Assembly (NCBI GenBank): GCA_905178155.1
Contig: CAJINV010000004.1
Location: forward strand, 5,000,619 to 5,064,618
Direction of reading: 5' to 3'
From: Amoebophrya sp. A120
Lineage: Eukaryota; Protista; Dinoflagellata
DNA length: 64,000 bases
The position numbers and the translations under genes are program-made. Positions within the stretch are counted from its first letter, which is position 1; every line of letters starts with the position of its first letter. The notes beneath the pieces are model-generated. The model saw nothing but the letters and a program-made list of their open reading frames with translations, was not told the DNA's origin and did not search any database. Below are positions 1-64,000 of this stretch, one piece after another.

Positions 1-75
1 CAGGTCTAGCTGGTATCTGTTTTATGCATGGCAAACTATTTCAACTTTGTCGATTTCAACTCTGACACATCCATA
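1..75. mobile_element. Partial introner (right end), family D
   Basis: Ends ...TTTGTCGATTTCAACTCTGACACATCCATA, nearly identical to the right end of element 62478-62786. Left end is outside the window. Confidence 0.75.
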
Positions 76-2451
76 GACAGGCGTTCTTCGGTATCTTCCC
101 CATCCAGCTCTTCGTCTATTTCTTCTGGAGGTTCCGAGCTCTGCTCGACGAAATTCTCTATGTCACTGCCGTCTTCTTCCGTGTGGTCGTCGGAGGACTT
201 AATGTTGTTTATTGTTGAGGATGAGGGCCTAATATCATTCTTCTTTGGTGGTGCGCCTGCGCGGTTCAGTATGATCGGGATCTCGGTGAAGGTTCCGATC
301 GTGGGGGTGGAGGCTGCGGGAATGTTGGAGATCTTTTCTCGAACAGAAGATATTTTCGACTTCGGATTCGGATCTTTGTCTACTTTCGAAGTTGCACCAT
401 TTGATGTTGTTCCCTTAGCTGCAGCTCCTGTTGCCGACGACGTGTCTTTTTCCTTATCCTTATTTGCAGCAGGTATGGTACTTCCTGCTCCATAGAAATC
501 GTTCCTCACGGTAACCGGCTTGGCGTCCTGCTTGCGACTACTGTATCGCTCGCCCCGGGCCGTGTTGATCTCCTTTTTCTTTCCATTCGGAGATAAAATC
601 GGGCCGCTACCACCGTTGCTTATTCCCCCGCTCTGCTGTAGAAGTTGTCCTTCCCTCTCCTCCATTTGTGCCATCCCCGGCTGCGCCTGCCGGTAGGGAC
701 TGGCGTAAAAGGAGCTTAGCCCGTGGGCGTTCACCGCGTTTTTCGACCGAAACGGAAACCCGTCCGACGACACCGCGCCCGGAAGGTTGACCGCTAAAGG
801 CGTTGCGTTTGCGGGTGCGGGGACGATTTTCTCGATGGATAAACTGGGCGTCGCGTTCAACTCGAGAAGCCAGGGCTTCATGTTTTGGTCTAACAGAATG
901 TCGATCCCGATGACGTGGTTAAACGTCACATCCGCGTTGCCGAACTTCAAATCTTCGCTTAAAGCCTGCACCGCCATCAATTCCGTGAGTAAACTGGGGG
1001 AAATTGCGAGCAAAATCTTTTTCGTGATCTGTTCCATCTGCTGCCAGAAGGTGGCAATGGAGAACTTCCCCGGGTACCGTTTTTCCAGCAACGTCAACGT
1101 CGAAGACAATAGTCTTTTCGACTTCCCCTCCCGAAATTGCAGCGATTTCTTGTTGATCGCGTAATTTGTCAAATGACTGGACTCGTTTTTCGCCCGGTCG
1201 TCCTGGTGATTTGCGCCTTTGTACTTCGTTGTACAGAACCGGGCCAAGCCCTCGCGATACAGCAACGCCTTCAAGTGCGGCATCACCTCGGTGACCACAA
1301 TGTAGAGCCGCAAGTCGAACTTCAGCCCGTCGAGTAACAACGGGTTCTCCACGTATTGCTGCGCGACGGATTTCCGGCCGTTCCCGCTGATGTGGAACTT
1401 CTCCATGTGGTTGTTCAGCTCGGCCAACCCCCGGCAGAGGAAAATCCCGTGTCCCTGCGTGCCAAATTCCGGCTTTACGATCAACGTGTTTTTCAGCCCG
1501 TGCTTGGGGTCGCGGCAGTCTCGGCGTAAGAGCGCTGCTTGGTCGGGGAGAATGTAGGTCTCGGGCACGTGGAGGTCTAAGTCTTCCTTGTCGAAAAACG
1601 GTTTGACCACCTGGAGTAACCTGTGAAACCTAACTTTCTCGCACACGTCCGCCATACCGGGAATTTTCGTGACCTTCACGAAGGGCTGGGCCTTGCCTTG
1701 CGCGGCGGATTTCGGTTTGGTGATGGTGTTCCCGCTCGCGGTTTGGGTTTTCGTCGTGCCTGTAAGGATGAGGATAAGCATGTGTAGATCTTCATTGTAG
1801 TCCTGGATTCTGATGCAGCTTATGCTTTTCTTTACCGAAGACGAATTTGACCTGCGTCCATATTTTTGCTGGAAGACGAGGGCGAGGCCAACTACGACGC
1901 ATGAGAGAAACAAAGTGTGTGAGCGAGAAAAATATTTTTACAACCGTAGAAAAAAAGCCCTCGCGAAACGGAAACCTTCAAGAACTCGAACGTACATGTA
2001 AATGTATTTTCTTCTTACCTTCCCCGTTCCGTATCACAGACCTTAGATTTCTCTTCGCCCCCGCGCGCAAGTGCAGCTGGCGCAGCAGCGCGTTTAACCC
2101 GGCTTCTTCCTCCCGCGCGCGGCCCATGTCGGACGCAACGACGATGTCGCATTCCTCCTTGTTTTCGCAAAACTCGTAACCAAATTCCTGCACGATGTAA
2201 TTGAAGAGTGGGCGGGCGGAGGGAGAGGCCAAGTAGACCTTCATCTTGGTCGAGGCGGCGGGTTTTTCGTCGGTCGGCATGATTAGGGTACTGTCGTAGC
2301 TTGTGACGTTGTCGGGGCAATTAATGTGGGGACGGGGCGTAACTACCAAGAACGGAAGGGGAACTGACTGACTGCCATCGTATTTAGAAGTTAGTTCAGT
2401 AGCCGGTAATAGTGCTGCTGCGAGCAAGCAGATGATGGCGGGTCTTACCAA
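76..2451 (-). CDS. Tubulin-tyrosine ligase (TTL/TTLL) family ATP-grasp protein; spliced, 3' part continues beyond window start
   Basis: TTL motifs PETYILP, LIVKPEFGTQGHGIFL, AQQYVENPLLLDGLKFDLRLY, EGLARF, HLTNYAINK, GIDILLD..PWLLELN..PS. A GT-AG intron at 1760-2018 (GAA G|GTAAGA...TTACAG|GC) joins ORF 1978-2451 to ORF 36-1913. The frame is interrupted at 75 by an introner end. The true start codon is uncertain (frame open to ~2553, no ATG). Confidence 0.85.
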
Positions 2452-5413
2452 AGTATGGTCGTACTCGTATGGGGAATTTTTTGGTGTGGATTGATAAGAG
2501 ATGGAGAGCGTAGAAGTTGCGGGCTTCTTCGTGGAAGGAGGTAGAAAATCTACTTAATCTTAGTTGATTACCGGGTTAGGATGGTATCGCTTCGGTTCTT
2601 TAATGTCAGTGTCTGAGTGGTCTATGGGCATGGTAACATGAAGAATTAGGACTGGGTACATTTTTGGAGAGGCAAAATCAGAGGCATTCCACCTTCAACT
2701 TCATCCACAAACACAGTACGACGAAAACGTAAATGCGCGATCGGGATCGCATAAGCAGGCAACAAAAACCTGGCGCACGAAGGAATGGAGAACGATTGAC
2801 AAATACGACCCTCTACGACTACGACGACGATGGGCTAGAAAACAATAGCATGCTTGAACGTATTTTAGCTTGGAATACCAATGGCACGAGGAATACCACG
2901 ACCAAGAGGACGAGGAAGAAATTCGAATCAACGAAGCACTTGTTGCAATTCTGGAGCAGGAGTAAATGGCGTATGCATCATTCACCGAGACATCGATCAC
3001 GGCAAAGCAGTCCCACGGCGAAAATGAAAATTTGCTTTGTAGTTCGACACATTCATCTTGTTTCAATGCTGACAGAACGAGAGCAAGAAGGTCACATTCT
3101 TCCATTCTTGCTTCACGCTCGACCAATTGGGCGTGGGCCATTCCTTGAACACGTGTTGACAACGACACAAATAAAAGTGGACTCCACGCCCACACGTCGA
3201 CCAGAACAGCAATAAACTTAAAGCAGGCGCGGGCAATGCTTGCTTGCTAAATTGCCGGACCGAAGAAAGAATGCAGAGAGCAAGAGAAAGCGCGAACGGC
3301 ACTCGTCCCTGTTGCGGATTTAACAACCGCCCCCCCGATCCTGGTGACCCACCATCATGCTCGGGGCGGATGAGAAACACACTGCGGCCGGGCGGGCGCT
3401 ATCTAAGCAAAGGGCCGCGCGCGACAAGCAGCACGCGACGATCCCCCCGGCCGCACGGCCGGAGCGGCGGGTCAGGGAAAGAATCGAGCACGCCGGGCGA
3501 AGGGCCGCTTCCTTCCTGCGCGCTGCCTGGCACAGGCCGCGCGCAATGGGCGAACAATGGCCGGCGGGGCCGGTCAGGGCGGGGGGGGGCGGCGGCGCTG
3601 CCGCGGCTCGCGCCAATGCATCGCGGGCCCTTCCCCTGAAGGGGGCCGGGCGTAAGAAATACAACCGCGGCGGCCCGGGGGGGCGCGGGCCGGCGCGGCC
3701 TCGCCTCGGCCCCCTAGCTAGGCGGCAGGCCATAGGCCACGCACCACACACGCCCCCGCCTTGCTTCTGCCTGCGCGGGCCACGGCGGCCGTCGCTCGGG
3801 GCTTGATCCTTTCGGCGTTTTTCGTGTCCTCCGGCTTCGGCCCTTTGCCAACCGCGGGCACACCGCCACAAACTCCGCCGGGCGCCTGACTAGCCAATGG
3901 GCCCCCTTGCGCCAATCGCCTCCGCGCGAGGGCGCCCTGCTCGGTTTTCTCAGTGCGGCAGAGACGCACGCGCGCGCGCGAACACGGAGGCGGGCCAACA
4001 TACAATCAACGGGGGGCGCCGCGGCTGTGGTTCTCCCGAACTCCGCCCCCCGACGCCCTTCGCCAAAACGCCGCGCACTTTCTTCACTAACGGTGCCTGC
4101 GCCGCCAAAAAATAGTCCCTCCAAGGGGGGCGCGCGCCTGATGGCCCGTAGCCGCCAGCGCGCCGGGTTTCCGTGGCGCGTTGCTCTACCTCTGCTTCGA
4201 CGCCTCCCAGTTGTCTCTGGCGATACGCAGCTCCGCACGCACAGGGATGCTTCCTTGAGAGGTCTCCAGGCGCTTGCCCGTCTTCCCACCCGTAGCTGCC
4301 TCCGAAGGATGTCCACTCGTTGGCGAAAATCCACCACGGCAGCGCCCCGCGTTAGTTTGTTACCCCGCCCGGGGAGGCGGATGGAACAGGGAGGCGGCTG
4401 GAACTGGATGCATGGGGCAGGCGGCTGGCCCGCAGAGCACCTGTTTAGGTAGTGCGCCGCCAGTTTTATAGCTATAAGACCCGAGCACCTCGGTCGCTTT
4501 CGACCGACGGAACCAGGCCCCGGCCAGCCGGGGCATTCGCCTTGCTGTTGAATTGCTCGACGTCAACCTCTCACCTCTTCTCCTTCTGAGAAAATGCAAT
4601 ATACTCATGACCCCTGTCACTGTCTGGTGCCAGTTCCGGAACACAGCGTGAGCCTATGTATTGGACCTCTTTTCACTTTCATCGTCACTGAGACCTGGCA
4701 GATCAACCATCGGCCTGACTTGTGATTTCTCGTCCAGGCTTACTAGTAGCTTCAATCTATTTATTTTGCACGAATGACATGAAGAAACGGGTCCGCGTCA
4801 TAGATATGTTTGTTTTTCACGCATATCCGTATTTATTATAGTTGAGTAAGGTCCAGATGGATAGCCGGAGCGACCTTACAAAAGTAAGCTGCGACGTCAC
4901 ACTTACTTGACTTGAGCTTGATGTACACCACGTATCAAGGCACATCGAAACTTCGATTGAGGCTCGGACTCTGTGAAGATTGCGTCCGATCCAAATAAAA
5001 GGGAGAACAAGAAGGAAACAGGTAAGAAGCAAATGCGTCCAAATCAAGTGTAGTAAAAAGATAAATAACAATAAGTACTATGTGACTGAGAAACTGATTT
5101 TATGTGTTTGTCGAAACGTCTACGTAGTGAGCAACTGTTTCCATTCTGCATGGGCATGTGCTGCAGCTTTACAAGAATAAGTTCCATTCGTGGCGTCGAC
5201 CAGGACCACTATACAGATCGATATGCCATATTAAAGCGACCCTTGACATTCCCGCCGGGCGCTCGTCTAAACTAGAGTCACGTTCGTCTATGTGCGAAAG
5301 CGAGTACGTATGAATAAAAATATATCAAAATGCTCTTCCCATTCATGCTTCACCACCAGTTCCCCCACACCTGCAACAACGAAAAAAATCAACTACGCTT
5401 CTCTTACTCTTCT

Positions 5414-8400
5414 TCAACCCTGTCGTTCCTCCGTCTGCGTCCTCCCACAGCACGGCTTGCACACCCAACTTTCGGCGCATTTTGCCTTCACCGTATCCAC
5501 GTGCATGCTAAAATCCCCCTCGCTTTTCGGTGGGCCGAACATGAGCAACATCGACATGAACCAACCGACGGTGAACACTAACGAAAGGAACACCGTTAAG
5601 GAGATCATGGTGGCCATCTTGGTAAAGAAGGTCAGCGTGCAGGCGAACATCAGAAGTCCTGCAGCCGCGGTGGTGGAGGCACCGGCGAGAATGGTGCCGC
5701 CCATGTGGCGCAGGGAATACCTGGATTTTTGTTTGTGAAATTTTATTTCAGTGTTGACACTGTAGCTGTAAGCATTAATCACGAACTTCAGCGCCGCAAC
5801 GAACATCACCACAAGGACGAGGAAGTAGTAGATGTACATGAAAAAAGATCTGCATCTTCATTGAACCACGACAGCTCTAAAAGTACTACCTTGACTTCGC
5901 TAGCCTGCCAATCAGCCCTTCCTCGGTGGCTTCGCCCCAGATGTGCCCCATGTGCAGGGTGTAGTCGATGGAGAAACCAATCACAATGATCCCGCTGATC
6001 ACTTCCACGGCCCCCAACGACCACCCCAAAGCGTATTTGAACGTCCCGTATGCATTGCAAAAGTCTCGTACTAGTGTAAATTGCATCACAAATTTTGTCA
6101 AGAAGAAAAATGGAATTTGTAATGCTTATTTACCTAAAAAGGGATATTTGTCATGCATGATAGCAATTACTACGAGTACAATACTTTTGCACAGGATATC
6201 CCCATCACCACGCCGACAATCTGCACAATCGTCAACATGGCAAGCGAGGAAATGATCCAGTTCTGCGTCGCGAGTAGCAACACGCAGTAGGAAATCGGGA
6301 AACAGAGCGACAAACCCCGCATCAAGGTCTATGAAAGTACACAACTCCCCCTCCCCCTCATTTGTCATGCCAAACGCCTCATTTACGCCCTGGCTCTTGG
6401 CACTGTTTGCATGACAAGTTCTAGCAGCCCAAATAGCACAACAATCTTGCGGCCGAAATTTGTCATGCAAAACCGGTAATCTTGCTGATGCTTGTGCTGC
6501 TGTTCATGCAATACACGTGAGGGGGAGGGGGAATTGTGCACTTTCATAACGTCTCCAACAAGGCCACTTCCACCGCGTACCAGGGCCAGGACAAAGGGGT
6601 GGTCTTGTATGAACTGCAAAAGCATCGTACTCGTACTGCAATCATGCATTACAAATCTTTTTCCTAAGGTAAATCCGCATTACAAATTTGATCTCTCATG
6701 TTGCTGAGGGAATAAAAATTTGTAATGCATTTATACGAGTACGATACTTTTGCAATGCATATCTGGATCGGCGGGCCCATCTGGGAGATGGTGGGCAGCG
6801 TGTCCGCAATGGCCTCGTATTTGTCGTACAAGTCGCCTCTGGTCTTGTGCGCCTGCAGCATTTTCAAAGTCGACCGGTGCGACATGGAAATGTACTTGAT
6901 TTGATCGTTGATCACCCCGATGTGCTTTTTCCAGTGCTCGGGGATGTTGTCAGAGTTTGTTGAAGGGGAATGCGTTCCCGGTTTCTGGGTTAACCGAAAT
7001 TCCTTCAGAGCTGTTGCGAAGTCGGTTTTTGATGCGAAAATCTGCTTGTAGTTAGATGTCGAAATTTGCGTTGCGTTCCCTGTAGTTGTTCCAGGAGTTG
7101 TGATGGTGTAGTTCCCACTGGCTTGTAAATACGCCAAAAATTCGTTCATCGGACACAGATGCGTGTCCAAAATCGTCAACGGCTTCTGTCCGTTGATCAG
7201 AGCAGTCGTAGGCGGTTCGCACCCGTGGTGGGCGCAGGTTTTCTGCTGCATGTCTGTGCACGCTTGGACCAGCTCCGGAAATCCTTCGTAGTAGTCGAAC
7301 TGGGCCCGGTACTGTGGTGTCCCCCGGTTTTTGAAGGGGATCCACTTGTTGTAGTCCTCCCGGTCGATGTACTCGGAATTTTCGTCGAAACCGTAGGTGA
7401 TCGACACCGGGACATATTCTGTTGTGGGTTTGGAGAGAAACAACTGCGACTCCCGAGTTGAAAAGTCGTTGTACATGTGTCCGTCCGGAAACCATTTCTC
7501 CTCTTCGACCGGCGGCTCCAGTTGCAGCGCCTCGGTGATGCCGTAAATCGCCCAGCACGAGAGGCCGAAAGCGATCAGGAGCGGGATGGGGAAAATTCGG
7601 CAGGTGGAAGAGGATAGCAGAGACATGTTTGGGCTCGCGGCGCCAACACCCGTTGTGGGAGTGGTGGTTGGGGTCGACGACGTGGCGTCGATTTTCCTTG
7701 TAGAGGAGACACGAATTTCTGTAGATTTTGTCGTCGCGGCACCATGATCACCTGCGGCAGTAGGGCAACTATTATCGCCTTGTGCTCCTGCTTCTATCCC
7801 CGCCAAATCTTTCGTGTTTGACCGCGACGCCTGTCTCGATACGTTTTTACTGGACGTTGTGTCGACTGACTCCCGCAACATCTGCTTGATCCCATTTCGC
7901 CGGAAGGAGACTGATTTCGACTCCGTGTCAATCCGGACCTCGAGCAGAACCAACATCACCCAGTACCACTCCCAGTAAGACTCAATCTCTGTGCCGTCAT
8001 AGGAGTTTTGCGTTTCCTGCTCATCGGATAGTTGTAGTACATTCGCAAGTTGATGTTCTCCCTCCAAAATTCTCCCTGGCTCAACGTCAACACTTGACGT
8101 CGCAGCTGTTGTAGTTGCGCCGACGTCGACGACCACTGGCGGCGCGCCGTACGCAGGCGTGGTGTCGCGGGAGTCGTTGAGGGCCGCGTCTTTGCTGTGC
8201 TTCAAATCCACCACTTGCGTCGCGTCGCCGACGATAGGCAAAGCAGGTGCGCCAGCTTGTCCTGCTTTTCCTGTAGTCCCGCTACTTTTTCCCCCATCAT
8301 GATGAACAACCTGCGCCACCTTGCAGCAAGCGAGTTTGAAACAAAAACATCCGTTTCTCGCGCAGCACTTGCAAAATTTCGAGTCGACGAAAGCCGTGTC

Positions 8401-11245
8401 GGCGAGGTAAAGCACCGCGGGGAGATTCACCATGGCGAAAATGTAGTTGCTAATGATCAACAGAGACGCGTAGATCCCGAACCCACTAATCGGCATAATG
8501 GGCGAATATGAGAGTGCACAACTCCCCCTCCCCCTCGTTTGTCATGCAAAATCCCAAATCCAGTTGCTGCCTTGTAGCACTGGTTGCATGACAACTTCTG
8601 GAAGCCCAGACAGTATTACAAAAGGCGCATAAATTTGTCATGCATAGGCTCCATGTGTGCTGGTGTCTGTATTGCTGCTCATGCCATACAAATGAGGGGG
8701 AGGGGGAGTTGTGCACTGTCATACCGAAACCGCGGTCGCGATGAATGCCGCCGTTGTGGTGAAGGACGTGTTGAACACGGCAACGTAAGCTCTGTTCAAC
8801 GCCTTCAACAGCGCGAGTTTGTATTCCCGCTTCGTCAACGGCTCACTCACGTCGAACTTCGCCTGTTGGATTTGCACCTTCGCCGCTTCGTAGCAATCGG
8901 ACAAGACGAACACATCGTCCGCGCCGATTCCGCAGGCGAGAAAGAGGCCGGTGATGTGGAGCTGGGTGAAGTAGAAGGCCTGGCCAACGACGCGGTACCA
9001 GAACAGCGCGAAGGGCAGGGTGAGGGAGATTTGCGCGACCGCGACGGAGGCGAGAAACGCGGATCTGGTGTGGAGCATATGCATTGCAAAAGTGTCTGGG
9101 TCTGGAAACTTGTAATGCTGCGTTGGGAATAGTGAATGCTCTGTAATGCACAGGCAAGCATGAGAAATGTCTGCGCTTCTTTGTGTTGCGTTTTTGGCAT
9201 GACAAACTGCGTTTTTGCATGACAGGCAACAGGGTCTCTTCTTGGACACGCATCACAAACTTTTTGGTCATGCCAGACAAGCATGACAAATGCAAATCTC
9301 GCACTCTCCCAGATGACCCAGACATTTTTGCATTTGATAGAACAGAATTAAAAGCCAAACGGCAAAAATCGCACCCATGATGAAGTTCTGATCCTCGACC
9401 ACCGCCCGCTGGAACTCGACTTGGCGTATCGCCAGCTATGAACTGCAAAAGTATGTATCGCACTCGCATAAATGCATTACAAATTTCCTCAGCATGACAA
9501 ATAAAATCTGTAATGCGATGAATTTACCTTAACAAAAGGATTTGTAATGCATGATTGCAATAAGAGTGCGATACTTTTGCACAGGATACCAGCCCGTGGT
9601 ACGCCATCTTGATCCCGAGCGCGTCGTCTTTGAAAGCTTCGGAATCGGACAAATGCGACCCCTCAAACGGAGCCGCGACCTTGAGGCCAAACCGGCTCGC
9701 GATCCGCTCGTTATTACAGTGAAATATGCCCCCACCCCCAAAGTTGAAAAAATTTGTGATGCGAAGTTTCCAAATGAAAACTTTTTGCCATGCATGAAAA
9801 GAGTATGAATCTTTCTGATGCAGAGGCTAGGCGTGTATTGCATCGCTTACATGACAGGCGCCACCCTTGCTGGGGTCTTTTGCAATGCAAATTTTTGCTA
9901 TTCACGATTGGAAACCTGTGATGCTGATAGATGCAAGCGGGCAAGCGTTTCATTTGGAAAGGTTTGCAATACAAATGCTCCCAAGTTCGGGGGTGGGGGC
10001 ATTTTTCATTGTAATACTCGTCGACCCGCATCCAGAGGTCCCGGAACGTGTCGACGAATTGTTCGATGAATTTGTCTATGAACTGCAAAAGCAACGCACT
10101 AGTATAAATTGCATTACAAATTTGCTCAGCATGAGAAATAAAATTTGTAATGCGGATTTACCTTAGGAAAAAGATTTGTAATGCTTGACTCCAATTACTA
10201 CGAGTACGATACTTTTGCACAGGATATTGTCTTCCTCCGCCGTGTACCCCGGTGCCGGAGCACCCAAATGGATCAGCGACCGGGTTTTGGTGGAAAAGGG
10301 GCGTGGATTCGTGCTGGTCTGACTGTTCAGAAACTCTTTGTCCACAAAATACTGGTACAACGCCTGCTCCTGCCCGGTGGTCAAAGAGCTGTTCGTCGCT
10401 TTCGTGTAGAGCTCCTGTTTCTTCGAGGAAAAGGTTACGGCATCGAGCAGCGGACAGCTGTAGTCATTCAAGTTTCCGTAGAAGAAGTTCGCCAAGCTCG
10501 CGGCATTTAACACGCAGTCTGTAAAGGGTAAAAACCCGGGGACGTGCGAGGTTCCGTTCGTGGACTGTTTCAGCAGTCTCGTTGCGGCGTTCCCCCGCCA
10601 ACAGGTCTTCGCGTAGTCTTCGTCTTTCGTGACGTAGGATTCCATTTGACAGACGAACTGCACAAACTGCGGAGTGAAAATCTCGGAATCCGACTGCTTG
10701 AAGAACAAAAACGTGATCGAATTCCGGTAGCTGACTTGTGTGTAGGCCGCGGTTTGGTCGGTCAAGCCGAGATTGTTGTTGTCCGATTCCCGGACAAGGA
10801 TTTGTGCCTCTTTCAAACAGTCCGTCTCCCGGGCGATTTGACTGTCGATCGGGTACCAGGCCACAATGCCCGCGTCCTCCGTGATCAGACTGATTCCCGT
10901 GATGGAAACGTGCGCGACCAAGACGAAAACGAAAAAGCATACGCAGCCGAAAAACCCGCAACACTGCTTCCAGGGCCGTTCCACCGCCCCATTGGCGATG
11001 CGGTACCGGAGCCGGCGGGAAAAATAGGGGTCGGACTCGCCGAGGGTGAGCATCTCCTCCGCGAGCCCGAGGGTGGCACCGATGTTTGCAGTCGTGATCA
11101 TTGGCGGAGAACCTGGTGGAGGTAGGCTGCTGGCGTTGTTCTGCATTGGCTTTTCTGTTTCCGCCGAATCCGCGGCCGCGGTGTTGAAAGTGGTGGTCAT
11201 CACTTCGGGGTCGTTGGGACTCACTACCGAATCAGAAGTGGGCAT
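5414..11245 (-). CDS. Dispatched/Patched-family RND transporter with sterol-sensing domain, 10 exons, ~1,337 aa
   Basis: TM4 motif GIGADDVFV, TM10 motif GFSIDYTLH and GGTILAGASTT. Removing 8 introners (each plus 5 bp) and GT-AG intron 5721-5889 leaves 4014 nt in one frame. Joins include EEDKFIE, VDERIAS, LILFHTRS, TAVSPIMP, ETLMRG, VMGTFK and KSRYSL. Confidence 0.9.
6049..6198. mobile_element. Introner family A (150 bp)
   Basis: TATGCATTGCAAAAG...CTTTTGCACAGGATA; flanks TCCCG/TCCCC; removal restores frame. Confidence 0.85.
6330..6548. mobile_element. Introner family C (219 bp)
   Basis: TIR TATGAAAGTACACAACTCCCCCTCCCC; flanks AGGTC/ACGTC. Confidence 0.85.
6608..6761. mobile_element. Introner family A (154 bp), opposite orientation to 6049
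   Basis: TATGAACTGCAAAAG...CTTTTGCAATGCATA; flanks TCTTG/TCTGG. Confidence 0.85.
8507..8723. mobile_element. Introner family C (217 bp)
   Basis: TIR TATGAGAGTGCACAACTCCCCCTCCCC; flanks GCGAA/CCGAA. Confidence 0.85.
9078..9339. mobile_element. Introner family B (262 bp)
   Basis: TIR TAT-N4-TGCAAAARTGTCTGGGTC; flanks GAGCA/GAACA. Confidence 0.85.
9437..9588. mobile_element. Introner family A (152 bp)
   Basis: TATGAACTGCAAAAG...TTTTGCACAGGATA; perfect direct repeat CCAGC. Confidence 0.9.
9712..10016. mobile_element. Introner (305 bp)
   Basis: TIR TATTACARTGAAAWATGCCCCCACCCCC; perfect direct repeat CTCGT. Confidence 0.9.
10077..10226. mobile_element. Introner family A (150 bp)
   Basis: Perfect direct repeat TTGTC; removal gives AEEDKFIE. 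Confidence 0.9.
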
Positions 11246-13164
11246 CTTGGTTCATGGTAGCTTTTTTGACATAATGGGTTGGAAGATGAAAAACAAAAAG
11301 TTTCTTTAGATTTTCAATATAGAATTTGTAGTATTTAATTGCTTTTGCAGCAAAGAAATGAAAAACGGATTTTTTTCAAGACCTAGAATTTGCATCTCCG
11401 CCTCCGCCATGCGTGCAACTAGCTTGAGCTTGTGTCACAACAAAATGATTAGTAAAAGCACTAATCTTCTACAAGGCGGAAGGACAAGAACCATACCTAT
11501 GAGAAAAAAAACAGCAGCACAGCAGGGTATGCCACCAATCAAAAAACAGCTTTTTTATCAGCCAATCACCGAAATATTGACTTTCATTTTCGCCATCTTA
11601 TTCTTGTATCTTTCCCGCTATTCGCTCAACTCGCATAGCCATATCCGAGGGTGGAAAATTAGCCTGTGGTGTGCATTTGTGGAACGCCGCGCACAAAAAA
11701 ATCATGAAGGTGGTAGCCAGGAGACCACTTCTTGTTTTTTCACTTTCTCATGGCAAAAAATAAAGGTCCACTCATGATCAGCCGCGGTCACTCTTCTCGC
11801 TTCTACCATGCCCTCGAAAAAAAAGTTCATACTCTTGCCCTCCTCCTGAGGACGCTGAGGATGACACTCTTGCTGCTGTGTCGATGAATAAATGAAGTTC
11901 AGCTCGACGTCCAGCTGCACATCGTCATAAAATGGCGCATCTCGAAAGAACTAAACTTGAACACCTCTCCTTGCCGGGTGTGGTGGGAACGCGAGTGCTG
12001 TGGCGCAGAAGTGTTTTTTTTTTTTTCAGCTCGAGGATATCAAGACAAAGAAAAGCTAAAGTGTGATGGGTTTCCCGCGTCGTTATCATGGTGGTGTACA
12101 GTTTTTTTAGCTCAGGACGGATACGGAAAACATTATTGGCATTTGAACTAAGTGACAGGAAAAGAAGAGGCACAAGGGAAGATGGTGACACAACCCCATC
12201 AGAGATTGATGCGCATCTTCACCCCTTGATCTTCATATCCATGCAAAGGTTAGTTTGATTAAGGTGTAAAATTCTTCTCATACGACGCTTTTCATCAACG
12301 TATTTTTTTCGTGGACATTTTGTTTGATAGATTCCGAATATTCATCCTATAGTTGTAAGTTTCGAAAAAAATGAAAGAAAAGAACCTGAAGAACTATTGT
12401 GCGGCAAAAAAATGTACATGTCACCTTTTTGAAAAATCGAAGCAGGGCTCCTGCCAAGAAACGCGGGGGGATTTGAGGGGGTAGAGTGGGTAGTTGTCCC
12501 TCAACATCTTCGTGTCTGTTATTTTCAAATCAAAAAAAATTGCGAGCACAGTTGACCTACTTTTGAAAGAAATTCAAATGAGAGTAAATCAATATCGCTA
12601 TCGCTTGGAATAATTGTACAAAAATCAAATTTTTGTTTACAAGTGAAGCCGGCGAAAATCAAGTTCAAGACAAAAGCAATATCGTACACGAAAAAGCAAC
12701 TGCGTAGTACAGAAAACCTATTTATGCTGTTCGTTGTAGCAGTAGCACAACTAGAGGCTGTAGAGGGTATTGTTATTGCAATGTAAAATAATCCAAAAGA
12801 GATTCCGAGCAATGTTTTGTTGTTACTTTTGTTACCTGCTTTAAACTAGAAAACGAAAGAAACGAAAACCTGTAGAAATAAACAGTAAAATTCACGACGG
12901 TGCGTCGACGTGTCGTCAAGAACATGGTAGTTAGAGTAGAAATAAGCTCTGTTAAGGTTACTTTTAAGCCGGATGATTTCTATTTCTTCGCAAATAACAT
13001 GAAGCTGCAACGACAAAGTTCATTGAGCTGGATCGTGCACAGCTCAATTGCATATTACTTACATGCTCAGAAGTTGAAGTTGACTGTACTTTCATAAGCC
13101 CGAAGCGCCAAACGATCTTGCATTTCCTAATGTTAATGATCTCTCCTCCTTGCGGACCTTCTAT

Positions 13165-16100
13165 CTAATAATACAAGTCTTCGCTTGCCGAGCTGCTCTG
13201 TACGCTTCCGCTGGGATCGATGTCGTCCACGTCGTCCGTAGCACCATCGTCCGGCTGCCCGAAGGCCGCAAACGGGTTTGCGGACCGGTTCATATTTCCG
13301 CCTCCGCGTGAGGTTCGTGGATTGAGGACCCGGTTGTTCCGCAACATTGGACTTTCCGCCCGTGCCGGCGGGAGGTTCAACGCGCGGGTGGAAGACCGGC
13401 GGGTGGTCGATGCGCGTGTGTTGTTCTGGTTCGAGTACGAACGCGGGCCTGCGTTTATTGATCGGTCCTGCATTATATTGCTGACGAAATTGGTTGTTGT
13501 TTCCCGATCTACTTGCGATGACAGTGTAGGCTCAACATTGCGGCTTGATACTCCTCTTCCGGTTGTAGTGCTTCTGCGAGAAGCTGAGCCACCACCTCCC
13601 ATCATCATGCCTCCAAGCCCCAGCGCCGCCCCAGGACTGGAATTAATCACCGACCGTCCGGAGGCCGAGGCGCCACGCAATCTATCCCGCGCGATCTTTT
13701 GCTTCGTAATCCCATCCCAACTCGCGAACGTCGCTTTCGCGAGTAATTCCCGCCTGCAATTCCTGTAGTACCGCAACACGTTTGCTCTGTGCGCGATCAA
13801 GCTCCACCGGCGGAGAATGGGTCGCATGGACTTCGCGAAGTTCTGCTCCGCGAGCATGCGTTCTAAATTGTCCACGCACATCTCGTGCCGCTCGCTCAGC
13901 TGCTTCATCGGGATGGTGACAATGAACCACTGGAGCAAAACCCGGTTCATTAAGAGCTTCTGCTTCACGTCCCCGAGTTTCTCCGCGTGCATTCTTGCGA
14001 ACGACGCCTGCATTCGCCGCATCCGCCACGTCCGGAAGAGATGCACTTTGCGCAATTTGTGCTTCGAGGCCGAAAAATCCGTCAATGATTCGGTCAGCTG
14101 GAACCGCGATTCCGCGCAGACTAACTTCCACCGGTAAAGGATCTCGGATAACAGCGACATGTTGTTCAAATCGTTCCGGGCGTTATCCTGTGCAAAAGCA
14201 TCGTACTCGTAGTAATCCCATTCATGCATCACAAATTTCTTTCTCAAGTTAAATCCGCATTACAAATTTTATTTCTCATGGTGAGGAAATTTGTATTGCA
14301 ATTCATACTAGTACGATACTTTTGCAATGCATAGGCGTGAACCAAGGACAATTTCGCCGTTGTCGCCTTCTTCAAGTTCGCGTTCAACGCCAACCGGGTG
14401 AACGAACTGAACAACTTCGCCCGTCTCTGGTGTCGGTCGCTCAGTTTGAACATGTGCGCCAAGTACATGTTTCGATCCGCTTCCCTTTGCAGTTGCAAAC
14501 CGACATGGGCGGAGTGCTTGACGCAGTGTCGCCACGCGTGGAAGATCTGAATACACAACTTCGCGTCGTGCGCAGCGGAGAACGCGGCGCCCACCCGGGA
14601 CAAGGCTTTCCGGGTGCGAATCTCGCTGTACTGGAGCTTGTCTACCTTGTCGACGTGGATATGGATTGTAAAAATGTCTGGATCTGGAAGGTTGGGACTT
14701 GTAATGCTAGCTTTTCATACCTAGAAAATCTGTATTGCATATACGAACAAAAGTCGCAGCCTCTTTTGTCATGCAAAGTCGCAGTTTCTCATGCGGATTG
14801 CCTATGAGAAAGCGTTTTGGGAAGTTGTCATGCCGGACTGCATTCGGAAGTGTTTTCATCATGCACATTTTAGCATCACAAGTTTCCAGACCCAGACATA
14901 ATTTTTGCATTTCATAGTGGATCAACGTCTGCCAGGATTGCATCACGTACGACATTAAATGCTTCGTCGTATCCTGTGCAAAAGTATCGTATTCGTATAA
15001 ATGCAAGTCTTGCATTACAAATCTTGTTCTGAAGGCAAATCCGCATTACAAATTTTCACTCTCATGCTGAGGGCATTTGTCATGCATTTATACGAGTACG
15101 ATACTTTTGCAGTTCATACGTCGTCGCGTCCAACAAATACGCGAAATGCTTCTCGATCCGTTTCTGCTTCACAATCTCCGTGCGCCAGCCCTGGAAACTC
15201 AGCTTCTTGATGGACTTGATGTGGTGGGTCGCGATTAATTTATCCTTCTGGTCAAAATGTCGGTCCTCATTGCTCTTATGCGCGTTGTGGTACCGCATGC
15301 CGTCCCGCCACTGCTTGAAGTAGCCGTAAAGTTCCGCCGCCGCAAATTTCGCGTTTTTCTCGGTCAACGCCGCGATCGCCGCCATCGCCTTCTTTTTCTT
15401 CTGCTCCTTCACGTACCGCAGCCACACGTCGAAAATCGTGTGCATCGACCGGCCGGCGAGGTGCTGTAAGAACAGAACATCGACCCCGTTGCTGAATTTC
15501 TCCTTATCCGTGCTGTGCTTCTGCCGGTGCTGCTTCACCCGGACCTCATGGATCCCGTGCAGCGCGAGTTTGTGCCACGCGTGGACCACCTTCCGCTTAC
15601 CACGGTCGGTGTGGAGATCGAGTTTCCCAACGACCGACCTGGTTTGGACGTTTTTCAAGTGCCCTTTCAACTTGTCCGTGACGAAGCGGAATCTTTCGTG
15701 CTTCGTGGATTCCTTCCAGGCTTTGAAAAAGATCGTTTTTAATTGCGTGCTGTCCGTGATGTCGATCATGTTGTGGAGGGATTTGAGTAGCCTCTCCGCG
15801 TTGGTAATCGATTTGATCTCGATTTTTTCCTTCAGTGCTTCCGTCTTCGCGAGAGTTGCCTGGTAGATGATTTCCTTCCAGATTCTTAAAATCTGCAACT
15901 GCAAATTCTTATCGTTCTGCGCTAGCGCGAGTTGGAGTCGCCTGTAACTTGCCGATTTTTGCGCCTCCTGCTTCTTTTTCTCTACCGCTTCGTCCTCGCG
16001 TCGTTGCTTCTCCTGCGCTGTGAATCCCGCCCAAGTTTGAAACGTTACCCTTTGTTGCCAACTGTGCAGCTTGGTGGCGAAGTCCAGCGCGTGCTTCTTC

Positions 16101-19100
16101 GCGCGCTCTTGGGCGAGGTTCTGTTTTGATTTTTTTTTGGATTACAAATTGATTCAGCATATTACGAGATGAAATTTGAATTATTGCGTAATGCATAAAA
16201 AAAGCTACAACTATCAGTACCATTTTCACGACCACGGTCTCGATTTCCGCCATTTTCGCTCCGTTTTTCACGACATCCTGCCAGGCGATGATGGTTCGCA
16301 ACTTCAAGAACTCCGCGGCGTGTTCCACCTTGGTTTGCGCGAAGGAAAACGCGACGTCCTTCGTCTGCAACTTTGCCTCCCGGAGTAATCTTTCTTTCTT
16401 CTCTTCGACCGCCGTGTCGTGCCACAATTCGACGAACTTCTTCAGCAATTCCGACTCGTCCGCGACCCCGCCAAACTTCCCCCACAAGCGGATTGCGCCC
16501 AAAGTTGATTTCAACTCCAATAACCTCCCATTCATCGCCTGCATTTCCTGCTCCACCTTCGTCTGCTCCGCCCAGGCTTTGAACACCATGGTCTTCGTCG
16601 CTATCGAATGCAACAATGTCTGGGTCTGGAAGGACCCGAACTTGTGATGCGAGTTGTGGACCATACAAAGATCTGTGTTGCATGACTGGCATTAGGTGCT
16701 CACTTCTGGTCATGCTGAGTGGGTATTTCTCATGCAGAATAGGCATCACGGAGGGGCAGGAGAACCTGTGATGCTCGGCCCCGCATTCCAGACTTGAGGG
16801 AGCTAGAGCTTGGAAAACTTGCATGACAAATCTCGGAGTCTCCCAGACGCAGACAAGTTTGCAATGCATAGTCGCCCGCGCGTCCTTATTCGCGGCGGTG
16901 AAGACCGCTTGAGTCGCGTAGTTGTTCATGGACTGTTTGATTTTTTCCTTTTCCCGCGCCATTTGCTGGTCGAAAATGTACTTTTTCCACTCCCTCCACA
17001 TCATCTCCATCAGCATAGTGGCGGACTTGTGCCCGAAAGCAACTTTGAGTCTAGAGACCATCTGCTGTCTGGAGACATCATTCAACTGGTCCGCCAACGC
17101 GTCCCTTGCCTTATCCGTTTTGTTCTTCTTGTACAAGTCCGTCCAATGCCGCATAGCGTTCCGGAGAATAGACCCCGGGTCTTGCGCGAAGGCGATTTGA
17201 AGTCGGGTGAACCCAGATTCAGTTGCTACTTCTTTCAATTTACTCTCCATCGCGTCGGACTCGCGGTTGTTCTTGATCTGTTTTACGACTTGCTTCCACA
17301 GATCCATGGCATTTTGCTTCAAACCATGGAGAGTTTCACTGCACAGCGCGTCGAAGGTCTTAAACGCCCTTTTGTAATACCGCTGCGCCTCTTCGTGTTT
17401 CCGCTGGTATTTTTCATCGTGCGTCAACTTTCGCCACGCTTTCATGTGGTGCTCGAGGATGAAGTGTTTCACCGCTTTGATGATGATTTTTTCCTTCGCG
17501 GTTAACCTTGCGTTCGACTTTTCCTCCCAAAACCGGACTTCGATCATCTTCTGGTGCCCCAGCTCCTGTTTCATTTTCTCCATAGCCTGCTCGTGATCCT
17601 CGTCCCCCTTGCGAGTCTCGACGGAAAATTTCCAGTAGTGGAACGCAGAGGTCATCAACGCAGCCGATTCTTTCGCGTTCAATTCCATGGATTTCATCAC
17701 TTTCATCGACGTGTTTTTCTTGTCCACGAGAATTTTCTGCATGGATTTCGCGTTACTCGCATCCACGGAGAGAACGTGCCAGCCGGCAAAACAAGCTTGC
17801 TTCAACACGTCTGGGTCGTCCATCGCGATTAACCTTCTTGTTTTCGCAAATTTCCACCCTTTTTCCACCTGTTCCCGCTTCTTCTCCATTTCTTGGTGCA
17901 GAACCTTCTCCGCCTTCGCCTGTCTTGTGATGTGCGCCCATTCCCGGACGATGTCTGAAGTCATGAAACTCGTTTGCTGCCCGAATAGGTCGACGCCCAT
18001 GCGGGACATCACTTTTAAAGCGCATTGCCTCGCGAATTGCTCGGACCGGAAGGCTTTTTCCTGCAGGGTCATCGCCTTCCACTCGCCGAAAACAACTCCC
18101 GCCATTTTCAGCGTGTCGTTTTTGTCGACTAACGCGAAAACTGTTGATTTGTTCTGCATCATTTCCTTCCGCATCTCTTGTAACTTCCCTGACGCTTCAT
18201 TCTCCTCCTTCGCAACGTGGACCCGCAGGTGCCAGGCGCCGAACACTAGCTGACACAAATCTCGGTTTGTCCGGCTGTCGTGCGCGTGGTCGAGTAAGTC
18301 GGTGATGAAGAAGTGGCTGAAGTCTTCCATAGACTCTGTGATTTCCGTCTCAAACGCGGCCAGGTACTGCCCGACGGTGTCTTGGTCCTCCGCCAAGTCG
18401 ATGGGCGGGAGACGGGGGGAGAGCAAAGGGAGTTTTCTCTCCTCCGGTATTTCAATCGCGGACGGTAAATCCGTGACGGTTGCCGGGATTAGTTTATTCG
18501 TGTGTTTTGTTGGCGTGGACGGTGGATATGGCACGTTATTCAAGATCGTGGGCGGGACCACTCCACCGGCTGCTGAAGATGTTATTGCGCCACCAGCTTG
18601 GACCATTTGAGCTGTAGATCTCCCTGCAGGCTGGAACAATTGCGTCTGCGGTGTTGATCTACTAGCGTTGCTGTTGTACTTGTTCTGGATCACAGAACTG
18701 CTCGCCGCAGCCCCGGTCGCCGCACTGCTCGCCTGACTCGCAGTGGATGCGCCAGCAGCGGAGGCTTTGAAGGCGAACGGTGGATTTGAACTTAAGTAGC
18801 TCCTACCGCCCTGCACGTACTGTGGGGATCTTCTCGCTTCGGATTTTGCAGAACTCGCGGATCCAGACACCAAATACCCTTTCGATTTCACTTCGGCATG
18901 CGGCTCAGGGCCTCTATTGTCCACTTCCAGTACCACTCGGCTTTCCGGCTGCGGAGAGACTGTATAGAAGGAGAAATGGTGATCGCCGACAGTGATCATC
19001 TACCAAAGAAAAATCGCAGCACACCCTCGCGGAACGGGTTTGCTTTTTAACGGACCGAAAAAATGGCGCAGCTTTTCGCAGAGTGTGGCAGTGTTCACTG

Positions 19101-22100
19101 CGCACATTATGCGAGCAGTGCTGGAGATGGGAAAGGCCGACAATGGCCGGACGCTTCGGGGGCCCCAGGTGCTTAGTTTTCATGGTTGCTGGGCGCATGA
19201 AACCACTCTTCCCGTCTGGCCACGAGCGCCCACGCGTTTTGGTCGTCGAGCGCTCTTACCTCGGCCGGGGCGCGGCGCTTGAAGAGGGTCGGGGCCATAG
19301 CGTAGAGCCGGTTCGTTTGGACTGCCATCCCCCGCCTGGTTCGGGCCCGGCTCTGTGCCTCGACCTTGCCCGCCTGCCGCGAATGCGTCAAGGCATCGAC
19401 GGGCCGGGGGCCCGGTTCACGCACTTAAATCCGATGACGGCTGGCTTTTGCGTGCCGCCAAGGGCAGCAAATACACGGAGCCGGCGGAGAAGCGGCTCCG
19501 ATACGTAAGTACTAGCAACAAGCAACGGAGGCCATGCCGTCGGTTCTTAATTTGCACCGACGGCACGACGCAGTTTGGTGAAGAGAAAGAACGCGGCGCG
19601 ACTTTCGCGCCCCGGCTTCAACATGAAGACGGCGAGGCACCTTGCTGCACGGCCGCGGCAGCTCCTGCGGCGAGTCTCTCATAGTCGGCGCAGGCACGGA
19701 CCGCGATAAACACTCGCTATGCCATCACGCAGGGCCCCGGCCTAGCGCCTGCCAAGAAAGAACAAAAGCAGCGCCGCCAAATATATATAAACTTCGCCCG
19801 GCGACGAAGCGCATGCCCCGCCCGGCGCAGCCGCGGAGCCGGCACACCTGAGAAGGGCGCAGAACTCCCAAAGCAGCCACAGCGCTGCACCGCCTCGAGC
19901 CTGGCTGCCAGTTCCTGCACCGGCCTCGGGCCCCGAACTGTGAGCGGCTGCCCCACTTGTAATTTGCAGGCCCAGCCTGGAGCCAGGGCTTCCGGGCCTT
20001 CAAGGAACTGGCGCAGAGCATACTATAGCAAGGCGTTGCTTCTTCATCTTCTTCGACAACGTGCTGCATTTCTCGCAAAGAAACGCGTTGTCGGAAATGA
20101 GTGTCGGAAGACGACAGAAAAACACTGATCTAAATGAGAGTCGAGTCACTGATCATGAAACAAAAAGACCCTAGTTGAATGGTGATCATCAAATCAAAAA
20201 AGTCGCTTGATGATCACCATTGCCACGAGCTAACAAAGGTGATCATCAAATCAAAAAAGTCGTTTGATGATCACCATTCAACTAGGGTCTTTTTGTTTCA
20301 TGATCAGTGATTCGCCTCTCATTTAGATCAATGCTTTTCTGTAGTCTTCCGGCACTCATTTCCGACAGCGCGTTTCTTTGCGAGAAATGCAGCACGTTGT
20401 CGAAGAAGATGAAGAAGCAGCGCCTTGCTATAGTATGCTCTGCGCCAGTTGTTCCTTGAAGGCCCGGAAGCCCTGGCTCCAGGCTGGGCCTGCAAATTAC
20501 AAGTGGGGCAGCCGCTCACAGTTCGGGGCCCGAGGCCGGTGCAGGAACTGGCAGCCAGGCTCGAGGCGGTGCAGCGCTGTGGCTGCTTTGGGAGTTCTGC
20601 GCCCTTCTCAGGTGAGCCGGCTCCGCGGCTGCGCCGGGCGGGGCATGCGCTTCGTCGCCGGGCGAAATTTATATGCGGCGGCGCTGCTTTTGTTCTTTCT
20701 TGGCAGGCGCTAGGCCGGGGCCCTGCGTGATGGCATAGCGAGTGTTTATTGCGGTCCCTGCCTACGCCGACTATGAGAGAGACGCCGCAGCTGCCGCGGC
20801 CGCGCAGCAAGGTGCTTCATCCTCTTCATGTTAAAGCGGGGGCGCGAAAGTCGCGCCGCGTTCTTTCTCTTCACCAAACTGCGTCGTGCCATCGGTGCAA
20901 ATTCAGCACCGACGGCATGGCCTCCGTTGCTTATTGCAAGTAAGTAGCGGCGCCGTTTCTCCGCCGGCGCCCGTGTATTTTTTTGCTGCCCGAAATGTAG
21001 TGGGCGATGGCGGCACGCAAAAGGCAGCCACCACTGGATTTGAATGAGCCGGGCCCCCGGCCCGTCGATGCCTCGACGCCTTCGCGGCAGGGAGGCGGGC
21101 AAGGCCGGGGCACGAAGCTGGGCGCGCACCACGCGGGGGATGACAGTCCAAACGCGCCTGCTATACGCTATGGGCCCGACCCTCGTCAAGCGTCGCGCTC
21201 CGGCCGAGATCAGAGCGCTCGACGAACCAAACGCGTGGGCGCTCGTGTCCATGTAGGTGGAGTGGTTTCATGCGTCCAACAACAATGAAAACAAAGCGCC
21301 TGTGGTCACAAAAGCGCCCGTCCATTGTCGGCCTTTCTCAGCTTCAGCACTGCTCGCATAATGTGCGCAATAAACACTGCCACACCCTGGGAAAAGCTGT
21401 GCCATTTCTGCGGTCCGTAAAAAAAAACACCCTTTCCACGAGGGTACGCTGCGATTTTTCTTCGGTCCATGATCATGTCGGATGATCACCGTTTCTCCTT
21501 CTATAGACTGGTCGAGTTGCTGGCTCCTGGTAAATCAGCTCGCGCGGCACAATTTTCTCCGGGAAAACCGTGTTCGCGGAATGTACCCCGGCGGGGACGC
21601 GAGAACTTGGGCTGGGGGACCTGACCAAAACGTTCGGGGGTACGTGGCCGGAAATCAGTTTCGAAGACAAATCAGTTATTCTGGTGAACTGCTTCTTGGT
21701 GGCGATGCCCGCAAACTTTTTCGAGGCGTCCCCGCGCAGCAGTTTGTGCATGTTGATCGAAGTCCGCCGCAAGTGGCAACTCGCGAGATCCACGCCCGTT
21801 TCCGGGTGGACAACCAGCAAGTCCGTGTTTTTCCGCGGACTGAAAATCGATCTTCGCGCAACCGCCACCCGTCTGGACTCCGGCTCGTAGTCGGTTCCGG
21901 AGACCGAAGTGTCCGCCCCGCCGACCAGATCCGTCGGCACGCCGAGTCTCTCCGCCGCTTTCGCAGATGTATCGACGTATTCGCCTCCGTAGCAGCCAAT
22001 CCCGTTGGTGCGGACTGCGTAACCGAGGACGTTGGTCGCTAACGTGTCGAGAAACACCGCCATGGATTTCCCGACGTTCTGCAACCGGCGTAGAGACTTC

Positions 22101-25100
22101 ATGTCGCGCGTTTCAGCTTTCCAAGAATCGAAGACTTCATCGACTAACTCGTGGTTGTGTCGTTTGAACAAATACTCCTCCACGCATTCCAAGCTGGATT
22201 TGTGCTTCTTCTTCACCGCCTCCACCCGGTTTTTATGCACCGTGTGCTTCTCCCAGAGTTTGAAATACGTGTGCAGATGATGCCCAGGGTTGAAGTACAA
22301 GTTCGCCCCGACCATGCCGTCCAACTGCCCATCCCGTTTTTTCACCATCGCGACGGTTGTGTCCCGGATGTTATCCACCGCGAGCATGCGCCAACTGTCG
22401 AAAATTAACCGGATTCCCGACTCGGTAATGTGGCCGGCGAGGTCACTGGTCGCTCGGTGCACCACGTTGGTCGAAACGTACTGGAGTTTTTCCAGCTGTT
22501 TTTTCACTTTCTCCGCCTTCTCCGCGCCGACAATGTTGTACCAGGCGTTAAAGTAGTACTGCTGCAGTTTCTCCTCCTTCACGTCCCCCATGTACAGCGC
22601 CATTTTCTTGCAGTGCCCTTGTTTCAGTGATTGGACCCTCTCATGCGCGACGGCGGACTTCGTTTGCTGCTTCCAGCACAAATAGCACTTCGAAAGCAAA
22701 TGCTGCTCGTAGCTGTTGTGCATGTGGTGGTAATTCCGAAGGTGTTTTTCCTTATGCTGGTTGTCAATCCGGTCGATTTTGTTGTCAAGTTTGGCCTGGC
22801 GCCACAGATGGAACACGCAACGCTGCAACAGCATCCGCCCCGGGGCGATCATCTTCAGCTTCGTTTGCGGTTTATTCGAAAGTTTGTTTGCTTGTCCTGA
22901 ATTTTTGTTCGAATTAAGAACACCGCGACGAGACGGGCTGGCGGAGCTGCTTCGCTTGTTAGAAATGCCAGTGTTGCTGTAGTCTTCCTCCTCCTCTTCG
23001 TTGTCCATCTGTTGTTTCAAAGCCGTCGCGTCCTGCGCCCTATTATTCGGCACATTGACACTAATCGTGTGGCTATCCCCGTCCCTGTGGACTATCACCC
23101 GCGGGCCAGCCGGGGCGGACGTGCTACGGTCATGCGCAGCTCCTCCTCGCGCAGATGAGCCGCTGTCGAATCCGAGCAACGCGCGTCTTAGCAACAGCGC
23201 TCGTCTTCTTTGGATGCGGATGGAGTCCATCCTTCTGGCGGCTTTGTAAATCTTTTCCTGCTCTCGCTGATCCTTCTGAACGAAAGGAGAATCTCGGACG
23301 GGGGACGAAATCCTAGATGAAGTTGCGTTATTCGATGTCGTTCCTCTACCGGGCGACTTTGCGGAAGATGCTCCTGCTCTTCTCGGTGAGCTCCCGCGTG
23401 ACGACCCAAACGTCGGGGACAAACTCCTTCTGCGCTCGATCTCGTCCTCCGCGGCGAGTAAGGCGTTGTTTGCCGCGTGATGATCCAACAAATTCTTCAC
23501 CTTCTCCGACAGATCCCGGTGCACCTCTTCCGTCGACGCGACTAATTCCCCATCGTCCTTGTCGTCGATGTCGGTTAGTAAATTTGCCGTTGCGATCTCG
23601 TCGATGATGCGATTCGCCCGCTTTTCGCAGTGGACCAAAACCTTCCACGCCGTGAACTCCGCCCGGACCAGGTTGTTCGCGGTGTGTGTGTCCATCGCGG
23701 ATAATAACAACCTCTTCCCCCGGTTTAACTTTGTCGTTCGTTGCTTCCACTGGCGGAAGATCAGCCCGGATAAATTCCTACTTGTCGACAACCTGCCCGC
23801 CATTCGCCTCAGATAGATTTCCCGCTTTTTGTCGTAGGTCTCAAACTTCTCGAAGTTGACCGCCACCGCTTTGACCAGACTGCTGTACTTCCACGCGAGA
23901 AACCCGGTTCGCTCTAAGTGTTGTTTGTCGCTGTGGTCCGTGGCGAATTTCACCGCCTTCCTCCGGATCTTGATGATCAGCGACCTGCACCGCCATTTTA
24001 GGAAGTACACCCGCAAGAAAAACCGTTTTTGCAGCCGCAAGAACCGCTTCGCGAATTTGTCCTGCTGTTTCTGCTCGGTCTTCATCCCACCGGAATGCTT
24101 CGCGAGCGATCTCCACGGGGCGAAGGTGGACTGGAGAAGTTTCTTCTTCCGGGTTTTGACCTGCATGCGGAACAACCCGACCTCCAGCCGCTGGTAGGAT
24201 TTTGTCGTTGTCGCGTTGACACCTTCCACGAATTTCAATTCTTTCAACAAGCCCTCACTGTCGTTTTCCAGGGTGAGTAATTTCTGCTCCATGTCGAACC
24301 GATCGCCCCGCGCCGCTTCGGCGATTCTCCGCGCGTCCAGAGCCTCCATTAACAACTCGTCGCATTTATGCTCCAACGTCTGACTGCTTCTTTGTAACTG
24401 CCTATCTCCGGCCTCCCGCATCTCCGCCTGAAATTTCCGCAAAGCGACGTTTTCCCTTTCAACCGCTGCCAGGGCGTCCTGCTTGTAGTTCAACGTCTGC
24501 TCGGATTGCCGGTATTTCAGCTCCATCTGCCGGTAAATGTCGTCTTTTTGGTCGAGCTGTTTCTCGAGTTGTTCGATTTTTTCTTTCAATTCCTGTAAAG
24601 CGTCGGATTTGGCGTTTTCGCGGCCGTTCAATTTGTCGTTTTCTCGGACGAGCTTGTCGTTTTCCTTCATCAGCCGCTGCAGCTCCTTCTCGTGGTCCGA
24701 CAGGTTGCGCTCCAGGTCCTTCTGGAGCCCCGCAATGCCGCTTATCTGTGGTTTTTTGTTTGAAAATAAATAGTGCTTTTTCTTTGCACGTTTTAAGGTT
24801 GAATCAGAAAAAGATCATGTACTAGACAGATGATATTGACAACTCCGACGTTCGCATAGCCATATTAGGTGGTCGTCAATGTTGAAGTTATGATTCTCTT
24901 TAAGGTTTACTCCGTATTAGGCTTAGGCACCAACAAAAAAAGCAGGCATGTTGAAAAAGCAGGCATGTTGAAAGAAAAACAATCACCTCTCTCGCCTCCA
25001 CATTTCTCAGCTTTTCCTTGACCCCGTCCAACTGCTTACATAACCTCCCATTTTCTGCCAGCAAATTCGAAATCTGCTGGGATAATTCCAGTTCTCGGTC

Positions 25101-25454
25101 CGTGAAGTACTGTTTTGTGTAGTTCAGTTCCTCCAGAACACTCAGGTCGGTTGGCCCGAGCCGCAATTTCCGCGCCGTAGACAACGGCGAGGTCGCCACC
25201 GGTCGTGTGGTGGCGGGCGCGGCGCCGGTGGGTTGGTTCGTCTTGTTCGGCATCGGGAGAAAGGAATTCGGCCGGGACAGCGCGCTCGTGGGGGTTCTTG
25301 GGGACCGGGGGACCCCGGGTGTCGCAGCGGTGGTCGGTGGTCGTGGACTGCGAGAGAGTCGGGCTGCGGAAGTAGAAGGGGTGGCACCTGCTGCTCCGGA
25401 GGACGAGGACGTCGCGGGATTCAACCCGCTTCGACCACTACTGCCAGGAAGCAT
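13165..25454 (-). CDS. Large Sfi1-like (centrin-binding type) Trp-repeat/coiled-coil protein, 8 exons, ~2,851 aa
   Basis: Many periodic (L/I/V)F..W(K/R) helices and an N-terminal coiled coil. Removing introners 14184, 14660, 14970, 16602 and 18963 (each plus 5 bp) and GT-AG introns 16121-16220 and 24746-24986 leaves 8556 nt in one frame. The family call is from motif resemblance only. Confidence 0.75.
14184..14333. mobile_element. Introner family A (150 bp)
   Basis: Perfect direct repeat GGCGT; join SLVHARND. Confidence 0.9.
14660..14916. mobile_element. Introner family B (257 bp)
   Basis: Perfect direct repeat GTGGA; join TLIHVDK. Confidence 0.88.
14970..15118. mobile_element. Introner family A (149 bp)
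   Basis: Perfect direct repeat CGTCG; join DATTKH; reverse-complement relative of 10077-10226. Confidence 0.9.
16602..16870. mobile_element. Introner family B (269 bp)
   Basis: Perfect direct repeat GTCGC; join ARATKT. Confidence 0.88.
18963..21505. mobile_element. Giant foldback (palindromic) introner, 2,543 bp
   Basis: Ends TATAGAAGGAGAAA...TTTCTCCTTCTATA; direct repeat GACTG at 18958-62 and 21506-10; two ~1.2-kb inverted arms; removal gives in-frame EPATRPVSPQPES. Confidence 0.92.
20178..20275. repeat. Twin hairpins at centre of palindrome
   Basis: GGTGATCATCAAATCAAAAAAGTCG(C/T)TTGATGATCACC occurs twice in direct orientation (20181-20218, 20238-20275), separated by a short spacer. Confidence 0.9.
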
Positions 25455-27054
25455 TTTGGTAGTTTGTGACTTACCCTTTTGGGTTCAAAAAAAAAAATAT
25501 TTTGTTTTGCCGTAGTTTTGAACAAGGTACGACAGGACCTATGATGGTTTTAGAGATGAGATTGTGGTTGATTTTCTTGACGGCGACGGGTCAAATCTAC
25601 TTAGTAGTTTCATCCAGGACTAGTACAACTACGAACGGGGAACAAGTGAAACCACAACGGGAGTAGAAATACACCTATAGAGTTCTTGCACTAAAGATAA
25701 GAAACGAAATAACGCCCTTACCCTCGAGGAACTGAAGACGAAATCTTGAAGACTAGGAAATAATACGATAGTTTGACTTGCTGTTGCTTATGGCAATAAC
25801 CCGGAGGCAGACGAGTCACTACAGGAACAGGACGACTCGTTTCTCGTTGAACGTACGATGAGGAAAATGAACGTAGTACGCAGGCACCTTTTAAATGCAA
25901 AAATCCGAACGATATCAAACAAGATCATGGTTTTGGCACGAAAGATAAAGAATACGTACTCCGGAAAAATAACATGGTTCTCCTGTACCATTCCAAACTT
26001 CAACCTTGACAAATAACTGCGTCACCACGGACACAGATGCATTTTCATCTTTTTGCACGAACGATAAGGAGAACGAACGGAAACGATCTTTCATTATTTG
26101 CGGAGTCGGATTTTTAGCAAAAAGAGAAACGACGTGCGGCGTGTATGATATTTGTATCCTTCACCGCTACATCAACCGTTACAATGTTGAGCCCTAATAC
26201 AAAAATGCCATGGCAGCGGCCAGGAAATGCAACTTCATCTTCAAGGACAAAAACAGAACAACAACAAACTACGAGTGCGATTTTATACCTTTCTCCACGA
26301 CATCAAGCAGGTGCAGGAGGAAGAGCTACTTACAGGTTGTTGTTCCATGATGCATTTATCATCTTCGTTAGGTTTTGATTTTGTTCAGAAACGATGTTCA
26401 AATTCGGCGTCAAGCATGTGTTTCTGGTTCTCGGTAAAAGTATGAACTATGTCCAAATGCGCGCACGCATGCGCCTTTGGATGTTCTTCGTGAGTCAACA
26501 TATTGTTATTGATCCAAGTAGATCACAACCGTCATTATGTTTTTTAGTTCACTTTCTAAATTTTGCGTACGAAACAAGCGCGATGTTGACGAGATGCAGG
26601 ACTTCGTCCTCGTTATATTTGTTGTTGTTCTCTATCCTCGTCATATTTTGCCTACAGACTAGTATCGTTCTTTTCGTTATGTGTGTATCGACATGTCGTG
26701 TGTGTAATTATCAACAAGAAGTACTATGGTTGTCGTGTTTTGTGCCCAAAGTAGATCTCTAAATGTGCGGCTATAAACCTTTTTGACCACCTTGAGTGAC
26801 ATGCATTGGTCGAAGCGTGACGCTGTATCAACAAGGCGGTTCTTGGAACCAAGTCTAAAGCAGAATTACTTCCTAGGGCAGTGCTTGTGAAGCGGACGCG
26901 GAGCAAGTCCGATATTAGTCTGCACACTGTTGAAGTGCTGATGTAGATGTTATTCTTATTGTTACGTAAACCAATAACACCACTTCACGGTTACAATCTC
27001 AAACGTTCCAATAGATAGCGAGTGCTTTATTTCTTTTCTGACTCACGTCTCGAA

Positions 27055-27120
27055 GTTGAAGTGATGTTAGTGCTAGTGCTTTTTTGTTGAAGTGATGTTA
27101 GTGCTTCTAGTGCTTTTGTT
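27055..27120. repeat. Short imperfect tandem duplication (~31 bp x2)
   Basis: GTTGAAGTGATGTTAGTGCT..AGTGCTTTT repeated, intergenic. Confidence 0.7.
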
Positions 27121-27331
27121 CTAGAGAATGAATGAGAACCGAAGCGGAAAAAAAAAAGCATCTCTAGATTTCAGAATGGCCGCAAATTTGTCATTGTCCG
27201 CCCTGTGTTAAGTACTTGCTCGTGGTCCTCGTCTCGTGGTCCACTTTTTTATCACTACCCCTGCATCATCGAGACAACTTCTTGCAGAAGCAGCGTAGGT
27301 ATCATTTTTTATCGCTTTTGGTTTTGCTCAA

Positions 27332-30300
27332 CTACATGAGCCCGGCTTGTTTGATGTGCAGTCGGATTTCTCCCTCCTCGTTTTCTACTTCCCTGTTTTG
27401 CACCTCCGCTTTCTGCTGCAAATCAAAATACTTCTCCACGTATTTCTTCACTGCGTCCGCGGAAAACAGCTGCTCCAGCCACTGCGGCGGGGAGTCTGGA
27501 AGAACATAGCGCTTTTTTTGGTGCGGAGATTCCACGGCTTTAATCTTCGACTTTTCCGGATCTACTTCACTTCCCGAAGAAGCTCCTGAAGAACTGGCGG
27601 CTCCTGCAAGGCCCAGCGTGCCCATCCGCTTCGTCAGTTTGTCCAATTGTGGATCATCTTCAGCATTCTGATCAACATCGCCGTCAACCTCAACATGAGC
27701 CCCACCGCGGCGCCGAACCGGGCTGCTCCTTTGACTGCCATCTTTTCGCTCCTGCGCGGACGACAAAGGTTTATCGGGAGATGAGTCCCCGTGAAGTTGT
27801 CCTTTTTCTAAGCCTGCTGTGCTGGGGCTATCCGCAGGAGTCAACCCAGGACGGCCGCTTCTAATATGATGACCCTCCTCCTTCTCCGTTTCCGAGACCT
27901 TCATCTTCTTCAACTTATCCGCCATTTCGTCAACAGCGATGCGGCACTCCGCGTCTTCCTCTGACTCTGAATCAGCCTGCTGGTTCTTGATCATCATTTT
28001 CCGTTTCGCCTGTTCCAGTTCGACCCCCACCACCTTCTTCCGCGCCCGCAGCGCCCGCTCCACCAACTTCAGATACCGTCTTAGCTGCAGCGCGCTCTCG
28101 GACTGCTCGGACAACACCCCGTCTTTCGGGATGAGCTTCACGATCGCGCGGCGCGCCAGGTCGAGCAGCCGCAACGGCGTCGGGTGGGCGAGGAGGCGGT
28201 CCAGAGTGAGGGCGTCGTGATGCTTAACAAACTTCTCGATCTGCGTTTGCACGACAACTTGGGAGGTGCTCCGCTCCGAGCTCTTTCCCGTTGGGGATGT
28301 CTTCTCGAAACGTAAGGACGGCGCCGGGCCTGGAGTAAAGTTCGGGTTAATTTCATACGTTTGTTGCAAATCAAGAACTTCACATGATCACACTACGGGA
28401 AGATGCTCAACACCGGTCGTGCTGAGCAATGTTAATGTAAGTAAAGTAGTTACTTTTACGTAATGTTGTATGAGCGTATCTGTACGTGGTACTCTCACCT
28501 GCATTGATGAATCTAAAGCAAAGCAGTACCAGTGGCAAAAGCCGAAGTGAAAAATTGACCTTCACGGAAGAACATACAAGGCAACAGAAACGTCTCAAGA
28601 AGTTAGTACCCGCATAAGTCGGCTTTCCTCCTACCGCCTTCCTCGCACCGCCAGCAGACTCTACTTCGAGCGGACTTTGGAAGAATTTGGAAATGCTGCT
28701 CGACCCACTGAGTCGTATGCTCTCGTCCTTCACAGCGACGTTTCTTTCCTCCAGGACGGACGCGGAATACACTTTTTCCAAACTGCGCCTTGCGTGAATC
28801 GATTGCGATTCCAAACTGAGATCATCTTTTTTCAGCCCCTTTTTCGCTTCGACCGTGAAGGTTGCGGCTCTGCTTGCTGGCGCGAACACGGGACGAGCAC
28901 TACTGGCGGATGATCCAACTGCAGTAACCGGAATGTCTTGTCGCCCGGTGAACTTGGCGAACGTACCCGACACTCTAGTAGCCGCCGGTTTAGGCAACGG
29001 CTTCTGGGCAACAGCGGCGCAAGCCATCGAGCCTACATCGGGCTCCTCTTCGTCCTCCTCTTCTCCATAAAGGGATTGTAAAGGGCCCCGTGATGTTGAT
29101 GCTTCGCCAAGTTTTTTCCGCGCTTCAAGCAGCTCGTCCTGTACTAAGTCAAGACAACTTCCAATTTCTCTCGCCGCTGCGTGTGAGTTACGGTCAAAGC
29201 TGGCTAAAATGTAAGGGCTCATCGACCGCAACTGCCGCTCGTCAGGGCTCATCGACCGCAACTGCCGCTCGTCGTAATTCCACGTCTTTGAGGTGGAGCT
29301 ACCGAAAATTTTTCGAAACGACTCCACCGTGTTCGCCACGGTGGGGAGTTCCAATTTATTGGCAACTGCAGTGCTTTGCTTTTGGCTCATCGTTGCGGTT
29401 CTGCTAGTGCCTTCCCCCGCGGCTGGTGGTGGGCCCGTAATCATAAACTGGCTCTGCTCTTCCTCACTCGAAAGGAAGTATCGTTGCAAACCCCACAAAG
29501 ACGTCAATCTAGTGGCAATGGTCACCGTATTCACAAACCTACCCAACGTGTATTGCTCCTGGATGTTCTCGTAGAACGCCCGCAATGGGGTGCGCGGTCG
29601 CGTGTTTCTTGCTGTGGCCAGCAGCTGCGCACCAGTCCGCTCATGATGTTGTAGTGGTCCATCATCATCTTCAGCATCACCTTTGGTCGCGCTATCAATA
29701 TCCTGCCCTGGTGGTAATTGTATTTCCTTTTCTTTATCCTCCCAGCGCATTTTCATGCGCGTTTTAGCCACATGCCGCAGCTGCGCGACGTGCTTTTCCA
29801 CAGATACCGCTTGCTCGTCCGCGTGCTGGGAGCCGGTTGTCAAAGACCATTTCTTCGCAACAAATTGAAACTCGTGGTCCAAAAACCGGAATTCGGAGGC
29901 CCAATTCATCTCCTCTTTGCGAAAATCCACGCGTTTCTGCTCCGCCTTGCCAAACTGGCCGAGAACGAGTTTCGTTTCCTCGAGTTTCTTCCCGTGTTGC
30001 AGTTGCTGCCAGATTAACGGGGTCATGAAGTTCTTGATCAGGTAGTCACTGATCTTTTCAGCCGCGGTTTGAATCTGGTGTTCCAAATCATTCGGCTCGA
30101 TATCTTGTTTGTCGCCCCCCTGCATCTGCTTGTCGAGGATTGCTTTTTTCTCTTCATCCAAGACAGAAAGTTTCTTCCGCAATTCATCTACAATTGGATC
30201 CTCGTCCTCTTGCGTTTTGGTTTCGTACTTGCTGACTCTCCTCTCTAGTCTTGGCATCCAGTCTTTTTCCAAAATTTTCCGCTCGGCTTGCAGCTCGACC

Positions 30301-33300
30301 ACGTCTTTGTCTACGGTTTGCAACTGCTCCTTCACATTTTGTGCTTTTTCTAGAAGACCTTCGCGCAACGCATCCACAAGCGTTGGAAAAGTTTGGAGGT
30401 TTTCCACATTGGGCATCTTCTCGTCGTCCTCGTCGTGATCGTCGTAAAATTCGACTAAGAACTTTTTCAGGACCAACAGTCCCTTGTTTGCACCGTTTTT
30501 GATTTTCTTTGGTCGCTCGAAGGTCCTCACCACGTTTTGCATAAAGTCGTACAGCTCGGCAGCCCGAAATTGGATTCGCTCTGGGTTTCGCAGGTCGTCC
30601 AGGCGCTCATCTAATTTCTCCTTCACATTGGTCCGTTCCGCTTGCTTCTCTTGCGGAAACGGGCTAGGATCCACGTCAGCGTCGAACTTCGCGCCGAGCG
30701 TGGTCCTCAACTCCCCAACCAAATACTCCAAGTTCCGCTGCAGCTGCTGCAAAAAGTCTTGCTGTTTTTTCCGCCGGTCTCGCAGCGAAGCCACGCGTTG
30801 TCGTTCCTTCTCGAGATTCTGCATGGTCACGTCCTGCGCGATGGTAGCGTCTTCCAGGTTGTCAACCAAAATGGTTCGGTCGTACTCCCTTTTCCACGTG
30901 GTTTTCAGCAATTTTAGGTCACGGCCTTGCAGGCTGTGTAGCTCCTTGTCCTGCTCGGTGTGCCGGTGGGAGTCGAGCAGTCCTGCTTTGGCAATCTGTT
31001 CCTCCAGCAGCGGAATGGTGCGTTCCTCGATCTCCTGTTTGATCATCATCCGGAGCGCGTCCGCACGGAGCACCAGCCATGTCCTGTGGAGTTTATGGGT
31101 GGACGATGGAAGGAAATTTGATAAAACAGAATCGCCAGTCACGCCCCCAATGTACAGCGTCAATCACGTCATAGTGCTCGTTTTCCTATGTACAGCTAGA
31201 GCTACAGCACTGGGCGCAATGCAAATCTAAATCAAAAGCAATGTTTAATGTACCGAGCGAGGCTAGCTCGTTCTCATTCTGGAGCAAAATGGTATCAGAA
31301 TAGCCATTCTCAAAAAGATATTACGGAGAGACGAATCAATGATAGACGAATGCGAATCGAAATCGATGAGCAGTAAAGTTGTACTTGTCCTCCTTTGCTT
31401 GGTATTCTTGATCCGACGTTCCTATTTGCATTTCATCAGGAATCGTCGGCCAGAGCGTCGCCAGTTGAAACTGGTCTCGCTCGTCCATTTTCTTCTGCAG
31501 GATCTCCTCGCGCTTTTTGTCGAGCCCGGCTTTGTACTCGTGAATCGCGGTTCTCAGCTGATTCAGCGGATACTCCGCTGGAAGCTGAAAGGTCTTTGGT
31601 TTCCGGTCCCGCTTCGACAAGTACTGTTGTTCTCCCGCTCGTTTCAACAGCGTGGGGTTAAGCGGGGCTCTTTCCGACATTTTCGACTCCATGCCTCTTC
31701 CATAGAACCAGTTAACGAATTCCATCGCCTGGCCTCGCGCTAGACTGTTATCCTTGCTGTGCATCTCCCCAGTGAGTTGCTGGATGCGGGCGTCTCGCCG
31801 TTCTCTCAGATCCACCTCCAAACGCGTTTCTAATTCTGCAACCGCTTTTTCGCTTTCCTCCAGCTTCTTCTCGAGAGTCTGTTTCAGAAAGTCTGAAATT
31901 TTCCGGCGCAAATTGCTCGCGTTCTCGGTCATGGTCTTCTGTGGATCAACGGCTGGAGTTGCAGTTCCTGCAGTTGTCGCGCTGCTGCCCTTCCTGTCCA
32001 AACTCGTATCAGCATATTTGAGGAGGTCGTGCGCAGTGCCCGGAAGGTGAAGCTGGATCTGCATGTGGCCTTCGCCGTGGGCGCCATCGCCTGGTTGTTT
32101 ATTAACAACTATCGTGTGGGTGCGCACGAAAAGATCTCGCAGAGTGTTTTGGATTTCGGTGTGAAGCTCATGAAACCCTGTGGCCTCACCGTTCGCAGAA
32201 CTTGCCTCAAAATCCAGTCCAGCGGTTTGCTCGAGCTGCTCCTGCAGGCCACTGACCGCGACGCCCGTACCCCCGCTCAAGATCGCAAAGTCTTCCGAGC
32301 CCATTATTCCGCCGCTCGTCGCAGTTCCAGCACCAAGAGAGAGCAGAACAGGTAAGTACTGCGACCAGGCACGAAAGAGGTCACGCGCCATAGCAAACGC
32401 GCTGCGGTTTATGACCTGGTCGTAGGACTTTAGCAGGCTTTTCAACTCGGTCAGTAGTTCCACAGCGTGGTCCGCTGCTGTTGGAGGAATTTGCATTTCC
32501 TGCTGTCCGTAGTTGAAGTGCAAAGATGAAGAACCTTGATTCAACAACATGTCTCTACTGCGGGCTGCAGAAGAGGACGCTGCTCCGTGTACCCCACCAG
32601 CTTTGGTTGTCGATGGGACTGAAGAAGCCGCACCGGCACCTGCTGCGCCATGCATAAGCTCGTCCTTCGCGAGCAGCTCTTTCAGGTTTTTTTCAAAGTC
32701 GTCCAACTCCTTCTCCATTGCGGCATAGTCCTCTTCCCGTTGAGCTGCAACAGGGTCCTCCTGACGCCGTCGAGAAGCAGCTCCACTTCTTGCACCGGCC
32801 TCTGGCTTTCTCTTTGTATCTCCAAAAACTGCAAAGGGTTCGTTTGTCGGTATAACCGTCATCTGTAAGTCGGTAAGGGTTTTGGCCAAACCCTGATCCG
32901 CACTTTGCAACTTCGTGTACACCCGGTGCACAGACTCGGCGATTTCCTCCTATCCAAGAAAAAAAGTGTGTTAGTGTCTTGGAGTGATGGCATGACAAAT
33001 TTGTTCTGTATGACAGAGAAAGCCTGTCGTGCGCAGCTAGTACGTGAAAACACGTATGCAAAGAGGACGCTATGGCTGGCCAGCATGACAAGTGTAACTG
33101 TGTTGCGTGCTCTGCATTACAGAATTGCACTTACGCACTTTTTTCCTTGCATACCTCCAGCGTAGCCGTCAATAGGCCCACGGCGGCCTTCGTCACCTGG
33201 TGGCCCTCGGGGAGATTCTGTTCGGGATCTCCTGCCGTGCCAGGTGCTCCATGATTCGGGTCATTTTCAGTGTTGCGCTGGCCTGCGCCTGAGAAGAAGG

Positions 33301-36300
33301 ACGACGTGAAGCGACTGTGCCAGGACTGCTGCGCTTGGTGTTCCGTTGGTACTACTGCAACTGGTGGCTCCATTTCGGCCTGAATCCTCTTCTGAATGCG
33401 GCGAATCACCGCAATGAGAGCTTTTCTGACCGCTTTCCGAAAGACTTTGTATCGGCTGGCAGCGGTGGAAGTAGAAAGAATGCCACTTCTTTTGAGCGTT
33501 GTGCCCGAAGTCGGCACACTACCACTACCACGGACTGCTTGCTGCTGGTGCTGCCCGTCTGCTTCATGAAGATTCTGTGAAGTGGTTCTAGGAACATCAG
33601 GAGCTGCGTGTTTATCGTCATAGCCGTTCCAGAGCACCAGCGCTTTGGACGACCAAAAGTTGCTACTGCCATGACCTCCTTCTGCTTCTCGTTTCACTCC
33701 TGCCTTCTCGGCAATCATCTGATTTTGCTCGTCCAACGAGAACCCAAACAAAGTTTTCATGGTGGACATTTCCAGCGCGGCAACGGCTGCGACAGCATTT
33801 TTCATAGTACCGGTGGGAAGACGAGAGTTGTTCTCTTGGTCGTGAAAAAGATTGCTATTTTTCCGTACTTGTTGCGCGAGCGACGTGAAGGGAATTTTGA
33901 CAACGAGACTTCCGACGGACTGATTTTCTACGGCGCGGTTGCTTTCGTCGCTTGACACTGCCTCATCCACATATCCTGGCTGCTTTTGGACGTTCACTCC
34001 GGTCAAGATCAAATCTGCCGTGGCGGCTCCAGCAGGGTTTGATGTTGAGACGAGGCCTTGTTCTTTGGCGAACGTATTTCTGGTGTGACCGAAGATACTT
34101 GTTCCACGTCGTCCGATACTTGTTCCACGTGCGGTGAGGAGCTGCCCCCGTAGTCCAACAAATCCTTCAACAGCAGGAAGCGATGGGGGGAGAGCGAGCA
34201 GGGAGGTACTCGGCAGGTGCCCGCGGGTGGACGATGAACGACGAGAGGATAGAGAAGAGTGAAACCCGTGGTGTCCTCTCCACATATGCACAGATGCTGT
34301 AAGCGGACGCAGAAGCGCATCACGATACGTTCGTAAACTGCTTTCCTCCTCGCTGAGAAATTGTACTGCAGTGCTCCTGCTCATCTTGTCCGCCTTATCA
34401 TTTTCATCTTCCCCACCGTTAAGCAACCACCTTGCAACCGGGTTTGACGGGTCGAATTTCAATACTCGTTCCAATTCGTACGCTTCTAAATGGAACCGTT
34501 GGCAAATTTTTCCAGGTTGAAGCTCCAGTTCCTCGTGAAGCGTAATTGCGTCTTTCAGGAAGTCGGGATCTAAAGTCGCACTCACACCGCTCGCGATGGC
34601 GGTTGGACCAAAGGTAGAGGGTAGTTCATCGCCAGGAAGAAAAACAGCCTCGGGAGGTGCGCCTTCTTCGGAAGATCTTGAAAAGAACCCAACAGTGCTG
34701 TGTTTGCCACTTGCGCCAGTTGGAGTAGAGGCGCCCAGGATGCGCTGCATAGTGAGCGCACCAAACCTGCGCCCGGCTTGTCTTACATTCTCGCCGACCT
34801 TTTTGGCTGTATCCTTCAACTTAGCGCGGAGTCGCGGAGACTGCAGCTGCCCGTCATCTTCAGTTTCGGCTTTTTCACCGGCAGTAGAAGAGCGTGTTGC
34901 CGATGCCTCCTCTGCCCCTGGCTGCTGTTTCGAGCTGGCAACGGCTGAGAAAAGTGCACTGGTGCGGGCTTTGTCTTGTTTCATCTCATCTCCAGACGGC
35001 AACAAGAACTGCTGTTCTCCAGTATTTGCAGTAGCGCTAGTACCAGCAAAGAATTCCCGAACCTCACTGGCGTACCTCTCGCTGAGGAAGACATGACCAG
35101 GTCGTTTGTGGTCTCCTCCTGCTGTCCCTCTAGAAGTTGCTCTTCCCACCGACACCATTCGTGCGCTGTCAGTGTTGCTCCACTGTCCTTGCACAAGTCG
35201 TGCAGTCTCGTGCCCAACATACATCGCGAACGCAATCTGCACCAACTGCACATAGATAACCGGCGCTGTTAACGGGTCAACATTAATATCGTCGGCTTCT
35301 GCAGCGTCCGCCGTCGGAACAGTCTCGGAAGATCCTTGCTCCTTTGCTTGTTGCTGCTCACCAGCAGCGCTCTCTCCCTTGTCCCCGTCCACCAGCTGCT
35401 TCCAGCTATTTTGCCTCGCTACGGCAAGAAACGTCTTACTCTGTGTGACTAACTCCGGCTTTTCGTCTTGCACCCGCTGCACTTTGATTCCCACTAAGCT
35501 GCTTGTGCACAAGGCGCGCAGCTCATCCTGCTTCGCGGTATCGCTACCGTGCTCGCCACCCTCTACTGCAGCAGAACCGCCATACGCCGCAAATTCTTTT
35601 TTGCATTCCGCCTTGCTCGTACCAAATGCCCACACGCTCTGCAAAAACGCCTCCGCACGGGTCAGAATCAACTGCTGGTGCTGGTTGTGCGCAATTTTGT
35701 CTTCAGGTAGGAGTACACTTTGCAGTCCCGCACGCTGCGGACTTTCCGGGTCGTCGGCCACCGTTCGCTGGAGATCACGGGCGAACATCTGGTTGTGCAA
35801 ATCCATCAGTTCCGTCCAAAGAAACGCGGTGTCGACTTTCTCCTTCCTCATTTTCGCCACAAATTCCTTGCGCTTCTGCAATCCGCGCAGAATGCGATCG
35901 ACCAGAATCACGTCATCCTTGCGCCACAAAGCTTCTTGCTCCTGGGCTGTGTGCTGGTGTTGCAATCCTGCAGCAGATCCGCCAGTCGCGCCAGAAGTTA
36001 GACCGCGTCCAAGCTGCTGCAAAATGTGCTTGAATTGCTGGGCCCAGATGCGGTGCAAGGCCGCTTGCGCCAATTTCTCTTTGGTCGCAAGCTTTCGTGG
36101 CGGGGATGCGAGATTTGTACCTCCACGACCGGCGAAGGACGTTCCAATCCGGGCGAGCTTGCGCTCGAAGGCAGACTGAAGCTTGCTGCTACTTACCAGC
36201 GGACTGGACAAGTGGGCTGCAGCAGGCGATGCAAATTGTTCGTACGCACTCATCGTGGTTGGGAAAATGCCAACGCCGCTTGTAAGAGTTCCTCCGCCGA

Positions 36301-39300
36301 TGTTATTCCGTCCGCCAGCTGCACCACCACTACCGTAAGGCAACGTCATGAGATTGTGATTGTGCGCGACATGATAATCGTGGTCCAACCCGTGCTCGTG
36401 GGGCTCAAACATGTGCGATCCCCCTCCAGCGCCAGCATAATTCTGAGAATGGCCGCCTTGCGACGACGAGGAGCGCAACGCCCCAAAATCGTCTGTCTCC
36501 GCCGCCAAGTCGTACCTTTCGGCCTCCACAATCGCGGCCGTCTGCTCGGCCTGGCGGACGAGACCGCCGCTGAGACTGGACGCGCCGTCCCTTAGAAACG
36601 CCTTTTTCAGCCCGTCCACGAATTCCCTCCGGACCTTGTGCAGATTTTCCCGGTGCGCGAGGGACTTCTGGCGCAGCTTTTGCAGCGCGATGCCCTGTAG
36701 AAAGTCGTGCTGACTGTCTTCCCGCTTGTACACGTGCAACAAGTCCCGCTCGATTTCTCTCCGCACCTCCTTCTCTCTTCTCTCCCGCAATTGCTGCGGT
36801 TGGGTGCTGAACTGGCTCATGCTGGTGGTCCTCAGACTGCTCGCCCCCCGTTCCGCAGCGAGGCGCTGCCGCACTTTTTTCTCGATGAACTGCCTGTTTT
36901 TTTGCAGGCGGAACTGGCTTCGCGCTTGCCTCATGCGGTCCAACTGCACCAAAATTCGGTTCGTCACCTCGTGCTCGTTTTCCATGATACCGACCTGCTC
37001 CGAGGTGGAGAAGCCCCGGTCCCATTCTTTCTGCAGAAACTTCCCCTCCGCGGAGGTGAAAAATGCGTCTAAGTCTCGGGACTGTAACTTCTTCGACGTC
37101 GGGCCTGCAGTAGCTCCGCCTGCGCTCGAGATGAGTTGTGCTCCACTTGATGTTCCTGCTGTTCTACTTGCACTACCGATTGTACTTCCACTAACCTGCA
37201 CAAGATTCGTGCGACTGGTCTCTTTCTGCAAAATGGACTGAAGCGTGAGCTCCTTTGCCGCGCTGTTCTCAAACTGCGAAATCGTCGCACCGAGGGTCAT
37301 CGACAGTCTGGCCGTGCCTGCCGCCACGCCGACGACGGCGCCCGCCGCGCCCATCAGCAACCCGCCGTCCACCGTTTCACCCGACGCAGCGAAAACGGCC
37401 TCTTCACCCCCGCCGCTCACCGACGCTAACTGTGGCAACATGGTTGCGCCGACAAGCCGGCCGGCACCCGTGCTGGAAAATCTATCACTGAGAAATCCCT
37501 GCGCCTGCTTGTCCATAAAGCGGACCATCCCCTTCCGCACGTATTCCCACGCCTTTTTCACGTCGTTCCCGTTGGCCGCCAGCACTTTTACCAAAATCGC
37601 ATCGATCCGGCGGCCCCGCGCATCCGCGGCCGCGTCATCCCCCGTGCGGGAATGTTTTGATGACCCAAAACGCATCCTACTTCTGGATCTTGTCGTGTCG
37701 AGACTCGATCGTCCGCTCGTCGAAGAGGTAGTTGCCTGCAACCATTTTCTCCCAAACAACCGCAACAAAGCGTCGCCGAGCATGTTTTGTATCCAGCGGA
37801 GCCGTTGCCGCAGCTGCGGCGTGAACACGGCACGGAATTTGTCAATCAGGTACTTGGCCGCGAATCGTTCCGTCATTTCCCACTGGCCCACGTCCGTCGC
37901 TAAAAAAGAAGCTCTATCCTCCAAATGTCCGCACATGCGCGCCAGCGCCTGGCCCACCGCGGTGTGGCCGAATTTCTCCCCACCAATATGCGTATCGCCG
38001 ATCCAGTATCTTAACTTGTGAAACTGGTGCCCCAGGCGTTGCGCCGCGTCGCCCACGACATCTCCAGCGTGGCTCTGCCGCAGCTTGTCCAGCCCGTTGC
38101 TGACAAAATCTGCAAAGGAATTTGCTTGGCGCTGTACCACCTTCTTCGCTTCGTTGGCAATCTTGTGTGCGTGCCTCTCGACCTTCGTGGCCACGCTGGT
38201 GTGGTGGTGGTGTGGCGCCACTGCTGGTGCGCCTTGCATGCTCTGGGCAAACTGGTGGAAGTCGTAGTTGAGACTGTGGTGGAAGATACCGTGCTTGGAC
38301 GCATCCGCGACCCACTTATCCCACTCCCCTGCTACGGACGAGTGCATGATCATCGTGTGTGCCCGGGCCGCACTAAAAGCTTTGTGGCTCGCATAGCCCG
38401 ACCAACCTGGAAGGAGGTGGAGAATGAATATGAAAAAGTCAGAAGTAGACTAAGACCTCGCATGACAGGTGAAATCTATGTACACGCAACAAGCTTACTT
38501 GTTTTTGCGCGTTGCTTGATCATGAGGCAAGACCTTCAGGCGCCATAGATTGCCGTCGCCTGCTCTTGGTTAAGGTTCTGCTGGTCATGGAAATCGATCC
38601 CGCACACACGTAACACGATCGCCCCAAATGACGCCTGTTCCTCAATGAGATGACAGCTCTGAATGACCTGAACTAGCTAGATCCTTAGGGAAATGGTCAG
38701 AATCGATGTAGATCCTAAAGGAATCTCTTCACCATGTTCCGCGAATCCCCCAAATACTACGAAGGCAAAGCCATCAGGATCGTAGTGAAATGAATGGACT
38801 CAGCTCGGTCCAGACGTTCAGAATGGTCGCCCTGGGGGACTTGACTCCCGCCAGGGTCGAGCACCAATCTGAGCAGGTTGAGGAGTGGGCTCCCATGCTG
38901 TTTTGCCACTTGACTCTGACCAGGTTCGGTCCATATGAATGCGCTGAATTTGGATGAATTGAACCTACAGGATGTAACGCAGCAAGAGACTTGCGTCACT
39001 TGCTTGCTTACTTGCAATTGAGAGAATTCAATGAACTGCTGCTGATAACGAGCTCAATGGAGCAAACGTGTGTAAGTGTGTGCGAGTGTTCTCAAGTCCA
39101 CTAGCACTACGCTACGCCTTGAGACTCAAACTGGCTCTTCTAGTCAGATAAGTGATCGAAATAATGGGCCAAGAGGCAAAGCTGGCGGAGAAGCTGTCCA
39201 GCGCGCAGGACTGGCGCGCCTGGCATCGCGGAGTCACGAACGAGGTTTCTCGCCTCGGACTCCAGGAGTATTGGGATAATCGTCTTGCTGGTAACCCTCC

Positions 39301-42300
39301 GGGGATTCCGCAGGCGGCCAATGCTGCCAATAACGCGATCCGGGAGAAGTGGCGGGCGCGACCTGAAGGATGCCATCTACAAGTCACGCACCGGGTCCGA
39401 CCGTGTCCACGTGGGTCAACAGTCAGCACTACATCAACGACGACGCTGCGCAACTGTTCACGCGTATTCGTGACGTTGGTCGCTTCAATGTTGCCTCCCG
39501 TGACCAGCAGCACATCAAGACGTCCTCGATCGACGCCATGCATTTCGACAACCGCGAAGCGCCGAAGGATGCTCCGACGTTCCTGGCCCAGATCCACGAG
39601 CTAATGGCGATGGCGCCAAGTGTCTACGTCCCGGAGCCCGGGCGTCCGGTTGAAGATCAGCATGTCAAGAACATTCTGGACAAGTTGCCCAAGATGTTCG
39701 CGTCGGCCTTCCGTCAGACCATCGATCGCTGCGTGGACGAGTCCGATCACATCACCCTCCAGCAGATCGGGAACCGTCTCGAGAAGAAGCTCGCGCAGTT
39801 GGTCAAGGAGGGGTCGCACAAGATTGAGAACCCGTCCTTCGGCAAGGCCTTCCCGGTCGTCGAGGAGAAGTCGAAGAAGAACAAGAAGGGAAATAAGCGT
39901 CAGAAAAATGACGATGATGATGAGGAGCCGGACTCCGCTGATGATGGTCAAAATGCTGCTTCTGGCAAGGTGTTCTCGGCGAAAGCCTTGAAACGCATGA
40001 AAGCCAAACTACGCAAGCAGACCGAAGCGAGTGTCCTGGCTGCCCATGGCCTGCCCCCGAAAGCTAACGCTAAGGGCGGAAGTGGCCAGAAAGGTGGTGG
40101 CAAGACTGGTCGGAACCAGAGCACTCCCTACAACACTGTGACCAAACCCAAATGCTGGATCTGTGGCAAGGAAAACCATAAGGCGGACCGTTGCCGCTGG
40201 AATCCTAACAATCAAGGGAAAGGTCAGCGGGGTGGTGCCTGGGGAAACCAGCAGCCGCAGTGGTGTCCGCCGGTGAACCAGAACCAAGCGAACAACCAGA
40301 ATCAAGGGCAGGGAGCCGGTGGAAAGCAGGGTGGTTGGGTCTGGCAAGGACCAGCCTGACCAGATCAAGGAGGAGCTTATATCTCGGAGTATGGTAGTTG
40401 TATGCTGAATCTCGAGAACTTAGAAGATTTCGATTTAGATTCTTCCAGCTGTTTTACTGCGCAGACCAAGGACGAAGTGAGCTTGGTCGATTCATGTGCA
40501 AACAAATATTTATCACGTCACAAAACGGATTTTGTTGACATCTCGAGCAACGTCTGTCGCATCAACGGCACGGCCGGGGCTCGTGATGGTTTTGTAGGAA
40601 AACTGAAGGAAAACGCTCTAGGTCTGCCCTATGGCGTCTATTTTAAACATCTACCAAGAGATATTGATCGTATTCTTCCGTGGCTCGGTGAGGACAATCT
40701 CAGTGGTCGTGGGTGGGATCTGAACTACAACAGCTCTGGCGGTTCTCTCGTCAACAGGGAATCCGGTCAGATGCTACCAATCAAGAACCACGAGAGGTCG
40801 ACCCTCCCAGTCCTTGGGTGTGATCTTTTCGTGGTGGGCCTCCGGGGTCAGGCGACTAGTGACACCGCGGAAGATATTGCACGCATTACAATCGAAGAAA
40901 GTGTTGCTAGTTGTCATCTTACTCGCCTAGAACAACATAGAAGATTCGGGCACTTTCACGCAGATGGTCCTAGTGTCCAGTGCCCTGAATGCGACAAAGC
41001 GAAAGGCGCAAGAAGCTCTCACGCAAAAGAGCGCGACACTAGTAATTACAAACCTGAACCATTGAAACTACTTGCGATGGATTTCGCGGTAGGTATTAAA
41101 CCTGTATCGATTCGGTCACGCACCTGCGTGCTTGTGGTCATCTGTGATGCCATCAAGAAGCGTTTCTGTGTCCCTCTTAAGCTGAAAAGTGACTGCGTTG
41201 AGGTTTTGGAAGAAGTAATAAAAGGCATTCGCCAGAACTACGCTTTGACCCTCGAGGACAAAGCGGCATGGTTCGTCCGTAGGGACAATGAGCCAGCTCT
41301 GGGCAGTGACTCCATGACCAAGGTCATGCAATCGCTGCGGGTCGGTGATGCTCCTACGGTTCCCTACAACCCAGAGCAGAACGGAACCTGCGAACGCTTT
41401 ATGCGGACCATATTCGGCGCTGTGCGTGCGATGTTGGTGAACGTGGACAAGCGTCTGTGGTGCTACTCGGTCGAGTACGCTGCAGCATGCTGGGACCGCC
41501 TTCCACATAAGTATAGCAAAGCGCCTGAGTACGACGGAAAGACTCCTGCAGAAATTCTAGACGAGAGAACTGGACGAAACAGCTCGAAAGTTGGCACAAG
41601 GATGCTGAGGCGTTTTGGTTGTCTCGTTTATTTTCGTGAACAAGTCAAGAAAGGCGAAGCTCATGAAGCTCCTGAGGGGGGAGTAGAAGTGGTTGCTCCA
41701 AAGCTGTCCGCGCCATTTCGTCGTGGTGTATTTCTCGGCCTTTGTCCAAAGTCTTCGGGCTGGCGGGTTGGGACGTATGTCACGGACGGCCGGTCCGCCG
41801 CGGGACATCGTTGGATGAAGTATTCTACCATCGACGTCAAGTTCCGTGAGGAGTACCTCGTGAAGAATATTGAAGACCTAGCTCCTAACTCCAAAGGTAT
41901 CTATGTCGAGTGTGACGCAATCGAGGCCCTACCTAGTGGAGCGCCGTGTGCGCCATCTCTCCCGTGTGTCGGTCTGATCAAAAGGGCTGCGCACCGGCTG
42001 GGGGTGGATGTCTCGGAGCACACTGGTAGGCAGCCTGACGGTCCTGAAGAGACGCTGGCGGTTGAAAGTCTGGATAGGGAAGATGATCCGGGCCAGATAC
42101 ATCCCGAGCCTGAAGGTGTTAAACCTGAGGAGGGGAATCTGGACGATCACCCCACTCGCAGCAGCTTATCTAGTCCAAGAAAGGCGCGTCCGTCTCCGGC
42201 AAGGATTGTGGCTGGCAGCCGCAACTCCAAGCCGCGAGGTCGTGGCCGTCCCAAAGGGAGAAAGGACAAGAAAAAGCGCGCGAGACGTACTAAGAAAGAG

Positions 42301-45300
42301 CTCGCAGAATTGAGAAAGGACGCTAGTGCCTTTGCCGCAGCAATAGCAGCACAGGAAGAAAGAGAGGAAGGAGAGGAATTCCTAGACGTCCAGTGTTACT
42401 TGACTACATCGGCCAAGTTGGACCCAGCTCGTTGCAAAGACTCAGTCGAATGGAACGCAGCAACCAACAAGGAAGATTGTAGACTTGAAGCCTATAAAGT
42501 GCGGGAGCCAGCTACTGGCGAGGAGCTAGCGACCGCAAAGCAGGTTTTGCCTATTGCTGTCCTTCTTACCGAGAAGCGTGACGGTACGAAGAAAGCGCGA
42601 GCAGTAGCACTCGGTAATCTAGATCGTTCGGGCGAGCTGGACACTTTCGCTCCTGTTGTGTCCCATGCCGCTAAAAGGTTACTTCTAGCCGCTGCAGCCG
42701 CAAACGGTGATGATGTGACCCCGTTCGACCTTGATAGTGCGTTTCTCAATGCCTTACTTGATCGCGATGTCTTCTGCCGCTTGCCACCCATCTGGGCGAA
42801 GAAGCACGGCGTGGAGATCGTCAAGCTCAAGAAAGCGCTTTACGGCTTGAAAGACGCCCCCAGGCTCTGGTATAAGAAGTATGAGGAAGTACTGACCAAG
42901 CTAGGTTGGGAACCCTGTCCCTCTGCGCCAGGTCTGTGGAAGAAGCCGAGCGTGGAACACCCTGGGAAGTTTCTGAAGTTGGCAGTGTATGTCGACGATA
43001 ATCTTATCACAGGTCCTCCGACTGGGTCCGAGTTGGCTGGAGAACTTGCGGAGATCTTGCACCACGTCAAGGGGCGCATGATCGACGTCGAGCTTGTTCC
43101 GGAGTTTAACTCTGTGTCCAAGAAGTTCGACTTCCTAGGGTCAATAGTGTACTACAGCTGGAATCTGCGAACCGTTAGGATCGTGATGTCAGAGCACATA
43201 TCCAAGATTTGTAAGAGATTCCACGTCTCAGAAGCGGGCAAGCCGGTCCACTCGCCAAACTTCGATGAGTCCGAACTCGCTAAAGAAGTTGAAGGAGCTA
43301 AAGTTATTGAAGGCTTTCCCCTTCGAGAGGTCGCTGGCTCTCTGCAGTGGGCTGCAACCACCTGCAGGGTAGACATTGTTGCCCCGGTTGCCACTGTCGC
43401 CAGATATGTCGGCAAGCCGGCGACTCGACCCGTCGCAAACGCCTGTAAGAAGATTCCGAAGTATCTTTTGACGACGAAAGAGCAGGGTCTGTCGTATAGT
43501 CCGGAAATTGAGGAAGAATTCAACAGAATCTACAGCAAGCTACTGCCCGACGGGAGAGACTTGCCTGATGTGAATCTGTTTTCGGATGCTAGTTTTGCGA
43601 ACTGTTGCAAGACCATGCGAAGCACTAGTGGTAGCGTTATGCACTTCCGCGGCTTCCCGATCTGTTGGCGTAGCAACCGGCAGACCGTGAGGGCATACTC
43701 CACGGCGGAGGCGGAGTATATAGCTGCTTCCGACACTATTGCGCTGAGCGAGCAGAATGACTTTACAGAGTTCTTCAAACCTCTGCCCACTGTCATGGTG
43801 GAAAAACAGAATGGCTCATCTCCCTCCCTGGATGATGCCATATTGTGGATCGACAACCAGTCCGCGATAACTACAGCTAAGAGCACAGACAACAAACCGA
43901 AATCGAGGCACTACGCACTGCGATATCTCCGCGTGAGAGACGCAGCGAGCCAGATCATGTTCTGCCCGACCTACTTGATGAAGGCAGACGGTCTTACGAA
44001 GCTCGAGTGTAGTGCGCCGCAGAGACGCTTACTCTTGCACCATATTGATAACCCCGACCCTAAGTCTTTTATTTGTGACTCCTCTGACGATGAGGATGAT
44101 TTAGAAACGTTTATAGAGGGGAACCATAAGGGCAAGGCTAAAGTAGGCTATACTTATTCGATCTATTTTGGTTTCTAGAGGGGGTAGCTAGTTTACCACA
44201 GCGCGCTCAGGAGGGGAGTGTGGTAGGACGTTATCCAGATTAGCATCACCGCCGCAGCGATTGAGGAGGGGCGTTGGTCATGGAAATCGATCCCGCACAC
44301 ACGTAACACGATCGCCCCAAATGGCGCTTGTTCCTCAATGAGATGACAGCTCTGAATGACCTGAACTAGCTAGATCCTTAGGGAAATGGTCAGAATCTAT
44401 CTAGATCCTAAAGGAATCTCTTCACCATGTTCCGCGAATCCCCCAAATACTACGAAGGCAAAGCCATCAGGATCGTAGTGAAATGAATGGACTCAGCTCG
44501 GTCCAGACGTTCAGAATGGTCGCCCTGGGGGACTTGACTCCCGCCAGGGTCGAGCACCAATCTGAGCAGGCTGAGGAGTGGACTCCCATGCTGTTTTGCC
44601 ACTTGACTCTGACCAGGTTCGGTCCATATGAATGTGATGAATTTGGATGAATTGAACCTACAGGATGTAACGCAGCAAGAGACTTGCGTCACTTGCTTGC
44701 TTACTTGCAATTGAGAGAATTCATTGAACTGCTGTTGATAACGAGCTCAGTGGAGCAAACGTGTGCAAGTGTGTGCGAGTGTTCTCAAGTACAAGTCCAC
44801 TAACAGGTTCTTATATGATAAAAATGATTGAAGACGATGACGATATTTAAAAAAGTCGAAAAGAAACGGCTGAAAAGTCCCAGTCGTTGATCATAGTACC
44901 TCGAAACGTGTTGGTCGTCCACATTTGGTACAGCACCTGCGCGTCCTGCAGCGCTCCCGAGGCGAACGTGCTTCCCAGTACGTGGGGCGCAATCGTCAAA
45001 GCCGCGCCCACCTGGGCAGCGGCCAGGACCGACACTAGCATGAAGTCCATGACGGGAAACATGCTGCGCTCCTATCCACTGAAAAAAAACCACCCCCATC
45101 CATTTTTTGCATGGCAGACACGGGGTTTTATGTATGTTTTGCATGACAAATTGGATGTGGATGGATATTTTTTCCTGGATAGCTCCCCCACCTTTAGCAT
45201 GAAGCTCACGCCCCGGCGCTCGAACTCGCTGACCGTGGCCTCGTATTCCAAAAGCTGTGCGCGGCGGTGCTCTTCCAGAATCTCTTCGTCTCTCTTGTAA

Positions 45301-48300
45301 CTGTTGTTCTCTGCAGCTTGTAGTGGGTGCTGCGGGTCTGCAGCGTCTTGAAATCTCACACGATGAGATCCTCTACTACCCTTAGAACTACTACTTCCTC
45401 GGCCTTGTTTATTGCTCTTTTTGCCCGCCCCTCGCTGCAAGGCTTGTTGTGCCCTTAGCCGCTGGTGTGCCTCGTAAGAGTTGGCCCCATCCTGGTCGAT
45501 GCGCTGGGCAAGCTGTCGTGCAGACGGACCGTCCGTCGCGAGCAGGCCGTCGGAACTACTCCCGTCTGTGTGCAACAAGCGGCTGCGCAGGGTGGCAACC
45601 TCTTTCAGGTCCAGCGGCTCCTCCCGGAGCGCGCCGGTGAATTTGCCGCGCCGCAAAAGTTGCGCGCCAGCATGTGCCTTCTTCTGCGCCCCGCCCAAGA
45701 GCCGCCGGAACCTTCCCGTTTGTATCAAAAGCAAAAATCCCCCCTCCCCATATCGAAAAGGTATGTTTCCGAGAATTTGCGTTGCTGATTTGAGGTCGCA
45801 AATCACATCTGTACTACAAGAAGACAAGGGCAGAAGCTTCCGCCCCACTATGGAAGCGATTTGTCATGCTGTTGGCCCTAAAAGTGACCCGCTTGCCATG
45901 CTGAAAAACTAGACCCATACGCCCCGACCTAGCCTGGGGATCTGACCGCAGTGCCTCTCTGCAATACAAAGCTGATTTGTGTACACAAATCCGGCATCAG
46001 AAATTCCGTTTTGATATGGGGAGGGGGGATTTTTCCTTTCGATAGTTTGCTGCTCGCCTTCGCCCTGGTCCGTGCTGATGCCTTCGTCCGAGAAACGGGA
46101 TAAAACGTTCCGCAGTTCTCTTGCGGTTAAATTCTGAAACACAATGGTCCAGTTGTCCTTGTTTGTCGAGCGGAAATACCGAATCAGCTTTTTCGTCGAG
46201 TCGCGAACCCGCTGCAGAAACCGCAGGTGTGGTGTGCCCGCTTTCGTTGCTTTAGACGCGCCCGACGCATTATTTTTTCCACCTCCGCCGGGTCCTCCTC
46301 CCGCGGCTTCCAAAACCTTGGCCTGGGCAACGTGCTCCGGCGTGGTGTGTACTTTCAACGCCTCGGAGATCCGCTTTACCGCGTTCCAGGCGGCAACCCG
46401 CGCGTCCGTGGCCCTTTTTTCCGCTGCAGATTTGGTACTGCTTTCGTCCTCAAATTGGCTCCGCTGGTAGAACGAGGAGGTTCGCGAAGTGGTGCTCTCG
46501 TCGCTGCTGCTGCCGGCATTCGTGCTTTCTTCGTAGAGATTGAGATTGTTTTTTAGTGATGAACCTGTGCTGCCCATCATACCAAATTTACCAGCTCCAC
46601 CGCGGCCACGGCGGGAAGCAAATGGACCAAGCGCAAAGTTGTCAAGCTCCTCCCAGCCCGCACCGGACAGAACTGCGGTTATTAAACCTGCTTTGTCAAC
46701 ACCCGGCTCATCTTCGCCTCCGCCTGCAAGTTCGCACGACGCATCATCTGCAGACTTGCATCTGCGCGTGAAATGTCTGGCCTTCTGTTCTCCTATTCGC
46801 TCGGCCAGATCCAAGAGGCCAGAAGCAGCATCGGTACTTCTAGGACCACGGGATGAGGAAGAGAATCCTGGTGAGCCAGCAGCGCCAGGTGATCGTGGGC
46901 CAGAAGATCTGCCGCTGCGCCCACCACCTCCGCCGCGATGATTGGGAAATAATCCCCGCCTTCCGGAAAAGGGCAACGCCATGTCAAACTCAGAGGGCGT
47001 TTCGTCGCCACCGTGAACAACATAGTCTTCGTCTTCACTAAACTCGCCTTCGTTCTCACCTCCCTGCGAGATAGGCAAGATCTCCTGATGCTTTACGGCT
47101 GCTCCCGCCCTCGAACTAGAACTCGCTTCACCGCCGGCTTGTCCGCGAGACGCACCAGCAGTGGGAGAGGGCTTCATGCAGCTTTTTGGAACCTTCGGAA
47201 TCGAGCCCTGCTTTTCCAGTGCTTCTGCGGTGAGTTTGGGGCGCGTAGTTTTTGCTCCTGAGGGAATTGCTTGTTCATCACAGGCCTCTCGTCCCTCCTC
47301 TTCCACTGGTTCCTCAGAGCCCACGCCAACATCTGACGGCTCCGGCGACGGTTCTCCGGAGCGGCTTTTGACGGACTCCACATCTACCATGGCCGCGCTG
47401 AGGCCGAGAGCCGTGCTGTGTCGCGACGTCGATCGCGAGGACGTCGTGAAGGTGCGCTGCATGTCGCTTTGCGGAGTCCCACTTTTGTATTGCTCGAAGT
47501 AGCCCGCCGCTGGTTCCGACGAGCCACCGTCACTGGGCTCAGGCGTGATGTTGCGGAGGACAGGATCTTCTCCAGGACGAAGGCTGACTCCTCTAGTAGC
47601 TCCTATGCCTCGTGATCCAGCTCCTGCTTCTTGTTCTTCACGAACAGCAGCTTGCGTACGTTCCTTTTCCGCTTCTTGTTCCAACTCTACTTCTTGCCGC
47701 TTTTGTTCCGCCAGCTCCTCTTGTCTCTTCGCCTCCGCAGCCTCCTTTTCCCTTCGCTCGGCCAGTCGCGCGCCGTACGCGTCGACGAACTCCGTTAACT
47801 TCGCTTGCAGCGATTCCCAGTCTGCGGAGAAGGATTGCTTTTCTTCGTCCACATCCATAGCTGATTCGCCCGGAGCCGGTTTTTTCCTGGCAATGTCGCC
47901 GTGCACCACAACATTCTTGTCTTGGTACAGGAGTCTGTCGTGCTGGTCTGGGACTAGCAATTTCCCCGTTTTCGAGTCCAGCCAGGGATTCGAATAAGAG
48001 CTGCTTGCAGCTCCCATCAGTTGTTCCGCAACACTAGATTGTTCATAATTATCTATCCCAAACAACCGGTCCTGAATGCGCAGCAACATGTCCTCGAGCT
48101 GGGTATCGTCTTCCACACCGAAAGCCTCGTACATATCTGCGTACGTCTGCACGTCGGGTTGCACCTGCCGCAGCCAGTAGTCGGCCGCGTTCACGGAGAC
48201 GACAGTCATATCTGCGTCGGAAACCACCGGAACCGCATTGGCTTTCACGAGCGTCAACTGGTTCTCGTCAAGCAGGTTTAAGTTCCTGCTGTGCAGTCTC

Positions 48301-51300
48301 TGTCGGTACAGCGTCTCGGCCGCGACGGCGTCGTTCCGCAACTGCCGGCGCAGGCCTTGGAGCCGCTTGCGTAGGTTTTGCTTTTGTCGCTGGGTCTCCG
48401 TGAGAGCAGAAGCCTCGTCGCCGACGAGAGTAACAAGGTCCTGCTGTTCTACTTGTCGCCCCATCATGTCAGCATCGTTTGATGTTCTTCCACTTCGTCC
48501 ACTACTGAACTCTACTTCAGAAGACTGGTCAACAAGATCTGGAACAACATTTGCGATGACGTGTTTCGGTATAATTCCGCTGACGAGCGGCGCATATAAC
48601 CGCTGGTTGTAGTCCTGCACGAGTGTCAAAGCCGCGTTGGCCTCTTGCTTCGTCCGTGTGTTTTGGTGCTTCATGGAATCCAGCACGGCGTCCGCCTTCT
48701 TCGTCAGCACAGCCGACAAGGCCGTCAGACGGCGCAAGCGGTCTTCTTTCGCGGTCTCTGCGGCGTACTGGTGCGCTCCGTGCAAAAGGCTCCAGATCCG
48801 ACCTCCCGACGACCGAGGTTCTTCCGCTGATAAGAATCCGGCAGGGGCAGTACCAGTAGAGTCACTTGTCGCTGTCGGCTCTCCTCCGCCGGAAGGCTTT
48901 CGAAGCAACTGCGACGAGGACGTCGCACTGCCGCCGCGCCGTGAAGATGATGCGGCCGTAGAAGTTGTAGAGCTGCTACTGAATTCTATCTTCGCAGATT
49001 GTTGAATGCTGTCCACCGCGCTCGCTTCCGCCTCTGGTTCGAAGAAGGCGAAGTTCAAAACACCCACGTGCTCGCGGAAACTTTCCGGCGTGAGGAGTAC
49101 AGAGGCTGTTGCCTCTACTTCTTCGGGGTCCACGCCACCGTCGAATTCTTTGATACTCTTGCGCAGCTCCGCTTCTCCCATCAGCTCCAGGGTAATGTGG
49201 GTTTTCTTCGACGTGTTGGTCTTCGTGGGATAAACATGTTCTTGCTCGTCGCCGCCCTGAGAGGCAGCTGCTTCCCCGTCCTGGTCACGTAGTTCATCTG
49301 CTTCTCCGGGAGCCTCGGCTGTTTGCTGCGCGGAGACGTCCGTGACGTGGGATACCCAAAAGTACAATACCGCCTCGGGTTTGGCGTCGACTGGCACCTG
49401 CAAGTTCTCATCCTTTTCCTTGTCCCGCTTGAACCAGAGGACACGTCCCATCACCGGCACCTCAGAAGCGTGTGCAGCAGAATCGTACTTCGACAGAAGG
49501 TGTTTTTCGCGCAGCCACCGCCCGAAAGTGGAGTTTCTGTGGTAGGGCTTCGGAACCTGGATCACCATCGGATTGCTCGTTCCCGCAGTTGAGCCATCCG
49601 TTCCCGTTGCACTACGTTTCTGGTTCATCGGATCGACCGCATCTTTCAGCAGCTGAAAATTCTCTGTGTACTCGAAGTGGTTTTTCTTGGAGTCGCCACC
49701 AAACGCGATCTCGAGCACCGGCCGGACACTGGGGTGTTTGTCCTCCACTTTGTACAAGTTTTCCGGGATGCTCTGGGATTCAGAGGATAAAAGCTCACTG
49801 ATCAACGCGCTCTGCGTCGACGGCTTGTTCGCAAGATGAACTGCGGGAGCGGATCCTTGTGCTGCACCACCGCGACCTGGTGCTCCTCGCCCCCCGGCTG
49901 AATTATTTTGCTCTTCTTTTTCTTTCACCATCTTCAGACCGTCGAAAATGCCTTTGCGCTGCTCCGGCGAAGCGACTTCCCAGTGCAGCCCGGTGAAATG
50001 CAGGTCTGCGAGTAGGGAAGCCTCTTCCTGGCTTTCATAATCCTCGTTATTTTCATCAACAAATACTGTGGTCATGCGCTCCAGCTTCGCGATGGGGGAC
50101 TGTCCGACTTGCTTCCGCGCAACAGCAGAGGCAGATACGGAGGTTTTCTTGCCTTTAGTTTTCATCTTCTTCCCTGACGAACGGCCATGACGCTGGGTTT
50201 TTTGAAAATCTGCCACCATGACTTCACCCGCTCGTGCTGCAGGCGGCAAAGCGCTCAAAACCGGACGCCCTTCGTCCACAGCGAATAGCCCGCCTGGTGT
50301 TGTGCTTGTTTCGAAGCGAGGGCCTGTAGAGGTCCCGGCTGCACCAAACTCGTTTTGCTGGTCTGTCTCATCGAAAAGTGCAAGATCGACATGATCTTCG
50401 TCTCCATCAAACATAGTCATACTATCCACCTCGTCTTCCTCGTCGGTGAAGTCCGAAAATTCCGAGCTTGCATCGGAGAAATCGGTTTCCCGGACCACCT
50501 CGCGCTCGTCTTCGGCCAGGGCCGACTTCCACCTTAGCAGGCTGAGGAGCTCGGCGCTGCAATCATGCAGCCGAATCTTGATGGTTTGCCTCCTCGTGCG
50601 GGCCAGGCGGCTCTGGAAGCTCTGTGCCCCCGACGATACGACTGACATACCCGCTTGCTCTCTTTCCGTTAACGGGCGGGGATCCAGCGCTGCTCGGTGA
50701 TTTAGAACTGCCGTGCGAATTTCCCGCAAGATCTCCGTCGCCTTTTTCGTTTGCTCCGCCTGCTGCTGCCGCAGCGTGTTTTGGAAAAACTCGCGTCTCG
50801 CTTTGTCAAATTCGACCAGAACACGCGCGTTGCGCTGTTCTGCTTTTGCTTCGTCAGTTCCAAAGCCCGTGCCGTCCTCCGCGGATAATCGCTCTTCCAG
50901 CACAGCCCGGCGGGCATTCCACAACAAACGCAGAGCCCGTCTGTGCTTTTCGTGCAGTGTCTGGAGCTGCTGCAGCTGCGTGTGGAGGGCTTGGCTGTAC
51001 ATTTTTTGCGGGTAAGGCTGGTCCGCACTAGCTGCTCCGCCAACTCCGAAGCCTCCACCACTCAAGAACAACTCCTCTATTGCAGGAGATGGCACGACGT
51101 TAAGTCCGCCTGGTGCAGCAGCTCCACCATCTATTTCATCGCCGGCAGAAGATAAATCATTCCACGGCACCAGCTCCCCGTCCATTTCCAAAGCGTCCAG
51201 GACTTTCATGACGTGACTCCGGGTCCCGGCCGTCATGGCGAGAGGGTCTCGGTCGTGGTCTTCCGGGCTAGGCATCCCGAACGCCGCGATCAGCTTTGCA

Positions 51301-54300
51301 GCCACGGCGACGGTCACGCGATTGAACCGCACCCGGTAAAACTGGTAGTCGTGGTCAGATTCCCACAAACCCGAACTTTTCGATTGCACGAACCGCGAGC
51401 GCACGTAGGGATTGAATCGCAACAGCTCTTCCTTGTTGACAGGCGCCGGTCGTGCAGGAGCTCCTTCTGCCCTGGGCTCTGGTGGCGATGAAGCAGGAGC
51501 AGCAACTGCAACTTCTGGAGCAGGAGCCGTGGTTTTCTTGTAGATGCTCAAAGCGGCGTCAAATGGTTGGCGTAAAAACCTACGTGAGGCCCGCCGAAAC
51601 GCGGCCTCATCGCGTTTCTGCTTCGCTTCACGCAATTCCTTTGGGTCCATGTCCACATCCATAATATCCTTGTCGCCCAGGAGCTCATCTTGGAGAACTT
51701 GCACCCGACCAAAAGTCTCCGCCTTTTCACGCACTGCTCGCAGGTTCTCCTTTGTTTCTTCTGTCCACAGCTTTTCCAACTTCTCGAACCCCTCACCGCT
51801 GGGCAAAGGTGCATCTGTTGATGAAAGGTCTCCTTCATTTCCACGGCCCTTTCCCCTACCGGCGGGCGAGAGCAACAGCATGGCGTAGAAATCGCTTACC
51901 ACATGGGAAAGCGGCTTCTCCGGAAGTTTTTTCTTCATTGCGCTGTACTCCTCGCACGCCTGGACAATGCGAGGCTGCAGCTTCTCGAGCATGTCGCGAG
52001 CATCTGGATGATTGGTCATCGTGTCCAAAAATCCCTGTGACTTCAATTTGCAAGACTCGTCGACCACACGACTCGGTCTTTGGCCGGTCCGCAAAAACAG
52101 CTCAGATTGCGATGAAAAAAAGTGGTCTTCAATCGCTTTTAGCTCTTGGTCTGTCAGGACGGCACGCGAAGACGAGGTGGAAGTACTAGGCATTGTAGCG
52201 CTTCCGTCATCCGTCATCTCTTGACCCAGACTGTCGCCAATCAAGCTCGCGAGCCCGTAGAAGTGGCGCGACTTCGCAGCGCGGTGGTCCGTCTGCATGC
52301 GGGACAACCTTCGGGCCTCCAGCGTGCTGCCCGGGGGACGCAACTTTTCGCGCTTTGGAGAAGGGCCGCTGTTGACCAGGTCCTGCAGCGTCTCCATCAG
52401 TGTCAGCTTCGCGAATTTCTCATCTCCTGATCCTGTCATCTCCACAAAAATTTTCCTCGCATCCTGTTCCTCCTCGACCCACGTTTCATCTTCTTTCGAC
52501 CCGCGCTGCCCCTTGGGCTTCCGCTCCGCCACTTCCAACTGGTGGAACTTCGTGCGCCAGTCCGCGGGGCCGTAGCTGCCAAAACCCGCCCACCGCTCGT
52601 CGTCTTCCAGCACCTCGATGCTCGTTTGCAGATCGGAGCTCGGGCCGCGCTTGGTGCTGCCCGTGTAACCGGCCTTGTAGGACTGCAGTTTTGCGCCTTC
52701 GGGCCGCTGCTGCTCGTCGTCTACGGCGTGAAACAACTCATAACTTAACGCTTCGTGCGCTCTGTTAAACTCTTCCTCCATTTTTTCCCAGCTCCAAGCG
52801 CGCCGAATCAGGTGCGCGGCGGTTTCCAAAGGGAAGCTGCCATCGACCCAACGGGAAGAGGATTTTGCGTCTTCATTTCCAACGTGCAGTTCGGTGTTCG
52901 CACGGGCCAAGATTCGGGCGGAGAGCTCCTGGAAAATGAAGTTCTGCAGGTCCGCGTCGGAGATGAGCGAGAATTCGAGACTCACACTCCCCGGCTGCCA
53001 CAAATTGTTGATGGTTACCGACGAGGTTGATGTAGAAGTAGATGGACCCCTTGCACCAGCTGTGCCTGCAGCTGCCTTTTGCGAACCTGCTTGTTCATAA
53101 TCATGCGTACTGACCGGGTTGGAAGCTGCAATAGAATCAATGCCGCTGGCGAGTGACGCTTTAGATTCGGATCGCTGCTTGAAACTGCCTCTTGTTGTGT
53201 CACCCTGTTCGAACATTTTCGGAACCATGGCTTGAAACAGTGCCTCATCGTCACCCTCTTTCGTCGCGCGGTCTCGATAGGCTTTGTCTTTCACAAACAG
53301 CCTCAGACTTGGAAGATGCTGCTGCACTGTGGTTTTGATGTGTTCGCGTCTGGCCGTTGCAAACCGCGCATCGTCAACGATTTCATGTCCCGTAGCCGCG
53401 CGGTAGTTGGCACGGTTGCGCCATTTGGTGGGAAGCACATACTCAACTGGAGTGATGGCCATGCCCAGCAGTGCCAGCGCGCGCTCTCCCGCGAGGAGAC
53501 CGGAATTGATATCGGACTGCAGGCCTTCTTGTCCTTCCTGCTGGCTCGCGCTCGCATATTTCTCACCGCCGCCCACAGAACCAGCAGCAGCAGCGGGTCC
53601 TCCACCCGTGTGCGCGGAAAGATGAAGTCCTCCAGGGGCATTCGCAACCCACTCTAGATCGAAGTGGAACTCTCGCAGCATGTCTGCAGTCGCCTTCGCC
53701 AGGCCCTTCCTGAATTGCACCCGCCAGCGCACTTCCGGACGGGATAGGTCCGGGAGGTGGGAAAGATCCGGCTTCTCTTGGTCTTTGATCCTCTCCCTAA
53801 CGCCATCTATCGCTTTGTCCACATCATCGTATTGCTCGTCGAAAATCATTTCCAAGGCATCAACGCGCTCCGTGTAGAAAATGCCGCTGGCAAAAGCAGT
53901 TGCAGCAGTCCCACCGACGCTCGTCCTTCCAGGGGCGCTACTACTTCTCCTTGGTTCGGAGGTCCTCGACGACTGGTCCCCAGCAAATGCGGTCTGCCTC
54001 GGCTCCCGGAACGCTTGCACCGAGACGGCCTGGCATCCCAGATCGATGTCATCCGTCAGCTGTGCATCGTACAAGGCCTTCAAGCCGGCGTTCAGCTTCC
54101 CCATGTGGTACACCGCTCCCTTCTTTTTCGCGCTCTTCCGCAGATGTTTCCACACCCATTCGTGTTTGCGCTGACTCAGCTTCTTTTTCCGCTCCAGTAA
54201 TTTCTCCATCGCCTCGCGCCACGTCATGTCCCCGCCCAAATCGTCGTACCCCCGCCCAGCATCCGCTGCTTCGCCGCGGAGAAAAGCCGTCAACTCCCCG

Positions 54301-57300
54301 AACCCGCCAAACGCAGCGGTGTTTGGTTCGGGAGAGACTTGCCCAATTTCCGGACTAGTAGTTACGACACTTATCGCAGTACCTGGCTGCAAAACGGGCG
54401 TGCTGGTTCCCCGCACGATCGGCAATTCGATATGCAGGCCTGGAAGCGGCAAATTCAGATGATCCGTCGCCTTTTTAGCCGAGAAACTGAACAAGTTGCT
54501 GGCGGTGGCTTCGTCCGACACAAACTTCGTGCCGAAGCGGTCAATCCAATTCTGGCTCTTCTCCAGCTCCCGATACCACTGCGTCACGACCAACTCGCTC
54601 TGGTCCCACGTCATGCCAGCATCGGTGAAAGTTGTGAAGCCCCGCGTGCGAAGGTCGTACAGCTCTTCGACGACTCGGAGGATTTCTTCGTCTTTCCACA
54701 GAGTTCTTGTCGTTGTCGCACTTCCGCTTGGAGCTGCTCCTGTAGTTGATGGAGGAATTGATGAGTCGTGGTGGGTGAACCGAAGAAAGCTCGGGGACGC
54801 GGCGCCGCCGGGCGAACGGTAGCCACTCGGCGTCTCCAGCTGCACTCGCCCGAGCCAATCGCGCAGGTGATTCCGGCCGGTGGGCGCGAGCTCGCGCAAC
54901 CCCCCGTACTTGTCCCATTCCTTGTGGTACTTTTCGGATTTTGGCACGCGCAAAACCTCCACCTGGTCCACGACCTTGCTCAGCGGGAGCCGACGTCTGA
55001 CGGCCGGCGCGCCGGAAGAACCATCCCTGGGCGGGTCTTTCTGTCTCCTGCCGAGGAACTCGCTCACGAGCGGCGCGAAGTCGGTTTCCGTGGCGCGCGT
55101 CTGCAACACGTACGCCTTGCGGCTGGTGATATCCACGAGCCGCTGCGTTTCGACCAATTGATCGATGTTGCTATTAATGTTGTCCTATCCCGTGCAAAAT
55201 TAGCATCGCACTCGCAGTAATGGCAATCGCAGTCATGCATTACAAATCTCCATCCCAAGGCAAAACAGCATGACAAAATCCATTTGTCATCATGCTGAGC
55301 TAATTTGTATTGCAACTACTACTAGTACGATACTTTTGCAGTTCATATGTCCAAGTACGCCCGCGCCACCTGCTGGCGCCGCTTCAGCGCTTCCTGCCCG
55401 GGGGACGGCGCCTGCTGCTGCTCCGCGGTGTCAATAAGCGCAGAAGTACTAGACCCCCGTTCTTTCGGTGGTGCGGAAATGGCGATCAGGAAATCGCGGG
55501 TCTGCACCTCCTTTTGAATCGCGAAGCTGGCGCGCTCCAAACTCAGTTTCACGTCCATTTTGCGGTCAAAGTGCTTCAGGGTGCCGCTATCGGTTTGGAT
55601 TCGCCACCAAGCCTGGCCCATGTAGGCAGGACCCGCGAAGACGGAGTCGAGGGAAACCGCGGCTTCGAAGTAGATCATAGGACCATCGTAAGCACCGTTA
55701 ATCTGTTTTTCCAAAGTAGTATCCATGTGACGGGTGACAGTGAACGCCTTGTCGTTGCGCAAAGCGTCCATCGACGCCATGCCCATCTGCGTCAAATAGA
55801 ACGGGTTCTTAATCGCGCGCAGGCCCAAGTACTTGCTCTCCACGTGCGCGCGCAGCTGTACTTCCACAGGGAGCTGCTGGTTGCTCTCGTCTCCTGTCGT
55901 GGAAGATACGCCGCCGCCACCGGGGAGCTTAGCCTTTTCGCCTGCGTCTTTTTCGATACGTTTTCGCATGTTTTCCCAAAAATCTTTCTCTGCGTAAATG
56001 TCACTTTCGAGCAGGGGTAACAATTCAGGCACCGGATTCAAATCGTCCCAGTCTGCGGAACCAGGAAACCGGTGCACCAACTTCAGCAGCGCGCCGCCCC
56101 GCAACTTGGCGAACTTTGCACCGGTATCCTCTTCCGCCGGGGGTATCTCCGTGCCCGCGAAGTCCCAAGTCACGTCAGAAAGCCAGGCTTCGTACTTCTT
56201 CAGTGTTTCCTTCTGCGTTTCCCGCTCCACATGTTGTTTTTGACTGTTTAGGATTTTGATTTTCTCTTGCGCTGCTCCTATTGCCTTTTTGTTTTCCTGC
56301 AGTTCGTCAACGGATGGCATCGTGGTTCGGGAAATAATTTTTTTCACCTGCATCAACCGGTCGAGGTCACCTTGCTGTTCCCGGATTTCTGTGTCCAGTT
56401 CCTTATTTCTCCTCCCTTTGTCCGCCACGCTTTTCTCGATCTCGCTGCGACTGCGGTCCAGAAACAACGCCCACCGCTCCGCGATCGCCAACAGCGTGTT
56501 TTCCTCCCGGATGCGGTCTAAAGGGTCCTGCTGGTGCAGGTCGGTGGCGTACTTGCCCATAAAGTACGCGCCACCAACATATCCACAGTAAATTTCCCGC
56601 ACACGCACAAATGCGGTCTCTGCATGACAAAACTTGGCTTCGATCCTAGTTTAGCATGACAAGTTTTGCGCTCCAAATTGGTAGAATTTGTGATGCATCT
56701 TGTACATGTACGGGAAATTTGTATTGCATACAACAGCCGCGCCAACGCCGACGAGGGCTGCGGGCACCGCGAGTACCGCGCCCGTGAAAAACGTGACCCC
56801 CATGAAAAGGAAGGAGCTCGCAGCATACCCCAGCGCGCCGCCGGCCGCGCCACCAGCCACCCCTTTGCCGACTTTCTGTGCGTGGAACGCATTCCACTTG
56901 GCGGAGAACGCCTCGGGGTCAAACGCGTCGGCGAGCTTGCTCCGGAAGCTCTGGAACTCGAACAAAAAGCGGGAATACAGCAGGTCCTGCGTTTTGATCA
57001 CAACAAGCTCCCCTTCTTCGAACTGTTGCAGCCGCTTGGCCTCCTCTTTCTCGGAATCTAGTTTGTACTTTCGCAACCGGCTCAGGTCGTTGTCTTTTTC
57101 CGAGCCGAATCCTGCAGATAGTGAATATTGCACCGCGTGGTCGCGTCTCCCCGCGTCAAGCACGCTGGCGGCCAATTCTCGGTGATGAACCGCAGCAGAA
57201 CTAGCCGGCGTTGGGCTATTAGGCGTACTAGGACCTTCATCTCGTCCCGGTTGGACATCTCTTGCGGCACCGCCGGTACTAGGTTCTAACAGCTTCAGAA

Positions 57301-60300
57301 TGTCGCTTTTCTTTTCCTTGTTGAGCATCTTCACTGGATCAAGCAGTGGCTTCTGTGCGTCCAACGAAGCTGCCGCTCCGGAGGAAGCCACATCGAGAGA
57401 AGAATCCACCAGCTCCTTGCCCTTCTCGCCATCGAGAATGTCAATCCAGCTTGCAAACACGTCGACTTCATCCTCATGACCGGCCGGATTTGTGCTTTGC
57501 TCATCTCTACCGAGTGCCGTCGTGTACTCTTCTATCCCACCCGCACTCCCGAATCCTTCAGACACCATAGCGGTGATCCTCCCCGTGCCTTTTTTGCCCT
57601 GCCGCGCCGTCCGCCCCAGTGCCTGCGCCTCCTCGCGACTCTCTGCCAAAAAGGTGAGCTCCACATGCAACCCCCCGTACTGCTCGATCGCTGCGGTGTC
57701 GTAGTCCGTGCCGCGCCCCGCCAGATATCAAATGCAAAAACGTCTGGGTCTGGAAGTCATGCTGTTTTTGCATGACACAAAATGTCTGCCATGGAAGCCC
57801 TAGCATCACAGATTTCGCTTCAGCAAAAGGTGCCCACATCCGATGTGGGCACCTTTTGCTGCCTATGCATGAGAGATTTATCTTTTTTGTGAAATGCGCA
57901 TCACAAGTTCGCATCCTTCCTGACCCAGGCATATTTGCAATGCATACCAGGTTGGTGGACACAATCACCATGCCCGGTTCGAACGGTGCCATTTTGACCT
58001 CGCCCACGTCGGCATTGGACTGGCGAAGGTATTCGATAACTTTCGTCTGCTCCCATTCCCGCTTCAAGGAAGTGGAAATCTGTGTGGCGTGCTGGATGCT
58101 GCGGCAGATGCAGAGCACCCCGCGGTCCCTTCTAAGTTCCCTTACGACATTCTCCACCACGGTCGCCACCCACCGCGATCGCTGCGACAAGACTCGACGT
58201 GCAGTTCCGTTATCGTGATGAGCCACACCGGAGTCGTCCGCTTCTGACATTATTTCGCTTGGGTCATAATTTTCGCCGTCGGGCAAGAACTGCCCTTCCT
58301 GCTCCGAAAACGCCCCTCCTCTCCACGACCCCGGCTTGCTTCCCGGCGCACCGCCGCGAGCCGCCACGCTTCCCAAAACCGCCGGCACCAATGTCTCGGG
58401 CCCGATCAGATCCGGTGCGTATTCCAAAAAGCGCTTGTCCCGCGATAGGGGCATCAGCCGGGACGAGAGTTGGTACGTGGACTTCAGGCTGTTGCGCACC
58501 GCGCGCGAACCGAGGGTTCCCGTGACACCGTAGACGAACTTGTATCTGCGGAAGAAAGCGAAATTGGACAAGAAATTCGTCGGCAGGGACTCCGGCGTGA
58601 CGGGCAGTTGGTGCGCCACCTCGAGCGTCTGGTGAATCCCGTCGGACCAGTGGAGGGACTCTTGCGTGATTCCTGTGGCACCGGACACCGGCTTAACGGC
58701 GTTGTCCTCCACTACGTAGTCGATGTTCTCCTTGAACGTGAAGTACGCGAGCATGGCGGACTTGACCAGGCGCGGAATCGTGTCGCGGATGTGCTGCTCC
58801 CAGTGCTTCGGGATCTGGATCAAGCCAGCAGAGTGGTCGTGCTGCTGGTGATGTTCTTGGTCAGCAGCTGCTTTCTTGGCGCTAGTACTTCCTCCTTTCG
58901 AGGAACCCTGCTCACCAGCGCCTGAGCCAACGGAGGTTTGCGCAGCTCCACTGTCGAAAGTAAACAGAGACGAAGCAGCCTTTGCACTGTCCTTGATGTT
59001 CAGAAAATCCGGCAAGCGTTCCGAGGGAGGAGCCAATTTCACCGGCCGCCCACCGGGAATCGGTGCATAGCCAGCGTGCAAGAGCAGATCTTCCGCATGG
59101 CGGAACGTCGTGACTGGCGGGTTCCTGTTTCCTGCTGTGGGGGGTTCTTGGACTCCTGCCGAAGCCGCGGGAGTTGTGCCGCTTACATCTTGTTCTTCGG
59201 GAATTGCCTCCATGGGACGCGGGGGAACTGGTCCTTCTTGCTGTGTTTCGCCACTGCCCTGGTCGACCTCCATAGGAGCTGGACTAGCGCTCGCTGGTCC
59301 TCCTGTGCTAGGGCCTTCTTCATGTGCTGGAGGAGGCGGCGACGCAGTAATATCAGCTGGTTGCGCGGTTGTAGAACTTTCCGTACGTTTCTTCGCACTT
59401 CTAGACTTCGTGAACAACGACCCCTCCGCCCTGATATCCTCGCTGCGCCAGTCGATGGCCCGCAGCAGGAACCGTTCGAGGTAGTCTTCCAGTGCTTGGT
59501 TTTTCTTTTCCATCTCCGCGTCGGTCTCGTCTTCTGGTGTCCCCTCCCCTCCGAGCTCGATCCCGACCTCGCTACCGCCCTTCTTGCGCACCTCGCGGAG
59601 CAGCTGGGACAGAGTCATGATGACGGTTCCTCTGGTGCGGCCCCGAGCAGCTGCTCCCGGTGAAAACATCGCGCTCGTTGCACTGATCCCTGCGCCCGTT
59701 GTAGAGGAGAGACGAAACTCGACGGAATCCTCGACTATCGCGGACGACCCGACAGAGTTGTTTGAGGGTCTTCTTGCTGTCAAGTTTCTTGTACCAGTAC
59801 CGCGGATTTTCCGCAATAAGTCACCGTACAGCAGCACCAGCCGCTTCTTCTTCCCCTCCGGAACGGGAATCAGCCGGTGCTGGAGCCGGTCAATCTCCAT
59901 TTTCAGCACGTGGTAAATCGGCTCCAGAAATTCCGCCCCCGGAAACGGCACGGCGACTTTCGCAGTCCTGGATAAGTCGTTTACCAGCATCATGTCAACT
60001 TCGTCGGCTAAAGCGACGTTGTCAAAACCAAATTCCAGCCGACCCATCGCGATCGCGGTGTTCATTTCCACCTCCTCTTTCAGAATCTTCGTCGCGAACG
60101 CTTTGTGGATGTTCCGGAAGTCGGTGTCTGGTTGGAAACTACGTTGTTCTTCACGCAGATCGTCGCTTTCCAGCACTGACTCGCTCGTTGTTCCGAAGAG
60201 GGCGGGGAACAGATTTTCTCCCGGCAAGAGAAAATGGTCCTCGAAGGCGGCAGAACCGGTCGATATATCGTTCGTGCCTGCGTGGCTTATCCGTTGCCAG

Positions 60301-63300
60301 AACCGAAACCACTCTTTCGTGTGCTGTGCTGGGGTATTCGAGGTCTTAGCGTCGCTCTTCGTTGGTGGCGTTGGTTCGACTTGGTAGAGCACGCTTTGAA
60401 ACTGCGGGTCTGCTCTTTCATCCGTAATATCTGGATCGTCTTCTCCGTCCTCTTTTCGTTGCCTGGGATGAATTGTGCTCGTCTCAACATGTCTCTTTGT
60501 TGATCGAATCGCCTTGACAGTGCTTCTGCGCCAGATTCCCTCGAGGGAGGTCACGGCTTTCTCTGCTCCCCCGTCGCCCAAGGAACTGGCCCAAAGAATC
60601 TCGGCCTGTTTGCGCTCCTCCTTCTCCGCAGCCTTCGCTGCTTGCTGCTCTGGCTGTTCCTCCTCCGGACGTCCGGCTGCTGGCATTTCAACGTCCTCCG
60701 GTTTAGCAGGCAACAACCTTTCGCGGAGCACATCGTTCACCCCCTCTGCGTACCTCGCGAGCTTGACACGGAGTCGGGGCAACACCGCCCCAGATTCTTC
60801 CAAATACAAGCGGCGAGACATAGCCCGTAAGCCGTTCTCTTCACGCACTATCGCATCATACTTCGCTTTTCCCGGTGTCAGCCGGTGGACCACGGCGCTA
60901 GGGTCATAAAACACCTCTATCGGCTTTTCTCGGCTCTCCTGCGACTCTTTCTCTTCATCATCAGCAGCAGTACCGGCGCCGGCTTGTTCTTCACCCTCCT
61001 TGTCGTGGCGCCCCGCCTTGTTGGAGTTCGCACTGAGTCGCTTCCCCCGGGGCCCTGCGTCGACGTTCGCTTCGTACTTTATCCAGTGCAAAAGTATCGC
61101 ACTCATAGTAATTGCAGTCATGCATGACAAATCTGGTTCGTGAGCTCATTCAGCATTGCAAATTCCATTTTCCCTTCTGGAAAAATTTGTGATGCTATTT
61201 CTACTATTAATACCATACTTTTACACTGCATATACTTCGCACCGTAGCGATTTCCGGTGGTTTTCTGGTGGTACCACTCGGATTTCAGGGCGTCGAACAT
61301 GAAATCAGCTGGATCGCCAATGGTGATCTCGCTCTCGTAGCACGCGCGTTTGGAAGAAGATGCAGAGGAAGAGGACTTCTTTTTGCTGGTAGTTGCACTG
61401 CCATCCGCTCCTGCTGCTCCCGAAGTAGACTGTGTGTTGTGAGAGATTTTCAACGCGAACGCCTCGAACAGGTTTTTGTTTTTCTCCGCATCGCGCACGG
61501 CAAGAACTGGGCTGCTGGTCATGATATCCACTTTTTTCCCGTAAACCAAGCTCATCAACACCGCCATACCGGCAACAATTTCCGTTTTTCCCTCGCCTGT
61601 CGCTACTTGTAACAGCGTGCCTCTCGTGAAGACGTCGCTCGCGACATTGGTCTCGCCAGAAGTTGCTGCTGGCGGGAAATAGAGCTTCATTCTGTCGTTG
61701 TCATCTTGTTGATTTTGTTGAGGTTGACCTTGAGCAGGTTTTATTGGGAGATCTTTTTCAGGTGTACGTCTCTCTTGCTGAAGCTGCTGCAACATTTCGT
61801 TTTCGAAAGCCTTCCGGTCGGCAAGGGGCGTGCCGTCGTGCAGCACGAACTGTTCGGCCGTTCCCAAAAAGTTCCTGCGCATCGCAGCCCAGTGCGACCG
61901 CAGGACCTCGACAATCGCCAGTCGCTGCACAAAATGCAGTTCGATCTGCCGCTGCGCCTTAATTCCGTAGAAGAAGACTTGCAGTGCCAGGGCGGAAAGC
62001 TTCTCGTAGACGCGCAGAACCATCCCAATACCCTTTTGCAAGACCGCCTGGACGCGGAGAAATCTCGCCTTTTCCCGCAACTGTTGGTACATTTGTTCTG
62101 CTTTTTCCCTAGTACCCGCAAGAAGGGATGCATTTCTGGTGTCCTTCGCTTTCTCCGCGTACTTTTCCAACACCCACCCGGCTACGTGGTTTTTAAACCT
62201 CGTCTCCTTGGCTGCAGTGGTCGGCGCAAGATTGGCGCTATTTCCACCAAAACCGATTGCGGAAAAAGCCATCCACGCGGGGAGCACCTCTCGCTCTTGC
62301 AAATCGAGGTGGTAAGTCAAGCTCCCACGTGGTCCGGAATGAGAAGAACTGGTCGTCGGCAAAAACTTTTCTGACAGCAGGAAATCTAGGTTGGCCATGT
62401 GGTCTGCCAGCTGTTCGCGCAGCCTGGGCGCCACCTGAGTTTTCATGTGGCTGCTCCAGTCGAGCAACTCCGCGCTCTATGGAAGTGTCAGAATCGAAAT
62501 TGACAAAATCGAAAAATTTGTGATGCACAAAATCGATGTCAGTTGGAGCCTCAGTTTCCAAGTGGCGCATGACAAATTTAGAGGGTACCCAAATCCAGTC
62601 TGTCATGCTGTTTGGGCAAAGAAGACTCCGCCTGTAGTGCTACTCTGGCAGCACATTGTATACAACCCCTAAACAGGCTTACAATCGGCCTCATTTGCCT
62701 GCTCCCCAATACAGGCCTCCAGTGCCCTGCATTTTATGCGTCACAAATTTTTCGATTTTGTCGATTTCGATCCTGACACATCCATACACTCGTCCAATGG
62801 GAAATCGGTTTCCAGATCCCGAGACGAGAAAGATCCACCCGGGTGTCATCTACTTGTACTTCTTCGACGAGCTGCCCATGCTCGCCTTCTTCACGGGCCT
62901 GTTCTTCCTCGCCTTCGCTATCCACCTCCATCTCGTTCATTGGTGTGTCCTCTTCGTAGTTTCCCCTCCGGCTTTCGCGAGGCGCAGGCACTTGATGATC
63001 CTGCGAAGAACCTCCGGAGTTTGTAACACTTCGTCCACCCTGCTGCCAGGGGTATCTCTCCACGGTGGGTGTGAACGTGTGCAGGCTGTTCAAGAGTTTC
63101 GCTACTTCCGTCTCCGTCCAGGAATCCGTGATTTCGTTGTGCAAGAAAAACCGTGCCACGATGTAGGGCCAGTTGTACACCGGCTGCCCGACGAGACGGA
63201 GCCCCGCGGGGGACCGGGCGATTTCCTTCGTGACAAAGTCTCGGAACCCGGCCCCGACAGACCCTTTCGCCAGGTCGTGCAGGATCTGCAGCACGCACTC

Positions 63301-64000
63301 CTGCGTCTTTGAGCCTTCTTTCTTTGCTTCGAGAAGCTTTTGCTTTGGTGTTCCTTCCGCAATACGAGCTCTTTTGTTTTCACATTCCCGCATGATCTTG
63401 GGGCCCGGCCCTTGCTTGGGTTCAGCGTGATACCTTTTTACCGCATTCGCATCCCCGGACTCCGCGGTCCACAGCACTCCTCTGACCCGCTGCACCTCCT
63501 TGGTTGCACCGGTGCGCGCGGCGTCCGGGGCTGTGAAGTGCCACCAGGCGACTTCCTTGGAGATCGAGTTCAGCAGGTACCGCTCCATCACCTTCTCCAC
63601 ACTGCTGTGCTCGCGAGCCTGTGTGGAAGATTTGCTTCGCGTTTTATGCCAGTGCGGGACGTCAGCAGGAGCAGAATCGTCATTTTCAGCAGTTGCAGCT
63701 CCTGGCGCATCAACGCAAAAGTTTCGCACCTTAGTCCCTCCTGCGGTGCTAGCGTCCGTTGTTTCTTGGGAGGACGAGCTGCTGCAACGTTTTTCTTCGA
63801 GCATGGCGGTGCTCTCACGATCGATTACTCCGAAACCGCCACCGGCTGCCATACTTTCGACCAGCAGCCGCTGTGTCGCCGTGTCGATGGTCTGCCACGC
63901 GGCCCGGCGCTTCTTCTCTTCCTTGGCAAGTTGCCTTTCGGACAGATGGATAACGTCTTGCTCGCGGTCCTTCGCAACGCCGTTGGAAGTTGTGTGGGTG
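27332..64000 (-). CDS. Giant SecA-like DEAD/SF2 ATPase-domain protein (>=9,323 aa, 5' end outside window)
   Basis: SecA-type motifs: LLQVATGEGKT, VDIMTSSPVLAVRDAE, YESEITIGD..F.FD.L, ADEVDMML, ENIDYVV..TG...LHWSDGIHQ.LE, FFRRY..VYGVTGT, STNLAGRGTDY, GGLHV..QALGRTARQG. Eight introner joins are solid. Three GT-AG joins (38407-44899, 31084-31384, 28378-28609) are phase-compatible predictions. Spliced length 27,972 nt is in one frame. The part below 38406 could be separate gene(s). Confidence 0.7.
29215..29273. repeat. In-frame 30-bp tandem duplication (DERQLRSMSP x2)
   Basis: AGGGCTCATCGACCGCAACTGCCGCTCGTC repeated. Confidence 0.85.
32951..33153. mobile_element. Introner (203 bp) that also reads as a GT-AG intron
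   Basis: TIR TATSCAAGRAAAAAAGTGYGTWAGTG; perfect direct repeat CCTCC. Confidence 0.88.
38579..39106 (+). repeat. 5' LTR (528 bp)
   Basis: Direct repeat of 44272-44805; about 15 substitutions and one 6-bp indel counted by eye. Confidence 0.93.
39164..40359 (+). pseudogene. gag: copia gag with an apparent frameshift near 39370-39410
   Basis: ATG 39164 frame (MGQEAKLAEKL..DWRAW..) switches to ORF 39370-40359, which carries a CCHC knuckle CWICGKENHKADRC. Confidence 0.75.
40360..44178 (+). CDS. pol: copia pol (protease, integrase, reverse transcriptase, RNase H)
   Basis: LVDSCA (PR); HRRFGH..CPEC, MDF, RRDNE, PEQNGTCERF (IN); FDLDSAFLN, LKKALYGLKDAP, YVDD (RT); FSDASFA, STAEAEY (RH). In frame with gag after TGA 40357-59; first ATG at 40402. 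Confidence 0.93.
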   Translation, partial: PDQGGAYISEYGSCMLNLENLEDFDLDSSSCFTAQTKDEVSLVDSCANKYLSRHKTDFVDISSNVCRINGTAGARDGFVGKLKENALGLPYGVYFKHLPRDIDRILPWLGEDNLSGRGWDLNYNSSGGSLVNRESGQMLPIKNHERSTLPVLGCDLFVVGLRGQATSDTAEDIARITIEESVASCHLTRLEQHRRFGHFHADGPSVQCPECDKAKGARSSHAKERDTSNYKPEPLKLLAMDFAVGIKPVSIRSRTCVLVVICDAIKKRFCVPLKLKSDCVEVLEEVIKGIRQNYALTLEDKAAWFVRRDNEPALGSDSMTKVMQSLRVGDAPTVPYNPEQNGTCERFMRTIFGAVRAMLVNVDKRLWCYSVEYAAACWDRLPHKYSKAPEYDGKTPAEILDERTGRNSSKVGTRMLRRFGCLVYFREQVKKGEAHEAPEGGVEVVAPKLSAPFRRGVFLGLCPKSSGWRVGTYVTDGRSAAGHRWMKYSTIDVKFREEYLVKNIEDLAPNSKGIYVECDAIEALPSGAPCAPSLPCVGLIKRAAHRLGVDVSEHTGRQPDGPEETLAVESLDREDDPGQIHPEPEGVKPEEGNLDDHPTRSSLSSPRKARPSPARIVAGSRNSKPRGRGRPKGRKDKKKRARRTKKELAELRKDASAFAAAIAAQEEREEGEEFLDVQCYLTTSAKLDPARCKDSVEWNAATNKEDCRLEAYKVREPATGEELATAKQVLPIAVLLTEKRDGTKKARAVALGNLDRSGELDTFAPVVSHAAKRLLLAAAAANGDDVTPFDLDSAFLNALLDRDVFCRLPPIWAKKHGVEIVKLKKALYGLKDAPRLWYKKYEEVLTKLGWEPCPSAPGLWKKPSVEHPGKFLKLAVYVDDNLITGPPTGSELAGELAEILHHVKGRMIDVELVPEFNSVSKKFDFLGSIVYYSWNLRTVRIVMSEHISKICKRFHVSEAGKPVHSPNFDESELAKEVEGAKVIEGFPLREVAGSLQWAATTCRVDIVAPVATVARYVGKPATRPVANACKKIPKYLLTTKEQGLSYSPEIEEEFNRIYSKLLPDGRDLPDVNLFSDASFANCCKTMRSTSGSVMHFRGFPICWRSNRQTVRAYSTAEAEYIAASDTIALSEQNDFTEFFKPLPTVMVEKQNGSSPSLDDAILWIDNQSAITTAKSTDNKPKSRHYALRYLRVRDAASQIMFCPTYLMKADGLTKLECSAPQRRLLLHHIDNPDPKSFICDSSDDEDDLETFIEGNHKGKAKVGYTYSIYFGF
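44272..44805 (+). repeat. 3' LTR (534 bp)
   Basis: Direct repeat of 5' LTR; follows polypurine tract; ends CTAACA then TSD GGTTC. Confidence 0.93.
45073..45181. mobile_element. Introner (109 bp, shortest)
   Basis: TATCCA..AAAAAA..CA TIR; perfect direct repeat GCTCC; join VGERSMF. Confidence 0.85.
45723..46044. mobile_element. Introner (322 bp)
   Basis: TIR TATCRAAAGSAAAAATCCCCCCTCCCCATATC; perfect direct repeat GTTTG; join EQQTGRF. Confidence 0.9.
55186..55347. mobile_element. Introner family A-like (162 bp)
   Basis: Perfect direct repeat TGTCC; join YLDNINS. Confidence 0.9.
56580..56730. mobile_element. Introner (151 bp)
   Basis: TAT.CA....AAATTTCCCG TIR; perfect direct repeat CAACA; join AAVGG. 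Confidence 0.88.
57726..57946. mobile_element. Introner family B (221 bp) splitting the SecA motif TNLAGRGTD
   Basis: Flanks CCAGA/CCAGG; removal restores STNLAGRGTDY. Confidence 0.92.
61080..61232. mobile_element. Introner family A (153 bp)
   Basis: Perfect direct repeat TACTT; join GAKYEAN. Confidence 0.88.
62478..62786. mobile_element. Introner family D (309 bp)
   Basis: TIR TATGGAWGTGTCAGRATCGAAATYGACAAAATCGAAAAATTTGTGA; flanks CGCTC/CACTC; join HWTSAELLDW. Confidence 0.9.

Follow-up and report, generated by a model that had tools for sequence, protein, structure and literature searches.

Since Farhat 2021 and Gozashti 2025 describe introner elements of Amoebophrya sp. strain A120, a parasitic marine alveolate, the system treated here is already known, and the elements reported below are introner elements of that strain. 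Farhat 2021 (PMC7789003) puts their number at about 30,000 and has the A120 inverted-repeat families begin with TAT, followed by seven variable bases and then three or more As; their direct repeats measure 3-5 nt. The A25 families start with TTA. In Gozashti 2025 (PMC12130899), A120 family 38 is a DNA element about 808 bp long with terminal inverted repeats (TIRs), annotated "5-bp TSD, TA/TA Termini" (TSD, target-site duplication). It has integrase-like Copia/Gypsy protein homology and carries the table label Ginger, without Ginger termini. The TA/TA remark is attached there to this one family, and the other automated TSD calls run from 2 to 11 or none. In the published A120 table, family 65 is Mutator-like, with an 8-9-bp TSD and GG/CC ends.

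I analysed a stretch of 64,000 nucleotides of A120 DNA (the window). Its elements resemble the A120 introners of PMC7789003 in the inverted repeat of TAT, seven bases and an A-run, in the hairpin, the many families, the RNA support and the GT-AG introns alongside, and also in the direct repeat at the exon border, which is 5 bp in Fig. S19 of that paper; a comparison with MITEs is made there as well. An inverted repeat of 8-20 nt, a direct repeat of 3-5 nt over the exon/intron borders and non-GT-AG ends in RNA-type contigs were all found, and the ends fit the A120 motif rather than that of A25. The link to Amoebophrya introners, drawn in a preliminary description of the window, is supported by the A120 account of Farhat 2021 and by a homologue in Amoebophrya sp. 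AT5.2. In that account, repeats vary in length and position and splice sites are variable or unknown, whereas here 389 of 435 TIR pairs have a 5-bp repeat and a single register accommodates every informative junction. Its intron analysis is limited to 40-1000 bp, whereas a 2.5-kb foldback (element 13) is spliced here. By description only, A120 family 200, with about 2,470 alignment columns, is near element 13 in size, and family 38 can be set beside an 815-bp element at locus L030 (PMC12130899).

IS3EU/GingerRoot elements (PMC10045372) form an integrase-related DDE class and share the TA...TA termini and TIRs; their TSD is usually 6 bp, unlike the 5 bp found here, and the account given in that source does not describe them as introns. 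Euglenid nonconventional introns and those of Fritillaria borealis (PMC11282704) are alike in their TIR hairpin, TSD-like repeats, non-canonical borders and presumed MITE origin. The euglenid introns, which are excised as circles, carry CAG/CTG at +4..6/-8..-6, a motif absent from the ends here; in Fritillaria the introns are bordered by AG-AN and removed by the U2 spliceosome (PMC11282704). In the present elements the ends are TAT/ATA, and no border dinucleotide is fixed, except for a U at +2 under the register proposed below. The TSD of Ginger2, 4 or 5 bp, is matched by the 5 bp here. Ginger2 has TG...CA-type termini, unlike the TAT...ATA of the present elements. U2-type spliceosomal introns also differ, since GT/GC...AG ends can be read in any register in only 1 of the 21 window elements and 21 of 355 elements in other loci.

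Elements in the window

The window was scanned for N5-TAT...ATA-N5 with at most one mismatch in the direct repeat, a TIR match of at least 13/20 and a length of up to 3 kb. As shown in Table 1, 21 elements were found, 14 with perfect direct repeats and 7 with one mismatch, the same numbers as in the preliminary description, while 20 dinucleotide shuffles of the window gave 0-2 elements each (mean 0.4). The partial element announced there was also recovered, its right end lying at position 75; aligned without gaps to the end of element 21, which it resembles, it matches at 45/75 positions. The introns are 109 to 2,543 nt long, and the ends are their sole common feature. Where at least four families had been proposed, BLAST linked eight copies into a ~150-nt family and two into a ~218-nt pair; elements 5, 10, 12 and 19 share a terminal motif mostly by eye, with BLAST support over at least 60 nt for 10 and 12 only.

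When all 21 were deleted as element plus 5 bp, each junction fell within an open minus-strand frame of 801-5,896 codons, in agreement with the claimed restoration of the frame; the frame was broken if the element plus 3, 4, 6 or 7 bp, or nothing, was deleted. The element reported inside the conserved motif TNLAGRGTD is element 19. It was also correct that most elements lack usable GT-AG ends, as trying all six registers gave such a reading for element 14 only. Element 13, whose size the preliminary description did not remark on, has arms about 75-85% alike outside and about 96% near the centre. A search of viral contigs for the terminal pattern gave no match.

Table 1. Elements and ordinary introns in the window (DR, direct repeat; joint, RNA joint with skipped length in nt)
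Feature	Position	Strand	DR	Description
Partial element	1..75			right end ...ACATCCATA then GACAG; left end outside window
Element 1	6049..6198		TCCCG/TCCCC	~150-nt family; joint 6043/6199 skips 155
Element 2	6330..6548		AGGTC/ACGTC	~218-nt pair; joint 6323/6548 skips 224, ambiguity 2
Element 3	6608..6761		TCTTG/TCTGG	~150-nt family, reversed vs element 1; joint 6602/6762 skips 159
Element 4	8507..8723		GCGAA/CCGAA	~218-nt pair; joint 8502/8725 skips 222, runs X3-X5 only
Element 5	9078..9339		GAGCA/GAACA	joint 9072/9340 skips 267
Element 6	9437..9588		CCAGC	~150-nt family; joint skips 157
Element 7	9712..10016		CTCGT	joint skips 310
Element 8	10077..10226		TTGTC	~150-nt family; joint skips 155
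Element 9	14184..14333		GGCGT	~150-nt family; joint skips 155
Element 10	14660..14916		GTGGA	joint skips 262
Element 11	14970..15118		CGTCG	~150-nt family; joint skips 154
Element 12	16602..16870		GTCGC	joint skips 274
Element 13	18963..21505		GACTG	2,543-bp foldback
Element 14	32951..33153		CCTCC	sole GT-AG-readable element; scan and frame evidence
Element 15	45073..45181		GCTCC	scan and frame evidence
Element 16	45723..46044		GTTTG	scan and frame evidence
Element 17	55186..55347		TGTCC	~150-nt family; scan and frame evidence
Element 18	56580..56730		CAACA	scan and frame evidence
Element 19	57726..57946		CCAGA/CCAGG	interrupts STN/LAGRGTD of SecA-like protein
Element 20	61080..61232		TACTT	~150-nt family; scan and frame evidence
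Element 21	62478..62786		CGCTC/CACTC	scan and frame evidence
Ordinary GT-AG intron	5721..5889	-		same transcript as elements 1-8; joint 5717/5887, cut +3 reads CT..AC
Ordinary GT-AG intron	16121..16220	-		same transcript as elements 9-13; skipped in RNA contigs

Removal from transcripts

Elements 1-13 are covered by contigs of four probable RNA runs (X3-X6), whose RNA nature is a presumed label and not on record; elements 14-21 rest on scan and frame. The element plus 5 bp is absent at all 13 covered elements, in either orientation (elements 1 and 3 are opposite). Joints skipping this length were found for 12/12 short elements in X3-X5 and for 8/12 in X6. At element 13 the RNA pieces end at 18962 in 4/4 runs, and a loose end in X3 corresponds to window positions 21511-21540; its removal is read from this loose end, not from a continuous joint. 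Removal thus falls within the direct repeats at 13/13, and not at nearby GT/GC-AG sites, the outcome named beforehand as contrary to the proposal. The two ordinary GT-AG introns of Table 1, which had been said to coexist with the elements, are skipped in the same contigs. Since the contigs lack these introns, they are spliced transcripts. The elements are retained in DNA contigs, which in run X1 pass from exon into element at a depth of 40-59, like unique sequence. In tblastn with the homologue from Amoebophrya sp. AT5.2 (45% identity, the only homologue found), the matches lie in order on either side of elements 9, 12 and 13.

Repeats and families in a second assembly

In a second assembly, TIR pairs were picked without any repeat filter (n=435). 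A 5-bp repeat was present in 389 (308 perfect and 81 with one mismatch), while a perfect repeat occurred in 3 at 4 bp and in none at 6 bp, the length usual in IS3EU/GingerRoot (PMC10045372). The 5-bp duplication is therefore uniform across families. To this extent the single rule of the preliminary description stands, although it was largely in print already (Farhat 2021). It does not extend to all non-canonical introns, as family 65 and the A25 families, with their different repeats or ends, show.

Copies of the ~150-nt family lie in both directions relative to the gene (55 forward, 61 reverse). At the element borders neither GU nor AG is favoured by selection: G stands at repeat position 5 in 83/258, and AG at positions 3-4 in 23/258 against a background of 7%. 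If left unspliced, 340/355 elements would bring in an in-frame stop. The elements are short, have TIRs and a fixed-length TSD, lack coding capacity and occur in many copies, and they are likely to be non-coding MITEs.

Hairpins and the source of mobility

All 20 short elements fold (z -2.5 to -12.6). A occupies positions 11-13 in 311-332 of 355 elements in other loci, and arm mismatches amount to 3-4% at these positions vs 37-63% at positions 4-7. Formation of the terminal three pairs is not predicted in several elements. In the arms, G.U and A.C mismatches stand at 193:174 (P=0.35), giving no hint that selection acts on the RNA strand of the hairpin.

The elements likely owe their insertion to a DDE transposase of integrase-like type whose cuts are staggered by 5 bp. 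Mobilisation in trans by an enzyme of the TA...TA-end type, IS3EU/GingerRoot-like or Ginger-like, appears quite probable; counted against it are the repeat of 5 bp, vs 6 bp in IS3EU/GingerRoot, and the lack of any transposase in the window or in 149 other loci. No convincing TAT...ATA element above 3 kb was seen in the window, and a 6.2-kb candidate at locus L038 turned out to be a host gene holding many small elements. Pfam searches gave no match for five internal ORFs of element 13, which has no relative among the 149 loci, or for three ORFs from candidates in those loci; candidates of 813-1,148 bp there had no significant match to the window's Copia gag or pol. The integrase-bearing ORF at 40360-44175 was rejected as the source, since it is part of an ordinary LTR retrotransposon of Copia type, whose ends are TG/CA-like, and not of a TAT element. 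One enzyme may serve all families and a dedicated removal system may exist, as the preliminary description had it; its interpretation as a whole is partly supported.

Position of the cut

With repeat positions counted in transcript sense, mismatched repeats show which copy is kept. The transcript base is that of the upstream copy at positions 1, 2, 3 and 4 (elements 1, 3, 5 and 2, respectively) and that of the downstream copy at position 5 (element 4). Each of these five junctions has one form in every run covering it. At a further locus, L047, a stop would be gained unless position 4 comes from the upstream copy. One and the same cut is compatible with all five mismatched repeats, the intron likely being N+TAT...ATA+NNNN. 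I consider it reasonably probable that one register applies, the intron taking in a single base ahead of the hairpin's first U (5′ cut) and four bases beyond its last A (3′ cut). Every intron would then carry U at position +2, like a GU donor; this is the most conserved donor base of spliceosomal introns. On the plus strand, the same register gives an intron from start-4 to end+1.

Against a fixed register, its basis is five junctions from one transcript and one study, whose chance fit to the 4/1 register would have P of about 0.08 if cuts were random. A cut directly at TAT is excluded by element 4 only, in one sample, where a GT is on offer by chance. Moreover, third codon positions show repeat mismatches 3.4 times as often (73/631 vs 39/1144). 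Were one copy unconstrained intron sequence, the excess should be at most 2-fold (P=0.004 against that ceiling); the observed excess persists at 3.4-4.9-fold under stricter frame calls. A fixed register does not explain it. Polarising the mismatches by GC/AT direction gave no consistent signal as to register. Published A120 family 2 junctions are 69% NT at the 5′ end but 68% AN at the 3′ end, a mirror pattern expected from aligner choice. Farhat Table S4, in which all nine top A120 pairs begin with NT, was dropped as support because the published 3′ ends are equally AN.

The literature covered names neither a fixed register nor a transposase; subscription papers (e.g. Roy 2023 Curr Biol) and figure panels were outside its scope. 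The single-cut fit, the splicing in both orientations and the lack of GU/AG selection do not appear in the texts of Farhat 2021 and Gozashti 2025.

Proposed mechanism and alternatives

In the proposed mechanism, non-coding MITE-like inverted-repeat elements would be inserted with a 5-bp stagger, and the element would be taken out of the transcript together with precisely as many bases as one repeat holds. The hairpin would consist of a short stem at its end (U-A/A-U/U-A), a loose stretch of 4 bases and then the conserved A-tract/U-tract helix. Overall I favour, with modest confidence, MITEs with a 5-bp stagger that an altered spliceosome removes by cutting at a set distance from the hairpin and not at GU/AG. 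With similar reserve, the hairpin may replace U1 and AG recognition and hold both ends for the U2/U5/U6 core; Farhat 2021 (PMC7789003) found nearly all spliceosomal proteins but not U1 snRNA. One may speculate that an invariant A in the closing ATA, lying 5 or 7 bases ahead of the 3′ cut, acts as the branch point. More tentatively, splicing might work as a ruler that reads no exon-derived base, so that tens of thousands of TAT...ATA hairpins, whatever their orientation and from 0.1 to 2.5 kb in length, are cut one base before and four after the stem; this geometry would match the stagger with which a single lineage of integrase-like transposases cuts.

If the ruler is true, the 5-bp target-site duplication is exactly undone and almost every coding insertion is silent. 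The removal of introners is an open question in Farhat 2021 and in the review PMC11282704. If general, the fixed 4/1 register and the uniform 5-bp repeat would replace "no clear splicing signature" by an exact rule. For the A120 introners this rule would give the junction, the U at +2 and a candidate branch-point A; it would also correct gene models and specify the expected lariat or circle. Splicing independent of GU/AG would show how a genome tolerates mass transposon insertion into exons.

The same transposon origin could be combined with removal by a non-spliceosomal, structure-guided endonuclease and a ligase, giving circular or linear introns as in euglenids; the dedicated system of the preliminary description would be of this kind. 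Removal here has no GU, AG or polypyrimidine requirement and is independent of orientation, the introns are alike at their ends only whatever their length, and the TIR-bearing euglenid introns are released as circles, with no lariat (PMC11282704). This account is nevertheless unlikely, since the register would place U at +2 and the spliceosome is nearly complete, U1 snRNA alone being undetected (Farhat 2021, PMC7789003). Still less likely is that the repeat itself guides removal from RNA, the cut sliding within the five bases and both copies being constrained by the protein. It would accommodate the third-position excess and the legend of Farhat Fig. 3, where splice sites vary relative to the hairpin (PMC7789003), and minor forms are dropped from contigs. 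On the other hand, 5/5 informative junctions fit one register with a single form per run, and conversion with empty alleles could produce the codon bias.

It is very improbable that the joined cDNAs arose by reverse-transcriptase template switching across repeat-flanked hairpins, the cell coping otherwise, for example by ribosome bypassing. Direct repeats with secondary structure are a known cause of false non-canonical junctions (PMC4176328), and a 5-nt repeat always includes one complete codon in frame. Yet all eight joints lie on one contig at full depth, the 2.5-kb element is removed too, and nearly all unspliced elements contain the in-frame stop noted above. Bypass through the shared codon is unsupported by the mismatch counts, as first- and second-position mismatches are no rarer inside that codon (25/710) than outside (14/434). 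Precise IES-like excision at the DNA level during part of the life cycle, with the element-free contigs coming from the edited genome, would likewise yield loss of the element and one repeat; the RNA label of X3-X6 is presumed, and the evidence from the DNA run covers 15 of its 382 joints. This hardly seems credible, because the absence of GT-AG introns marks the same contigs as transcripts, the register is lopsided along the direction of transcription, and in the DNA contigs exon passes into element without a branch, at the depth of unique sequence.

Elements and reading frames

A scan of the window for TAT...ATA elements (5-bp direct repeats with at most one mismatch; at least 13 of 20 terminal bases complementary) returned 21 elements of 109-2,543 bp, whose repeats are perfect in 14 and carry one mismatch in seven; 20 shuffled replicates gave 0-2 elements each. 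The right end of a partial element lies at base 75, and a relaxed motif scan of the window yielded no further convincing element ends. Every host gene is encoded on the minus strand. One of the 21 elements is readable as GT-AG in any register. Removal of each element plus 5 bp leaves long open frames (Table), while removal sizes of 0, +3, +4, +6 and +7 break them. Thus, the mechanical scan reproduced the count of the preliminary description, and its statements that most elements lack usable GT-AG ends and that removal of element plus 5 bp restores the frame were borne out. For elements 14-21, removal is read solely from the frames.

The single homologue found for the gene with elements 9-13, from Amoebophrya sp. 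AT5.2, is 45% identical, and its tblastn matches are collinear and flank elements 9, 12 and 13 on both sides. Element 19 interrupts the motif TNLAGRGTD after TN; the giant protein affected contains SecA_DEAD and SecA_PP_bind domains. This protein is not a normal SecA, and it occurs in a lineage with reported plastid loss.

Table. Features of the window and of three loci of the JACKZZ01 assembly
Feature	Position	Strand	Extent
Frame after removal of elements 1-8		minus	1,238 codons
Frame after removal of elements 9-11		minus	801 codons
Frame after removal of elements 12-13		minus	2,027 codons
Frame after removal of element 14		minus	2,301 codons
Frame after removal of elements 15-21	about 44850-64000	minus	at least 5,896 codons, past the window edge
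GT-AG intron	5721-5889	minus	
GT-AG intron	16121-16220	minus	
Element 13, foldback	18963-21505		2,543 bp
Copia-type LTR retrotransposon	38579-44805	plus	
Copia-type gag	39367-40356	plus	
Copia-type pol (RVT_2)	40360-44175	plus	
Element in locus L008	505-1608		1.1 kb
Element in locus L050	8355-9502		1.1 kb
Element in locus L030	6184-6998		815 bp

Removal in transcript contigs

Are the elements missing from transcripts? Eight public runs match the stretch; none is recorded as RNA and four are guessed to be RNA (X3, X4 and X5 from one sample, X6 from a second sample of the same study). In their contigs, compared over 5600-19250, exactly the element plus 5 bp is missing at 12/12 short elements in X3, X4 and X5 and at 8/12 in X6, the other four having no X6 coverage. 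Since the two GT-AG introns are also skipped, these contigs are spliced transcripts. The RNA comparison proposed in the preliminary description came out as expected there. At element 13, contig pieces end at 18962 in all four RNA-type runs, while in X3 the loose end matches positions 21511-21540, as after removal of element plus 5 bp. In total, 15 introns were observed in this region, 13 of the TAT...ATA type and two GT-AG. The 3' ends of the GT-AG introns are A-rich, not pyrimidine-rich. At 14720-15175, summed X3-X5 depth is about 10 times higher over elements 10-11 than over the exons on either side; the excess may come from copies at other loci, retained introns or excised introns.

Position of the cut

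Five mismatched repeats (elements 1-5; one transcript, one study) are informative. In transcript sense, the upstream copy supplies position 1 (element 1), 2 (element 3), 3 (element 5) and 4 (element 2), and the downstream copy supplies position 5 (element 4). A single candidate register, in which the intron is N+TAT...ATA+NNNN, is compatible with all five junctions; the chance of such a fit is about 0.08. A cut at TAT itself is ruled out by element 4 only, in one sample and with a GT available there, and the support for the register is thin. Under this register, the 21 window elements begin with 8 GT, 7 CT, 5 AT and 1 TT, and their 3' ends are free. In locus L047 of JACKZZ01, a stop would be gained unless position 4 came from the upstream copy. 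In the available text of Farhat 2021 (PMC7789003), 9/9 top A120 pairs of Table S4 start with NT. This was rejected as independent support because family 2 in the available text of Gozashti 2025 (PMC12130899) has 69% NT at the 5' end mirrored by 68% AN at the 3' end, a pattern that an aligner would produce.

Elements in a separate assembly

From JACKZZ01, which need not be the window's strain, 149 partly overlapping loci (798,522 bases) were taken by terminal pattern from 21 of 64 parts; the pattern is that of one family, and element sizes still range from about 100 to >300 nt. Among 435 distinct TIR pairs called without a repeat filter, the 5-bp repeat is perfect in 308 and has one mismatch in 81, and a perfect repeat occurs in 9 pairs at 3 bp, in 3 at 4 bp and in 0 at 6 bp. 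With the filter, 523 elements were obtained, of which 355 were oriented by codon use and 168 dropped; this orientation was correct for 21/21 window elements, which were also its training set. The left and right ends are symmetric, the ~150-nt family lies 55 forward to 61 reverse, G at repeat position 5 (83/258) and AG at positions 3-4 (23/258) are at background level, and GT/GC-AG is possible in 21/355 oriented elements. Therefore, removal reads no exon-derived base. The insertion phase is uneven (171:105:79), phase 0 being commonest under the candidate register (171/355); a target preference for central A/T could cause this bias.

Removal mechanism

It is well supported that removal is RNA-level and structure-guided. 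Predicted folding of the short elements gives z from -2.5 to -12.6 in 20/20. In the arms, G.U mismatches are not enriched relative to A.C (193:174), which counts against the mechanism favoured below; I therefore infer from folding, not selection, that the hairpin acts in RNA.

An altered spliceosome would remove the elements. This is favoured over four rivals because, in the available text of Farhat 2021 (PMC7789003), nearly all spliceosomal proteins were found in Amoebophrya and U1 snRNA was undetected, and because the introns would have U at +2 under the candidate register; a separate endonuclease-ligase is less favoured. So is excision from DNA: contigs of the DNA run X1 continue from exon into element at a depth of 40-59, similar to unique DNA, and none of the 15 joints displayed of 382 is an exact removal, while summed X1 depth over elements is very high. 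Joined forms arising as reverse-transcription artefacts are likewise less favoured.

A register sliding within the repeat, also less favoured, could account for one observation against the altered spliceosome with a fixed cut. Repeat mismatches in the JACKZZ01 loci cluster at the third position of codons, with 73/631 there and 39/1144 at first and second positions (ratio 3.4; 3.8-4.9 under stricter calls). The ratio should be at most 2 if one repeat copy were free intron (P=0.004 against this ceiling). Conversion from empty alleles could also be the source; a shared-codon effect was rejected, as it does not account for the ratio. The removal question is made directly testable by these results.

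Relation to known systems and insertion

In every feature tested, the window elements agree with the A120 introner elements, which are described with a TAT start and short direct repeats in the available text of Farhat 2021 (PMC7789003) and again in that of Gozashti 2025 (PMC12130899). Thus, the element system itself is already known. Compared with the published text and tables (figures and subscription literature lie outside this comparison), the uniform 5-bp repeat, orientation independence, the lack of GU/AG selection, the spliced 2.5-kb foldback and, as a candidate, the fixed register are added here. The single rule for non-canonical introns in the preliminary description holds for the window elements; it does not cover A120 family 65, Mutator-like in the available text of PMC12130899, or the A25 families, which start with TTA in that of PMC7789003. 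The window elements work like MITEs and euglenid nonconventional introns. They differ from U2 introns in their ends, from Ginger2 in their termini, and from IS3EU/GingerRoot in duplication length (5 vs 6 bp). In the available text of PMC10045372, IS3EU/GingerRoot have 6-bp duplications and TA..TA ends, and the ends of the window elements match the latter.

Repeats of constant length and arbitrary sequence that flank TIRs are the target-site duplications left by DDE transposition. It is likely that an integrase-like enzyme inserts the elements in trans; no transposase was found in the window or the 149 loci. One enzyme may serve all families, as the preliminary description proposed. In the available text of PMC12130899, A120 family 38 has a 5-bp duplication, ends in TA/TA and is homologous to Copia/Gypsy proteins. 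The L030 element (TIR ~45 bp) is close in size to the published A120 families 38 and 196. The L008 and L050 elements have different terminal families and a common internal region (87% over 543 nt), and are composite; in each, the longest ORF tested gave no Pfam match. The arms of element 13 share about 96% identity towards the centre and 75-85% outside. The terminal-region motif TGATCATC is found again near the centre; the element thus looks like two ~1.25-kb units placed head to head and recently homogenised. The Copia-type retrotransposon is flanked by two GGTTC copies, and its LTRs are 98% alike over 300 nt aligned. Its gag and pol lie in one frame with a single TGA between them, which suggests read-through.

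What the first reader, a model, noticed from the sequence alone, without database searches (positions are those of the whole stretch)
6049..15118. Same introner family works in both orientations: strand-symmetric removal (structure-guided RNA splicing or DNA-level excision)
Seen: family A copies 6049, 9437 and 10077 (and 61080) read ..AATTTGTAATGC..TTTACC.. on plus, while 6608, 14184 and 14970 are the reverse complement. All host genes are on the minus strand, and both orientations occur in the Dispatched gene. Established: spliceosomal 5'SS/branch/3'SS signals are directional. Inference: the signal is the symmetric hairpin or termini, as in euglenid non-conventional introns or endonuclease/ligase splicing. 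Alternatively removal is at the DNA level, like ciliate IESs, which leave one pointer repeat. The giant element's TATAG end matches the Paramecium TAYAG IES consensus, possibly by chance.
Basis: partly seen in the sequence, partly recalled or inferred. Interest (0 to 1): 0.78.

Follow-up and report, generated by a model that had tools for sequence, protein, structure and literature searches.

The report
Reversible hairpin introns of a parasite
In a marine dinoflagellate parasite, copies of one small mobile element sit inside genes facing either way and are cut out exactly in both orientations, most likely from the RNA and guided by their paired ends; this intron class is already described, but how it is spliced is still unknown.

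Summary
Real, and largely a known system. The window is Amoebophrya sp. A120, and the elements are its introners (Farhat 2021, PMC7789003): TAT...ATA inverted ends with a 5-bp target duplication. The window holds 21, all in minus-strand reading frames. In other loci it is 30 against 11.

RNA-like contigs (4 runs, 2 samples, 1 study) remove element plus 5 nt at 8 of 8 sites in the Patched/Dispatched-like gene, together with a GT-AG intron. A DNA-like run keeps the elements, so ciliate-type DNA excision is unlikely, and the TAYAG likeness is chance.

The ends are symmetric but the cut is not. Five mismatched duplications allow only one common register, N-TAT...ATA-NNNN, and the bases at the cuts are at background. 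The most likely mechanism is RNA splicing measured from the paired ends, by a relaxed spliceosome (0.55) or a euglenid-like non-spliceosomal route (0.33). My searches found no paper stating orientation independence. The scan noted related hairpin introns in other genomes.

The parts
6049..6198 (.). Family A introner; the gene reads its TATCC end first (orientation R); 5-bp duplication with 1 mismatch; inferred intron 6045-6199 on the minus strand
   Evidence: 155 nt skipped in 4 of 4 RNA-like runs
6330..6548 (.). Family B introner; duplication with 1 mismatch; allows only 0-1 nt of the upstream copy inside the intron
   Evidence: (224 nt skipped)
6608..6761 (.). Family A introner in the opposite orientation (F), in the same gene as 6049, 9437 and 10077
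   Evidence: (159 nt skipped)
8507..8723 (.). Family B introner; duplication mismatch requires at least 1 nt of the upstream copy inside the intron
   Evidence: (222 nt skipped)
9078..9339 (.). Family C introner, opposite in orientation to 14660
   Evidence: 267 nt skipped
9437..9588 (.). Family A introner, orientation R, perfect duplication
   Evidence: 157 nt skipped
9712..10016 (.). Introner of another family, perfect duplication
   Evidence: 310 nt skipped
10077..10226 (.). Family A introner, orientation R, perfect duplication
   Evidence: (155 nt skipped)
14184..14333 (.). Family A introner, orientation F, in the neighbouring gene
   Evidence: contig length fits removal of element+5
14660..14916 (.). 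Family C introner
   Evidence: contig length
14970..15118 (.). Family A introner, orientation F
   Evidence: contig length
16602..16870 (.). Family C-like introner, opposite in orientation to 57726
   Evidence: contig length
18963..21505 (.). 2543-nt fold-back element with the same TAT...ATA ends and a perfect 5-bp duplication; 2548 nt absent from the X1 contig
55186..55347 (.).
61080..61232 (.).
5721..5889 (-). Canonical GT-AG intron, 169 nt, removed in the same contigs as the introners
5414..11245 (-). Host gene, Patched/Dispatched-like sterol-sensing membrane protein, 1337 aa after removal of 8 introners and 1 canonical intron

Best explanation
These are small inverted-repeat mobile elements (Amoebophrya introners) that sit in genes in either orientation and are removed exactly, with one copy of their 5-bp duplication, most likely from the RNA by a relaxed spliceosome that would find the cut sites from the paired ends. 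Steps. (1) Insertion as a DNA element, making a 5-bp duplication, in either orientation: anatomy shown, transposase unknown. (2) The transcript pairs the two ends into a helix: predicted. (3) The cuts fall 1 nt before the 5' TAT and 4 nt after the 3' ATA: the only register common to five informative junctions, uniformity inferred. This puts U at +2 and A at +3, as in the GTA starts of this organism's canonical introns, while +1 and the last two bases are free. (4) Exon joining restores the pre-insertion sequence: shown. (5) The catalyst is the U2/U6 spliceosome working without U1 and without G+1/AG checks: inferred. Orientation does not matter because both ends carry the same motif.
For: Exact removal of element+5 nt at 8 of 8 sites in 4 of 4 RNA-like runs, in contigs that also drop a GT-AG intron. 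Allowed cut windows [0,4], [-1,1], [0,3], [1,5] and [0,2] meet only at 1; the public protein agrees with 1 or 2 (probably built from RNA, so not independent). The spliced protein is gap-free against a homologue at 5 of 5 testable junctions. Mirror-image end profiles in 88 elements. Hairpins at z -4.2 to -9.5 in both orientations. Both RNA-supported canonical introns start GTA. Farhat Table S4 lists nine predominant A120 classes, all N-T at the 5' end, and nine A25 classes, all TT, with A25 repeats starting TTA: the same U+2/A+3 register in two strains (my inference). 83 of 89 spliceosomal proteins were found and U1 snRNA was not detected. Precedent: inverted-repeat introns of Fritillaria need the U2 spliceosome.
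Against: No preference for G at +1 (34 of 88, background 0.31, p 0.13) or for AG at the end (7 of 88, background 0.078); a spliceosome would be expected to keep some. The U-tract and any branch point near the 3' end would be buried in the predicted helix (pairing probability 0.89-1.0 at positions 8-14 in family A). The terminal TAT/ATA pairs are weak in orientation R (about 0.5), so they may be read as sequence. A common register arises by chance in 6 of 32 patterns, and the register is not shown to follow the transcript when family A flips (6049 allows 1 or 4). No lariat data exist here, and contigs cannot show intermediates. The runs are RNA by inference and come from one study.
Confidence: 0.55

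Rival explanations
1. Removal is from the RNA but not by the spliceosome: a structure-reading machinery like that proposed for euglenid non-conventional introns, or an endonuclease plus ligase, cuts at fixed distances from the terminal helix and releases a circle or linear RNA.
For: Bases at both cuts are free. The geometry of 1 free nt before and 4 after the helix resembles the Euglena code N3-CDG...CH'G-N5-6, whose introns leave as circles without lariats. A 2.5-kb palindrome is removed as cleanly as a 150-nt element. Weak hint that pairing in the transcript is selected: the C variant at repeat position 16 lies where it makes U.G in the RNA in 18 of 19 carriers (Fisher p 0.018-0.052, position chosen after looking). 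This hint favours structure-guided removal under either catalyst.
Against: U+2/A+3 matches the canonical 5' splice-site register in two strains. Farhat reports the same repeat organisation in 15% of canonical A120 introns, and 4 of 88 elements here are GT-AG in this register. The U.G bias is absent at position 21 (11 of 29 vs 3 of 9) and in the other families (20 G.U vs 25 A.C).
Confidence: 0.33
2. The ends are read as sequence, not structure: each terminal repeat carries a 5' signal (TAT-S) and, read backwards, a 3' signal (U-tract...ATA), so a modified spliceosome sees ordinary directional signals in both orientations and the hairpin is a by-product of transposase recognition.
For: TAT and the A-tract at positions 11-14 are shared by all families, while family A often mispairs at positions 4-7. 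Inverted ends are expected of DNA transposons anyway. The sense strand folds better than the antisense in only 56 of 87.
Against: The predicted helix is strong in both orientations. The position-16 U.G hint. The two RNA-supported canonical introns have A-rich 3' ends without a pyrimidine tract, so the tract is not an obvious shared signal.
Confidence: 0.09
3. The elements are excised from DNA at some life stage, like ciliate IESs, leaving one pointer repeat.
For: Removal leaves one copy of a direct repeat and works in both orientations. DNA of every life stage was not examined.
Against: The contigs lacking the elements also lack GT-AG introns and differ in depth by gene, as RNA does. In DNA-like run X5 all 8 listed pieces run from unique flank into elements without mismatch at flank depth; 3 junctions pass the 31-nt bridging rule. 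Paramecium IESs leave one TA; here both TA go and a variable 5-mer stays. The junction takes bases from both duplication copies in a fixed 4+1 pattern. No germline/soma split is known in this group (recalled).
Confidence: 0.03

Closest known systems
Introner elements (IEs) of Amoebophrya sp. A120 and A25 (Farhat et al. 2021, PMC7789003; sections 10, 11, 12, 16, Table S4 and supplement legends read; figures not seen)
   Same: Same organism; inverted repeats starting TAT with an A-stretch about 10 nt in; 5-bp direct repeats (Fig. S19 legend); non-canonical borders; RNA-supported; predicted hairpin.
   Different: The text read does not state that a family works in both orientations, and it calls splice sites 'variable' relative to the hairpin. 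Here a single 1/4 register fits. The Fig. S23 legend (repeats 1-5 nt from splice sites) may already show part of this. The 2.5-kb element exceeds that paper's 1000-nt intron window.
Euglenid non-conventional introns (PMC12501133, passages; PMC11282704, main text read)
   Same: Inverted-repeat ends that pair, direct repeats at junctions, no GT-AG, free bases between helix and cuts with a longer 3' tail, MITE-like origin, mechanism unknown.
   Different: Euglena motif is CDG/CH'G at +4 and -8, with a purine after the 3' cut; here TAT/ATA at +2 and -7, with no purine rule. Circular release is shown there and untested here.
Fritillaria borealis non-canonical transposon-derived introns (bioRxiv 10.1101/2025.08.15.670264, introduction; PMC11282704)
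   Same: [quoted passage not shown]
   Different: Mostly AG-AC/AG-AT borders, U1 conserved, U2 spliceosome shown to be needed. Here borders are N-T...N-N, U1 snRNA was not detected and the catalyst is untested.
Canonical introners that co-opt splice sites from the target duplication (Gozashti 2022, PMC9860276, passages)
   Same: TSD plus TIR, insertion reversed exactly by splicing; that paper's method allows opposite-orientation copies.
   Different: Those need a G/GT or AG in the duplication. Here the duplication shows no such bias.
Paramecium IESs (PMC3464196, passages)
   Same: Transposon-derived inserts in coding regions, removed precisely, leaving one repeat.
   Different: DNA-level, TA-bounded, one TA left, mostly unique sequence, needs nuclear dimorphism. 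None of the tested features is met here.
Hypoxylon symmetrical stwintrons (PMC8469720, passages)
   Same: Repeated introns with long terminal inverted repeats.
   Different: Canonical U2 signals, no target duplication, and a genuine intron on one strand only despite the symmetry.

Membership tests
Amoebophrya A120 introner elements | Host is Amoebrya-group strain A120 (Amoebophrya sp. A120) | tested here: met
   Exon piece 100% identical to a protein named Amoebophrya sp. A120; the whole spliced protein matches it, 1337 of 1337 aa
Amoebophrya A120 introner elements | 8-20 nt inverted repeats starting TAT, ending in an A-stretch | tested here: met
Amoebophrya A120 introner elements | 3-5 nt direct repeats over the exon/intron borders | tested here: met
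   5-bp duplication perfect in 14 and with one mismatch in 7 of 21 (at most one mismatch was a search condition)
Amoebophrya A120 introner elements | Repeated sequence, absent from transcripts | tested here: met
   64 loci with an exact 29-nt match; skipped in RNA-like contigs
U2-type spliceosomal introns | GT/GC...AG borders | tested here: not met
   GT-AG in 4 of 88 in the inferred register; G+1 and AG at background
U2-type spliceosomal introns | Lariat with branch adenosine; dependence on snRNPs | not testable with these tools
   Only assembled contigs cover the locus; raw-read run X9 laid 2 reads
Euglenid non-conventional introns | N3-CDG...CH'G-N5-6|R signature | tested here: not met
   Ends are N-TAT...ATA-N4
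Euglenid non-conventional introns | Paired ends close to both cuts | tested here: met
   Predicted folds; prediction only
Euglenid non-conventional introns | Release as full-length circles | not testable with these tools
   No reads of excised introns
Paramecium-type IES | TA at both ends, one TA left after excision | tested here: not met
   Both terminal TA are removed and a variable 5-mer remains
Paramecium-type IES | Excised form present in DNA | tested here: inconclusive
   Listed X5 pieces all retain the elements; contigs drop rare variants, 1002 joints were not shown, life stage unknown
Paramecium-type IES | TAYAGYNR end consensus | tested here: not met
   Giant reads TATAGAAG; A follows TAT in only 2 of 88 elements

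The most novel reading that the evidence does not exclude
Amoebophrya removes tens of thousands of transposon insertions from its mRNAs with a ruler: a machinery that ignores splice-site bases, recognises any TAT...ATA-closed helix in either orientation (150 nt to 2.5 kb) and cuts 1 nt before and 4 nt after it without a lariat. That would be a second, convergent origin of euglenid-like non-spliceosomal mRNA splicing.
Probability: 0.3. Interest if true: 0.85.

Novelty: already known. Interest (0 to 1): 0.45.

Why it matters
How Amoebophrya splices its majority class of non-canonical introns has been open since 2021. This window adds three constraints that I did not find stated in the papers searched. 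One family is removed exactly in both orientations, even within one gene. The cut appears to sit at a fixed 1/4 offset from the element ends. The bases at the cuts are free. Together they explain why these elements can invade coding sequence at will, needing no particular target or orientation. They also give fixed coordinates for a direct test (lariat versus circle, register by orientation) with existing RNA data.

Tried and rejected
No whole genome is held for the window, and the records behind the loci could not be searched, so all counts rest on the window and 64 short loci. Scans of viral and prokaryote collections with a family A motif found nothing. No run is on record as RNA among the holders; X1-X4 are taken as RNA because they skip GT-AG introns. 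Splicing efficiency by orientation could not be measured from contigs. Selection for canonical G+1 or AG in the duplication: not found. A general G.U over A.C excess (49 vs 30) comes from family A alone; other families show none. Strand-biased mutation as its cause: A>G 21 vs T>C 15, C>T 7 vs G>A 10, no clear bias. No Rfam family in the window. The giant element has only 108-168 aa ORFs inside it; they were not searched. Pfam matched 1 of 7 exon pieces. TAYAG likeness rejected. Huff 2016 is not held; Roy 2023 and Henriet 2019 were not read, so a statement on orientation there would be missed.
Full report
What is there. A scan for TAT...ATA ends with a 5-bp flanking duplication (at most one mismatch) and at least 13 of 20 paired terminal bases finds 21 elements in the 64-kb window, against 0-2 in each of 10 shuffles. 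Fourteen duplications are perfect and 7 have one mismatch. Removing each element plus 5 nt opens minus-strand frames of 2.4 to 17.7 kb through all 21 junctions; 15 of the 21 removed lengths are not multiples of three. The gene at 5414-11245 has a Patched SSD domain (1 of 7 pieces matched). One piece is identical to a protein named Amoebophrya sp. A120, and the spliced product equals that protein over 1337 of 1337 residues. It is gap-free against a homologue at 5 of 5 junctions covered by the alignment; 3 of 8 were not covered.

Orientation. With 30 nt trimmed from each end, family A interiors fall into two senses: 6049, 9437, 10077 (R: the gene reads the TATCC end first) and 6608, 14184, 14970, 55186, 61080 (F). 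An exact 29-nt motif from one end of family A found 64 loci in one public assembly; none matches the window's host sequence. They hold 105 distinct elements. A codon score trained on the window gave a confident host strand for 67, and 38 were dropped. Among the 67, 41 are family A: 30 R and 11 F. The motif fixes one end, so the ratio may be biased; that both orientations occur is not in doubt. No RNA was laid on those loci.

Removal. Runs X1-X4 (RNA by guess; 2 samples, 1 study) each show joints that skip exactly element+5 nt at 8 of 8 sites between 5600 and 10400, three R and one F copy of family A among them. The same contigs skip a 169-nt GT-AG intron. One further joint (9120-9197, X2 only) lies inside an element and probably comes from another copy. 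Skipping of GT-AG introns and gene-wise depth mark these runs as RNA. Run X5 behaves like DNA: even depth of about 41-59 over unique sequence including the intergenic stretch, and depth about a thousand-fold higher over elements. All 8 listed pieces run from flank into element without a mismatch. Only 3 junctions pass the tool's 31-nt bridging rule, and 1002 of 1017 joints were not listed, so rare excised alleles are not excluded.

Where the cuts fall. A mismatch between the two duplication copies shows which copy's base is kept. Let k be the number of bases of the upstream copy inside the intron. The RNA joints allow 0-4 (6049), -1 to 1 (6330), 0-3 (6608), 1-5 (8507) and 0-2 (9078). Only k=1 fits all five: intron = N-TAT...ATA-NNNN. 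By my count 6 of 32 possible patterns fit some single cut and 1 of 32 fits this one, so uniformity is suggested, not proven. All hosts are on one strand and the R copy 6049 allows 1 or 4, so I cannot show that the register stays with the transcript when the element flips. In this register the bases at +1 and -4 to -1 match coding background in 88 elements: G+1 in 34, AG end in 7, both in 4. Positions +2 to +4 are TAT and mirror the 3' end; TAT/ATA itself was a search condition, but the A-tract at repeat positions 11-14 was not.

Structure. One R and two F copies fold into end-to-end hairpins (z -4.6, -9.5, -4.2). In family A, repeat positions 8-14 pair with probability 0.89-1.0, positions 4-7 poorly, and TAT/ATA at about 0.5 (R) or 0.85 (F). 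At position 16 a C variant lies at the intron's 3' end, giving U.G in the transcript, in 18 of 19 carriers. Fisher p is 0.052 within motif-selected copies and 0.018 against all non-carriers. The position was picked after looking, position 21 shows no such bias (11 of 29 vs 3 of 9), and other families show none (20 vs 25). It is a hint only.

Mechanism. Shown: insertion anatomy, both orientations, exact removal, free border bases. Inferred: RNA-level removal measured from the element ends. Because both ends carry the same motif, a directional machine meets the same 5' and 3' ends either way, so two orientations do not by themselves exclude the spliceosome. For a relaxed spliceosome: U+2/A+3 is the register of the GTA starts of both RNA-supported canonical introns. 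Farhat's Table S4 gives N-T starts for all nine predominant A120 classes, and TT starts with TTA repeats for A25; aligner tie-breaking may shape that table. The spliceosome is nearly complete but U1 snRNA was not detected, and Fritillaria is a precedent. For a non-spliceosomal route: no trace of G+1 or AG, a helix that would hide 3' signals, and a geometry close to the Euglena code, whose introns leave as circles. I put these at 0.55 and 0.33, a sequence-only reading of the ends at 0.09, and DNA excision at 0.03. Paramecium IESs leave one TA and have TAYAGYNR ends. Here both TA go, the giant reads TATAGAAG, and A follows TAT in 2 of 88 elements.

What is known. Farhat et al. 2021 describe these elements in this organism: repeats starting TAT, 5-bp direct repeats, hairpins, mechanism open (sections 10, 11, 12 and 16 read; supplement part 3 and legends; figures not seen). 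Those sections do not mention element orientation. Three of 4 main-text hits and 2 of 3 supplement hits for 'orientation' were seen, and they concern gene order. Searches listed no paper on orientation-independent splicing in Amoebophrya. Gozashti 2022 allows opposite-orientation copies in its method (passages); Gozashti 2025 and a 2024 dinoflagellate review were seen as passages. Huff 2016 was not held; Roy 2023 and Henriet 2019 were not read. The Fig. S23 legend places A120 repeats 1-5 nt from the splice sites, which may already contain the offset. Earlier scan notes report similar hairpin introns in other genomes and none for this genome or sequence.

Verdict. A real feature of an already described class, with useful and apparently unstated constraints on an open mechanism. 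Interest 0.45.

Noticed in passing
window 18963-21505: 2.5-kb nearly perfect fold-back element with introner ends, removed whole in the X1 contig. Diverged copies appear in RNA-like and DNA-like runs. Only short ORFs inside. Longer than the 1000-nt limit of the published intron survey.
   Followed up: partly
loci L001-L064 and window 6049-15118: Neighbouring introners cluster: 35 of 44 gaps in the loci are 40-103 nt (loci are only 1.2 kb, which favours short gaps), and many elements are about 150 nt. This may reflect insertion into nucleosome linkers, as recalled for algal introners, or local hopping.
   Followed up: partly
window 5721-5889 and about 16121-16220: The two RNA-supported canonical introns start GTA and have A-rich 3' ends without a pyrimidine tract. 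Three of five further GT-AG candidates guessed from reading frames start GTAC (one of the five guesses is wrong against RNA).
   Followed up: partly
whole window: All 21 introners lie inside coding sequence of minus-strand genes; none was found in intergenic DNA or in the two plus-strand coding segments at 39400-44151.
   Followed up: no
window 44877-63999: One open frame of at least 17.6 kb (about 5900 codons) on the minus strand after removing 7 introners; protein not identified.
   Followed up: no
family A repeats, e.g. window 14985-15103: An inner TAT...ATA pair sits about 15 nt inside the ends of family A, and the position-16 variant removes the inner ATA at the 3' end; it could be a decoy splice register.
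   Followed up: no
window 38582-38881 and 44275-44574: 300-nt direct repeat, 98% identical, lying between minus-strand and plus-strand genes (D1).
   Followed up: no
window 12029-22000 and beyond: One 9980-nt X1 contig spans coding segments 13168-16138 and 15939-24799 joined by a 100-nt GT-AG intron, a large protein with no Pfam match in the three pieces tested.
   Followed up: no

Follow-up and report, generated by a model that had tools for sequence, protein, structure and literature searches.

The window, that is, the whole 64-kb stretch of Amoebophrya sp. A120 DNA analysed, carries, within a coding exon, a non-coding foldback of 2.5 kb that is a copy of a likely DNA transposon, and the non-canonical splicing of the host likely removes it as a giant introner of the A120 type; the probability of this reading is put at about 0.8. 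Its ends and direct repeat, an exact skip of 2548 nt in an RNA-like run, the full-length protein restored by this skip, an ortholog free of the insert and nearly identical arms with different flanking sequence were all observed. The features of the element, to none of which a strand is assigned, are:

18958-18962: left copy of the target-site duplication (TSD), GACTG (CAGTC in the sense direction), one copy being retained in the mRNA
18963-21505: nearly fully palindromic foldback element proper, 2543 nt, starting with TATAG and ending with CTATA, non-coding; with one TSD it makes up the 2548 nt that the transcript contig in run X6 lacks
21506-21510: right TSD copy, GACTG, direct repeat of the left copy
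18963-20192: left-type arm with a 14-nt perfect terminal inverted repeat (TIR), subterminal TGATCA and a GC-rich middle; 98.7% identical to positions 1044-2119 of contig L001 and about 98% to a differently flanked X6 contig
20264-21505: right-type arm, 99.2% identical to L001 positions 1-991
20024-20432: AT-richer core (42% GC) of 409 nt, itself TATAG..CTATA, with mirrored flanks CATAC/GTATG and no TSD
20178-20278: central hairpin AATGGTGATCATCAA-loop-TTGATGATCACCATT, two copies at 57-nt spacing, with a summed contig depth of about 90 and variant letters in X6

The initial annotation had described these ends, the GACTG flanks and two GC-rich inverted arms of about 1.2 kb, and the alignments agree with it. 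Global alignment of one half of the element against the other gave 1129 matches, 113 mismatches and 59 gap columns, and a blastn self-match of the arms reached 87.0% across 2587 columns. The GC content is 59% overall, with 63-66% in the middle of the arms, 47-49% at the ends and 42% in the centre. Self-comparison of the window revealed no other inverted repeat of several kilobases. Scanning it for a 5-nt direct repeat accompanied by an inverted repeat of at least 8 nt returned nine matches, against two to six in each of five shuffled controls, and among the nine only the foldback element attained a mismatch-free terminal inverted repeat of 14 nt. Pairing of the arms over 1.2 kb is far beyond chance. 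The terminal letters read TAT AGAAGGA GAAA, so that at both ends the A-run comes one base late relative to the TAT-N7-AAA motif; it stands in the motif place at one or both ends in 9 of the 12 short elements listed in the window. The motif TGATCA occurs 29 times in the window, nine of them inside the element, at its ends and centre.

The arms are not uniformly alike. Their outer 450 nt are about 86% identical (65 substitutions) and their inner 450 nt about 97% (12 substitutions), a gradient with P=1e-10. The 409-nt core carries neither a terminal A-run nor a TSD, and an ordinary nested insertion was ruled out for it by the mirrored flanks and the missing TSD. Likeness between the termini and the centre is weak, as 31-33 of 1000 shuffles score equally high. 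The variant letters found in X6 at a depth of about 90 indicate that the central hairpin is common to other copies.

Left-type arms beside other flanks, for which a search with the arms had been suggested earlier, were found both in L001 and in an X6 contig. L001 combines a right-type arm lacking its last 90 nt or so with a left-type arm beside a different flank, and it stops on both sides 2 nt inside the end of its internal CTATAG. The arm types are separated at 121 columns in both the window element and L001, while the two copies are only 0.6-0.8% apart. The X6 contig holds a third left-type arm, which differs by 19 substitutions and 25 gap letters, with 29 non-fitting letters past its end, and agrees with the left arm at 98 of the 103 left/right differences. 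Neither L001 nor X6 showed a complete second copy having both TIRs and a TSD. The left/right differences are thus fixed between copies, which rules out decay after insertion as the source of arm divergence and, together with the low divergence of the copies, argues for a recently moved family rather than an assembly artefact.

Removal from RNA is supported by one cDNA contig of one run, X6, while the other three raw RNA runs (X9-X11) yielded 1, 3 and 1 reads from about 3 million records each and were uninformative. The X6 contig joins position 18956 to 21505, skipping 2548 nt (side 255, depth 5.8); by a rough measure, the depth at the joint lies beside 6.45 and 5.72 in the flanking bins. X6 also lacks six further introns of the host gene, two with GT-AG borders and four that are short TAT..ATA introners. 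X6 therefore behaves as RNA, a status judged by its behaviour and not by its record. The cut position is ambiguous over 6 nt, and none of the seven registers of the 2548-nt cut has GT..AG borders. Canonical splicing was rejected, since use of the one GT..AG pair present by chance would remove 2549 nt and break the frame. The host gene is arranged as follows:

13165-25250 (ends approximate), minus strand: whole host gene, 8 exons, 2784 aa after removal of the seven X6 joints
21505-24745, minus strand: host exon on the upstream side of the element, in the P0001 frame and with homology to residues 83-1290 of the AT5 protein P0003
16871-18956, minus strand: host exon on the downstream side of the element, with 42% identity to P0003 from its residue 1303 on

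Taken together, the seven joints (the two GT-AG introns, the four short introners and the giant) yield a single frame of 2784 aa ending in SEDLYY, and the AT5 ortholog has 2818 aa and ends in SEELYY. Retention of the element would leave 1179 aa. Fusion of the two frames on excision of the element and one GACTG had been predicted, and the 2548-nt removal indeed joins them as ..QEPATRP-V-SPQPES..; the ortholog runs uninterrupted through the insertion site (LIYQEPATRP|TGG). The prediction of a precise non-canonical intron is thus supported. Both flanking reading frames had also been taken as intact. They are open across the two exons, but 16162-18999 does not form one continuous exon: the exon covers 16871-18956, and 16597-16870 and 16121-16220 are further introns. 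The one full-length homolog that was found is from Amoebophrya AT5.2 (39-45% identity), and a search of P0001 against 1.84 billion representative sequences returned two matches only.

The kind of element is known. Introner elements of A120 have non-canonical borders, a TAT start, a direct repeat of 3-5 nt and a TIR of 8-20 nt; they lack a transposase, are repeated and are removed from mRNA (PMC7789003). The giant is likewise missing from the X6 cDNA, has a 5-nt repeat, a TAT start, non-GT-AG borders, repeated arms and no transposase, and short members reside in the same host gene. It thus follows the TAT..ATA/5-bp rule of the short introners at about ten times the usual size, as first noticed. 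Non-canonical introns of A120 average 240 nt in an analysis that spanned 40-1000 bp (PMC7789003), whereas the giant has 2543 nt and fixed left and right arm types. Its perfect TIR of 14 nt falls within the published range of 8-20 nt, but pairing continues for about 1.2 kb. According to PMC12130899 (supplement file 8), the A120 introner set of Gozashti et al. 2025 comprises 58 families, which include DNA-type introners with TIRs like the giant. Among these, fam38 is noted as '5-bp TSD, TA/TA termini', fam14, fam15 and fam56 are labelled palindromic and have 105-165 bp, and fam200 has 4 copies with alignment edges 31-2527, is unclassified and has no TIR call. By description, the giant is close to fam200 in length (2486 nt once the central 57-nt duplication is left out), and none of the six weak Pfam names of fam200 was recovered in it; fam103 and fam135, of about 1.19 kb, are likewise set beside it by description. 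A full-length foldback introner of 2.5 kb is not described in the available parts of the Farhat 2021 and Gozashti 2025 accounts, the fam200 length of about 2.5 kb notwithstanding. Of the earlier proposal of a giant, possibly undescribed introner class, the giant foldback variant therefore stands, and the class itself had already been described (PMC7789003; PMC12130899, whose supplement has both short palindromic and multi-kb A120 families).

Literature searches combining foldback with introner found no paper, and those on foldback or palindrome elements as spliced introns found nothing relevant. Foldback transposons (FB/Galileo of Drosophila, MULE-derived elements of plants) have non-coding, TSD-flanked inverted arms of kilobase length, FB and MULE-derived foldbacks having a TSD of 7-11 bp and tandem subrepeats in the arms; none is known to be a precisely spliced intron. 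Inverted arms also span most of the giant, but its TSD has 5 bp and its sole direct repeat is the central duplication at 57-nt spacing. Euglenid nonconventional introns have an end-pairing structure, non-GT-AG borders and TSD-like repeats, and reach several kilobases (PMC11282704; PMC12501133). Those introns belong to an unrelated lineage and are described as pairing mainly near the ends, and their 5' N3CDG signature is absent from all seven registers. In PMC2836005, Ginger1 is given TGTNR ends, 4-bp TSDs and TIRs of 40-270 bp, and TDD-4 and TDD-5 make 5-bp TSDs. The giant shares TIRs with such integrase-type transposons and the 5-bp TSD with TDD-4 and TDD-5; unlike Ginger, it has TATAG termini, a 5-bp TSD and no transposase.

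In the proposed mechanism, a DDE transposase or integrase encoded elsewhere would bind the TAT.. ends and move the whole unit, and its 5-bp staggered cut would create the TSD; integrase-like mobilisers are hinted at for A120 introners in PMC12130899. In the RNA, pairing of the arms would form a stem of about 1170 bp, at the base of which the two CAGTC copies come to lie next to each other. The machinery of the short introners might then read the stem base and ends only, cut within the repeats and join the exons, so that the codons present before insertion would be restored regardless of orientation or length. The fold prediction is in line with the double-stranded stem that had been expected to unite the junctions: 1169 arm-to-arm pairs and -2357 kcal/mol, where one exon stretch of the same length gave -895 kcal/mol. 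The foldback itself may have originated by an inverted duplication centred on the 409-nt core as a putative palindrome seed, which would have mirrored about 1.06 kb of flanking DNA including a TAT-type terminus. Homogenisation between the arms could then have preserved the likeness of their inner parts, with the outer parts diverging ahead of the recent spread.

A more far-reaching reading, possible but rather doubtful at present, is that giant foldback introners form a family of their own, which arose through inverted duplication around short palindromes and which an integrase moves in units of 2.5 kb. Its members would be excised at the base of the kilobase dsRNA stem by a structure-guided cut-and-ligate reaction that needs no spliceosomal signals, and a long hairpin or circle would be released. 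If so, non-canonical splicing in Amoebophrya would be spliceosome-independent and would neutralise any TSD-flanked inverted-repeat insertion of any size.

The giant had also been regarded as a possible deletion derivative of the autonomous element mobilising the TAT introners, its long TIRs left facing each other. The long TIRs, the transposon-like ends, TGATCA at ends and centre, and an X6 loose end with different sequence joined before 20114 could fit such a parent, as could one automated call of 5627 bp with a TIR of 5623 under fam25 in PMC12130899. This origin is nevertheless unlikely. None of the 73 six-frame element ORFs of at least 20 aa matched a Pfam family at cutoff, as expected from the original view that no credible protein is encoded, and the arm substitutions lack codon periodicity (longest block 27/25/17). 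Pfam on 20 long window ORFs assigned no family to the host gene or to three element ORFs. The centre is a clean symmetric hairpin without a deletion scar, and the X6 variants are hairpin sequence too. In the scanned collections, the only other match of the terminal 22-mer (L001) carries the same non-coding arms; this 22-mer and a central 24-mer had no matches in viral contigs, nor did the left arm match phage sequences in blastn. No transposase or integrase for the mobilising element was found in the present data.

The 2548-nt skip might instead reflect a reverse transcriptase jumping across the hairpin (a falsitron). The known substrate of such jumps is a stable hairpin between short direct repeats, with one described example of about 2.4 kb (PMC8240250), and the giant has this geometry; moreover, the cut is ambiguous over 6 nt and the evidence is all cDNA. 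This is quite improbable, since the flanking exons (2.1 and 3.2 kb) stay open and AT5-homologous, retention would shorten the protein from 2784 to 1179 aa, no drop is seen in the rough depth values at the site, and X6 contains no right-arm contig. Furthermore, over 60% of the introns in A25 and A120 are non-canonical (PMC7789003), so that a cellular mechanism for such removal presumably must exist.

Marginally less probable again is RNA from cells lacking the insertion, through a polymorphic empty site or excision at the DNA level, in which case splicing of the giant would not be needed. The family moved recently, its copies being 0.6-0.8% apart, and long palindromes are unstable in DNA. Against this, the X6 exon pieces have no differing letters from the window over more than 4 kb, which makes the same strain likely, and four other TSD-flanked introners are gone from the same transcript. 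Runs X1 and X2 contain 0.91 and 0.90 of the sampled words, against 0.655 for the exons alone, although these runs could come from the very sample that was assembled. Long-read and amplified libraries are known to yield inverted duplications as artefacts, but a chimera is hardly credible here, as the arms are 13% different and TSD-flanked, the independent contig L001 bears both arm types at 99%, and the RNA joint takes out exactly the element and one TSD; the earlier argument against it thus gains weight.

On the preferred reading of a giant A120-type introner removed by the host, the element bears on how Amoebophrya removes the more than 60% of its introns that lack GT-AG borders, with no U1 snRNA detected (PMC7789003), and on what moves them. 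In an almost fully double-stranded 2.5-kb intron, hardly any single-stranded stretch is left that could serve as branch point or pyrimidine tract, which narrows the mechanism to recognition of the ends or stem base. The giant is a convenient test object, as its excised product would be large, distinctive and stable, with lariat, circle and linear hairpin distinguishable; it also permits testing whether cDNA artefacts account for the non-canonical introns. Its fixed arm types, together with the recent copies, offer a handle on foldback origin and on the missing mobiliser.

Among the 104 arm mismatches, 31 give G-U pairs on the sense strand and 27 on the antisense strand, with no sign of selection for a sense-strand stem. 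Rfam gave six matches at E up to 1, none reaching the gathering score; the best one, MIR831 (46 of 100 bits), is explained by the central hairpin. The window has co-oriented genes and TAT-type introners, which fits A120.

The limits of the foldback insertion and of its centre in the host gene (13165-25250, minus strand) are as follows:

18963-21505, 2543 nt: giant element proper, starting with TATAG and ending in CTATA, with GACTG at both flanks
20024-20432, 409 nt: core, itself TATAG..CTATA and AT-richer, with mirrored flanks in place of a target-site duplication (TSD); the metagenome contig L001 breaks there on both sides

Aligned half against half, the element gives 1129 matches, 113 mismatches and 59 gap columns, and in a self-comparison of the window it is the sole multi-kb inverted repeat (87.0%). 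The GACTG-flanked TATAG..CTATA palindrome of the initial annotation is thereby borne out. Divergence between the arms is graded: they differ by 65 substitutions over their outer 450 nt but by 12 over the inner 450 nt (Fisher P=1e-10). GC content falls from 63-66% in mid-arm to 47-49% at the ends and to 42% in the centre, which holds two copies of a 44-nt hairpin spaced by 57 nt. The core lacks the A-run typical of introner ends and resembles the termini of the giant element marginally (31-33 of 1000 shuffles score as high). None of the 73 six-frame ORFs of the element reached the Pfam cutoff, no Rfam family reached its gathering score, and codon periodicity was absent from the substitutions between the arms. 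The proposal that it is a deletion derivative of an autonomous element is thus unsupported, and with nothing speaking positively for it, a deleted copy of such a parent is considered unlikely.

The terminal 22-mer was found at one locus among the metagenome contigs, L001 (JACKZZ010022925.1, 2119 nt), whose parts stand in this order:

right-type arm, 99.2% to 20426-21416
52 foreign letters
left-type arm from TATAG, 98.7%, with a different flank

In the span common to the window copy and L001, left and right types are told apart by 121 columns, the same in both copies; like arms differ at 6 of 979 and 8 of 991 positions. A third left-type arm is a 1226-nt contig of sequencing run X6, with 19 substitutions, 25 gap letters and 29 non-fitting letters past the end; of 103 positions at which left and right differ, it has the left-arm letter at 98. 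Since the arm types are fixed and like arms nearly identical, divergence of the arms preceded the spread of the copies, the unit has moved in recent time, and it is not the assembly or amplification chimera that was already doubted at first reading. The right-type arm of L001 has no terminal inverted repeat (TIR), stopping about 90 nt early; L001 961-1049 represents either an insertion, nested or in tandem, or a subterminal region of variant sequence. Neither the metagenome contigs nor X6 showed a complete second copy, and X6 gave no right-type arm contig. Its sibling left-type arm (over 18962-20143, contig depth 20.9) may be a solo arm, a two-left-arm copy or a transcript that stops in the centre.

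With the downstream ORF as query among longer proteins, one protein of 7983 scored was returned, Amoebophrya sp. AT5.2 g9139.t1 (P0003; 2818 aa, 45% identity), which the upstream ORF matches too. This ortholog is collinear with both flanks and reads LIYQEPATRP|TGG across the site, without an insert. The host protein has no Pfam match. It carries many F/L-x-x-W-K/R-like repeats, covering 25 of its 42 Trp, which resemble Sfi1 centrin-binding repeats.

Of eleven runs listed, none of them recorded as holding RNA, four were compared with the window. Three, all raw RNA, yielded 1, 3 and 1 reads and were uninformative; the fourth, X6, consists of cDNA contigs, assigned to RNA by guess. X6 behaves as RNA, since the host gene is represented in it without two GT-AG introns (16121-16220, 24746-24986) and without four of its short TAT..ATA introners. 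In one contig of this run, the joint 18956->21505 skips 2548 nt (shorter side 255 letters, depth 5.8). The listed exon pieces show no differing letter from the window. Three more joints (depth 7-11, short sides), lying within short introners, were excluded from the gene model; they stem from other copies of the family or have no explanation. Read across the seven joints used, the gene has a single open frame that starts at the first Met, is 2784 aa long and ends in SEDLYY (SEELYY in the ortholog), against 1179 aa in conceptual translation with the element retained. None of the seven possible registers of the cut offers GT..AG; a chance GT..AG pair at the borders spans 2549 nt and shifts the frame, so the observed cut is not canonical. 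The precise non-canonical intron first proposed, with its in-frame fusion of the ORFs, is therefore supported, and the giant element is real and very likely spliced.

That reverse transcriptase produced the joint by jumping across a hairpin flanked by direct repeats is held to be very unlikely. Such jumps are a documented artefact (PMC8240250), and the X6 evidence comes from cDNA contigs; however, the flanking exons are intact and homologous on both sides, and depth is even across the site (6.45 and 5.72 in the flanking bins). Also very unlikely is that the culture which supplied the RNA carried an empty allele. The contained fractions of sampled words (0.91 in X1, 0.90 in X2, 0.74-0.75 in X3-X5, 0.655 expected from exons alone) would fit DNA with the element in X1 and X2 and RNA mostly without it in X3-X5.

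Size range aside, the giant element largely matches what defines the introner elements of Amoebophrya. The window, with its co-oriented genes and TAT..ATA introners with 5-bp repeats, resembles Amoebophrya A120 as portrayed by Farhat (PMC7789003), where analysis was restricted to 40-1000 bp and inverted repeats were 8-20 nt. All 58 A120 rows of the Gozashti table (PMC12130899) were examined. Three are marked palindromic (105-165 bp), and automated calls in which the TIR takes up the whole length go up to 386 bp. The TIR of fam86 (1.6 kb) measures 84 bp, the unclassified fam200 has a length of about 2.5 kb, and a single automated entry in fam25 lists 5627 bp with a TIR of 5623. By these sizes, multi-kb introners are already published, and the present family may be among them unrecognised. 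No description of a spliced foldback with kilobase arms was found in the literature searched, including the accessible text of PMC7789003 and PMC12130899. The "giant, possibly undescribed introner class" of the initial annotation is thus weakened: the intron type is known, and the element would be a giant foldback variant of it. The element is a striking extreme, in size and structure, of a known, mechanistically unexplained intron type.

At the DNA level, a non-autonomous TIR element would be mobilised in trans by a DDE enzyme leaving 5-bp duplications. Farhat (PMC7789003) found no transposase in A120; Gozashti (PMC12130899) describes for A120 a family that has TIRs and is homologous to Copia/Gypsy, annotated "5-bp TSD, TA/TA termini", which suggests an integrase-like mobiliser. 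In the predicted fold of the sense RNA, the arms form 1169 pairs with each other (-2357 kcal/mol, compared with -895 for one equal-length exon stretch), and both copies of CAGTC come to lie next to each other at the base of the stem. Cutting within these repeats and joining would remove the element and one repeat, restoring the codons exactly whichever its orientation. Arm mismatches yield 31 and 27 G-U pairs on the two strands, favouring neither, which is consistent with orientation-independent removal. The catalyst might be a U1-less spliceosome, as proposed by Farhat (PMC7789003), or an endonuclease plus ligase. Most tentatively, an inverted duplication centred on the 409-nt core would yield this anatomy.

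The window also carries short TAT..ATA introners, at least 12 in number and 109-322 nt long (6049-16870, 32951-33153, 45073-46044, 55186-55347, 61080-62786), including a multi-copy family of about 150 nt; the 5-bp TSD is perfect in 9 of the 12 listed and has one mismatch in 3. A Copia-type LTR retrotransposon (38579-44805) has TG..CA ends, GGTTC as its 5-bp TSD, LTRs that are about 520 bp long and 97.5% alike, and RVT_2 in ORF 40360-44178; its integrase leaves a TSD of the same length as that of introners. A tubulin-tyrosine ligase family gene lies at 36-1937 (minus strand). A SecA-like gene (57558-62476, minus strand; SecA_DEAD, SecA_PP_bind) is interrupted by the introner 61080-61232; its organism is reported to be without a plastid. 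A 41-nt near-perfect palindrome (57821-57861) lies within the long ORF 57558-61145.
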